NCBI RefSeq assembly: GCF_047555085.1
Contig: NZ_CP180230.1
Coordinates: 180,001-212,000 of the forward strand
Direction: 5' to 3'
DNA: 32,000 nucleotides
Source of the DNA: Candidatus Saccharimonadota bacterium
Lineage (GTDB): Archaea > Nanohalarchaeota > Nanosalinia > Nanosalinales > Nanosalinaceae
In this document: piece after piece, positions 1 through 32,000 of the stretch
Layout: each line of letters starts with the position of its first letter
Position numbering within the stretch: position 1 is the first letter of the stretch
Translations under genes and position numbers: made by a program
The notes under the pieces: model-generated
The model's database searches: none
Told to the model about the DNA's origin: nothing
What the model saw: the letters and a program-made list of their open reading frames with translations, nothing else

Positions 1-407
1 TAGAATTGAAAGGTTTCGCAGATCTTGTTGACAGGGCGAGGCCTGACAAGGTTTTCATGGATCTTCCGGAGCCGAACGCAGAAAGATTTATCGGAAAAGT
101 CAAGGATCTTATGAATTACACCGGTGATATCGCCTTTGTTGCAGAGCACGGCGCAGATGATACTTTCCCTGTTGTTTCAGCGGCCTCTATAGCTGCTAAA
201 AGCGCAAGAGAAAGCCACGTCGATGAACTGAAGAAGAAGTACGGCTACGACTTCAAGTCCGGTTATCCGCACGATGAGCCGACGATCAACTTCCTGAAGA
301 ATCATATCGATGAGTACGGAGAGCTTCCAGAGGAGACAAGACTTTCATGGAGCACCGCTGAACGTATCTTGAAGGAAAGTCAGCAGAACTCTCTCGGAGA
401 TTTCTAG
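1..407 (+). CDS. rnhB: Ribonuclease HII, C-terminal ~134 codons (5' end lies outside the window)
   Basis: ORF is open to the window edge (codon phase from nt 3). DDTFPVVSAASIAAKSAR and KSGYPHD match conserved RNase HII motifs. Confidence 0.8.
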   Translation, partial: ELKGFADLVDRARPDKVFMDLPEPNAERFIGKVKDLMNYTGDIAFVAEHGADDTFPVVSAASIAAKSARESHVDELKKKYGYDFKSGYPHDEPTINFLKNHIDEYGELPEETRLSWSTAERILKESQQNSLGDF

Positions 408-452
408 AGATAAATTATAACTTGAAAAAGATAGAGGCCTGTTTCTATTTCT

Positions 453-989
453 ATGCCATCAGGAAGTTTCACAGGCTCACGTGTAGTGGTGAGAGACGAT
501 GAACACGCAGAGGAAGTACATGATGAACACTACTACGGGAAGTACAACGACGATGTACTGGAGCTTTCGATGGTAGAGGCCTATCACCTGATAGACAGGG
601 ATCTTATAGAAGTCGAGAACGATGGTGAGAAGCTTTCAAAGGATGAGGCCTTCGAGCTTTTCACTTCAAAAGATGAAGAATTCTATCACAAGTATCAGGC
701 CTACAGTGATCTACGGGAGAGAGGTTTTATCGTCAAGACAGGTTTCAAGTTTGGAGCGCATTTCCGTGTGTATCCGAGAGGTGTCAATCCGTATCAGGAA
801 GGCCCTAAGAAGCAGAAGCAGCATACTAAATGGGTTGTCCATGCTGTCCCGGAGAACGATACTTTGAGTTTTCAGGAGATGAGCCGTGCGGTACGCCTGG
901 CGAATAATATCCGTGCTACGATGTTGTGGGCGGTAGTAGATAACGAGTCAGGTGTAACTTACTACGAAGTCGATAGACTGACTCCATAG
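453..989 (+). CDS. endA: tRNA-splicing (intron) endonuclease, short homotetramer-size form
   Basis: 178 aa. YSDLRERGFIVKTGFKFGAHFRVY and HTKWVVHAV match the catalytic C-terminal domain of archaeal EndA. A T-tract follows the stop (994-999). Confidence 0.85.
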   Translation: MPSGSFTGSRVVVRDDEHAEEVHDEHYYGKYNDDVLELSMVEAYHLIDRDLIEVENDGEKLSKDEAFELFTSKDEEFYHKYQAYSDLRERGFIVKTGFKFGAHFRVYPRGVNPYQEGPKKQKQHTKWVVHAVPENDTLSFQEMSRAVRLANNIRATMLWAVVDNESGVTYYEVDRLTP

Positions 990-998
990 AAAATTTTT

Positions 999-1931
999 TC
1001 AGGCCTGGAAGAGATCGATTCTTGACGTTCTGCTGACGTTTTTCCGCATACGTTTTCCTATGATCAGGCCTATGATGAGGCCTGCGAGGTGTGCGGAGCT
1101 GGCGAATCCGCCGATCACAGGCAGTGTTGTTCCCATAAGTTTGGATGTCAGGTTCAGTACCTCGATTGCTCCGAAGGCTTTCACAGCTGTCTGAATTTTC
1201 ATAGGGATAACAAAGTACAGCAGTACTTCTGCCTGTGGATAAAGCATTGCTACTGCGCCTACTGCAGCAACTACTGCTCCTGAGGCTCCGACAGCTGGTG
1301 TCATTGTTCCTATGCCTGATGAGAATGCTGCGCCGTGCAGTAAACTGTAAATATTGCTCATCAGGACGTAGGCAAGGCTTGAGATAAGGCCTGTACCGAT
1401 GTAGAACTTCAGCATCTCTTTGCTTCCTATAGCTTTCTCCAGTATGCTTCCGAAAAAGTAAAACGTTATCATGTTGGCCATCAGGTGGAAAAGGCCTGCG
1501 TGAAGAATCATAACGGTCAGCAGACTCCATGGATGGGTAACAAGATACCCGACGGCAGGATTCAGTACAAGATTGTTGAAGTAACCGGGGACTATGAACT
1601 GCAGCATGAAAGAGAAAGATGTCAGTGCTATGATCGATAAAGTGTAATTATTTTTTAGCGTGGAAAGAATATCGTTTCCAAGGCCTGTACTTCTGCGATT
1701 CCTGTGAACTTCCTTTTTCACGTCCTGAGACTCGAATTTTTCATCGAACCATTTCTCATCAGAGGCCTCTTCTTTTTCCTCTCCCTTGTTCAGGTACTCC
1801 TCTTTCTTCCCTGAGTCAAGGCCTTCACAGTCGTGATTCTCCGGTAGACGGTGCTCCGAACAGAACTTTTCCCCGCAGTAATGGCAGGTAAAGCTCATAG
1901 TCTGCTTGCCGCATTCGGAGCACTCGGCCAT
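999..1931 (-). CDS. Rhomboid-family intramembrane serine protease with N-terminal AN1-type zinc finger
   Basis: The N-terminus CSECGK..CHYCGEKFCSEHRLPENHDC has the Cys/His spacing of an AN1 zinc finger. It is followed by multiple TM helices with HAGLFHLMANM (His) and GASGAV (GxSG Ser) rhomboid motifs. Confidence 0.8.
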   Translation of the reverse strand: MAECSECGKQTMSFTCHYCGEKFCSEHRLPENHDCEGLDSGKKEEYLNKGEEKEEASDEKWFDEKFESQDVKKEVHRNRRSTGLGNDILSTLKNNYTLSIIALTSFSFMLQFIVPGYFNNLVLNPAVGYLVTHPWSLLTVMILHAGLFHLMANMITFYFFGSILEKAIGSKEMLKFYIGTGLISSLAYVLMSNIYSLLHGAAFSSGIGTMTPAVGASGAVVAAVGAVAMLYPQAEVLLYFVIPMKIQTAVKAFGAIEVLNLTSKLMGTTLPVIGGFASSAHLAGLIIGLIIGKRMRKNVSRTSRIDLFQA

Positions 1932-1950
1932 ACAGAAGAACTACTCACGT

Positions 1951-1961
1951 ATCTTTTTATC
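1951..1961 (-). promoter_or_regulatory. TATA-like box for the rhomboid gene
   Basis: The minus strand reads GATAAAAAGAT, centred about 25 nt upstream of ATG 1931. Confidence 0.4.
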
Positions 1962-2220
1962 AATCTTCATACATCAGATCTCCAGTTATTCCCGACATAT
2001 CTCCGTCGAAACTTTCATGCCACATCTCCGCATATCCCTCCGGATCAAAGAACTGGCTCCGGCTATCATAAGTCTCGGAATAGGCCTGTGCGTACTCCGC
2101 AGCATCCTCCATGCTCGGGAAAAGATGCTCAACAGATCTTGCGATACTCATAACATCTTCATCGTACCGCATGTCAACAAGGCCTTGCTCTATACTTTCT
2201 ATCTCATCCTGGATAGACAT
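1960..2220 (-). CDS. Hypothetical small acidic protein (86 aa)
   Basis: Only ORF filling this gap. Composition (D/E-rich) matches the neighbouring proteome, and an AT-rich TATA-like block lies about 30 nt upstream. No family recognised. Confidence 0.45.
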   Translation of the reverse strand: MSIQDEIESIEQGLVDMRYDEDVMSIARSVEHLFPSMEDAAEYAQAYSETYDSRSQFFDPEGYAEMWHESFDGDMSGITGDLMYED

Positions 2221-2265
2221 AAAGAAAAATTTAGGCAGGCCTAAATTAAAAAGTAAAAGGTGTGA

Positions 2266-3987
2266 TCAGGCCAGATAACTGGCCAGATCCTCTACATTGA
2301 CTCTTTCCTGTTCCGTCGAGTCACGATCCCGTACTGTAACTTTCCCATCGTCTTCCAGAGTCTCGTAATCTATAGTGACACAGAAAGGTGTTCCGACTTC
2401 GTCCTGCCTCCTGTAACGTTTTCCGATGTTTCCGGTATCGTCGTACTTGACAGCGAAGCCCTCACTTCTCAGTTTGTCCGCTACGTCACGTGCTTTCTCG
2501 CCGAGGCCTTCCTTGTCCATCAACGGGAAGACAGCGACTTCAGTAGGAGCTGCTTTCTCGCTCAATCGCAGGACGGTCCTCTCTTCGTCGTCTACTTCGT
2601 CTTCATCGTACGCATGGACAAGCAAAGTGTAGACTGTCCTGTCGACACCGAATGAAGGCTCTGCGACGTGAGGAACTACGTGTTCTCCTGTCTCAGTAAC
2701 TTCCTCAACTTTGAAGTTGCATTTCTCGACGGGAACGGAGTACGTCTCATCCTCGATCTCAACGAAGATCTTGTCGGCCTCAAAGGCCTCTGGCTCCTCC
2801 TCGGCGATTCTTTCCAGTTCCTGTTTTATTTCGCCTGCTTTATCGCCGAACTCCGGGCCGAGGAATCCCATGTCTGGATTGACAGTATTTTTCTCAACTG
2901 TCTTCGGCTCATCGTACTCCTTGAAGATCTGGAAGTCTTTCTCGTCTCCGGAGTGATCCCTGTGTTTCGTCAAGTCGTAGCATCCTCTGTAGGCGAATCC
3001 TGCGATCTCAAGCCAGTCCTCTTCACTTGATCCGACATCGGACTCTGCGTCCCAGCAATCAGTCGCGTAGTGAGCTCTTTCTCCTTCCTGGTGCTGTCTG
3101 AAGCGGAAACGATCCATGTCAACTCCGATCCTCTCGTACCATTTCTTGGCGATACCGAGATAGTAAGCCACCCAGTCAACTTCTACAATATTCTCCTCAA
3201 CGGCCTCTTCAACAGTCGCATAGATATATTCTCCGTCGTCTTTCTCCTGCTCGCTGACAGGATAAAGCTTCAACTCCACATCCTTCACTCTATCCAGATT
3301 CGGCTCATTTTCTTCAGGATCCACAAAGTGCTCAAGCTCGGCCTGAGTGAATTCACGAGTCCTGACAAGGCCTTTACGTGGACTTATCTCGTTCCTGTAC
3401 GCTTTTCCGATCTGAGTGATTCCGAAAGGTAACTGGCCTCTCATGTAATCCTTCAATCTTGGGAACTCGACGAATATTCCCTGAGCTGTTTCAGGCCTCA
3501 AGTATCCTGTCTGTCCTGAGCCAGGGCCTATACTTGTTTCGAACATCAAGTTGAAGTCCTCGACTTCCACATCTGAAAGATTCTCGCCACAGCTAGGACA
3601 GATAAGATCATGCTCCTTGATCAAGGCCTCTATCTGATCAGTATCGAATCCTTCCGCCTCCTCGATATCAGTGTTGCCCTCTACAAGATGATCAGCTCGC
3701 GTAGAAGTTCCACACTCCGGGCATTCAATTATCATGTCGTCGAAGCCGTCCAAGTGTCCTGAGGCCTCAAATACAGGCTCCGGCATAACTGTCGGGGCCT
3801 CTATCTCTCTGTGTCCCAGCGCCCGTGAAAATGTTTCTCTCCAGCTATTTTCGATTTTTCTCTTCAACTCGGCGCCTTCAGGTCCGTAAGTCTGGAAGCC
3901 GGAAACGCCGCCGTAGGCCTCACTGCTCTGGAAGAAAAATCCTCTTCTCTTCGACAGTTCGGCAACTTTCTCACTTAAATTCTTCAT
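2266..3987 (-). CDS. glyS: Glycyl-tRNA synthetase, archaeal/eukaryotic-type alpha2
   Basis: 573 aa. The N-terminus KRRGFFFQSSEAYGG.SGF..YGP.G and class II motifs (RPETAQG, FRNEISPR..L.R.REF.Q.E.E.F) are typical of archaeal GlyRS. Confidence 0.95.
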   Translation of the reverse strand: MKNLSEKVAELSKRRGFFFQSSEAYGGVSGFQTYGPEGAELKRKIENSWRETFSRALGHREIEAPTVMPEPVFEASGHLDGFDDMIIECPECGTSTRADHLVEGNTDIEEAEGFDTDQIEALIKEHDLICPSCGENLSDVEVEDFNLMFETSIGPGSGQTGYLRPETAQGIFVEFPRLKDYMRGQLPFGITQIGKAYRNEISPRKGLVRTREFTQAELEHFVDPEENEPNLDRVKDVELKLYPVSEQEKDDGEYIYATVEEAVEENIVEVDWVAYYLGIAKKWYERIGVDMDRFRFRQHQEGERAHYATDCWDAESDVGSSEEDWLEIAGFAYRGCYDLTKHRDHSGDEKDFQIFKEYDEPKTVEKNTVNPDMGFLGPEFGDKAGEIKQELERIAEEEPEAFEADKIFVEIEDETYSVPVEKCNFKVEEVTETGEHVVPHVAEPSFGVDRTVYTLLVHAYDEDEVDDEERTVLRLSEKAAPTEVAVFPLMDKEGLGEKARDVADKLRSEGFAVKYDDTGNIGKRYRRQDEVGTPFCVTIDYETLEDDGKVTVRDRDSTEQERVNVEDLASYLA

Positions 3988-4007
3988 AGAGAAACACCGT
4001 CACTGGA

Positions 4008-4018
4008 AATTTTTATAG
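4008..4018 (-). promoter_or_regulatory. TATA-like box for glyS (leaderless geometry)
   Basis: The minus strand reads CTATAAAAATTT, centred about 26 nt upstream of the glyS ATG (3987). Confidence 0.5.
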
Positions 4019-4045
4019 CAGAAACTCTAGAAGGTTTTAAAATCC

Positions 4046-4062
4046 GAAACTCACAGAGTTTC
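4046..4062. repeat. Perfect palindrome GAAACTC-ACA-GAGTTTC
   Basis: 7-bp arms with a 3-nt spacer, verified by reverse-complementing. It is the second of three roughly 25-26 nt units that each start with GAAACT (4021, 4046, 4072). Confidence 0.7.
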
Positions 4063-4071
4063 TGGTTGTAA

Positions 4072-4090
4072 GAAACTTCACAGAAGTTTC
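4072..4090. repeat. Perfect palindrome GAAACTTC-ACA-GAAGTTTC
   Basis: 8-bp arms with the same ACA spacer, 26 nt after the previous palindrome. A third hairpin, GAAGCA-TTCAT-TGCTTC, follows at 4095-4111. Confidence 0.7.
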
Positions 4091-4101
4091 GGGCGAAGCA
4101 T

Positions 4102-4173
4102 TCATTGCTTCTGTTTGACACAGGCTCGTGTTCGAACCTGCGTAAATCCAAAACGTCCACCCTTGGTTGACAT
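4102..4173 (-). other. Candidate micro-ORF a (23 aa): MSTKGGRFGFTQVRTRACVKQKQ
   Basis: The ATG is preceded by AGGAG with a 6-nt spacing, and a TATA-like box lies further upstream. GGT-GGA-CGT is read in frame as GGR. Three hairpins follow. No coding statistics are possible at this length. Confidence 0.25.
4153..4161 (-). repeat. GGTGGACGT core motif copy (extended GGGTGGACGTTTTGGA, 4147-4162)
   Basis: The plus strand reads TCCAAAACGTCCACCC. It lies in the glyS-pgk spacer and is oriented toward glyS. Confidence 0.8.
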
Positions 4174-4204
4174 AAAAAACTCCTCTAAAGGCCTCTTCGC
4201 CTCG

Positions 4205-4217
4205 AATTTTTTTATAG
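4205..4217. promoter_or_regulatory. Strong TATA-like element in the glyS-pgk spacer, orientation ambiguous
   Basis: AATTTTTTTATAG on plus, CTATAAAAAAATT on minus. It is 68 nt from the pgk ATG, which is too far for a leaderless pgk. It is about 38 nt upstream of the minus-strand micro-ORF ATG at 4173. Confidence 0.35.
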
Positions 4218-4284
4218 CTGTCCTCTGGAACTCAAAGAGTTAAAAACGACCACAGGTAATACATCGTAATATAGTGGTGCCGGG

Positions 4285-5448
4285 ATGAAAAGTATTGAAG
4301 ACGCTGATCTAGAGTCAACGAATGTGCTTCTGAGAACTGATCTGAATCTTCCTGTGGAGGACGGTGAACCGAGGAAGACTGTCAGATTCGAGAGATATCT
4401 TGAAACAATCGAGAAACTGAGCGGTGAGGGAGCACGTACTGTTGTGATGGCGCATCAGGGAAGGCCTGCGAGAAACGATTTCACCTCGCTGGAGAAACAT
4501 TCCGAGATGATTGCAGAGGAGCTAGGCCAGGAAGTGAACTTTGTACAGACTTTTTTCGGGCCTCAACTGGGAGATGCAGTGGCCTCGATGCAGGACGGCG
4601 ATGTAACAGTTCTTGAGAACATCCGTTTCCTGTCAGAGGAGCTTCAGAACGCTTCTCCGCAGAGGCATTCGCATGATTACTTCGTCCAGAATCTGGCACC
4701 GTACTTCGATTTATACGTCGATGATGCATTCTCCGCCGCACATCGTTCACATGCATCCATGGTAGGATTCACAGAACTCCTTGACTCGTACGCAGGACCT
4801 GTGATGCAGAAGGAGATGGAGAGCTGCAGCAAGGTCAGAAAAGAGTTCGAAAGCGGCGTACTCGTACTTGGAGGGGAGAAGCCTTCCGATATAATCGGAA
4901 TGATGGAACACATGATTGAAGAAGTGGAAAAAGTTCTTCTCGGCGGCATACCTGGCGAACTGGCTCTGAAGATCAGAGGCCTTGGATCCGGGAAGAAGAA
5001 CGACTGGATAGAGAAAAACAGCTTCGATGCCAGCGCCGACGAACTCGAGGCCCTGATGGACAGATACGGAGAAAAAATAATTTTCCCTGAAGATTTGAGA
5101 ACAGATAAAGGAGATTTTGACGCCGAAAAAGTTCCCGACGACGAGATGACATGGGATATAGGGGAGAGAACAGCGGAAAGATACGCTGAAATAATCAGAG
5201 AAGCCGATGCAGCTGTCATGAAAGGCCCTATGGGAGCCTTCGAGGATTATCCAGACGGCTCTGAGAAAATTGTGGAGGCCTTGGCGGATTCAGAAGGCTT
5301 CACTGTCCTTGGAGGAGGCCACACTTCTTCACTCGTCCAGAGATTCGGATACGGTATTGAAGATTTTTCACATGTCTCTATAGCAGGAGGAGCTTTCGTA
5401 CGCTACATGAGCGGGGAGAAACTGGCCGCAATTCAGGCACTCGAATGA
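4285..5448 (+). CDS. pgk: Phosphoglycerate kinase
   Basis: 387 aa. VLLRTDLNLPV, ENIRF and GGGHTS motifs match archaeal PGK over the full length. Confidence 0.93.
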   Translation: MKSIEDADLESTNVLLRTDLNLPVEDGEPRKTVRFERYLETIEKLSGEGARTVVMAHQGRPARNDFTSLEKHSEMIAEELGQEVNFVQTFFGPQLGDAVASMQDGDVTVLENIRFLSEELQNASPQRHSHDYFVQNLAPYFDLYVDDAFSAAHRSHASMVGFTELLDSYAGPVMQKEMESCSKVRKEFESGVLVLGGEKPSDIIGMMEHMIEEVEKVLLGGIPGELALKIRGLGSGKKNDWIEKNSFDASADELEALMDRYGEKIIFPEDLRTDKGDFDAEKVPDDEMTWDIGERTAERYAEIIREADAAVMKGPMGAFEDYPDGSEKIVEALADSEGFTVLGGGHTSSLVQRFGYGIEDFSHVSIAGGAFVRYMSGEKLAAIQALE

Positions 5449-5485
5449 TTGAAGGATTTTTGAAGTATAGGCCTAAATTTTTCCT

Positions 5486-6241
5486 ATGAAGATATACAAG
5501 AGAGGAGAAGGAGAGCCGGAGATAACAGTTGTCGGCTCCGTACACGGAGATGAACCAGCAGGAAGAGACGCTATAGAAAACTTTCTGGATGAAAACCACG
5601 AATTTCTGAGGCCTGTACAGTTCATCATAGCGAACGAAGAGGCCCTGGAAAAAGATGTCAGATTTCTGGATACCGACCTGAACAGGGTTTTTCCCGGCGA
5701 CTCTGAAAGCGAAAGCCATGAGGAACGTCTGGCTTCGGAAATCATGAGTGCTATAGAAGGCACAAAAGTTCTTGATCTGCATACCACTAGATCCTATCCC
5801 CAGCCGTTTGCAACATTCACGGATCTGAATGATACCACAAGACATATGCTGGCGGGATCAGGTGTCAAAAATGCCGTTCACTTTCCTGAACAGTCCGGAA
5901 CTCTTCACGAACAGGTCGATGGCATAGTAGTGGAGACAGGACATCAGGGAACACCGCAGGCCCGCAGAAACGCTGAAGGAGTCATCAAGAACTTCCTTGC
6001 AGCACAGGATGTACTGGATATCGACTTCGAGGAATCAGATCCGGTGATATTCCGGTACTACGAAACTGTCGAAGGCGACTGGCAGTTCCTGGCGGACAAC
6101 TTCAAGAAAGTCGAGAAAGGCGAAGTATTCGCTGAAAGAGACGGAGAAAAACTCGAGGCCTCTGAAAGCTTTTATCCCGTACTGATGTCCACAGACGGAT
6201 ACGAAGGCATGCTCGGATTCAAGGCCAGAAAGCTAGAGTAG
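5486..6241 (+). CDS. Succinylglutamate desuccinylase/aspartoacylase (AstE/AspA) family zinc hydrolase
   Basis: VVGSVHGDEPAG, DLNRVFPG and VLDLHTT are the metal-binding and signature segments of this M14-like family. Confidence 0.75.
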   Translation: MKIYKRGEGEPEITVVGSVHGDEPAGRDAIENFLDENHEFLRPVQFIIANEEALEKDVRFLDTDLNRVFPGDSESESHEERLASEIMSAIEGTKVLDLHTTRSYPQPFATFTDLNDTTRHMLAGSGVKNAVHFPEQSGTLHEQVDGIVVETGHQGTPQARRNAEGVIKNFLAAQDVLDIDFEESDPVIFRYYETVEGDWQFLADNFKKVEKGEVFAERDGEKLEASESFYPVLMSTDGYEGMLGFKARKLE

Positions 6242-6252
6242 AATGCGAAAAC

Positions 6253-6260
6253 GTTTAAAC
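6253..6260 (+). promoter_or_regulatory. TATA-like box upstream of micro-ORF b
   Basis: GTTTAAAC is centred 27 nt upstream of ATG 6283. Confidence 0.3.
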
Positions 6261-6282
6261 AGTTCAAGACAAAAAATCTGCT

Positions 6283-6324
6283 ATGGCTCAGAAAGGTGGA
6301 CGTGTTTGGAAGTTTTTCCGTTAA
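6283..6324 (+). other. Candidate micro-ORF b (13 aa): MAQKGGRVWKFFR
   Basis: The ATG is 27 nt after GTTTAAAC. GGT-GGA-CGT is read in frame as GGR. The ATG lies within the 5' arm of the 11-bp inverted repeat. Confidence 0.25.
6295..6311 (+). repeat. 17-nt exact direct repeat GGTGGACGTGTTTGGAA, copy 1
   Basis: Identical to 6535-6551. The core GGTGGACGT also occurs at 4153-4161 (-) and 31762-31770 (-). Confidence 0.85.
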
Positions 6325-6513
6325 TTCTATGAGCCATAGCTTTCTCCGCATATCTTCAGTGAAAAATTTCTCCTGGTAAACGTAATTTATTCGCTATTTC
6401 TGTATTTCAACGCCATTTTTTATCTGAAAAAAGCTTCAGCTATGCTCTATGCTATGTTAAAGGCCTCTGAAGGTTATTTAAGGTTTGATGCGTATTCTAT
6501 GTCTGTGGTTCAC

Positions 6514-6573
6514 ATGACAGAAGATTCTAATTCGGGTGGACGTGTTTGGAACTTTGCAGCTGAATCTGCATGA
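6514..6573 (+). other. Candidate micro-ORF c (19 aa): MTEDSNSGGRVWNFAAESA
   Basis: The ATG is about 35 nt after TTATTTAAGG. GGT-GGA-CGT is read in frame as GGR. It overlaps the annotated GNAT start in a different frame. Confidence 0.2.
6535..6551 (+). repeat. 17-nt exact direct repeat GGTGGACGTGTTTGGAA, copy 2 (overlaps the GNAT start region)
   Basis: Identical to 6295-6311 and 240 nt downstream of copy 1. Confidence 0.85.
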
Positions 6574-7222
6574 AAATCCAGAACTACTAGACGACGATTC
6601 TCTTGACAGACTTGTTGAAGTTGCTCAATCCGCATTTAACAAAGAAGGACAGCCTGAGAGGGAGGATGTTGTAGAACATATAGTTCCCTCAAGCACATTT
6701 ATCACTGCTGAGGCAGATGGAGATATAATAGGCTTCTCATCAACTGACAGAGTTGCTGATACTGCTTATGCAGTAGGCCTTGCTGTTCACAGCGATTACC
6801 AGAATCAGGGAATCGGTAAGCTGGCAAGAACGTATGGTGTGCTACAGGAGATGGGAGATGAAGATATTGTCTCTACCAGGACGCAGAATCCTGCTGTTCT
6901 TGGATATATGCAGGAGCTTTTCAATGCCTATCCGCGTCAAGATGAAAAAGCTCCGGAAAATGTTGGAGAGGCTCTCGAGAAGGTGGCGAGAGCTCTTGAT
7001 CCGGATGCAGATTTTGAGGATGGGGTTATGAAAGAGGCCTATCCTGAGGCGATGTACGATGAGATACCGGATCACAGGCTGAAGGAGTTCACTGATGAGC
7101 TGCTTGAATACGAGAACGGGGATGCTGTGATCGCTGCCGGAGAAGTCTCCAGGCAGGATGTAGAAGAGGCCTATGAAAGCATGGTCGATGATCGTTCGTA
7201 CGATGTCGAGGTGGTGAGGTAG
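6536..7222 (+). CDS. GNAT-family N-acetyltransferase (start codon uncertain: GTG 6536, GTG 6542 or TTG 6554)
   Basis: AVHSDYQNQGIGKLA matches the acetyl-CoA-binding Q/RxxGxG/A motif of GNAT enzymes. There is no in-frame ATG near the 5' end. Confidence 0.6.
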   Translation: MDVFGTLQLNLHENPELLDDDSLDRLVEVAQSAFNKEGQPEREDVVEHIVPSSTFITAEADGDIIGFSSTDRVADTAYAVGLAVHSDYQNQGIGKLARTYGVLQEMGDEDIVSTRTQNPAVLGYMQELFNAYPRQDEKAPENVGEALEKVARALDPDADFEDGVMKEAYPEAMYDEIPDHRLKEFTDELLEYENGDAVIAAGEVSRQDVEEAYESMVDDRSYDVEVVR

Positions 7223-7282
7223 GTTCATGAGAAAGATTCAAAACAGCTGTCAAGGAATTTCTTCAACAGGTGGAAAATTTTA

Positions 7283-8365
7283 ATGCCAGATATTGATCCG
7301 TGGGGCGACGTTGAGATAGGAGATTACAGCGACAAGATGGAAAAATTCGGTATAGATCCGATAAGTGATGTGGAGGATCGTCTCCCGGATAACCTTCTCG
7401 TTCGTAGAGGTATAATCTTCGGGCACAGAGGCCTGAAGGAGTTCCTGGATGCGAAAGAGGACGGCGAAGAGTTTGCGATGATGACAGGTATCATGCCGTC
7501 AGGAGTCTTCCATTTCGGCCACAAGACTGTCGTCGATCAGATCCTGATGTACCAGGAGATGGGAGCCGAGATAACAGTCACAGCAGCTGATATAGAGGCC
7601 TACAACACGAGAGATATGAGCCTTGAAAAGTCCCGGGAGCTTGTTATCGAGGAGTACCTGAAAAACTATGTTGCTCTGGGCCTTGACCTGGATAAAGTTG
7701 ATTTTTATTTCCAGAGTGAGGGAGGAAACGATTACCATCTGAAAAGCAAGCAGTTCGCGAAACATCTCACGCAGAACGAGGTGGAGGCGACTTACGGCAG
7801 CGCAGCGCCTGGAAAGATCACTTCGGCGTTGACACAGTACGCTGATATACTGAGGCCTCAGTTCGATTCCCCGAAGCCGACTGTCGTCCCTGTCGGCGTC
7901 GATCAGGATCCTCACATCCGTTTGACAAGAGAGGTCGCTCGAAAGTACCGTGATGCGGATTTCTACAAGCCTTCAAGTACATACAACAAGTTCATGAGAG
8001 GCCTCCAGGGCGGAAAAATGAGCAGCAGCGATCCGAAAAGCTACATCGCATTGACAGATGATATAAAGGATGCTAAAAAGAAGATCGATCAGGCGAAGAC
8101 CGGAGGACGCGACACACTGGAGGAACACAGGGAGAAAGGTGCGAAAATCGAGGAAGATATGGTATTCGAGCTTCTGGCCTTCCACCTGATTGAAGACGAC
8201 GATGAACTCGCAAGGATCAAAAGAGAGTACTCCAGCGGTGAGATGCTGTCCGGAGAACTGAAACAGATAGCTAAGGATAGACTTGAGGAGTTCCTGACGG
8301 AGCACCAGAGGAAACGTGAAGAGGCCTCTGAAAAAGTCGAACAGTTCGTCCGCGAAAACACCTGA
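7283..8365 (+). CDS. trpS: Tryptophanyl-tRNA synthetase (archaeal type)
   Basis: Class I motifs: GIMPSGVFHFGH (HIGH-like) and KMSSS. The N-terminal DPWG segment and a length of 360 aa are typical of archaeal TrpRS. Confidence 0.85.
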   Translation: MPDIDPWGDVEIGDYSDKMEKFGIDPISDVEDRLPDNLLVRRGIIFGHRGLKEFLDAKEDGEEFAMMTGIMPSGVFHFGHKTVVDQILMYQEMGAEITVTAADIEAYNTRDMSLEKSRELVIEEYLKNYVALGLDLDKVDFYFQSEGGNDYHLKSKQFAKHLTQNEVEATYGSAAPGKITSALTQYADILRPQFDSPKPTVVPVGVDQDPHIRLTREVARKYRDADFYKPSSTYNKFMRGLQGGKMSSSDPKSYIALTDDIKDAKKKIDQAKTGGRDTLEEHREKGAKIEEDMVFELLAFHLIEDDDELARIKREYSSGEMLSGELKQIAKDRLEEFLTEHQRKREEASEKVEQFVRENT

Positions 8366-8400
8366 AAATTCTTTAACAGGCCTCCACAAAAACCTGTATT

Positions 8401-9096
8401 ATGTTGCAGGAGCTTTTCCTCCTTGAAGAGGAGCGGCGAAGTCCCGGCATGCTTTTTGTCCTGGGAGCAGTAGCAGTTTTCACAGGCTTTATAGCAGCTT
8501 CAACGTTTTTCCCTTCAAGGATAGCCTTCGTATCGGTCATCTTTGCTGCTGTACCCCTGATTTTCTCGCTTACACAGGAGTTCATGGATGATGAACAGGA
8601 AGGCCTCCCGCATATACCGGAGCTGAAGATGTATTTCTCGATCTTTGCAGGACAGGCCTCGGCCTTTTTCCTGATCTCGCTTTTCACAGAGGCCTCTTTC
8701 ACAGCTCAGAGGACTGTTCTAGGTCTTTCAGGTGCAGCAGCTTCGAACGCAGGCCTTGAAACAATTTTACTGAACAATCTGGGTGTTTTCGCTGCGGCGC
8801 TTTTCCTGGCACTTGTGATAGGTTCTGCAGGAGCCTTTGTACTTACATGGAATGCTTCAGTCCTTGGCATCTTCCTGGCTGAAGTTTTCAGCACTGATCC
8901 GTTCCTGGCACTGGCCTATGTTCCGCATGCATCGCTTGAGATGCTTGGATTCATCACTGCAGGAGTCGCAGGGACTCTGATCTCCGCAGCAGTCTACAGG
9001 AAGCATTTTGACAGGGATACATGGATCGACTACGTGAAACTTGTCGCTCTAGGCCTCGTGTTGATACTTGTAGCAGCTGTCGTGGAGACGGCTTAA
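8401..9096 (+). CDS. Integral membrane protein, SpoIIM/DUF95-like
   Basis: Several predicted TM helices. NNLGVFAAALFLALVIG and YVPHASLEMLGFITAGVAG resemble the conserved N..l and PHG..E segments of the stage II sporulation protein M family. Confidence 0.55.
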   Translation: MLQELFLLEEERRSPGMLFVLGAVAVFTGFIAASTFFPSRIAFVSVIFAAVPLIFSLTQEFMDDEQEGLPHIPELKMYFSIFAGQASAFFLISLFTEASFTAQRTVLGLSGAAASNAGLETILLNNLGVFAAALFLALVIGSAGAFVLTWNASVLGIFLAEVFSTDPFLALAYVPHASLEMLGFITAGVAGTLISAAVYRKHFDRDTWIDYVKLVALGLVLILVAAVVETA

Positions 9097-9097
9097 G

Positions 9098-9106
9098 TAT
9101 AAAATA
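9098..9106 (+). promoter_or_regulatory. TATA box for pheS-pheT
   Basis: TATAAAATA is centred 27 nt upstream of GTG 9129. Confidence 0.5.
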
Positions 9107-9128
9107 TTTGATCGCGTCAACTTTCTGC

Positions 9129-10523
9129 GTGAAACTTTCGAAACAGGCCCTGGAAATTCTCGAGCAGTTAAAACAGAAAAACGGAGAATCAACTGTAACA
9201 GAACTTGAAAAAGAAGGATTCGACCAGTCGATGGTGAACAGGGCCTCTCTGGAGCTTGAACAGGAAGGCCTCGCAGAAGTAGATGAGGAAACAGATGAAT
9301 ACTACGTTCTCACGGATACAGGTAAAGAGGTAGAGGAGAAAGGTTCACCGGAGTACAGGCTTGTCGAAAGAGTAAGATCCGGTGATACACATATGTCAGA
9401 TCTCCAGGATCTGGATCTCGATGTAGCGCTTGGAAAGGCCCGTGAACGCTCGTGGATCAAGATAGATTCAGGGGAAGTCGAACTTGTCGAAGACGTCGAA
9501 CAAGATCCTGTCAGAGAGAAACTTGAGGAGAAAGATTTCACCGATGAACATCTGGATAGAGGCCTCGTCGAGATCAGAGAGTCAACAGTCAGGAAGATCA
9601 GGCTTACAGAAAAAGGAGAAGACGTCGAGACAGAGAAAATCGAGGAAGATTTCAACGTTGAAGCGGAAGTTGAGACACCGCGAATAGGTAAAAAACACTT
9701 CTACAAGGAAATCCTCGACTTCGCACAGGAAAAATTCGTGGAAATGGGCTTCCAGGAAATGACAGGAGACTTCATAGTACCAAGCTTCCTCAACTTCGAC
9801 GCACTCTACACCGCACAGGACCACCCGGCCAGAGACCTCCACGACACATTCTTCATGAAGACACCTGAGAAAACAGACCTTTCGGAGTACGGAGAAAAAG
9901 TACAGCACGTCAAAGAAACACACGAAGACGGCTGGACTACAGGATCCAAGGGCTGGGGCTACGACTGGAGCGAACAAGAGGCCTCAAGAAATGTACTCAG
10001 AACACATACCACTGCAGTCAGCGCAAGAAGACTGCACGAAATCGATATTAACGAAGAAGAACTGCCTAAAAAATTCTTCATCATAGGTAGAAACTTCAGA
10101 AACGAAACAGTAGACAGAACACACCTTCCAGGATTCATACAGCTGGACGGGATCGTGGTAGGCAAGAACCTGAACTACAGAAACCTCAAAGGATACCTCA
10201 GCGAATTCTTCGAAAAAATGGGATACGAAGAGTTCCGATTAATCCCTTCATACTATCCTTACACAGAAATGAGCACAGAAGTACAGGTATACGACGAGGA
10301 AGACGAAGAATGGCTAGGAATGGGAGGCGCAGGCCTCTTCAGACCGGAAGTAGTCAAGCCAATGCTAGGATTCGAAGCAACAGTACTTGCATGGGGACTA
10401 GGCCTCGGAAGAGTAGCAATGAAAGCAGCAGAAATCGAAGACATCAGAGAACTTTACAGAAACGACATAGAAATACTTGAGGAAACTCCAAAATGGAGGC
10501 CTCACAACGGAGGAGAACAATAA
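9129..10523 (+). CDS. pheS: Phenylalanyl-tRNA synthetase alpha subunit (start reassigned to GTG 9129)
   Basis: Class II core motifs (HPARD, FRNE..D.THL..F.Q.DG, GAGL.RPEV). The track start at 9021 overlaps the upstream gene. GTG 9129 lies 27 nt after TATAAAATA (9098-9106), consistent with a leaderless transcript. Confidence 0.9.
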   Translation: MKLSKQALEILEQLKQKNGESTVTELEKEGFDQSMVNRASLELEQEGLAEVDEETDEYYVLTDTGKEVEEKGSPEYRLVERVRSGDTHMSDLQDLDLDVALGKARERSWIKIDSGEVELVEDVEQDPVREKLEEKDFTDEHLDRGLVEIRESTVRKIRLTEKGEDVETEKIEEDFNVEAEVETPRIGKKHFYKEILDFAQEKFVEMGFQEMTGDFIVPSFLNFDALYTAQDHPARDLHDTFFMKTPEKTDLSEYGEKVQHVKETHEDGWTTGSKGWGYDWSEQEASRNVLRTHTTAVSARRLHEIDINEEELPKKFFIIGRNFRNETVDRTHLPGFIQLDGIVVGKNLNYRNLKGYLSEFFEKMGYEEFRLIPSYYPYTEMSTEVQVYDEEDEEWLGMGGAGLFRPEVVKPMLGFEATVLAWGLGLGRVAMKAAEIEDIRELYRNDIEILEETPKWRPHNGGEQ

Positions 10524-12170
10524 ATGGCCAACTTGGAGATAGATAAAAGAGAATTCGACGAACTTGTAGGAGAAAGCATCGACAACCAGAAAATGATAGA
10601 AGAAGGCTCAATGCTGGGAGCACACTGGCACCGCATCGAAGGAAACGTATGCGAAGTAGAAACATACCCGAACAGGCCAGACCTCCTATCAGTAGAGGGC
10701 CTCGCAAGAGCATACCGAGGATTCTTCGACATAAAAACAGGAAGAGAAGAATACAACGTAAAGAAAGGAGACCTAAAAGTAGAAGTCGATGACTCGGTGG
10801 AAAATGTAAGGCCTCACATCGGAGGAGCAGTAGTCAGAGGCCTAGAGCTTTCAAAAAAGAAGATTAACGGCCTGATCCAGCTACAGGAAAAAATGCACGA
10901 AACAATGGGCCGCAGAAGAGACAAGCTGGCGATAGGCCTTCACGACCTTTCCACAGTAGAAGCACCGTTCACATACAAAGCTGTAGAACCAGAAAAAGTC
11001 TCATTCAAACCGCTGGAATACGATAAACACATGCAGCTCGGAGAAATCCTGGATGAACACGAAAAAGGCCAGAAATACGCATGGATACTGGAATACGAGG
11101 ACAGATACCCTATAATCGAAGACTCAGAAGGAAAAGTACTCAGCTTCCCACCTATCATCAACAACCAGCTAACGGAAGTAGACTCCGAAACAACCGATAT
11201 CTTCATCGATGTCACAGGAAAACACAGAGAAACAGTAATGAAGGCCCTCAACATCCTCACAACAGCACTATCAGAAAGAGGAGGCCAGATAGAATCAGTA
11301 ACAGTCGACGGAGAAAAAATGCCAGACCTAACACCGGAAGAAATGGCGCTGGATATCGAATACTTCAAAGACATCTCGGGCCTCGATCTAGAAACAGAAG
11401 AAATCGTCAAAAGACTGGAAATGATGAAGCACGAGGCCAAAAAGAAAGGAGACAAGATCAAAGTCAAGATTCCGGCCTACAGAAACGACATAATCCACCA
11501 GTACGACCTGATCGAAGAAGTTGTGATCGCACACAGATACGACAACATCGAACCGGAAGTTCCTGACGTCGACCAAATGGCCTCAGTGAAACCGCTACAA
11601 GACTTCACAGACAGAATAAGAGATGTAATGACTGGAGCTGGCGCCCTCGAAGCAAATACATTCTACCTCTCCAGCAAGGAAAAAATCTTCGAAATGATGG
11701 AGATAGAGGAAAATGAAGTAGCAGAAGTAGCCAACGCATCAGGTGAGGAACAGGAAGTAGTCAGAAACTGGCTTCTCCCATCGCTGTTCCAGACACTTCA
11801 CGACAACCGACATCACAGCTACCCACAGACATTCTTCGAAGTATCGGATGTGGTAGAACTTGAAAACTCAAATGTCGGCGCTTCCAACCAGAAAAAACTG
11901 GCATACATCACAATAGGAAACGAAAAAGACTACACCGATGCAAGAGCAATTCTACAGGTACTTGAAAGAGATCTAGGCCTCGAATTCGATATACAGGAAA
12001 AGTACCGGAGCTGCTTCAAGGAATCAAGATCCGCAGCAGTCTACTTCAAAGACAAGAGAGTAGGAATCATAGGAGAGTTCTCGGAACAAGTCATTGAAAA
12101 CTGGGAGCTTAGCTATCCTGTTTCTGGATTGGAATTGGATGTAGAGAAAGTGCTTGAACTGAAAGAGTAA
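10524..12170 (+). CDS. pheT: Phenylalanyl-tRNA synthetase beta subunit
   Basis: 548 aa. The ATG directly abuts the pheS stop, with GGAGGAG (10509-10515) 8 nt upstream. Archaeal PheT B3/4 and B5 domain-like sequence (ETYPNRPDLLS, RRDKLAIGLHD). Confidence 0.92.
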   Translation: MANLEIDKREFDELVGESIDNQKMIEEGSMLGAHWHRIEGNVCEVETYPNRPDLLSVEGLARAYRGFFDIKTGREEYNVKKGDLKVEVDDSVENVRPHIGGAVVRGLELSKKKINGLIQLQEKMHETMGRRRDKLAIGLHDLSTVEAPFTYKAVEPEKVSFKPLEYDKHMQLGEILDEHEKGQKYAWILEYEDRYPIIEDSEGKVLSFPPIINNQLTEVDSETTDIFIDVTGKHRETVMKALNILTTALSERGGQIESVTVDGEKMPDLTPEEMALDIEYFKDISGLDLETEEIVKRLEMMKHEAKKKGDKIKVKIPAYRNDIIHQYDLIEEVVIAHRYDNIEPEVPDVDQMASVKPLQDFTDRIRDVMTGAGALEANTFYLSSKEKIFEMMEIEENEVAEVANASGEEQEVVRNWLLPSLFQTLHDNRHHSYPQTFFEVSDVVELENSNVGASNQKKLAYITIGNEKDYTDARAILQVLERDLGLEFDIQEKYRSCFKESRSAAVYFKDKRVGIIGEFSEQVIENWELSYPVSGLELDVEKVLELKE

Positions 12171-12185
12171 AGAAAAAATTTTGTG

Positions 12186-12205
12186 AGAGGCCTTTTCGGG
12201 CCTCT
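12186..12205. terminator. Hairpin between convergent pheT and the PspC-domain gene, flanked by A6/T4 runs
   Basis: AGAGGCC-TTTTCG-GGCCTCT forms a 7-bp stem, preceded by AAAAAATTTT (12173-12182). It lies in the 39-nt gap between two convergent stops. Confidence 0.4.
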
Positions 12206-12209
12206 GTTT

Positions 12210-12407
12210 CTAGTTTTCGACTTCGCTTTCTGTAGGGATGATCAGCCATGCTACAAGGTATGCAAGCAGGCCTGTTCCCAGTCCGAAGAATAGTGCGACT
12301 GCTACAAGTCTGACTAGCGTAGGATCTAGATCGTAGACTTCTGCGATTCCTCCGCAGACTCCTCCAAGGATTCTGTCGCTTTCGGAGCGGTAAAGTCGTT
12401 TAGCCAT
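12210..12407 (-). CDS. PspC-domain membrane protein
   Basis: 65 aa. YRSESDRILGGVCGGIAEVYDLDPTLVRL followed by one TM helix is the PspC domain signature. Confidence 0.75.
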   Translation of the reverse strand: MAKRLYRSESDRILGGVCGGIAEVYDLDPTLVRLVAVALFFGLGTGLLAYLVAWLIIPTESEVEN

Positions 12408-12410
12408 TTT

Positions 12411-12899
12411 TTATCTCACTTCGCTTTCGACGCTGCTCTGGTATTCGTGAAGTTCGTCTTCAGAGAACCAGATGCCTACTTCTTTCTCGGCTTCTTCAGC
12501 TGTTGCTGAAGCGTGGATGATGTTTCTGTAGAGGCCTCCGGATTCGTCTGCGTGATCCATGGACATGTGTGCGTACTGTCCTCTGATCGTTGCAGGGTGA
12601 GCGTCTTTGGCGTCTGTATCTCCGATTATTTTCCTCATGTTTTCTACTGCGTGAACTCCTTCGACTACCATTGCCACGATCGGTCCTTCCTTCATGTACT
12701 CTGCAAGGCCTTCGTAGAAAGGTTTATCGACGTGTTCCTCGTAGTGCTGTTCAAGTAGCTGGTCTGTAGCCTGGACCATCTTCAGTCCCATGATCTTGAG
12801 GCCTGTATCCTCGATCTGGGAGATGATCTCTCCTGTGATACCTCTTTTGACGGCATCAGGTTTCAAAGCTACAAAAGTCCGTTCAACGTATTCTGACAT
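12411..12899 (-). CDS. ndk: Nucleoside diphosphate kinase
   Basis: ERTFVALKPDAV.RG..GEII and NIIHASA (catalytic His) are canonical NDK motifs. Confidence 0.95.
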   Translation of the reverse strand: MSEYVERTFVALKPDAVKRGITGEIISQIEDTGLKIMGLKMVQATDQLLEQHYEEHVDKPFYEGLAEYMKEGPIVAMVVEGVHAVENMRKIIGDTDAKDAHPATIRGQYAHMSMDHADESGGLYRNIIHASATAEEAEKEVGIWFSEDELHEYQSSVESEVR

Positions 12900-12991
12900 T
12901 ATTTAATACACCTTGTACTTCAGTTATGCAGGAAATTTTTTAAGAAAACAGCCAGAAACAGGCCTGAAACATAGAGAAGAAAAAGTTTTCT

Positions 12992-13450
12992 CTATTTTGA
13001 AGCGTTGAGATGTCTGAAAGTGGTCTTGTCGCACTCCAGAAGCTCCACGTTCTCGTTTTCAAGCCATTCGCTGCCTGTCATGTTGTCGTAAGAGGCCTCG
13101 GATGTCCAGTCCATACCTGTAACTTCTTCTGATTCACAGATATTGTAGGCCTGAAGCATAAGCTCTGATTCGACAAGCCTGTAGTAGTTTTCTGTACCTG
13201 GCTCAGGATCAGTATAGTTATCGTAATTGTACGTGGTGTGGTCTCTCATCTGGAGGCCTATACATGTTCCCGCCTCGATTCCGAAGCAGTTTGTCTCGAT
13301 CTCTGTCAGTCCGACGTTCATCGGCTCATCCGGTGTAGTGAAATTATTTACTCCGACAAAAACTAGTACTACTGCAAGTGAGATAGCTACGAAGAAGAGA
13401 TCTCTTTCGAGGCCTTCCTCAAATCTTTCCGGCAGGCTTGGCAACTCCAT
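12992..13450 (-). CDS. Small membrane-anchored, Cys-containing extracytoplasmic protein (paralog of 26946-27341)
   Basis: One N-terminal TM helix (LFFVAISLAVVLVFVGV), then an acidic domain with 4 Cys. Shares the C.GI....CIGLQ block with the ORF at 26946-27341. A TATA-like GATTTAAGAAG lies about 24 nt upstream. Confidence 0.55.
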   Translation of the reverse strand: MELPSLPERFEEGLERDLFFVAISLAVVLVFVGVNNFTTPDEPMNVGLTEIETNCFGIEAGTCIGLQMRDHTTYNYDNYTDPEPGTENYYRLVESELMLQAYNICESEEVTGMDWTSEASYDNMTGSEWLENENVELLECDKTTFRHLNASK

Positions 13451-13565
13451 ACATTTGACTCAAGTTGTTCAGCTTCTTAAATCCCCCTGTCCACAGGCCT
13501 CTCGATTTTTTGATTTCTACTCGAGAATCAATTACAAAAAGGCTCCGTCGTCAACTATTAGACAG

Positions 13566-15434
13566 ATGCAACTAGGAACTATTGAGGGAAAAGTAAATAC
13601 TGACAGTTTCAAGTTCAGAGCAACTGAAGAAGTAGGAAAATTCGATTTCGTATCTGTAAAAAGTAATGAAAAATGGATTCTGGCACAGGTGGATGAAGTC
13701 ACCAAGAAATCCGGTGGCGAGACCATCGCCGATGCCAACATCATCGGTTACAGAGACAAAGGTATGACTCGTGCTCCCCGCCAGGTTATCGAGCCGGACT
13801 CAATAGTTTACTCTGCAGATCAGGACCTGATCTCTGAGACTTTAGGCCTCAACGATGACGGTCTGAGAGTAGGTAATCTCGAGACAAATCCTGATATAGA
13901 TATTTTTGTTAATCCAGAGGATTTCTACAAGCACTTTGCAGTTCTGGCCCAGACAGGTGCTGGTAAATCTTATCTTACAGGTGTGTTAATGGAGGAAATG
14001 CTTGAACAGGACTTTCCTATACTGATAATCGATCCTCACGGAGAGTTTTCTTCCCTGGGAACTCCTAATCCGGATAATGAAGAAGAGCCGAAGGGATACA
14101 ACGTCAAGGAGTACTCTCCGAACACGGATATCAACAAGTCGGCACTTCCGCTCGAATTTTCCTCGCTTAACTTCGAGAAAAAAGAGTTACAGACACTGAT
14201 ACCGGATTCATTAACTAACTCCCAGATGGGAGTTCTCTACAACGCCCTGAAACGCCTCAGAGACAAAGACGAGGACTATTCTCTGATCGATATTGAGGAT
14301 GCTGTACAGCAGGAAGACTCCACTGCGAAATGGAATCTGCTGAACTATCTGGAGCAGCTTGAGGAATCAGGCCTTTTCTCAGATAATCCTATCGATACTG
14401 AGGAACTGGTGGAGAAAGGCCGAGCAACTATAATCAACTTGAAGGCCGTAGAGCCGGATACAGCAGAGATGGCGGTGTACCTACTGGCGAAAAAACTTTT
14501 CGACCTGAGGAAGAAGGACAAAGTCCCGCCGTTCATGATGGTGTTCGAGGAGGCCCACAACTTCATCCCGGAGAAAGGATTCGGACAGGCTATCTCAAAT
14601 CCTATCATGAGAAAGATTGCATCTGAGGGAAGAAAGTTCGGCCTCGGTATCGGAGTGATCTCTCAGAGGCCTGCACGTATAGATAAGAACGTTCTTTCAC
14701 AGTGCAACACACAGTTTATTCTGAAGGTGACGAATCCTAACGATCTTAAGGCGATCTCAAAATCTTTCGAGGGAATTACTTCCGGTGTTGAAGGTATGAT
14801 AAAGTCGCTTCCGCCGGGTGTCTGTTTCGTTCTCGGGAATCAGTATCCTGTCATGACTGATGTCCGGCAGAGAAAATCCAAGCACGGTGGAGAGACTCAG
14901 ACAGCTGATACATACGAGGAGAAAGAGAGTATCCGTGTATTTGAGACGCGTAAAAGGATTTCCGAGGTAGAGAACATGTACGGTGAAAAATTCGATACCA
15001 CGTACTATCCGCTCTATCTTGTGGAAAACGATGAGAAAAGAGTTCTTGTCGATGGGATAGAGAATAAAGTCAAGGCCAAGAGGAGCAAGCCGAGCTCTGA
15101 AGAGAAGGATATCATGCACAAGATAAGACAGGGAGTAGGAAAAAGCGATATGGTGGAGGAATTAGGCCTCTCAATCGCAAAATTGAGCTCCAAGATCGAT
15201 AACTTGAGAGACAAGAATCTGGTCAAAGACGGAGAACTCGAGGTACGTGAATCAATACTTGATCTGGAGATAAAGGAAGAAGACGTCGTAAAGGAAGATC
15301 TGATGGATTACCAGGTCGATGAGGAAAAGGCCTCGAAGAGGTTGAAAAAATCAGAGATAAGCAAAGTTTACTATCCGTACTACTCTTCAGACAACGTTGT
15401 TTACGATCCTATACTTGAAGAGGAAATCGGATGA
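13566..15434 (+). CDS. HerA-like (DUF87/FtsK-HerA superfamily) ATPase with C-terminal extension containing a winged-helix-like module
   Basis: N-terminal HAS-barrel-like segment, Walker A GAGKSYLTG, DPHGEF and Walker B FMMVFEEAHNF. Start moved to ATG 13566 because the upstream part of the track ORF overlaps the divergent gene and is Ser-rich. Confidence 0.8.
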   Translation: MQLGTIEGKVNTDSFKFRATEEVGKFDFVSVKSNEKWILAQVDEVTKKSGGETIADANIIGYRDKGMTRAPRQVIEPDSIVYSADQDLISETLGLNDDGLRVGNLETNPDIDIFVNPEDFYKHFAVLAQTGAGKSYLTGVLMEEMLEQDFPILIIDPHGEFSSLGTPNPDNEEEPKGYNVKEYSPNTDINKSALPLEFSSLNFEKKELQTLIPDSLTNSQMGVLYNALKRLRDKDEDYSLIDIEDAVQQEDSTAKWNLLNYLEQLEESGLFSDNPIDTEELVEKGRATIINLKAVEPDTAEMAVYLLAKKLFDLRKKDKVPPFMMVFEEAHNFIPEKGFGQAISNPIMRKIASEGRKFGLGIGVISQRPARIDKNVLSQCNTQFILKVTNPNDLKAISKSFEGITSGVEGMIKSLPPGVCFVLGNQYPVMTDVRQRKSKHGGETQTADTYEEKESIRVFETRKRISEVENMYGEKFDTTYYPLYLVENDEKRVLVDGIENKVKAKRSKPSSEEKDIMHKIRQGVGKSDMVEELGLSIAKLSSKIDNLRDKNLVKDGELEVRESILDLEIKEEDVVKEDLMDYQVDEEKASKRLKKSEISKVYYPYYSSDNVVYDPILEEEIG

Positions 15435-15443
15435 TACTCGTGG

Positions 15444-15454
15444 TATTTTAAGAA
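15444..15454 (+). promoter_or_regulatory. TATA-like box for tRNA-Val
   Basis: TATTTTAAGAA is centred about 30 nt upstream of the tRNA 5' end (15479). Confidence 0.45.
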
Positions 15455-15478
15455 TTTACTTCCCACGGTTATCTACAG

Positions 15479-15552
15479 GGGTTCGTGGTCTAGTTGGTTA
15501 TGACGTCGCCCTTACAAGGCGAAGATCCCCAGTTCGAATCTGGGCGAACCCA
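15479..15552 (+). tRNA. tRNA-Val (anticodon UAC), no intron, CCA not encoded
   Basis: Hand-folded cloverleaf. The 7-bp acceptor stem is GGGTTCG/CGAACCC. The anticodon stem is TCGCC/GGCGA with loop CTTACAA. The T arm is CCCAG-TTCGAAT-CTGGG, with a 5-nt variable loop and discriminator A. A TATA-like box lies about 30 nt upstream and TTTT lies downstream. Confidence 0.95.
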
Positions 15553-15752
15553 TCTCCGGTTTTGAAGTCCTCATTTCCTGGAGGAAAAATATCTGCCTCT
15601 TAAACGCTATCAAGATAGAATAAGGTGATCAGAGGCCTTGAAAAAATCTACAGGCCTGAACATTTGTTGTCATCAATACGTATTAAAGGATTAAGTGTCG
15701 AATAGTTTGACTGTACGTCAAGAGGTTTGAAGATGTACGAGGTCTCGATTAA

Positions 15753-16100
15753 ATGAGTTCATACAAGCAGGCTATACTCCTGAGAGAGGATCTAAATATG
15801 TCAAAGGGCAAAATGATTGCACAGGCCTGCCATGCATCTTTGAAGGCGTACAAGAAGGCTGATGAAAAGAAAAGGAGTGAATGGGAGTCTTCAGGAGCGA
15901 AGAAAGTTACGCTTGAAGTTGATGAAGAAAGTTTGAGGCAGAAAAGGATGGATGCTGAGGCCTCTGGCTTAACAGTTGTTACTGTGAAGGATGCCGGTCA
16001 TACTGAAGTCGATCCTGGCACTGAAACGGCTATTGCGATCGGGCCGGATGAGGAGTCAAGAATCGACTCTGTCACTGGCGACTTGAAGCTGATAAAATAA
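15753..16100 (+). CDS. pth2: Peptidyl-tRNA hydrolase, archaeal Pth2 type
   Basis: 115 aa. KQAILLREDLNMSKGKMIAQACHAS and TVVTVKDAGHTEV..GT.TAIAIGP are characteristic of PTH2. Confidence 0.9.
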   Translation: MSSYKQAILLREDLNMSKGKMIAQACHASLKAYKKADEKKRSEWESSGAKKVTLEVDEESLRQKRMDAEASGLTVVTVKDAGHTEVDPGTETAIAIGPDEESRIDSVTGDLKLIK

Positions 16101-16135
16101 AAACGATTAATACACAAACAAGGTTACACGGTAGA

Positions 16136-17329
16136 ATGACAGAAGAAACTGAACAGGAACAGGACGAGTTTGCAGATCTGGATATGGCCAGTATGGACTG
16201 GGAGTACTACTCCGATACGTTTGGAATAGAAGGAGCTATCAAGGAACAGGTCGGAGACTTCATAGTCAAGGAACTTGCCCGTCATGATACCGGTGAAGGA
16301 GATCACGTCATAGTTCAGTTGAGGAAGCAGAACATGACTACTCTGGAAGCTATAGGAAAGCTTTCAAACATGCTCCATATCTCCAGAGACAGGATCGGAT
16401 ACGCTGGAAACAAGGACAAGAGAGCAGTCACGGAACAGTATATTTCAATTCAGGGAGTTTCTCCTGAAGATGTAAGACAGATATTCACTGATGAATTTGA
16501 TCTTGAAGTTATCGGCATGAACGGCCATATCGGCCTTGGAAATCTTGATGCTAACCGTTTTGAAATTGTAATTAGAGATCTTAATCTTCCTATTGAAGAT
16601 ATAAGGAACAGAACGTTGAAGATAGTTGATGAACTTGATGGAAAGTTCCCGAATTACTTTGGGGATCAGAGATTTGGCTCTGCAAGGCCTATAACTCACC
16701 AGGTAGGCCGTCATATTCTCAGAGGCGAGTTTGAGGAAGCGGTATGGACTTATATTGCCAAGCCGTATGATTCGGAGTACAAAAGCATAAGGAAGACACG
16801 TCAGAATCTCTGGGAATCCAGGGATCCCGAGGATGCGGCGGAAAAGTTCCCTGAAAGTTACAGATACGAGAAAACACTTCTTTATCACCTGACAAAGAAT
16901 CCTGGTGACTATAAGGGAGCTATAAAGCGCCTGCCTGAAGGCCTTCAGGAGCTTTTCATACATGCTTATCAGTCATGGATCTTCAATCGAGTACTTTCGA
17001 CTCTTCTGGAGGATGACTGGTACGATGAGAAGTATGAGATCCCTCTTGTTGGGTATAAGACTGACTTGAAGGACAACAGGCCTGAGAACTTGATCAAGGA
17101 GATTCTTGAGGAGGAAGGTGTCAGTCAGGAGGATTTCAGGCTTCAGGACTTCCCGGAGCTGCGCAGCGAGGGAACTTTCAGACGTGCTTTTGCTGATTTC
17201 CGGAACTTTGAGATTCTGGGGATCGATGAAGATGATCTGAACATGAATCAGAACAAGATGCGTGTGAAGTTCGATCTGCCGAAGGGATGTTATGCCACAG
17301 TTCTCCTCAGGGAAGTAATGAAGAACTAG
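16136..17329 (+). CDS. truD: tRNA pseudouridine synthase D (TruD/Pus7 family)
   Basis: GYAGNKDKRAVTEQ (catalytic Asp motif) and NYFGDQRFG match the TruD family. Confidence 0.9.
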   Translation: MTEETEQEQDEFADLDMASMDWEYYSDTFGIEGAIKEQVGDFIVKELARHDTGEGDHVIVQLRKQNMTTLEAIGKLSNMLHISRDRIGYAGNKDKRAVTEQYISIQGVSPEDVRQIFTDEFDLEVIGMNGHIGLGNLDANRFEIVIRDLNLPIEDIRNRTLKIVDELDGKFPNYFGDQRFGSARPITHQVGRHILRGEFEEAVWTYIAKPYDSEYKSIRKTRQNLWESRDPEDAAEKFPESYRYEKTLLYHLTKNPGDYKGAIKRLPEGLQELFIHAYQSWIFNRVLSTLLEDDWYDEKYEIPLVGYKTDLKDNRPENLIKEILEEEGVSQEDFRLQDFPELRSEGTFRRAFADFRNFEILGIDEDDLNMNQNKMRVKFDLPKGCYATVLLREVMKN

Positions 17330-17375
17330 AGGCCTGTAGCTTACTTCAAAGCTCTTTTTCCGTGTTCTTGTGTTG

Positions 17376-17386
17376 GATATATTAAG
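17376..17386 (+). promoter_or_regulatory. TATA-like box for the GT2 / GT-C / thioredoxin-like operon
   Basis: GATATATTAAG is centred about 31 nt upstream of ATG 17412. Confidence 0.4.
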
Positions 17387-17411
17387 TTTTGATTAGAAAC
17401 TTCTTCTTGTT

Positions 17412-18668
17412 ATGATGGATGTTTTACTGTGGCTGCTCTACGGAGCGACTATCTATGTCACAGTTTTCCTGCTGCTGGTATTTCTTGAGGGCGGAGAGTT
17501 GAAGCCTGAGGCAGAATGGCTTGGGGAATGGCCTTCGATCACGCTTGTTATCCCTGCTTACAACGAGGAAGACAGTATAGGGATGACTATAGAATCCTGT
17601 CTTTCTGTCGAGTATCCAAGGGACAAGATGGAGGTTATCGTTGTAGATGATGGAAGTACAGATAGAACAGAGGAGAGAGCCAGAGAGTACGAGGAAAATG
17701 ATATTGTAACTGTTATCAGTCAGGAGAATAAAGGAAAGGGAGGCGCCCTGAACACAGGCCTTGAGAATGCTTCAGGAGAGTACATGGCCTGTGTAGACGC
17801 AGACTCCAGGATCATGGAGGAATCTCTGAAGAACATGGTTTCTCTCTTCGATGAAGATACTGCTGCTGTTGCATCTGCGATGAAGGCCTACAAGCCGAAT
17901 AACATGATCCAGAAGGTTCAGTGGTTCGAATATATTGTTGGAATCTTCACCAGAAGCATCATGAGCATAATCAATGCTATACACGTTACTCCAGGCCCTC
18001 TAAGTATATACAGGAAAGATGTTCTTGAGGAGGTAGGAGGTTTTGACGAAGAATCCCTAGTTGAAGATCAGGAGATCTGTTTCAGGCTTCAGAAAAATCA
18101 GTGGAAGGTGAAAAGCTCACGTAAAGGTGAAGTATATACTATCGTTCCTCAAAACTTCAAGGAACTTTACCACCAGAGAAAAAGATGGTACAGGGGATCT
18201 ATAGAGAACCTGATAAAGTACAGAGAAATGATGTTTAACGCAGATTACGGCGACTTCGGGTATTTCGGACTGACCTCCAAAGTTCTTACAGGCGTCCTGT
18301 CTATGATGGCGGTCCTGATAATAACTTACGTGACCGTCCTCCCGATATACGATCTACTGCACAACATATACCATGTAGGGTTAATGAACTTCATATCCAG
18401 CGCAGGATCGCTTTCAATAGGCCTGATGCTGGAAAAGGCCTACTGGGCTGTTATCAGCATGCGTTTCACGAGTATATTGATGATAGCTACAATGTTTGTA
18501 GTATCGGCATCCATGGCGTACATGGCCGCCCAGCACACTGAAGAGAAGGTTCTCAAGCAGGGAGTGGTGCCAACGTTTATCTACCTGGCGTGGTATGTAC
18601 TTTTCGTAGGATTCATGTACATGATAGTTTTACTGGAAATGATTTTTGATGTAGAGGCGAAATGGTGA
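17412..18668 (+). CDS. Membrane-embedded processive family-2 glycosyltransferase (PgaC/NodC/chitin-synthase-like)
   Basis: Motifs are VIPAYNEE, VVDDGSTD, the DxD motif CVDADS, VEDQE and QRKRW (QxxRW). There is one N-terminal TM helix and about four C-terminal TM helices. Confidence 0.85.
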   Translation: MMDVLLWLLYGATIYVTVFLLLVFLEGGELKPEAEWLGEWPSITLVIPAYNEEDSIGMTIESCLSVEYPRDKMEVIVVDDGSTDRTEERAREYEENDIVTVISQENKGKGGALNTGLENASGEYMACVDADSRIMEESLKNMVSLFDEDTAAVASAMKAYKPNNMIQKVQWFEYIVGIFTRSIMSIINAIHVTPGPLSIYRKDVLEEVGGFDEESLVEDQEICFRLQKNQWKVKSSRKGEVYTIVPQNFKELYHQRKRWYRGSIENLIKYREMMFNADYGDFGYFGLTSKVLTGVLSMMAVLIITYVTVLPIYDLLHNIYHVGLMNFISSAGSLSIGLMLEKAYWAVISMRFTSILMIATMFVVSASMAYMAAQHTEEKVLKQGVVPTFIYLAWYVLFVGFMYMIVLLEMIFDVEAKW

Positions 18669-20092
18669 TGAGACAGGAAATAGAAAAACATGCAGCAGAT
18701 ATCTGGAACAATGACAGAAAATTCCTGCTAATACTTTCAGTCTTCTTTCTCACACAGCTGTACATAGTCAAAACTGTCTGGAATCAACCTCCAATATGGG
18801 ATGCCTCAATATACATAGGAATGGGACAGAGACTCTTCGCTGACGGCGCATTCGGAATATGGGAAGCCTTCAGGCCTCTAATGCTTCCTGTGATACTCGG
18901 CACGCTATGGAAGATCGGAGTCCCGATGATAGGAGTACCATACCTGCTTTCCACAGTAGCCGTCTCAACAGGCCTTGCAGCAGTATACTTCCTTACAAAG
19001 AAAACAATATCAAGAAAAATAGCGTTATATACAGCGGGAATAGTCGCATCTACAACACTGTTCTATGGATACACTCACATGATTTTGACAGGTATACCGG
19101 CATCATTCCTTGTCTTTGGAGCTGCATACCTTGCTTATCAGCGTGATAATCTTTTCGCAGGAGGCCTCAACTCGCTTGCATTCCTTACAAGATTCCCATC
19201 AGCGATAGTAGGACCAGGCCTTGCAGGATACGTTTTCCTGAGAGATGTTAAAGATGATTTCTGGAAAGCCTTCAAGAACGCTTTCTATTACACTTTAGGA
19301 TTTTTCGCCGTTGCAACACCTTTCTTCCTGTTCAATCAGCACCTGTACGGTAATTTTCTGAGGCCTATAACTGCAGGAGCCAGCGTTCCTGTGCAGTCAA
19401 ATCCTGAGACATACTTCTTTGGGCTTTACTATCTCAGGGAGGCCGTACTTGCCAATCCTTTACTGGTTCTTTTCCCTGTAGGACTGGGTGCTGTAATCTA
19501 CATGAAGGACTGGAGATACGGTAGCTTTGCAGCAGCACTTTTCACGCTTTACGGCTTCTTCACAGTATATCAGCACAAGGAGCCGCGTTTCCTTCTGCTT
19601 TTCCTGCCATTGATGGCTGTATTTGCTGCCAGAGGCCTGGAAATAGTAGAGGAGGAGATCGTTTCAAGATTTGATCTCACATCGGAGAACTTTATGAGGG
19701 CCTTTGTCGTTGTAGTATTGATTTTGACTTCGATAAGTTTCTCGATTACCTACAGTCAGAACCAGTGGACTAACGAGTATCGTGTGGAGTTCCTGGATGA
19801 GATGGATCAGCTGAACGGTACTGTAGCAGGTAATTATCCTGTCATATCTATTTACGGAAGGTTTGAGTATGTTGCTTTGAGGCCTGAAAGTATCAACGAG
19901 ACATACAGTCGTATCAAAGATGAAGTTGATTACTATGCGTTTGACTCCGGGGCCTGGTACTGTACGGATGCGATTCCTAACTGTCAGTCCAATATAGATG
20001 GAGTTGTGAACGAGATCGAAGAGCAGAATATTAAGAAAGTTCACATCGAAGGCTATAATCGTAACTTCACAGTTTACGAGGTGCCGAGATAA
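18662..20092 (+). CDS. Polytopic GT-C-fold glycosyltransferase-like membrane protein (HKEPRF signature)
   Basis: About 10 or more TM helices followed by a soluble C-terminal domain. The start overlaps the GT2 stop (ATGGTGATGA). YQHKEPRFLLLFLPL resembles the HKExRF..P..P signature of the ALG9/ALG12/PIG-B (GT22) mannosyltransferase family. Confidence 0.6.
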   Translation: MVMRQEIEKHAADIWNNDRKFLLILSVFFLTQLYIVKTVWNQPPIWDASIYIGMGQRLFADGAFGIWEAFRPLMLPVILGTLWKIGVPMIGVPYLLSTVAVSTGLAAVYFLTKKTISRKIALYTAGIVASTTLFYGYTHMILTGIPASFLVFGAAYLAYQRDNLFAGGLNSLAFLTRFPSAIVGPGLAGYVFLRDVKDDFWKAFKNAFYYTLGFFAVATPFFLFNQHLYGNFLRPITAGASVPVQSNPETYFFGLYYLREAVLANPLLVLFPVGLGAVIYMKDWRYGSFAAALFTLYGFFTVYQHKEPRFLLLFLPLMAVFAARGLEIVEEEIVSRFDLTSENFMRAFVVVVLILTSISFSITYSQNQWTNEYRVEFLDEMDQLNGTVAGNYPVISIYGRFEYVALRPESINETYSRIKDEVDYYAFDSGAWYCTDAIPNCQSNIDGVVNEIEEQNIKKVHIEGYNRNFTVYEVPR

Positions 20093-20094
20093 AA

Positions 20095-20772
20095 ATGAGA
20101 GAAGTCCAGAAATACCGTTATATCTTTGCAGCGGTTTTGACAATCACGATTTTCACACTCGGAGTACTTTTCAGTAACTTCGTCGATGATACAAGATACA
20201 ACTCTCTGCAGAACGAGATACAGCAGGACAACGTTGAGCTTGAAAGCAAACAACTTCAGTTAAACTATATCAGATCAGGCAATGTTGACTCATGTCAGGG
20301 CCTAGAAGCAGGTCTACAGGATATTGTAGCGAATTACAACAACAGGCTTGGAAATCTCCAGGACTATGAGGAGAACAGTTTCTTCCGCTCCGATGACTTC
20401 GAATCAATGAAGAATCTGTATGTCCTTTCAGGCCTGAGATACTGGATGTTCGCCGATGAACTGCAGGATAAATGCGACTACAACGTTGACACTGTTCTGT
20501 ACTTCACAACACAGATAGGCGACGCTGATGAATGTGATGCATGCGGATACACAGGGGAACAGCTTTCATTCCTCAAACAGAAGTACGGAGATCAGCTTCT
20601 GGTCTTCACAGTTCCTACAGAACTGGAGGACGGTATGATCGACATACTTGAAAGACAGTACAACATCACAGAGGTACCAACAGTTATAGTCAACGAGAAC
20701 GCCTCGAACCGTCTTGAAGGAAGGGTATCGAGCGACGAAATCGAAAAATTCGTCAACACCCAAGGTGAATAA
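20095..20772 (+). CDS. Membrane-anchored thioredoxin-fold protein (CxxC)
   Basis: N-terminal TM helix (YIFAAVLTITIFTLGVLF). CDAC motif followed about 50 aa later by EVPTVIV (cis-Pro loop-like). GAGGTG lies 11 nt upstream of the ATG, which is 2 nt after the preceding stop. Confidence 0.6.
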   Translation: MREVQKYRYIFAAVLTITIFTLGVLFSNFVDDTRYNSLQNEIQQDNVELESKQLQLNYIRSGNVDSCQGLEAGLQDIVANYNNRLGNLQDYEENSFFRSDDFESMKNLYVLSGLRYWMFADELQDKCDYNVDTVLYFTTQIGDADECDACGYTGEQLSFLKQKYGDQLLVFTVPTELEDGMIDILERQYNITEVPTVIVNENASNRLEGRVSSDEIEKFVNTQGE

Positions 20773-20773
20773 T

Positions 20774-21070
20774 TTGTCCAGAGGAAAAAAGACAGCTTTT
20801 GCAGCCATCGTATTTATTCTAGGGCTTTCAGCAGGCCTCACATTTTCATACATGTCTCATGAAGATGAAAGACAGGCCCGCAACTACTGTATGGATGTTG
20901 AGCAAGGCCTTCAGGATCAGATGGATCAGGGATTTGTCAACTGCATGCTTCCAGGCAAGCTTCAGGCAAATCTCTCTGAAGAAGTCGAGGAAAGATCGAA
21001 TCTTAGATGTGTTTGCAGGAGAAAGATAGGAGAAAACGTGGAAGTTATACAGATAACAACTGCAAAATAA
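20774..21070 (+). CDS. Small membrane-anchored Cys-containing protein (start reassigned to TTG 20774)
   Basis: AGGTGA (20763-20768) lies 5 nt upstream of TTG 20774, immediately after the preceding stop. TM helix AFAAIVFILGLSAGLTF, then 4 Cys. The track extension 20714-20773 overlaps the upstream gene. Confidence 0.45.
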   Translation: MSRGKKTAFAAIVFILGLSAGLTFSYMSHEDERQARNYCMDVEQGLQDQMDQGFVNCMLPGKLQANLSEEVEERSNLRCVCRRKIGENVEVIQITTAK

Positions 21071-21087
21071 ATTTTTTCTCCCTGTTT

Positions 21088-22047
21088 TCAGTAACTGTAC
21101 TTCTTCGGGATAACAAGTTTGTTGCTTCGGCCTTCCTTCTTTTTCTCAATTACTCCTTTATCCACGAGGCCTGAGACAATACCTGAAACTTTGGCCTTTG
21201 AGTAGTCCAGCTCATCTACAAGATCTTTCTGGAGGTACTCTCCATCGCTTTCCTTCAGTATATCCAGAACTTCCTCTTCATCCTCATCGAGATCAGGATA
21301 CTCATCAGAAAGATTTTCCCGCCTTAGCCTTCTTCTTACCAGGAAAGCCACAAGCCCTATCGCCAGGAGGCCCAGAATAATTATCAGGAGCTCTCTGTAG
21401 CTCTGGAAAGCAGGTTCCTCTGAAGGTGTGAAATCCTCGTAAAGTATGTAGAAACTGAGTGTATCACCAAGATCCGGCTCCAGATGCCATTTAACTGATA
21501 TCCGTCTCCCGTTAGTGTCTGTTTCAGCGCCGAGAGGACTGATCACCTGCTGTGACTCATTCTCGCGGTTCATCAACGCAGTTCCTTCAGGCAGTATAAC
21601 TTCCAGATCGTATTCATCGGTAGGCCTGTAGATAGGGTGCTGATAACGGAATATGTTCGTCTTGCCCTGATACTCTATAAGATCCTCCACCTGGTAATTA
21701 AGATGTACTGTGAAATTAGATTTTCTATCTGTTTCACATCTGATCTCCGATCCCAGAGCTATTTCCCTCGTACTGCAGTTCATCTCCTCCCCTTCCAGCG
21801 TAGCATTAACATCGGATATATCTGTTGAAGTAATGTAGATAAACGCATTAGAGGTAAGATCGCCGACAACAACATCTGTATCAACTGTCGAATCGGCAAG
21901 ATCTACAGTAACATCCTCTCTAACGATATCTGTAGCAGAGGCTGTGGAAACGAATAAAATAAGAGCTAGCAAGGCAAAAATTTTCTTACCTGAGATATTT
22001 CCGGCCCTCAAGGCCTCCGCTTGACGTGAATCTGGTGACACGTTCAC
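21088..22047 (-). CDS. Bitopic membrane protein: extracytoplasmic domain, TM helix and cytoplasmic C-terminal winged helix-turn-helix
   Basis: GTG start. Signal/anchor KKIFALLALILFVSTASA, an outside domain of about 190 aa, TM LLIIILGLLAIGLVAFLV followed by RRRLRR, then a MarR/TrmB-like wHTH (EEVLDILKESDGEYLQKDLVDELDYSKAKVSGIVSGLVDKGVIEKKKEGRSN). Confidence 0.65.
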   Translation of the reverse strand: MNVSPDSRQAEALRAGNISGKKIFALLALILFVSTASATDIVREDVTVDLADSTVDTDVVVGDLTSNAFIYITSTDISDVNATLEGEEMNCSTREIALGSEIRCETDRKSNFTVHLNYQVEDLIEYQGKTNIFRYQHPIYRPTDEYDLEVILPEGTALMNRENESQQVISPLGAETDTNGRRISVKWHLEPDLGDTLSFYILYEDFTPSEEPAFQSYRELLIIILGLLAIGLVAFLVRRRLRRENLSDEYPDLDEDEEEVLDILKESDGEYLQKDLVDELDYSKAKVSGIVSGLVDKGVIEKKKEGRSNKLVIPKKYSY

Positions 22048-22091
22048 AGATTAATAACTCCACATTTATGTTTACCTAGGGTGAATAGACG

Positions 22092-22499
22092 CTAGTTCTC
22101 ATCTGCTTCAGGATTTGATACTAGAACGCCTCCAACACCCATCTGGGCGTACTTGTGCATCATATTTGCAACTTCCTGGAGACTTTCCTGTGTGTCAGGG
22201 AGTTCCATCTCGTACGTGTCAGGGCCTTCAACCTGTACATAAGTAGGCCCGTAATTAATCACGGTCTTAATGGCTCGAGTATAGTTTTCAGCTTCTGCCC
22301 GCACTTCAGCGACCTGTGAAAAACCTTTTTCCAGGCCTGGATGAGGATTTTCGACTTCTTCAGATTCCTCTACCTCGTACTCTGTGATATCAAGCTCGTC
22401 CTCGCTCTTCATCTTTTCGATGTGGTCGTCAAGAGAGTTCTCAAGATCCTCTCTCGTCGGGGCAACAGCCTCGAAAACCATCCAAAGTTCTATTCCCAT
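22092..22499 (-). CDS. Hypothetical acidic protein (135 aa)
   Basis: Fills the gap downstream of ppsA on the same strand. Its composition matches the local proteome. No family recognised. Confidence 0.5.
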   Translation of the reverse strand: MGIELWMVFEAVAPTREDLENSLDDHIEKMKSEDELDITEYEVEESEEVENPHPGLEKGFSQVAEVRAEAENYTRAIKTVINYGPTYVQVEGPDTYEMELPDTQESLQEVANMMHKYAQMGVGGVLVSNPEADEN

Positions 22500-22535
22500 G
22501 AAAGATAAGAAGAGGTACAGCTTTTTAGAACTGAC

Positions 22536-25067
22536 CTATCGTTCACTGCTGATCGAGTAATACTTCTCACCGTCCTCTTCACGGACCTCAATCTTTCCCT
22601 CCTTCGCAAGCCATCCAAGACCTCTGTTCAGGGCCTCGTGATCAAGATCGCCTGTAAAGTTCAGTAATTTGTTCGCCTGAGCCTCTCCTTTCTCACGCAA
22701 AGCATCGTATATCTCCCCTGCGGAACCACCGATCTCTGCATTCACATCCACTTCGACCTCTACACTGTCTTCCGTAGAGGCCTCTTCGGCATCGGCAACT
22801 TTCAGTATTGTCTCAAGAGCTACATCAGGGCTGACAGAGATCGCATCAATCCCTTCCTCAACAAGGAACTCTGCGTAGTCTTCATGTGTTGAAGGGGCAT
22901 CGCCGCATATACCAACGTGTGCATCGTTTCTGTGTGCTCTGCGGATTAACTTGCTGACAGAATCCTTGACTGCTGGATCCCTCTCATCGAACAGCTTCTT
23001 CAACTTGTCGCTGTTCCTGTCCACCCCCAGAGTTAACTGTGTGAGATCGTTTGTTCCAACTGAGAAACCATCAAAGTACTCAGCAAACTCTCCTGCACGG
23101 ATAATATTTGAAGGAATCTCAGCCATCACAAATACCTCAATATCTCCGTTATCAAGTCCATACTCTTTCATCTTAGCCCTTACATTCTTCGCCTCCTCTA
23201 CAGTACGACAGAACGGAACCATGACGGTGATATTATCAAGGCCAAGATCGTCAACACATTTCCTCAAGGCCTTACACTCTAGCTCAAAGGCCTTGGAAAA
23301 TTCTTCATCGTAGTAACGGGAAGCTCCTCTGAATCCGATCATAGGATTAGCCTCATCCGGTTCGTAATCCTCGCCGCCCTCCAGCTCTGCGTACTCATCC
23401 GACTTGAAATCGCTTAGGCGTACAACGACTTGATCGGGATAGAAGGCTGCTCCAATCTTTCCAAGGCCCGACTTCAATGCCTCTACGAACTCTTCTCCGC
23501 GATCCTCCTCTATAAGCTTCAAGGGATGCTCGCCGACATGAGAGGAAATTATGAACTCTTCTCTTGCAAGGCCTACTCCATCAACAGGCAACTGCGCAAG
23601 GTGGAAGGCCTCGCTTGGCTCTCCAATATTCACCTGTACATCGGTATCAGTCTCCGGAATCTCCTCGAGGTGGTGTTCCTCAACGTTGAACTCCAGTTCC
23701 CCGTCCCATATCTTTCCTGTACTGGATGAGCAGTCAACTGTAACTTTATCGCCGTCTGAGATAACTGATGTTGCATTCTCCGTTCCGATCACGGCAGGTA
23801 CTCCAAGCTCCCTTGAGACGATCGCAGCGTGACTTGTACGGCCTCCTTTGTTCGTTATTATCGCTCCGGCCTTCTTCATGATCGGCTCCCAGTCAGGATC
23901 AGTCATATCCGTGACAAGAACTTCTCCTTCCTCGAACTGATCGATCTCCTTCGGCGACGAGAGAACATGTGCTGTACCTGAGCCAATCTTCGATCCGATA
24001 GCGCTTCCCTCAAGAATCACCTCGGACTCCTCCTCAAGTTTGTGGTCTTCAATTACGTTTTCATCTTTCTCCGACTGTACTGTCTCAGGCCTTGCCTGTA
24101 CAATGTAAAGCTTCTTGGTCTGTCCGTCCAGCACCCATTCGATATCCATAGGCTTTCCGTAGTGCTCCTCGATTCTCACAGCGTACTTTGCCAGTTCTTT
24201 TACCTGATTATCTGTAATACAGAACTGATCCCGCTCCTCCTGAGGAACTTTGACTTTCCTGTTCTCCTCATTATCTCCCTCTTCATGATTCTCGTTCCTT
24301 ACAAGCTTCTTCTCCTTGTCACCAAGCTTCTTTTCGATTATACCAAGATTATTCTTGAAAACAGTGAACTCATCGGGATTAACCTCTCCAAGTACAACGT
24401 ACTCACCCAATCCATACGAAGCGTTGATCGTCACCACTCCATCGAAACCGGAATCAGGATCCATACTGAACATGACTCCAGAGGCCCCGATATCGGAGCG
24501 TCCCATCTTCTGCACTACAGCAGAAAGCTTCACATCGAAATGAGAGAAACCTTTATCCTCCCTGTAACTTATCGCACGATTCGTGAAAAGCGAGGCAAAA
24601 CAGTCCTTGATACGCTTGATAAGATCCTGCTCACCTGAAACATTCAGATAAGTCTCCTGCTGCCCAGCAAAAGAAGCACCGGGAAGATCCTCAGCAGTAG
24701 CCGATGAACGCACAGCAACCATTGGATCATCGACACCTATCTCATCTTCAAGAGTTCTGTAGGCCTCTACAAAATCCTCACGCAGTTCCTGCGGCATATC
24801 TGCCTCTTTGATATGTGCGCGGATCTGTTCTCCACGCCTCTGCAGATCGTGAACATCATCTGTATCCAGGCCGTCAAGAAGTCTCTCGATCTTATCCTTC
24901 AATCCTGTCTCACGGATAAATGTGTCATAGGCCTCTGAAGTAGTGGCATAGCCTGGCAGAACAGGCACCTCTGTCTCGTTCCTTAATTCTCCAAGATTTG
25001 CGCCTTTTCCGCCGACTTTCGATGTATAATCGGCCGTGATTTCTCCGAATCCCAGGACGTTCTTCAT
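22536..25067 (-). CDS. ppsA: Phosphoenolpyruvate synthase (water dikinase) with an ~80-aa C-terminal winged-helix-like extension
   Basis: Full-length match to PpsA: ATP-grasp N-terminus VGGKGANLGEL, phosphohistidine segment GGRTSHAAIVSRELG.PAV.G and a PEP-utilising TIM barrel (GTNDLTQ). An extra tail contains LGWLAKEGKI. Confidence 0.95.
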   Translation of the reverse strand: MKNVLGFGEITADYTSKVGGKGANLGELRNETEVPVLPGYATTSEAYDTFIRETGLKDKIERLLDGLDTDDVHDLQRRGEQIRAHIKEADMPQELREDFVEAYRTLEDEIGVDDPMVAVRSSATAEDLPGASFAGQQETYLNVSGEQDLIKRIKDCFASLFTNRAISYREDKGFSHFDVKLSAVVQKMGRSDIGASGVMFSMDPDSGFDGVVTINASYGLGEYVVLGEVNPDEFTVFKNNLGIIEKKLGDKEKKLVRNENHEEGDNEENRKVKVPQEERDQFCITDNQVKELAKYAVRIEEHYGKPMDIEWVLDGQTKKLYIVQARPETVQSEKDENVIEDHKLEEESEVILEGSAIGSKIGSGTAHVLSSPKEIDQFEEGEVLVTDMTDPDWEPIMKKAGAIITNKGGRTSHAAIVSRELGVPAVIGTENATSVISDGDKVTVDCSSSTGKIWDGELEFNVEEHHLEEIPETDTDVQVNIGEPSEAFHLAQLPVDGVGLAREEFIISSHVGEHPLKLIEEDRGEEFVEALKSGLGKIGAAFYPDQVVVRLSDFKSDEYAELEGGEDYEPDEANPMIGFRGASRYYDEEFSKAFELECKALRKCVDDLGLDNITVMVPFCRTVEEAKNVRAKMKEYGLDNGDIEVFVMAEIPSNIIRAGEFAEYFDGFSVGTNDLTQLTLGVDRNSDKLKKLFDERDPAVKDSVSKLIRRAHRNDAHVGICGDAPSTHEDYAEFLVEEGIDAISVSPDVALETILKVADAEEASTEDSVEVEVDVNAEIGGSAGEIYDALREKGEAQANKLLNFTGDLDHEALNRGLGWLAKEGKIEVREEDGEKYYSISSER

Positions 25068-25138
25068 ACAATCTAACTGGGCCTCGCCGCCATAAAAAGG
25101 ACTTGTTAGTATAGAAAAGTGAAAAATCTGTATAGGCT

Positions 25139-25795
25139 TTATTCGTCGTGTCTTACCATTGTTCGATCGATCCTTCCGACCTCTGGACCTGTCGTGTCCT
25201 CGCTGACAAGGATAGCAGAATCGTTCGCAAGAGCACCAGCACCTACAAAAGGAGATCCTCCGTTAGTTGTCCCGATATCGATATCCTCAAGATCCATAAC
25301 TTCTTTGATATGCTTTGCCTCGTCTTCAGAGGCCTCTCTATGGATAACAGATCCTATAGAGTTCGCAAGAGCGCATACGCCGGGATTTGAGATTCCGGCA
25401 ACTTCACCAACTTCAACAGGTACTTCCAGTACCTCTTCAATCTCATCTATATCGTCTTCGAGAACTTTGCTTACTATAGCACCTTTATCGTTCGCAAGAA
25501 TAAGATTGCCGAGCGCTGTCTCCTGTGTCTCAAGAACCTTGAAATCAACGCCTGATTCCTCCAGCTTGGCCTTCTCTCTGCTGCTTACAGTCTCAGGTAT
25601 CAGTATACAGTTCGAGTTTCCTGCTGTGAACAGGCCTACAAGACGGGTCTTTGCGATATATGTCTCTGCACTGTTCTCTACATCAAATATTTCCTTCCGG
25701 GAGAACTCTGGAGGGAAGATAGCCTGACTGCTCGTAACAGTAGCGTAAAATCCTATGTTGCTGTTGCCGAGATAGTCGTATCTTTCAATTTCCAA
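25139..25795 (-). CDS. eif6: Translation initiation factor 6 (aIF6)
   Basis: 218 aa with the pentein repeat pattern (GNSNIGFYA, GLFTAGNSN, GNLILANDKG, NPGVCALANS, GALANDS). Apparent TTG start, with an in-frame TGA immediately upstream. Confidence 0.9.
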   Translation of the reverse strand: MEIERYDYLGNSNIGFYATVTSSQAIFPPEFSRKEIFDVENSAETYIAKTRLVGLFTAGNSNCILIPETVSSREKAKLEESGVDFKVLETQETALGNLILANDKGAIVSKVLEDDIDEIEEVLEVPVEVGEVAGISNPGVCALANSIGSVIHREASEDEAKHIKEVMDLEDIDIGTTNGGSPFVGAGALANDSAILVSEDTTGPEVGRIDRTMVRHDE

Positions 25796-25873
25796 GTATA
25801 TTCACTGCTCCGGAAAGAAAATTTTCTGCAGGAAAAGCTGAGGCCTGAACTAGAGAAGTATAAAGAGAATCTT

Positions 25874-26044
25874 TCACTCTATACTGTTTCTTCTCCAGTG
25901 CCTATCCTTCCTAGGTTTAATTGAGCGTTTTGCAGCTCTGTCAAGGCCGAAAGCCTTCAGTGAAACCCATCGTGGGGCTGACTTCGCCTTCTTGTTGGCT
26001 TTTGCCAGCTTCTTCTTAAGTGTGGAACTTTTGTTTGAACTCAT
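25874..26044 (-). CDS. rpl39e: Ribosomal protein L39e (56 aa, below the ORF-track cutoff)
   Basis: My translation is MSSNKSSTLKKKLAKANKKAKSAPRWVSLKAFGLDRAAKRSIKPRKDRHWRRNSIE. K.LAKA.K....P.WV and RHWRR are the L39e signature. It sits in the conserved position between the PDCD5-like gene and eif6. Confidence 0.8.
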   Translation of the reverse strand: MSSNKSSTLKKKLAKANKKAKSAPRWVSLKAFGLDRAAKRSIKPRKDRHWRRNSIE

Positions 26045-26077
26045 TATTGAACACCAATTATTGCTTTATACCTCAAA

Positions 26078-26404
26078 TCATCTCCTGAAGCTTATATTAC
26101 CCTCGCTATCTTCCTTCTCGCTCTGAAGATCACGGAGGATATCCTTCAAGTCTTCGTCACCAACCTTCTGTATGCGGCCCATCTCTCCGAGCCGTGCTAT
26201 CTGCGCCTCAACGCTCTGAGCAAGTTCAGGCCTGGCCATCCTGACATTTCCAAGCCTGGAACGGGCCTCATCGCTGAGATATTTGGAGGCCTTCTCTTTT
26301 ATCGCCTGACGCTGCTGCTCAACTTGCTCTTCTTGACTCTGTTGCTGCTCCTGAAGCTCCTTCATCTTCTCTTCACGAAGCCTGTCAAGCTCATCGTCAG
26401 ACAT
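26078..26404 (-). CDS. PDCD5/TFAR19-family DNA-binding protein
   Basis: 108 aa. A charged N-terminal helix, then LS.EARSRLGNVRMARPELAQSVE.QI..L...G.I, typical of archaeal PDCD5 homologues. GAGGTGGAG lies 5 nt upstream of the ATG. Confidence 0.8.
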   Translation of the reverse strand: MSDDELDRLREEKMKELQEQQQSQEEQVEQQRQAIKEKASKYLSDEARSRLGNVRMARPELAQSVEAQIARLGEMGRIQKVGDEDLKDILRDLQSEKEDSEGNISFRR

Positions 26405-26435
26405 TCTTTCTCCACCTCGTTTTGAGGCCTGATTT

Positions 26436-26843
26436 TTATGCTACTTCTTCGGATTTTTCGTCAAGGAAACTGCGGCCTTCATCAGTCAATTTACGTCCTT
26501 CTCCTTCCTCTGTCTCGAGGTATCCTGCTTCTTCAAGATTCTGAAGAGCAGTTCTGATGACTTTTCCTGAGGCCTTTCCGTGGTGCTCAGGTCCGTGGCC
26601 GTTGTTCTTGTTACCGCCGAAGATAGTTCGAAGCTTGGAAACTCCAAGAGGTCCATCAGTATAGATTCTTCTCAGGATAGCGGCACTTCTGATATGGTAC
26701 CAGTTCTCCTGCTGTGGAGGAGTGTCTTTATCACTCCCTGTTTTTACATAATCTGTCCATTCAGGGGCCTCAAAGTCGTCTTCAAGCTTATCTGCAACCT
26801 CCATAATCAGAGGTTCTGCTTTTACATCATAAACCGTCGTCAT
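26436..26843 (-). CDS. rps19e: Ribosomal protein S19e (start reassigned to ATG 26843)
   Basis: MTTVYDVKAEPLI...PEW.D.VKTG..K..PPQQ.NW...R.A.ILR..Y matches S19e from its usual N-terminus. ATTTAAAAG lies 27 nt upstream of ATG 26843. Confidence 0.9.
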   Translation of the reverse strand: MTTVYDVKAEPLIMEVADKLEDDFEAPEWTDYVKTGSDKDTPPQQENWYHIRSAAILRRIYTDGPLGVSKLRTIFGGNKNNGHGPEHHGKASGKVIRTALQNLEEAGYLETEEGEGRKLTDEGRSFLDEKSEEVA

Positions 26844-26864
26844 ACAACAAAACCGATGTTCAAA

Positions 26865-26876
26865 AACTTTTAAATC
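26865..26876 (-). promoter_or_regulatory. TATA box for rps19e
   Basis: The minus strand reads GATTTAAAAGTT, centred 27 nt upstream of ATG 26843. Confidence 0.5.
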
Positions 26877-26945
26877 ACCCGCGAACCTGTCGATTTCAGG
26901 ATAGGATACAAACATTAATACGCAGGCCTCCAGAAAAACTACGTG

Positions 26946-27341
26946 ATGGAGAGGCCTGAAATATCCCGGCTACCAACTTTACAGGATATAGAAGAGCTTC
27001 CGGAATGGGCGATGCCGCTGCTTTTCCTCGGTATAGTCATACTTATCTTCATCCTTTTCTCACTCGGCTACGGATTCCGGACCGTGCAGTCCGAAGCCAC
27101 GTGCTCACAGCAAGTATCTATATGCAGAGGCATCCCGACAGAAAACGGCTGTATAGGTCTCCAGACTCAGGAAACATTCTACGACTTACCTCAACAATGC
27201 GAACAGTACGATGTAATCACTTCCGCCTGTGAAAACTCGGCAGATGGAATACCGGTACAGGCCCTCGACGTATTCGGAAAAAGCTGTAACGAATGGTCTC
27301 AGGCCTATGATATAGATGTACCGGAATTGAATTCCTCCTAG
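26946..27341 (+). CDS. Small membrane-anchored Cys-rich extracytoplasmic protein (paralog of 12992-13450)
   Basis: TM helix PLLFLGIVILIFILFSLGYGF, then 6 Cys. ICRGIPTENGCIGLQ aligns with NCFGIEAGTCIGLQ of the other ORF. The nucleotide block TGTATAGG(T/C)CTCCAG is shared. Confidence 0.55.
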   Translation: MERPEISRLPTLQDIEELPEWAMPLLFLGIVILIFILFSLGYGFRTVQSEATCSQQVSICRGIPTENGCIGLQTQETFYDLPQQCEQYDVITSACENSADGIPVQALDVFGKSCNEWSQAYDIDVPELNSS

Positions 27342-27342
27342 T

Positions 27343-28449
27343 TCAGTACACCCATTCTCCGTTTTCCTGGACTAGTTCGCCGTCGACGAATATTTTTCCG
27401 CCGCCTGCGCGTTCTCTGAGATCTTTCACGATGTCCCAGTGGATGCTTGACTCGTTAGGTTCCTCTCCTTCCGGCATGCAATCTTCGTATGCTCTTCCTA
27501 TAGCCATATGGATCGTTCCGCCGATCTTCTCGTCGAAGAGTGTGTACTTGATGTATCTGTCGATCTGTCTATTTGTACCGATTCCCAGCTCTCCGATGTA
27601 CTTTGAACCGTCATCAGTGTTTATCATCTCCTTGAGGAACTCCTCGTTTTGATCTGCCGAGAAATCAACTATACGGCCTTCCTTAAACTCCAGTCGTATT
27701 CCCTTGATCTCGTTTCCTTCTGCAGTGACCGGATAGCTGAACTCTATATGACCTTCCAGAGAATCCTTGACAGGTGCGTAGAAAACCTCTCCATCCGGGA
27801 GATTGTGGTTACCGTCAGCGGTGACTCCTTCACGGCCCTCGATACTTATCTCGATATCTGTGGTGTCATCGACTATCCTGACTGTATCCCCGGCATCAAA
27901 AATCTCTTTTATCTCCTGATTCTTTCTCTCCAGATCCTCCCAGTCAGTTTTCACAACTGCATCGATAGCAAAGTCCTCAAATTCCTCTGTAGACATCTCT
28001 GACTGCTGTGCAAGGCCGTCAGTAGGATAAGCTGCCAGAACCCATTTAGTCCTTACTCTTTCATTGATGATATCTCGCGTGGTGCTTCTCCACCTAGAGA
28101 TCCTGTCTGCGTCGATAGAGGAAAGCTCCTGGAAATTATCAAGGCCTTTGATCTTGATCACAGCATCCATGTTCTCCATCTCCTCCATACGGGCCTCCGA
28201 GAACTCGTTCATCTGCTCATCGGAAGCATTTTTCATCCAGTAATAATCTTTCATCTCTCCTGACATAGTATCGTATAACAGATGCTCGTAAGGGAAAGCT
28301 CCTTTGTCTATAACCTGTCTCCGTACCTCCTTGAAAAGTGGAAGTGCCTGAAGAGACTTCGCCATTATAGATACGTTATCTCCCTTTTCGACCTCTGCTG
28401 CTTTTTCAACAATAACTTCTGCAAATTCCTTGATCCGTTCTTCAACCAT
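27343..28449 (-). CDS. Aminopeptidase, M29 (AmpS/PepS/aminopeptidase T) family
   Basis: 368 aa. LPDGEVFYAPV, GELGIGTN and DEKIGGTIHMAIG match thermophilic metalloprotease M29 signatures. Confidence 0.85.
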   Translation of the reverse strand: MVEERIKEFAEVIVEKAAEVEKGDNVSIMAKSLQALPLFKEVRRQVIDKGAFPYEHLLYDTMSGEMKDYYWMKNASDEQMNEFSEARMEEMENMDAVIKIKGLDNFQELSSIDADRISRWRSTTRDIINERVRTKWVLAAYPTDGLAQQSEMSTEEFEDFAIDAVVKTDWEDLERKNQEIKEIFDAGDTVRIVDDTTDIEISIEGREGVTADGNHNLPDGEVFYAPVKDSLEGHIEFSYPVTAEGNEIKGIRLEFKEGRIVDFSADQNEEFLKEMINTDDGSKYIGELGIGTNRQIDRYIKYTLFDEKIGGTIHMAIGRAYEDCMPEGEEPNESSIHWDIVKDLRERAGGGKIFVDGELVQENGEWVY

Positions 28450-28502
28450 GTACAGAAATTCTGACTCCAGTTTTTTATTCTAAATTCCCGGAGGCCTGAA
28501 AA

Positions 28503-29678
28503 TTATCTCCAGTGTCTCAAAAGGAGGATGAAAGCCAAAAGCCCGATGAACCCTGTAGAAGCTGCTATGACATTGAAAGCTACCTGATAGCTGTAAGTAT
28601 CAACTACAAGACCTACAACAGGGAATGACACAGCGAAAGCAGCTCTGGAGACAAGGCCTCTAACAGAAAGCACTGTGGCTCGCATCTCCGATGAGATCAG
28701 TCCATTAAGATAATCCGAGATAACCGGCTTCGAGAATCCTCTGACTGCGCTCAGACAGGCTGCGAAGACGACAACTGCAATGTTCTGGAAAAAGCCGAGT
28801 AGCGTTATAGCTGCCACTGTGACGCCTAGAAGTGATAGAAGTGATTTTCTCCGGCCCAGAAAGTTCTCCAGTGTGTAGGCCTTTCTGGCGGCTACAGCAG
28901 AGATTATGCTGAGGCCTGCGAAGATCAGTCCGAAGTAGGCTACCTGTATCCCGGAAATCTGGAAGTATGGCTGGTACAGGTAGTAAGCTGATTTACCGGC
29001 TGCTGCGATTATAGCAGCGTAGACTACAAGCCATCTTATCTTCACACTGTTGACACAGTACTTCAGTATCCCCTTCAGCTTCCTTGAGCTCTCATCTTTC
29101 AGATCCTCGTGCTTTGAAGGCTCCCTCAGCGAAAGCGATAGAGGAATCAGCAAAATGTAGAGAGGCACCATGGCCATGATTGCGGCTCTCAGACTGAACT
29201 CTCCGATAAATCCTCCAAGTATACTGGCAACAGCGACAGATACAAGGCCGTAAAACGTTGCTTTCCCCCATATCTGATTGTACTTATCTTCAAGATCCAG
29301 CTCCTGCAGTGAATCATACATCACTGCCGATAATACGCCGGATTCAAGGACTGCACCCACTCCGAAAATCATCTCAGCCAGCAAAAACTCGTAGAATCCT
29401 GTACCAATGCTGTAGAGGCCTATACCAGCAGCCAGGAATAGTCCTGAAAGTGTCAGGCTTGTCCGTCGCCCGTAAAGATCTGCAAAATATCCTGAAGGTA
29501 CTTCCAGGCCTACAACAGTTACAGAATACGCAGTCTGCAGTAAAGCCACCTCTGTCATCGAAAGGCCGTTATCAAGGAAGAAAAGTACGATTACAGGTGT
29601 GAAAAGAGCGAAACTGGAGATTATCTTCCGCAGATAGATCTTCCAGATATTGCTTTCCAGAGATTTGAATTCATTCAT
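28503..29678 (-). CDS. MFS transporter (start reassigned to ATG 29678)
   Basis: About 12 TM helices. GYFADLYGRR is an MFS motif-A-like loop. The track start at 29780 would overlap the thrS 3' end. TTTTTATTCTA lies about 25 nt upstream of ATG 29678. Confidence 0.75.
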   Translation of the reverse strand: MNEFKSLESNIWKIYLRKIISSFALFTPVIVLFFLDNGLSMTEVALLQTAYSVTVVGLEVPSGYFADLYGRRTSLTLSGLFLAAGIGLYSIGTGFYEFLLAEMIFGVGAVLESGVLSAVMYDSLQELDLEDKYNQIWGKATFYGLVSVAVASILGGFIGEFSLRAAIMAMVPLYILLIPLSLSLREPSKHEDLKDESSRKLKGILKYCVNSVKIRWLVVYAAIIAAAGKSAYYLYQPYFQISGIQVAYFGLIFAGLSIISAVAARKAYTLENFLGRRKSLLSLLGVTVAAITLLGFFQNIAVVVFAACLSAVRGFSKPVISDYLNGLISSEMRATVLSVRGLVSRAAFAVSFPVVGLVVDTYSYQVAFNVIAASTGFIGLLAFILLLRHWR

Positions 29679-29742
29679 ACGGAAAAATTTGAACTTGTAG
29701 AATAAAAAGAAAAAATTTGATAAAAAAGAAGAGATGGAGGCC

Positions 29743-31665
29743 TCAGCCCAGGAACTCTGGCTCCAGGCTCTTGTCCTCAACCTCCTGTCTCAAGGCCTCT
29801 CTGAACTCTTCCAGATCTACGTCACCTTCTTCACGCTCTTCTCTATCTCTGACGGAAATGTTCCCGGCCTCTTCCTCGTCATCTCCAAGAATAAGCATGT
29901 ATGGCACGTTGTCGTCGTGAGCGGCCTGAATCTTCTTCCCGACGGTCCAGGAACGATCCTCGATCTCCACTCTGAACTTTGAAAGTTCTTTCTGGATCTT
30001 TTCAGCATAGGCCTTGTTGTCATCCGTTACAGGAAGGATACGCACCTGTTCCGGTGCAAGCCATGTCGGGAAGTCTCCTGCAAAGTGTTCGATCATGACT
30101 CCCATGAAACGTTCGATAGATCCGAGGATCGCACGATGGATCATGACGGGGTAATGGTCCTCGTTGTCCTCTCCGACGTACTTCAGTCCGTAGTTACGCG
30201 GGATGACGAAATCGAGCTGGACTGTACCCAGCTGCCATTCTCTTCCGATCGCATCTTCCACCTCGACACCGATCTTAGGCCCGTAGAACGCTCCTTCTTC
30301 CTCGTTAATCACATAGTCATCTACTTTCTCATCTAACGCGTTCTTCAGGGAGCTTTCTGCTTCTTCCCATAATTCATCCGGTCCCTGAGCCTTCTCAGGC
30401 TTTGTCTCGAGTATAAAGTTGACATTAAATCCGAACTCATCGTACATCTCGATAATGATCTGGAGATGCTTCTTGATCTCCTCCTCGATCTGATCCTTAC
30501 GGATATAGGCGTGGCCATCGTCTTGGGTCATACCTCTAACGCGTAAAAGGCCTGAAAGCTCTCCACTCTGTTCATTCCTGTAAACTGTCCCGAACTCGGA
30601 AAGCTTGATAGGCAGCTCTTTGTAACTCCTTTTACCGGAGTCAAATATATGCGAATGGTTCGCACAGTTCATAGGCTTGAGGCCGTACTCTTCATCGTTT
30701 TGCTCCCAGGCAAACATCTCGCCTTCCTCCTTGAAGGCCTCGTAGTGCCCCGTTTTCTTCCATAGCTCTGCTTTATTCAGTTCTGGTGTCCAGACTTCCT
30801 CGTAGCCGAGTTCTTTATTCTTCTGGCGGATGTATTCCTCGAGCTCTCTTCTCATCTTCATCCCATCTCTGTGGAAATGTGCGGCACCTGGCGAGAAATC
30901 AGGGATCGAGAACAGTTCCATCTCCTGTCCGATCCTCCTGTGATCACGCTTTTCAGCCTCTCTGCGCTTCTCCATGAAATCTTCGAGATCTGCCTCGGAG
31001 GAGAAAGCTGTTCCATAAACTCTTGTAAGCATCTCGTTCTCCTCATCGCCTCTCCAGTAGGCGCCAGCGATCTCCAGAAGCTTGAAGGCCTCAACTTCCC
31101 CCGTAGATTCTACGTGAGGGCCTTTACATAAGTCCTTGAACTCTCCCTGCTTGTAAAAGGAAACTTTGTCTCCTTCAGAGGCCTCTTCATCCAGGATCTC
31201 TCGTTTATACTCGTTGTCCTCGAAGAAATCTTCAGCCTCTTCTCGTGGGACTAGTTCACGTTCTATCGGAAGATCTTCTTCGATTATATTCTGCATCTCT
31301 TCCTCGATTTCTTCGAAATCCTCCTGATCCAGATCGACTCCGTCGATATCGTAGTAGAATCCTTCATCAGTCCAAGGTCCGATCGTAAGCTTTACTTCGT
31401 CGCCGTAGATCCTCTTCAAGGCCTGTGCGAATACGTGTGCGGCGCTGTGGCGCAGGACTTCGATGTATTCTTCGCTCTGATCTGTTACTATGTGGACGGT
31501 ATCTCCGTCTGAGACATGTTCCTCTTTGGCTACGAGTTCGCCGTTGATCTTTCCGGCTACTGTATCGTCTCCAAGGCCTGTTCCTATCTCGTAGGCCACA
31601 TCTTCTACTGTCGAGTTTTCTTCTACTTCTAAACTGGAGCCATCTGGTAGTTCTACTTCAATCAT
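29743..31665 (-). CDS. thrS: Threonyl-tRNA synthetase (TGS, editing, class II core and anticodon-binding domains)
   Basis: 640 aa. N-terminal TGS domain, editing-domain HSAAHV motif, class II motifs (FRNE.SG.L.GL.RVR, GAFYGPKI) and a C-terminal anticodon-binding domain. Confidence 0.95.
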   Translation of the reverse strand: MIEVELPDGSSLEVEENSTVEDVAYEIGTGLGDDTVAGKINGELVAKEEHVSDGDTVHIVTDQSEEYIEVLRHSAAHVFAQALKRIYGDEVKLTIGPWTDEGFYYDIDGVDLDQEDFEEIEEEMQNIIEEDLPIERELVPREEAEDFFEDNEYKREILDEEASEGDKVSFYKQGEFKDLCKGPHVESTGEVEAFKLLEIAGAYWRGDEENEMLTRVYGTAFSSEADLEDFMEKRREAEKRDHRRIGQEMELFSIPDFSPGAAHFHRDGMKMRRELEEYIRQKNKELGYEEVWTPELNKAELWKKTGHYEAFKEEGEMFAWEQNDEEYGLKPMNCANHSHIFDSGKRSYKELPIKLSEFGTVYRNEQSGELSGLLRVRGMTQDDGHAYIRKDQIEEEIKKHLQIIIEMYDEFGFNVNFILETKPEKAQGPDELWEEAESSLKNALDEKVDDYVINEEEGAFYGPKIGVEVEDAIGREWQLGTVQLDFVIPRNYGLKYVGEDNEDHYPVMIHRAILGSIERFMGVMIEHFAGDFPTWLAPEQVRILPVTDDNKAYAEKIQKELSKFRVEIEDRSWTVGKKIQAAHDDNVPYMLILGDDEEEAGNISVRDREEREEGDVDLEEFREALRQEVEDKSLEPEFLG

Positions 31666-31719
31666 GAGAGATCTCCTGCAAAGTTTCTAATTTGATAGAA
31701 AAGATTTTGACAGCTAAAG

Positions 31720-31776
31720 TTAAAGCTGGCTTGGTTGCGAGACATGCGGTCGTGGAGTAGGACGTCCACCTTTCAT
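31720..31776 (-). other. Candidate micro-ORF d (18 aa): MKGGRPTPRPHVSQPSQL
   Basis: It lies upstream of thrS in the same orientation, 54 nt from stop to the thrS ATG. GGT-GGA-CGT is read in frame as GGR. Confidence 0.2.
31762..31770 (-). repeat. GGTGGACGT core motif copy
   Basis: The plus strand reads ACGTCCACC. It lies in the thrS-aTrm56 spacer and is oriented toward thrS. Confidence 0.8.
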
Positions 31777-31802
31777 TGCATCAAAAGTTGAGGCCTCTGC
31801 TC

Positions 31803-31816
31803 TTAATAATTTATGC
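31803..31816. promoter_or_regulatory. Shared AT-rich TATA-like block between aTrm56 (+) and the thrS-upstream micro-ORF (-)
   Basis: TTAATAATTTATGC lies about 22-25 nt upstream of ATG 31832 (+) and about 34 nt upstream of ATG 31776 (-). Confidence 0.35.
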
Positions 31817-31831
31817 CAGTAAAATCCATGT

Positions 31832-32000
31832 ATGATCAAAGTTCTCCGCCTCGGACACAGAAGAGGCCGCGACGACAGAATATCCACTCACGTAGGCCTC
31901 ACAGCACGCCAATGGGGAGCTGATGAAATAATCTACTCCGGAGAAAAAGACACTAACATACTGGAAAGCCAGAGAGACATCATCGATCGCTGGGGCGGCG
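31832..32000 (+). CDS. tRNA (cytidine56-2'-O)-methyltransferase aTrm56, N-terminal 56 codons (3' end outside the window)
   Basis: My translation [40 protein letters not shown]...RWGG matches the conserved aTrm56 N-terminus ([18 protein letters not shown]). The ORF is open to the window end. Confidence 0.75.

Follow-up and report, generated by a model that had tools for sequence, protein, structure and literature searches.

AGGCCT, a possible archaeal counterpart of the cyanobacterial HIP1 palindrome, is abundant in some nanohaloarchaea and not in their close relatives

The highly iterated palindromes (HIPs) of cyanobacteria comprise HIP1, GCGATCGC, and the alternative words GGCGCC, GCsGC and rCCGGy (Elhai 2015, PMC4390886; Xu et al. 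2018, PMC5861425). All are short perfect palindromes, 15–300-fold over-represented in every reading frame and in spacers and not driven by codon usage, and the word is specific to a lineage, differing among related genomes. HIP1 is reported at 300–2,700 copies per Mb and shows a periodicity of 10–90 kb along the chromosome (PMC5861425). Pressure acts on its abundance and distribution rather than on individual sites, and among the words one base away from it those altered at the centre deviate least (PMC4390886). Membership of the class implies a cognate methyltransferase, usually orphan, encoded in the genome; alternative HIPs co-occur with matching methyltransferases (PMC4390886). Transformation is boosted by methylated HIP1 (bioRxiv 10.1101/2024.09.10.611283), for which uptake or recombination of conspecific DNA is the current leading idea. 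HIP1 has stayed without an explanation for some thirty years, in part because almost all cyanobacteria carry it, which leaves few contrasts between genomes with and without it.

Other systems that shape word frequencies bear comparison. The uptake sequences of Pasteurellaceae (USS) and Neisseriaceae (DUS), whose accumulation is explicable by molecular drive, reach a genome-wide excess of roughly one site per kb or more, in either orientation; they are enriched in spacers, occur in all frames with effects on peptides, are spaced more evenly than random and have graded near-matches. Inverted pairs of them are frequent in terminators, and a known competence receptor recognizes them. Restriction targets as a rule are avoided in a genome or occur at neutral frequency, and a 20-fold enrichment is not what is expected of them. 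In very-short-patch (VSP) repair, exemplified by Vsr/Dcm of Escherichia coli and by M.MthTI/Mig.MthI of Methanothermobacter, an archaeal precedent in which GGCC methylation is paired with a T:G glycosylase, context-specific correction of T:G to C:G biases oligonucleotides towards the methylated word; known effects on word frequencies are modest.

The window analysed here, a stretch of 32,000 bases from a housekeeping region of a nanohaloarchaeon (DPANN; the tiny salt-lake archaea), which agrees with the archaeal origin first guessed, holds 133 exact copies of AGGCCT, that is 4.2 per kb or one per 241 nt (Table 1), and the word ranks first in frequency among all 4,096 hexamers. The order-0 expectation is 6.7, a 19.9-fold excess; the original prediction of about 130 sites, one per ~240 nt and ~20-fold in excess, is confirmed. 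Dinucleotide-preserving shuffles yield 7.07 sites (s.d. 2.4, maximum 13), with none of 100 shuffles reaching 133, and the observed/expected ratio is 18 under the dinucleotide model and 26 under a masked model, well clear of the threefold below which the excess was to be discounted. The runner-up among hexamer palindromes is enriched only 2.7-fold, which argues against a generic artefact of GC-rich palindromes, and other palindromes are avoided in the same window (CAATTG, 0 observed versus 8.1 expected; TCGCGA, 1 versus 8; CTAG, 0.29-fold). As a control, the same scan over ~170 loci flagged, besides AGGCCT (14–20-fold in nanohaloarchaeal loci), only three other palindromes: the HIP1 core CGATCG (6–21-fold in cyanobacterial loci), GGATCC in one Thermostichus locus and GAGCTC in one Desulfurobacteriaceae locus.

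The excess belongs to the exact word. More than half of the GGCC tetramers lie within AGGCCT, as anticipated (133 of 238, 56%), and the single-flank variants occur 9–18 times each, a range slightly higher than the 8–15 first estimated. Enrichment is graded, from 1.1-fold for GGCC without the A/T flanks through 3.5–4-fold with one correct flank to 26-fold for the full hexamer, and the flanks contribute in a graded, nearly additive way (P(A|GGCC) = 0.72, P(T|GGCC) = 0.74, flank coupling odds ratio 1.8). A maximal-order Markov expectation, which had been suggested as a check, gives an observed/expected ratio of 1.05. This is not a refutation: AGGCCT contains 133 of the 172 AGGCC and 133 of the 176 GGCCT pentamers of the window and, because these pentamers are dominated by the hexamer itself, the test is blind to the enrichment. 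It was rejected as an uninformative nested-word artefact that measures only flank coupling given the GGCC core. Outside the six bases the sites carry at most 0.12 bit of information per position, so that AGGCCT is not part of a longer repeat.

Within called genes, on both strands, lie 106 sites, most of them in frame in conserved housekeeping genes (80% of sites are genic); 1 overlaps a stop codon and 26 fall outside genes. All three codon phases are occupied, as had been claimed, with 17 sites read as Arg-Pro, 42 as [E/K/Q]-Ala-x and 47 as x-Gly-Leu. When amino acids and codon usage are kept constant, shuffling leaves 17.6±3.6 coding sites instead of 106 (z ~25), an enrichment of 6–7-fold in each of the three phases. 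Overall, 106 of 144 synonymous opportunities (74%) are written as AGGCCT, including 17 of 19 Arg-Pro dipeptides, 42 of 57 [E/K/Q]-Ala-[F/L/S/Y/C/W] contexts and 47 of 68 x-Gly-Leu contexts. AGG, CCT, GCC and GGC are all fairly common codons in the window. Density is higher in non-coding than in coding DNA: short spacers (10–100 bp, 34% GC) carry 11.6 sites per kb, and 7 of 13 hold exactly one. The shuffles and the non-coding density bear out the proposal that the pressure acts at the DNA level and is not a dipeptide preference. Spacer sites show no fixed distance to start or stop codons, and AGGCCT is therefore not a promoter or terminator element. Two copies do abut stop codons, as reported at the outset: the site at 1001 overlaps the stop of a minus-strand rhomboid gene, and the one at 29738 ends on that of ThrRS.

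Sites are spaced more evenly than random placement would have them (coefficient of variation 0.73 versus 0.99, p=0.0004); the longest site-free gap is not shorter than under random placement (p=0.15). Opportunities left unrealised in the window lie nearer to another site (geometric mean 65 versus 115 nt, permutation p=0.0045). Three relatives show the same tendency, which is significant in L085 (p=0.04) and not in L081 or L083 alone. An existing AGGCCT site lowers the chance of another nearby, a case of diminishing returns.

Table 1. Positions of AGGCCT sites and site-free DNA in the 32,000-base window
Feature	Position	Strand	Remark
Dispersed array of 133 AGGCCT sites	1..32000	.	mean spacing 241 nt
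Phase 0 example	39..44	+	AGG-CCT, Arg-Pro; RNase HII gene fragment
Phase 1 example	577..582	+	G-AGGCCT-AT, Glu-Ala-Tyr; tRNA-intron endonuclease gene
Phase 2 example	10331..10336	+	GC-AGGCCT-C, Ala-Gly-Leu; PheRS alpha
One of 8 sites within ppsA	24929..24934	-	gene at 22536-25067, minus strand
Lone site in intergenic spacer	435..440	.	spacer of 48 bp
Lone site in divergent spacer	26924..26929	.	27 bp, between S19e gene and 132-aa ORF
Two sites 19 nt apart	15633..15657	.	3' of tRNA-Val, 5' of PTH2 gene; a rare close pair
Longest site-free stretch	10940..11974	.	within PheRS beta; 1041 nt between site starts

Comparison across lineages, for which ppsA was used, shows that the trait is bimodal among relatives: seven rich lineages realise 58–84% of their opportunities and poor ones 2–17%, and rich nanohaloarchaeal loci hold 2,800–4,200 AGGCCT per Mb. 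In aligned columns the window realises 27 of 38 opportunities, L083 36 of 44 and L085 23 of 37, versus 2 of 29 in L089. Several ppsA columns show AGGCCT in all rich lineages and assorted synonymous codons in the poor ones. L089 is a syntenic, AGGCCT-poor sister lineage with the same proteins; the closest PpsA relative of the window is 93% identical. On the PpsA tree, a single-gene tree, rich lineages stand at three separate places and their monophyly is recovered in 0 of 100 bootstraps, which points to a mobile determinant. Opportunities themselves differ, with 13–17 compatible peptides per 1,000 codons in rich and 8–9.6 in poor genomes (Poisson p=2e-8 for the window); peptides compatible with AGGCCT are ~1.7 times commoner in rich genomes, and protein sequences have therefore shifted too. 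Opportunities private to a lineage are mostly realised as AGGCCT.

Sites shared between lineages reflect independent saturation of the same opportunities and not position-specific conservation. Co-realisation agrees with the expectation under independence (23 versus 22.1, 22 versus 21.7 and 25 versus 23.5), and among 70 four-way aligned columns bearing the word 31 have it in one lineage only. Sites also arise from hexamers 2–4 mismatches away, amino-acid changes included. The rich/poor ratio of one-off variants is 1.5–6.3 at the outer and 0.5–1.1 at the central positions; AGGTCT/AGACCT is the only clearly depleted variant (40 observed versus 72 expected, ratio 0.5), AAGCCT/AGGCTT standing at 1.3-fold. 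Transitions dominate at all positions among sites lost or gained in four rich genomes, a pattern that is not diagnostic of m5C deamination. A genome-wide directional pressure at the DNA level favours the exact 6-bp word over alternatives by roughly 40:1. It acts alike on synonymous positions and spacers and more weakly on amino-acid-changing positions; individual sites turn over, total density stands at an equilibrium of 3–4 per kb, and of closely related nanohaloarchaea some have the trait and others lack it.

In these respects AGGCCT resembles the HIPs: its observed/expected ratio far exceeds that of other palindromes, it occupies all frames and spacers without being codon-driven, it is maintained in seven rich lineages, it is under pressure for abundance rather than position, and its central-position variants deviate least. 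It works like HIP1 but is not HIP1, given that word and host differ: AGGCCT is 6 bp only, and its host is an archaeon of the DPANN group, not a cyanobacterium. It is also denser than the range reported for HIP1, and occurs in ectosymbionts with reduced genomes, whereas cyanobacterial symbionts tend to lose HIP1 (PMC4390886). A cognate methyltransferase, as expected of the HIP class, is putative for AGGCCT.

It may be, and we propose it tentatively, that AGGCCT is a lineage-specific, HIP1-like highly iterated palindrome and most probably the target of a horizontally acquired AGGCCT-specific methyltransferase or other dimeric DNA-binding protein. Enrichment that is graded by flank matches, with central positions deviating least, suggests protein-like recognition. 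Behind the pressure would stand a DNA protein, sequence-specific and probably a homodimer, encoded by a gene that lineages gain and lose by horizontal transfer; the likeliest agent would be an AGGCCT-specific (StuI-type) DNA methyltransferase, either orphan or within a restriction-modification system. Its methyl mark might be read by a process requiring about one site per few hundred bases: conspecific DNA could be taken up or recombined preferentially, or the mark could help repair to tell strands, or self from non-self, apart. From then on the number of sites would grow, through selection or a molecular drive of the uptake/recombination type, until balanced by mutation and coding constraint; equilibrium frequencies alone do not separate selection from biased conversion. 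Enzymes that recognize and methylate AGGCCT do exist (PMC12128166): the StuI-type system AboORF2079P of Alcanivorax borkumensis SK2 reads the same 6-bp word (PMC12128166), which means that dimeric enzymes reading and methylating exactly AGGCCT are available. In A. borkumensis the word is not hyper-abundant, at 1,674 sites or ~0.5 per kb (calculated here with a genome size of ~3.1 Mb), and enrichment of 18–26-fold in the host is not what an ordinary Type II target would show. A strict Type II enzyme would moreover be expected to give all-or-none recognition, yet variants with one flank are also enriched, which counts against such an enzyme.

A more specific form of this proposal, which we consider rather doubtful as a whole, is that AGGCCT is a methylated 'self' tag promoting uptake of conspecific DNA and/or homologous recombination among nanohaloarchaeal ectosymbionts, its methyltransferase and reader moving horizontally between lineages and, after their arrival, rewriting thousands of positions in synonymous, intergenic and even amino-acid-changing contexts. 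Under the self-tag reading, L006, L096, L088 and similar lineages would have lost the determinant and be 'ghosts' with decaying sites.

The search for an agent applied Pfam, NCBIfam and PADLOC to the ORFs of the window and to unknown ORFs in flanks of ~20 kb per relative. Neither the window nor the ~150 kb flanking the loci of rich relatives yielded a DNA methyltransferase, a restriction enzyme, a repair gene of the Vsr/Mig type or an uptake receptor; the only hits were a HerA-like ATPase and a tRNA methyltransferase (TIGR01177). Methyltransferase motifs of the C5 and N4/N6 classes, sought by regular expression in 11 loci of the rich or intermediate kind, gave no match. No protein of the window is a candidate specific to rich lineages, its HTH and dsDNA-binding genes being present in poor L089 as well.

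An uptake or recombination signal of the USS/DUS kind, acting without methylation, in which an uptake or recombination protein would favour fragments bearing AGGCCT and alleles with the word would replace others by molecular drive alone, is unlikely but has much in common with the data: pressure on density and not position, even spacing with mutual avoidance of sites, graded near-matches, richer spacers and amino-acid shifts. HIP1 itself is now proposed to be an uptake sequence (bioRxiv 10.64898/2026.06.24.733823). Known uptake sequences, however, are non-palindromic and 9–12 nt long, whereas AGGCCT is a 6-bp palindrome without flank information that would discriminate poorly against foreign DNA, and the effect of HIP1 was methylation-dependent (bioRxiv 10.1101/2024.09.10.611283). 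We rate equally low the chance that the sites form an array bound by an abundant protein with an architectural, chromatin or segregation role, kept roughly even by selection for a dimeric nucleoid protein in the absence of methylation. The palindromic word, the near-additive flanks and the mutual avoidance of sites agree with such a protein, and a role in chromosome structure has been proposed for HIP1 (PMC5861425); but a core component of chromatin would hardly come and go among close relatives, at three places in a tree, and the DNA-binding genes of the window are shared with L089.

Less probable still is VSP-type repair alone, originally listed beside a methylation target, an architectural protein and an uptake or self tag with no choice among them, in which cytosine methylation and a Vsr/Mig-like enzyme would convert T:G mismatches in AGGTCT/AGACCT to AGGCCT as a functionless drive. 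The twofold depletion of precisely this variant is as expected, the Methanothermobacter enzymes set a precedent, and an archaeal survey pairs a Type II methyltransferase with vsr (PMC10609329). By a rough flux estimate, however, the half-depleted precursor pool would supply only a ~3–4-fold rise and not 26-fold. The drive here also extends to all six positions, fixing A/T flanks, transversions and sites 2–4 mismatches away with their amino-acid changes, and a context-free bias does not predict mutual site avoidance; as the sole cause VSP-type repair is disfavoured by the data. The idea that base composition, codon usage or dipeptide preference produces the excess as a side effect, to which the common component codons and the Markov ratio of 1.05 might seem to point, is refuted by the synonymous shuffles, the enrichment being greatest in spacers and the contrast with syntenic L089, and its probability is close to nil. 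So is that of a REP/MITE-like element, whether a dispersed repeat or a miniature mobile element, containing AGGCCT by chance, which would suit the high copy number and the many spacer sites and is refuted by the lack of flank conservation and the predominance of genic sites.

AGGCCT appears as a second, independent instance of the HIP phenomenon in another domain of life. Should the methylated self-tag reading be true, no highly iterated palindrome or uptake-type signal would have been described in Archaea before it. A literature search found no earlier description, AGGCCT and nanohaloarchaea being paired only in an unrelated Alcanivorax study. Nanohaloarchaeal genomes are ~1 Mb (a size given in the cited literature) and include close rich/poor pairs, some of them syntenic; gene-content profiling of public metagenome-assembled genomes could therefore pinpoint the responsible gene. 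A DNA-level pressure has here reshaped a reduced symbiont genome, with about three quarters of synonymous opportunities taken and compatible peptides increased. The density of AGGCCT marks rich lineages sharply, which is of use in binning and in assigning viruses or plasmids to them, and the excess confounds codon-usage and dN/dS analyses in these lineages.

A three-site pattern scan of viral contigs found no AGGCCT-rich virus: the AGGCCT-dense contigs L231, L273, L248, L235 and L196 are tandem repeats, and L211 is a piece of an ordinary tailed phage and carries a terminase. The 25 example coordinates given in the original prediction are all real sites with the reading assigned to them, 8 being displaced by 1–10 nt (9989 is 9979, 9569 is 9560, 26435 is 26425, 15636 and 15655 are 15633 and 15652, 9267 is 9266, 17331 is 17330 and 28493 is 28492). 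The sole reported nanohaloarchaeal methylome has the motif GDGCHC, in Ca. Nanohalococcus occultus (PMC10266531), whose lineage (L087) is AGGCCT-poor. Avoidance of GDGCHC was rejected as a link to AGGCCT and is unrelated to it, being mild in the window (24 observed versus 55 expected) and extreme only in L087 (1 versus 41).

The palindrome AGGCCT is the commonest of the 4,096 hexamers in the window, where an exact count gives 133 copies, or one per 241 nt, in close agreement with the original prediction of about 130 sites at roughly one per 240 nt. Dinucleotide-preserving shuffles of the window contain 7.07±2.4 copies (maximum 13), bearing out the enrichment that had been claimed, and Markov models predict 6.7 (order 0), 7.4 (order 1) and 26.5 (order 2). 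The individual sites cited as examples are all real, with the codon reading given for each, but eight of their coordinates were 1–10 nt off. The maximal-order (order-4) Markov expectation, a check that the original prediction had called for, is 127, an observed/expected ratio (O/E) of just 1.05. This value does not contradict the enrichment: since the pentamers inside the word mostly belong to it (133 of 172 AGGCC and 133 of 176 GGCCT in the window), the statistic sees only the coupling of the A and T flanks given GGCC, which is weak (odds ratio 1.8 in the window and 2.7 in pooled AGGCCT-rich genomes, pooled statistics across related genomes being partly pseudo-replicated). Nor is the excess a generic palindrome artefact, the second-ranked of the 64 palindromic hexamers, AACGTT, being only 2.7-fold enriched and many others depleted.

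The 28 genes called in the window cover 89% of it, are all housekeeping and include those for RNase HII, tRNA-intron endonuclease, aminoacyl-tRNA synthetases (Thr, Phe α/β and others), PGK, NDK, a HerA-like ATPase, PTH2, TruD, glycosyltransferases, PpsA, eIF6 and S19e. When synonymous codons are permuted within each gene, keeping both protein and gene codon usage, 1,000 shuffles yield 17.6±3.6 coding AGGCCT sites (maximum 30) versus 106 observed (z≈25), a conservative comparison because the preserved codon usage is already inflated by AGGCCT sites. Enrichment is 6–7-fold in each of the three codon phases. Synonymous opportunities, that is, peptide contexts able to encode AGGCCT by synonymous codons, are so encoded (realised) in 106 of 144 cases (74%), comprising 17 of 19 Arg-Pro, 42 of 57 [E/K/Q]-Ala-[F/L/S/Y/C/W] and 47 of 68 x-Gly-Leu contexts. 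Site density is 7.2/kb outside called genes versus 3.7/kb inside, and the 13 short spacers (10–100 bp; 604 bp in total, 34% GC) hold seven sites (11.6/kb), a single one in 7 of the 13 and two in none. The excess is no coding artefact, and the earlier claims that it is independent of reading frame and reflects no dipeptide preference both hold.

PpsA and neighbouring genes assign the window to Nanohaloarchaea (DPANN), the best PpsA match being 93% identical, and about 20 nanohaloarchaeal loci around ppsA were compared. The sequence covered is the 32-kb window and at most ~20 kb per relative in a single chromosomal neighbourhood, from which the genome-wide extent of the excess is extrapolated. 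AGGCCT abundance is bimodal among these loci (L-numbers). Rich loci, with 2.8–4.2 sites/kb and O/E of 14–20, are the window, L081, L083/L084 (GCA_022729355.1), L085/L086/L091/L098, L093, L003 and L094; poor loci, with at most 0.5/kb and O/E of 0.2–1.8, are L089 (Ca. Nanosalina sp.), L092, L088, L087 (Ca. Nanohalococcus occultus), L090, L097, L095, L001, L002, L004 and L005; L006 (O/E 5.2) and L096 (O/E 2.3) are intermediate. Rich lineages are also represented by the bins of ERZ28435421 NODE_29, ERZ27265933 k141_163256, ERZ27257097 k141_345736 and Ga0102942_1000426, and their poor sisters by GCA_042218365.1, the Ga0102942_1000067 bin, GCA_042216335.1 and CP104395.1. Synonymous opportunities are realised at 58–84% in rich loci and at 2–17% in all others, including L006 (16%) and L096 (10%). 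The poor L089 has the same gene order as the window, and at identical orthologous codon columns realisation is 27/38 in the window, 36/44 in L083 and 23/37 in L085 but 2/29 in this syntenic sister; at conserved Arg-Pro, Ser-Gly-Leu and Glu-Ala-Tyr, every rich genome carries AGGCCT, but L089 uses sequences such as CGACCG, CGGTCT and AAGCTT. In a single-gene neighbour-joining tree of PpsA (100 bootstraps), the rich lineages fall in three different places: group A, with the window among its members (100/100 bootstraps), is sister to the poor L089 and L092, L093+L003 to L096 and L006, and L094 to the poor L088. No bootstrap of this one-gene tree (0/100) unites the rich lineages as a single clade; synteny backs the sister placement of group A and L089. 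A literature search of incomplete coverage found no earlier description of AGGCCT in Nanohaloarchaea, nor of a HIP-type element (highly iterated palindrome) of any kind in Archaea.

Flanking positions carry at most 0.12 bit each outside the six bases, so AGGCCT does not form the centre of any longer repeat. Measured against a masked dinucleotide background, GGCC is 1.1-fold enriched with neither flank correct, 3.5–4-fold with one and 26-fold as full AGGCCT; all three classes are ~1-fold in poor relatives. When one-off variants are normalized to poor relatives, the rich/poor ratio falls from the outer positions inward: 6.3 for GGGCCT/AGGCCC, 2.3 for CGGCCT/AGGCCG, 1.5 for TGGCCT/AGGCCA, 1.3 for AAGCCT/AGGCTT, 0.7–1.1 for the remaining second- and third-position variants and 0.5 for AGACCT/AGGTCT. 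The weakest deviation at central positions has likewise been reported for the cyanobacterial palindrome HIP1 (PMC4390886).

The pressure reaches the proteins as well. Compatible peptides number 13–17 per 1,000 codons in rich genomes and 8–9.6 in poor ones, with 148 in the window versus ~91 expected (Poisson p=2e-8). Lineage-private opportunities, in which the peptide itself has changed, are mostly realised (7/11, 11/12 and 14/16 in the window counts), which means that the AGGCCT pressure drives amino-acid changes to fixation too. L006, L096 and L088, sisters of rich lineages, retain a rich-like 12–16 opportunities per 1,000 codons with 10–16% realisation (small numbers); it is suggestive only that these are 'ghosts' left after loss of the pressure, the protein footprint outlasting the synonymous one. 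Window sites are common to L081 and L083 at 63–67% and to L085 at 43%, compared with 19–26% for generic hexamers. Saturation of the same opportunities in each lineage independently accounts in full for this sharing, observed and independence-expected co-realisation being 23/22.1, 31/27.5, 22/19.0, 22/21.7, 18/17.1 and 25/23.5. The 70 four-way aligned columns bearing AGGCCT include 12 where all four genomes share it and 31 where only a single genome has it; individual sites turn over while density stays constant.

Sites are also more evenly spaced than under random placement (coefficient of variation 0.73 versus 0.99, p=0.0004) or under permutation of the realised and unrealised labels among coding opportunities (0.735 versus 0.877, p=0.002). 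Unrealised opportunities lie 65 nt from another site versus 115 nt for realised ones (geometric means, permutation p=0.0045), with the same direction in L081 (p=0.24), L083 (p=0.09) and L085 (p=0.04), so an existing AGGCCT reduces the odds of a neighbouring second site.

Taken as 0.74/0.26 in rich lineages versus 0.07/0.93 in the sister lineage, the odds for AGGCCT over synonymous alternatives are ~38, and spacer enrichment exceeds this coding-level effect; the data show a uniform DNA-level pressure toward AGGCCT. Very-short-patch (VSP)-type T:G repair is unlikely to be its sole cause: the sole depleted variant, AGGTCT/AGACCT, falls no further than half, the VSP gain by a rough flux estimate based on variant counts is at most ~3–4-fold rather than 26-fold, and AGGCCT also arises from hexamers two to four mismatches away, via transversions and flank changes. 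The palindromic target, the graded, near-additive position weights, the diminishing returns nearby and the on/off distribution among relatives together point to a sequence-specific DNA protein that acts as a dimer and is encoded by a gene subject to gain and loss. Tentatively, and with rather more doubt than belief, we suggest that a lineage may acquire an AGGCCT methyltransferase, the mark of this putative enzyme being read by a likewise putative uptake, recombination or repair process, and that AGGCCT would then accumulate by selection or molecular drive. A methyltransferase target is favoured on three precedents, by analogy with cyanobacterial HIPs. First, in cyanobacteria, alternative palindromes co-occur with matching methyltransferases (PMC4390886). 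Second, natural transformation is up to >100-fold higher with methylated HIP1 (bioRxiv 10.1101/2024.09.10.611283), while several Type IV secretion system proteins, read by the authors of that work as DNA-uptake machinery, show a correlation with HIP1 abundance (bioRxiv 10.64898/2026.06.24.733823). Third, methylating systems specific for AGGCCT exist (PMC12128166). Pfam, NCBIfam, PADLOC and methyltransferase-motif scans of the window and of the loci of rich and intermediate relatives found no candidate gene for the agent.

A control scan of ~170 loci for palindromes at least 6-fold enriched with at least 12 copies flagged, besides AGGCCT, just three: CGATCG, GGATCC and GAGCTC. CGATCG, the HIP1 core, was flagged in cyanobacterial loci at 6–21-fold, and its recovery acts as a positive control. 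Further HIP-like signals are GGATCC in a Thermostichus sp. locus (L043; 41 versus 5.9 expected), which matches the HIP variant already known in the Synechococcus OS-type lineage, and, in a Desulfurobacteriaceae MAG, GAGCTC (L034; 64 versus 10). In the window, CAATTG (8.1 expected), GTGCAC (3.7), GGGCCC (2.9), CCGCGG, GCCGGC, CGCGCG and GCGCGC have zero copies, TCGCGA (8.0 expected), TTATAA (5.3) and GCTAGC (5.5) have one each, and the tetramer CTAG stands at 0.29x; this avoidance is the usual restriction-system footprint, alongside one hyper-abundant word. GDGCHC, a methylated motif of Ca. Nanohalococcus occultus (PMC10266531), occurs once versus 41 expected in 22.5 kb of that organism (L087; CP104395.1, 1–22517) and is mildly low in the window (24 versus 55). 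GTAC reaches 140 copies in the window versus 56 expected, a 2.5-fold excess, TGTACA, CGTACG and AGTACT stand at 1.8–2.4x there, and GTATAC is among the top palindromes (2–4x) in rich and poor nanohaloarchaea alike; the GTAC-type excess is a weaker, clade-wide bias of the window and most nanohaloarchaeal loci. A 291-kb 'viral' contig (L231; IMGVR_UViG_2595698529_000001) contains a tandem array with a 73-nt unit that includes AGGCCTAGGCCT; the contig also holds ~150 copies of the telomere-type repeat TTAGGG. It resembles eukaryotic or giant-virus DNA and has nothing to do with the nanohaloarchaeal signal.

Window features with individual observations
Feature	Position	Strand	Observation
HerA-like (DUF87) ATPase	13227–15434	+	Sub-threshold match to DNA-translocating ATPase CedD (E=2e-23); C-terminal tail winged-helix-like
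tRNA-Val(TAC)	15479–15552	+	Sole tRNA in window; zero AGGCCT inside
PpsA (nanohaloarchaeal)	22536–25067	−	C-terminal DUF2582 winged-helix domain, residues 777–836
MFS transporter ORF (mechanical call, TTG start) overlapping ThrRS gene end	29743–29780		38 nt, same strand

A conserved 150-aa ORF without a family follows the HerA-like ATPase gene, and both are also present in the poor L089. Two AGGCCT sites lie within ~100 nt downstream of the tRNA. Two PpsA homologues of ~1,250 aa (P0075 and P0094) carry LAGLIDADG/intein domains. The true start of the MFS transporter gene is probably further downstream.

Follow-up and report, generated by a model that had tools for sequence, protein, structure and literature searches.

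A Shine-Dalgarno-like cassette beside aminoacyl-tRNA synthetase genes of nanohaloarchaea is a candidate +1 frameshift sensor of the cognate codon

The question raised by this locus is why the same nine nucleotides, GGTGGACGT, recur in long spacers of a nanohaloarchaeal genome. The DNA analyzed was a stretch of 32,000 nt (the window), and a preliminary description had counted four copies of the motif in it. The count was reproduced: four copies are present where 0.10 are expected, and 0/100 shuffled sequences reached four. As claimed, the motif was limited to these spacers, and no further intergenic instance was detected in about 250 kb of related DNA. Copies A and B lie in the spacer in front of a GNAT-family acetyltransferase gene, copy C in the leader of the GlyRS gene and copy D in the leader of the ThrRS gene. 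The spacer with A and B is indeed 294 nt long (AstE-like stop at 6241 to GTG 6536) and holds an exact direct repeat of the 17-mer GGTGGACGTGTTTGGAA at 6295-6311 and 6535-6551. This 17-nt identity is particular to the genome analyzed; in relatives, copies A and B have in common only GGTGGA-N4-TTTGGA. A recent 240-bp insertion flanked by a 17-bp duplication was rejected, since relatives have an equally long spacer (262-363 nt) with both copies.

At 4/4 copies in the window an ATG is found upstream in the frame of GGT GGA CGT. The two micro-ORFs reported earlier, MAQKGGRVWKFFR at copy A and MTEDSNSGGRVWNFAAESA at copy B, are present, and for each copy type up to 9 genomes have retained the ATG with its frame and its distance from the motif. 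The leaderless spacing noted at copy A is also real, with TTTAAA 28-30 nt before the ATG in 7 genomes; in one relative (L001) the spacing fits a second in-frame ATG. An 11-bp inverted repeat around copy A is perfect in the window and imperfect in relatives. In a covariation check of the 6280-6340 hairpin across 6 genomes, 64% of the cells were paired, 39/500 shuffles were as good and no significant covariation was found. A conserved hairpin or structured sRNA was therefore rejected.

Comparison with related genomes revealed one cassette of the same architecture in 30 instances in 14 genomes (the window and 13 relatives). The cassette consists of a 5'-proximal ATG and 1-7 further codons, then the hexamer GGTGGA with 3 nt of spacer behind it, which together make up the 9-mer, and finally a codon prone to shifting (NTT or CCY) and a codon that we term Z. 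Z is the codon directly after the shift-prone codon, 6 nt downstream of the hexamer. Three synthetase types were covered, namely the TrpRS neighbourhood, GlyRS and ThrRS. In 30/30 cassettes Z matched the amino acid of the adjacent synthetase. It is Trp (TGG) in 16/16 copies before the small ORF and the GNAT gene beside TrpRS, Gly (GGA) in 9/9 GlyRS leaders and Thr (ACT or ACC) in 5/5 ThrRS leaders. Copies A and B differ from copy C by a single base (CGT-G-TTTGG versus CGT-TTTGG), so that one extra or missing base turned Trp into Gly at Z. That the codon 6 nt past the hexamer matches the neighbouring aminoacyl-tRNA synthetase had escaped the preliminary description. The coordinates of all parts are collected in Table 1.

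Table 1. Positions of the cassettes and associated features in the window. Parts on the minus strand are given in the direction of reading.
Feature	Position	Strand	Details
Copies of GGTGGACGT	4153-4161 (-), 6295-6303 (+), 6535-6543 (+), 31762-31770 (-)		
Cassette C, GlyRS leader	4102..4216	-	TATA 4216-4207; SD AGAGGAG 4186-4180; ATG 4173-4171; GGTGGA 4161-4156; CGT 4155-4153; TTT then G 4152-4150; GGA (Z, Gly) 4149-4147; covarying hairpin 4142-4119; zero-frame stop TGA 4104-4102
+1-frame ORF of cassette C	3984..4160	-	58 codons; TGA overlaps GlyRS ATG (ATGA); GlyRS 2266-3987 (-)
TATA-like box GTTTAAAC of cassette A	6254..6261	+	28-30 nt upstream of ATG, leaderless geometry; conserved in alignment
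11-bp inverted repeat (arms 6280-6290 and 6330-6340)	6280-6340	+	Perfect in this genome only; 3' arm is sORF-A coding sequence (M-S-H-S)
Cassette A, zero frame	6283..6324	+	ATG GCT CAG AAA, then GGTGGA 6295-6300 (SD-like); CGT spacer 6301-6303; GTT then T 6304-6306; TGG (Z, Trp) 6307-6309; TAA 6322-6324
sORF-A, +1-frame ORF of cassette A	6296..6379	+	27 codons counted from GTG 6296
T-run (CCATTTTTTATC region)	6416..6425	+	Between sORF-A and GNAT promoter; equivalent alignment position conserved in 4 genomes
TATA-like box TTATTTAA of cassette B	6474..6481	+	Predicts ~10-nt 5' UTR before ATG 6514
Cassette B, zero frame	6514..6573	+	ATG plus 6 codons; GGTGGA 6535-6540; CGT 6541-6543; GTT then T 6544-6546; TGG (Z, Trp) 6547-6549; TGA 6571-6573
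GNAT-family acetyltransferase, +1 frame of cassette B	6536..7222	+	Pfam PF00583, PF13508
True SD use of the hexamer (GGTGGA, 8 nt, ATG of TrpRS)	7269..7285	+	TrpRS gene 7283-8365
Cassette D, ThrRS leader	31720..31814	-	AT-rich box 31814-31803; ATG 31776-31774; GGTGGA 31770-31765; CGT 31764-31762; CCT then A 31761-31759; ACT (Z, Thr) 31758-31756; zero-frame stop TAA 31722-31720
+1-frame ORF of cassette D	31662..31769	-	35 codons; TGA overlaps ThrRS ATG (ATGA); ThrRS 29743-31665 (-)

The three bases after the hexamer vary (CGT, TAT, TGT, TGC, CGC or CAT), and GGTGAA, still SD-like, was the sole variant of the hexamer itself. GGT GGA showed no synonymous variation in the 30 instances, which points to a constraint at the nucleotide level and not at the peptide level. 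The preliminary description had not noted that the hexamer contains the Shine-Dalgarno (SD) core of the organism. The SD of the clade is (G)AGGTG, 16-fold enriched at -20 to -4 of 125 gene starts; the core AGGTG was read from this enrichment. GGTGGA serves as an SD for TrpRS and for the gene at 26078-26404. At real gene starts the spacing from GGTG to the start codon is 8-13 nt, whereas in all 30 cassettes only 5 nt separate GGTG from the shift-prone codon.

The reading frames downstream follow a common pattern. The zero frame, set by the ATG, ends after 9-38 codons. The +1 frame from the GTG inside the motif is open in all cassettes, with a chance of 0.03-0.29 per sequence in shuffled sequences. 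In the GlyRS and ThrRS leaders, all but one of its length differences between genomes are multiples of three. The continuation of this frame into GNAT, into a conserved small protein or to the start codons of GlyRS and ThrRS had been overlooked earlier.

Judging from sequence comparison, we give an even chance to the reading that the motif forms the centre of a cassette for programmed +1 frameshifting, similar to prfB and triggered by a 'hungry' cognate codon. A broader reading is that nanohaloarchaea possess a +1 frameshift 'codon sensor' of modular, reprogrammable design, with which the ribosome itself gauges the charging of a single tRNA species and feeds back on the matching synthetase via a coupled leader ORF. 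Such a sensor would be an archaeal functional counterpart of the bacterial T-box and of prfB autoregulation and, among cellular archaeal genes, the first case of regulation by programmed +1 frameshifting. We put this broader reading slightly below even. Initiation would occur at the 5'-proximal ATG, leaderless at A, SD-served at C and with a very short 5' UTR at B and D. A few codons would be translated, and GGUGG of the mRNA would then base-pair with the anti-SD of 16S rRNA, closer to the P-site codon than at a genuine start. The P site would then hold the shift-prone codon (NUU-U, UUU-G/A or CCY-A), and the A site the Trp, Gly or Thr codon of the adjacent synthetase. When the aminoacyl-tRNA is scarce, the ribosome would wait, slip by +1 and go on in the frame starting GTG GAC. 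This frame would be productive at B, where it encodes GNAT next to TrpRS, and at A, where it encodes the small protein. In the GlyRS and ThrRS leaders, a ribosome in this frame would traverse the leader and terminate at a stop codon overlapping the ATG of the synthetase (ATGA). Such an overlap would make termination-reinitiation possible, so that a frameshift responding to tRNA charging would give more synthetase when its product limits.

In prfB, an SD-like element, a 3-nt spacer and CUU-U precede a slowly decoded A-site codon (PMC10798248, PMC5009743). Both systems have an internal SD-like element, a 3-nt spacer and a productive +1 continuation, and the NUU-N codon of prfB would have its counterpart in the P-site codon of the cassette. 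In all 30 cassettes the internal SD-like sequence lies closer to the shift codon than the start-codon spacing, and the open +1 frame has a functional continuation while the zero frame ends soon. The A-site codon of prfB is slowly decoded and reports the regulated factor; by analogy the same is proposed for Z. Unlike in prfB, the slow codon would be a sense codon (Trp, Gly or Thr) instead of a stop, the host is an archaeon and the cassette is reused with different sensor codons. At 2/4 loci the +1 frame is a connector ORF ending on the synthetase ATG, not the regulated protein, and the frameshift itself is a prediction. Against a frameshift speaks that the P-site codons are heterogeneous. The contexts seen were TTT-T, CTT-T, GTT-T, TTT-G, TTT-A, CCC-A and CCT-A, with good re-pairing after a +1 slip for UUU-U, CUU-U and CCC-A and poor re-pairing for GUU-U and CCU-A. 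A further point against it is that the GTG frame also yields a coherent N-terminus. Slippage at AAA-G just before the hexamer was rejected as not universal, as TCG-G, AAT-G and ACT-G also occur at this position.

At copy A, ATGG, AAAGGTGGA and TTTGG were invariant in relatives, while the spacer varied (CGT, TAT, TGT or TGC). Copy A had been regarded as simply non-coding. This view has to be corrected, since the +1 frame opens a conserved ORF of 27 aa, which we term sORF-A. Nine genomes have it, and the indels between them, among which is a 45-nt insertion in one relative (L005), keep the frame; its C-terminus SFLRISSVKNFSW is conserved. Its frame had a pN/pS of 0.32, compared with 0.99 and 0.82 in the other two frames, and it is absent from the genes called in related contigs. 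If true, an unannotated conserved small protein gene would be added. sORF-A would be entered from the zero frame at 6304-6307, with the predicted trans-frame peptide MAQKGGRV-GSFSVNSM... The T-run further downstream is a possible archaeal terminator or attenuation point.

Copy B had been thought merely to overlap possible GNAT starts. Instead, GTG GAC GTG TTT GGA encodes the annotated N-terminus of the family, M-D-V-F-G, and GNAT is the +1 frame of cassette B; the suspected translational interplay with the GNAT start was the right idea. Boxes of the TTTTTAAG type lie 34-40 nt before the ATG of cassette B in 9 genomes, and the distance from this ATG to the hexamer is 21 nt in 8 genomes but 18 nt in one (L014). 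The predicted trans-frame product is MTEDSNSGGRV followed by GTLQLNLHENPE... (MTEDSNSGGRV-GTLQLN...). If this is true, the GNAT start in nine genomes is ATG plus a frameshift instead of GTG. Only a conserved neighbourhood ties the Trp cassettes to TrpRS. In relatives, a T-run and what may be a separate promoter lie between GNAT and TrpRS. A relay ORF coupling GNAT to TrpRS (7227-7283, TAATG overlap) was rejected because it occurs in the window only and is absent in relatives.

In the ThrRS leaders, the +1 ORF was open to the synthetase ATG in 5/5 genomes (35, 35, 34, 60 and 33 codons). Four of the five have the ATGA overlap, and the remaining one (L017) has TAA followed directly by ATG. Within the Thr codon the third position alone varies, while the flanks change (CCT, TTT or CCC before; CCA, TTC, GAA or CTG after). 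The AC of this codon never changes and spans the border between two codons of the GTG frame, which indicates that the ATG frame is read at that point. Copy D has a prfB-like CTT TAA C at its zero-frame stop, but a frameshift there was rejected; copies A and C have no equivalent, and two relatives (L020 and L021) lack CTT TAA C. The cassette was also looked for at the ThrRS gene of Nanosalina J07AB43 and was absent there.

The main rival of the frameshift is plain initiation at the GTG. GNAT, sORF-A and the leader ORFs coupled to GlyRS and ThrRS would then simply share an N-terminus M-D-V-[F/L], and the ATG micro-ORFs would be overlapping, probably inhibitory uORFs. We regard this as unlikely, although with a chance that has to be taken seriously. 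The GTG frame reads coherently as M-D-[V/A/I/M]-[F/L/P]: codon 2 is always Asp, with synonymous GAC/GAT change, and codon 3 is restricted to V, A, I and M. In the GNAT family the N-terminus MD[VA]FG is conserved, with F4 and G5 invariant down to 42% identity, and the sole conserved candidate start is the GTG in GGTGGA. GTG initiation also needs no recoding to account for the ATGA overlaps and for the +1 frames being open. The gene caller, too, placed no frameshift in this genome and chose the in-frame TTG 6554, where the database protein starts (222 aa). However, the ATG is the 5'-proximal start of the transcript (with a predicted 5' UTR of at most about 10 nt for copies B and D); the GTG is situated 7-22 nt within the transcript and lacks its own SD. 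The GTG was never replaced by ATG in the 30 instances (9/9 genomes for GNAT), which is odd for a mere start codon. The match of Trp, Gly or Thr at 6 nt past the hexamer is left unexplained, and so is the invariant Thr AC across the codon boundary of the GTG frame, where L and P swap freely. Moreover, ribosomes stalling on the uORF would block the GTG, and less synthetase would be made in a shortage, the wrong direction for homeostasis.

The GlyRS leaders carry additional features. At copy C, a conserved AGAGGA precedes the ATG by 4-12 nt. In 9/9 leaders a hairpin begins 0-5 nt downstream of the Gly codon; compensatory changes were found in 8/9 pairs, and 0/500 shuffles matched it. Frameshift-stimulating structures sit 5-9 nt after the slippery site (PMC8211752), and the hairpin would be placed about there. 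No consistent structure after Z was found at copies A, B and D; that the GlyRS leader alone has a potentially stimulatory hairpin speaks against a frameshift. The +1 ORF reached the synthetase ATG with an ATGA overlap in 7/9 leaders, where the distances from GTG to the GlyRS ATG were 173, 122, 119, 170, 122, 116 and 107 nt, all equal to 2 modulo 3. In the other two (L006 and L013) the +1-frame stop lies about 10 nt past the ATG. GlyRS of the genome analyzed has its own leaderless-type TATA besides the leader, so that control by the leader could be only partial.

The hairpin would also fit a leader peptide that senses by stalling, with no frameshift. A pause at the cognate codon would reshape the downstream RNA or alter transcription, as in attenuation or ermC, for instance by melting the hairpin behind the Gly codon; that the +1 frame is open would be a coincidence. 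The fixed place of the cognate codon in a short 5' ORF, the hairpin within the footprint of a paused ribosome and the T-run after sORF-A are in line with this, and pheST of E. coli, which is controlled by a leader peptide, provides a precedent. Nevertheless, we give this explanation only a small chance. It does not account for +1 frames that are open over 33-60 codons with indels mostly in multiples of three, for the ATGA overlaps, for the signature of coding sequence in sORF-A or for the need of an SD-like hexamer at a distance of exactly 3 nt from the P-site codon. Leaders of pheST/pheM, trpL and thrL of E. coli also carry cognate codons in a short 5' ORF, whose translation speed reports tRNA charging, as that of the cassettes would do. 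In contrast, they use runs of cognate codons and alternative terminator/antiterminator hairpins, whereas the cassette has one codon at a fixed distance from the SD-like hexamer and conserves an open +1 frame, and a terminator switch is not recognisable. No mutually exclusive terminator/antiterminator pairing was found in the leaders; the one conserved hairpin, in the GlyRS leader, is not followed by a T-run.

A shared operator or protein-binding RNA site, in which a transcription factor or RNA-binding protein recognizes GGTGGACGT and co-regulates synthetase-linked promoters, is very improbable. The motif is strongly over-represented, confined to spacers and located just downstream of the predicted promoters of GlyRS, ThrRS and the TrpRS neighbourhood. 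But it is strand-specific, always in phase with an upstream ATG, followed by three variable bases and not palindromic, except by chance in copy D. In addition, the cognate codon, the open +1 frame and the in-frame indels are conserved, although they are irrelevant to binding. The earlier suggestion of an operator for wHTH proteins found no support, as nothing points to a wHTH binding site. That the micro-ORFs encode a family of self-acting 'GGR' micropeptides is scarcely credible: the ATG, its frame and the two Gly are conserved at fixed positions, and MKGG[RH]..HVSQPSQL of the ThrRS leader is kept in three close genomes with synonymous changes, but the residue after the two Gly is R, Y, C or H, the tails differ between genomes in sequence and length, and GGT GGA lacks synonymous variation.

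Among known systems, the T-box riboswitches of bacteria follow a like functional logic, as cis elements in synthetase leaders with a specificity triplet for the cognate tRNA. The T-box sequence AGGGUGGNACCGCG has a superficial resemblance to AAGGGUGGAC. However, Rfam searches of the whole window (gathering threshold) and of 3900-6700 (E<=10) gave no match to the T-box family (RF00230). The cassette has no Stem I or specifier loop upstream, since the motif is at the 5' end of the transcript, and the proposed reader is the ribosome instead of direct tRNA binding. We know of no T-boxes or described attenuators by which archaea would match synthetase levels to demand. ATGA overlaps are typical of translationally coupled gene pairs, as in haloarchaeal operons. 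The TGA of the leader ORF overlaps the GlyRS or ThrRS ATG in the same way, but the ORF in front is here a leader of 33-60 codons that is not conserved and would be entered at the cassette, instead of a protein-coding gene. Effects of stimulatory elements on frameshift efficiency are established for prfB and antizyme. Hungry-codon frameshifting and the Ty1 and antizyme shifts are similar to the proposed mechanism in that slow A-site decoding promotes a +1 shift, which acts as a feedback sensor in antizyme and prfB.

In reviews of frameshifting, no case was found in which a specific aminoacyl-tRNA is sensed to control its own synthetase, and the literature yielded no prior description of such a cassette. 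For cellular archaeal genes, one programmed frameshift has been demonstrated, the -1 shift in fucA1, and none that is regulatory (PMC8211752, PMC5009743); reviews of frameshifting also mention a suggested one in Mg-chelatase. If the cassette works as proposed, this form of control has not been described before. It would be a compact, portable sensor with its specificity set by a single codon, directly testable by a reporter in Haloferax, and elements before other synthetase genes would be predicted. Even if the frameshift is wrong, the codon-synthetase match and the coupled leader ORFs remain new comparative findings.

Other readings of the spacers were excluded. Rfam at the gathering threshold and ARAGORN each detected only tRNA-Val in the window, and at E<=10 Rfam returned only noise across the spacers. 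Split-tRNA, tRNA-fragment and C/D-box readings were rejected by sequence inspection. Coding on the opposite strand was also rejected, with minus-strand readings of the motif in different frames at A, C and D and no long ORF over any copy. Profile scans for GNAT returned 2 loci in the genome collection and 4 in the metagenome collection. A scan of a viral collection for CAATGAAAGGTGGAYRY gave 58 matches, none of which fits the cassette or has a +1 frame ending on a gene start. Two of these were checked directly and lie on the opposite strand of a phage gene of 128 aa (..YPPFIVNKCLS..), whose family covers most of the matches.

The nine-nucleotide motif GGTGGACGT occurs four times in the window, as copies A to D (see table). 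Only 0.10 occurrences are expected and none of 100 shuffled sequences contained four, which confirms the over-representation claimed in a preliminary description of this DNA. All four copies are housed in long spacers (294, 297 and 165 nt). Neither Rfam families nor tRNA genes account for them, and no further motif copy or synthetase gene beyond those named here was found within the window. The copies of a 17-mer repeat described earlier, at 6295 and 6535, are identical, and both ATG-initiated micro-ORFs were recovered from the sequence. The 11-bp inverted repeat proposed as a hairpin at 6280-6340 is perfect in the window, but it is not conserved among relatives, and its 3′ arm lies within the coding part of the small ORF of copy A (sORF-A, see below).

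Motif copies and the genes that follow them
Feature	Coordinates	Strand	Remark
Copy A	6295-6303	plus	
Copy B	6535-6543	plus	annotated GNAT start
Copy C	4153-4161	minus	GlyRS leader
Copy D	31762-31770	minus	ThrRS leader
GlyRS	2266-3987	minus	same-strand gene 3′ of copy C
ThrRS	29743-31665	minus	same-strand gene 3′ of copy D
GNAT acetyltransferase	6536-7222	plus	same-strand gene 3′ of copies A and B
TrpRS	7283-8365	plus	after GNAT; followed by a SpoIIM-like gene and PheRS alpha/beta

The source contig comprises 1,046,238 bp. Proteins of the window are acidic and their homologues bear nanohaloarchaeal names. The order GlyRS/PGK, AstE-like gene, long spacer, GNAT, TrpRS is retained in eight more genomes (without the AstE-like gene at loci L006 and L013), with GNAT identities of 38% to 79%. 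Five more genomes were added for the ThrRS locus, and the comparison covers three synthetase types (Trp, Gly and Thr). Copies C and D proved to be conserved leaders of GlyRS (nine genomes) and ThrRS (five of six genomes); the ThrRS gene of Nanosalina J07AB43 has no such element.

All thirty instances share the same ordered parts, here called the cassette: an ATG, the hexamer GGTGGA, three bases, a pyrimidine-rich codon and a final codon Z. The distance from ATG to hexamer is nearly fixed for each type, with 12 nt at copies A and C, 21 nt at B and 6 nt at D (shorter in the divergent locus L014, with 9, 6 and 18 nt at A, C and B). The hexamer departs from GGTGGA only in two of the GlyRS leaders, which have GGTGAA, and the GTG inside the hexamer is never replaced by ATG. 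The three-base spacer is variable (CGT, TAT, TGT, TGC, CGC or CAT). For the pyrimidine-rich codon and the base after it, the combinations observed are GTT-T, CTT-T, TTT-T, TTT-G, TTT-A, CCT-A and CCC-A. At codon Z, every one of the 16 A and B copies has the Trp codon TGG, all nine GlyRS leaders have the Gly codon GGA, and all five ThrRS leaders have a Thr codon, either ACT or ACC. Copies A and B (CGT-G-TTTGG) differ from copy C (CGT-TTTGG) by one base, which converts Trp to Gly. The chance that all three types match their synthetase at a single fixed position is roughly 4e-5, a post hoc estimate from typical amino-acid frequencies, not those of the source genome; it stays below about 1e-3 once the choice of position is allowed for. 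In the ThrRS leaders the Thr codon changes at its third base only, while the codons on both sides change. Since its invariant AC is split between two codons when read in the GTG frame, selection at this point acts on the ATG frame. In copy D (31756-31770, minus strand) the motif also falls within a palindrome, GGACGTCC, and GTGGA can pair with TCCAC 8 nt downstream, likewise in L017 and not in L016, L020 and L021.

In its layout the cassette matches the +1 frameshift site of prfB, where an SD-like element is followed after 3 nt by a NUU-N codon and a slow A-site codon, and we therefore propose that it acts as a "hungry-codon" +1 frameshift sensor, a reading to which we give a roughly even chance. 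Ribosomes would begin at the cassette ATG, pause at codon Z under a shortage of Trp-, Gly- or Thr-tRNA, slip by +1 and carry on in the frame that opens with the GTG inside GGTGGA. At copies A and B they would then make sORF-A or GNAT; at copies C and D they would run as far as the ATGA, where they would start anew on the synthetase. The nearest known kind would be SD-stimulated +1 frameshift autoregulation, whereas the cassette has a sense codon where prfB has a stop. According to reviews of recoding, a single cellular frameshift has been demonstrated in Archaea, the −1 shift of fucA1 (PMC8211752, PMC5009743); the reviews also mention suggested cases in Mg-chelatase and, as a +1 event, in a haloarchaeal virus. 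They contain no synthetase-linked frameshift, and our literature searches found no description of this element.

Judged by its upstream context, the cassette ATG is a predicted natural start. At copy A, TTTAAA lies 28-30 nt upstream in seven genomes (in L001 relative to a second in-frame ATG), the geometry expected of a leaderless transcript. Copies B and D have AT-rich boxes 32-40 nt upstream, predicting 5′ UTRs of about 10 nt or less, and copy C has a conserved AGAGGA 4-12 nt upstream of its ATG, 3′ of a TATA box. We infer that the hexamer represents the Shine-Dalgarno (SD) core of this clade. At −20 to −4 of 125 gene starts, AGGTG shows a 16-fold enrichment, and GGTGGA serves as SD of TrpRS (7269, 8-nt spacer) and of the gene at 26078-26404 (6-nt spacer). 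GGTG precedes genuine start codons by 8-13 nt and the pyrimidine-rich codon of the cassette by only 5 nt.

The +1 frame of copy B continues into GNAT, where GTG GAC GTG TTT GGA gives the N-terminus M-D-[V/A]-F-G annotated across the family, with F4 and G5 invariant down to 42% identity. Copy A, retained in relatives as AAAGGTGGA-N4-TTTGGA, does not merely sit in a spacer as first described. Its +1 frame (GTG GAY [V/M/A/I] TTT GG) opens sORF-A, of 25-61 codons, found in nine genomes. Its C-terminal end is conserved (S-F-L-x-I-S-S-V-K-N-F-S-W), indels are in-frame (including one of 45 nt), and pN/pS over the alignable block is 0.32, against 0.99 and 0.82 in the remaining frames. The spacer therefore contains an unannotated small protein gene at 6296-6379. 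In the zero frame, the ATG is indeed kept in phase with GGT-GGA, but GGR is not what is conserved in the micro-ORFs, as the third codon of copy A encodes R, Y or C; this frame ends after 9-38 codons with an unconserved tail. At L006 and L013 the sORF-A homologue (MFDFNKKTDFSETLHSISSKIRFNWPN) begins at an ordinary ATG without a cassette; cassettes are retained there at GNAT and at the GlyRS leader, the latter with the hexamer GGTGAA. Plain GTG initiation at the motif would explain the open +1 frames and suits the M-D-[V/A/I/M] pattern with its synonymous GAY. However, it accounts neither for the cognate codon nor for the AC across the codon boundary, and gives no reason for an internal GTG without SD behind a 5′-terminal ATG. 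We regard it as unlikely.

In the synthetase leaders, the +1 frame of copy C is open for 36-58 codons and its TGA overlaps the GlyRS ATG in 7/9 genomes; the GTG-to-ATG distances (173, 122, 119, 170, 122, 116 and 107 nt) all leave a remainder of 2 when divided by 3. The +1 frame of copy D stays open over 33-60 codons and extends to the ThrRS ATG in 5/5 genomes, with an ATGA overlap in four of them and a TAA directly before the ATG in the fifth. Shuffled leaders are open with a probability of 0.03-0.29 each. A hairpin starts 0-5 nt after the Gly codon of the GlyRS leader in 9/9 genomes, with a different sequence in each; 8/9 pairs show compensatory changes and 0/500 shuffles equalled the observed pairing. 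Copies A, B and D have no similar structure after Z. A stalling sensor without frameshift would explain hairpin and cognate codon, but leaves the +1 frames unexplained and appears improbable. Neither an operator site nor a family of micropeptides fits well. In the window (4035-4085, minus strand) and in L005, the GlyRS leader also carries a 51-nt insertion made up of a tandem pair of hairpins, GAAACTTC-tgt-GAAGTTTC and GAAACTC-tgt-GAGTTTC, which leaves the leader ORF in frame.

Four features are, with high confidence, genuine and conserved: the cassette, the agreement of codon Z with the synthetase, the leader ORFs coupled to the synthetases, and sORF-A. Taken by itself, the frameshift model accounts for the conserved 5′-proximal ATG, for a hexamer that is invariant at the nucleotide level, for the constant spacing, for the pyrimidine-rich and cognate codons, for the open +1 frames and for the one-base Trp/Gly difference. 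Against it, some P-site codons re-pair poorly after a +1 slip, the hairpin is present at one of four loci, the comparison spans three synthetase types, ThrRS of Nanosalina J07AB43 is without a cassette, and the Trp cassettes are tied to TrpRS by conserved neighbourhood alone. TrpRS may have a promoter of its own, since in relatives the GNAT stop is followed by a T-run, and a conserved block (GGAAAGATTCAAAACAGCT) lies between both genes. GlyRS in the window also has a TATA box close by, placed for a leaderless mRNA. The divergent spacer between GlyRS and PGK contains TTTTTATAGC twice (4011-4020 and 4209-4218); read on the minus strand, one copy is this proximal TATA and the other that of cassette C. 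The GNAT-TrpRS spacer of the window is filled by an 18-codon ORF (7227-7283; MRKIQNSCQGISSTGGKF), unconserved among relatives, whose TAA overlaps the TrpRS ATG (TAATG) and which reads the SD GGTGGA as Gly-Gly.

Some further observations concern the neighbouring genes. The longest ORF of PheRS alpha (start 9021; region 9021-9126) overlaps the SpoIIM-like gene by 76 nt, and that of a HerA-like gene (TTG 13227) overlaps the minus-strand gene 12992-13450 (region 13227-13568). Both are probably over-extended; orthologues are shorter by 35 and about 110 residues, respectively. The HerA/DUF87-type ATPase gene of L005 (15383-18802, 1139 aa) contains an intein with a LAGLIDADG endonuclease; its counterparts in L001 and L003 measure 621 aa, and that of the window about 620-735 aa. 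Finally, the 32-kb window contains 133 copies of the palindrome AGGCCT, about 20 times the number expected, distributed over spacers and every coding phase. Loci L001, L003, L005, L008, L014, L016 and L020 were compared with L017, L018, L021, L006, L013 and L007. Some nanohaloarchaeal genomes, Nanohalovita haloferacivicina and SG9 among them, carry AGGCCT at 13-26 times the expected frequency. In others it is no more frequent than expected or rarer, as in the closely related Nanohalobium constans (a single copy in 22 kb). This patchy distribution suggests a lineage-specific process acting on the DNA.
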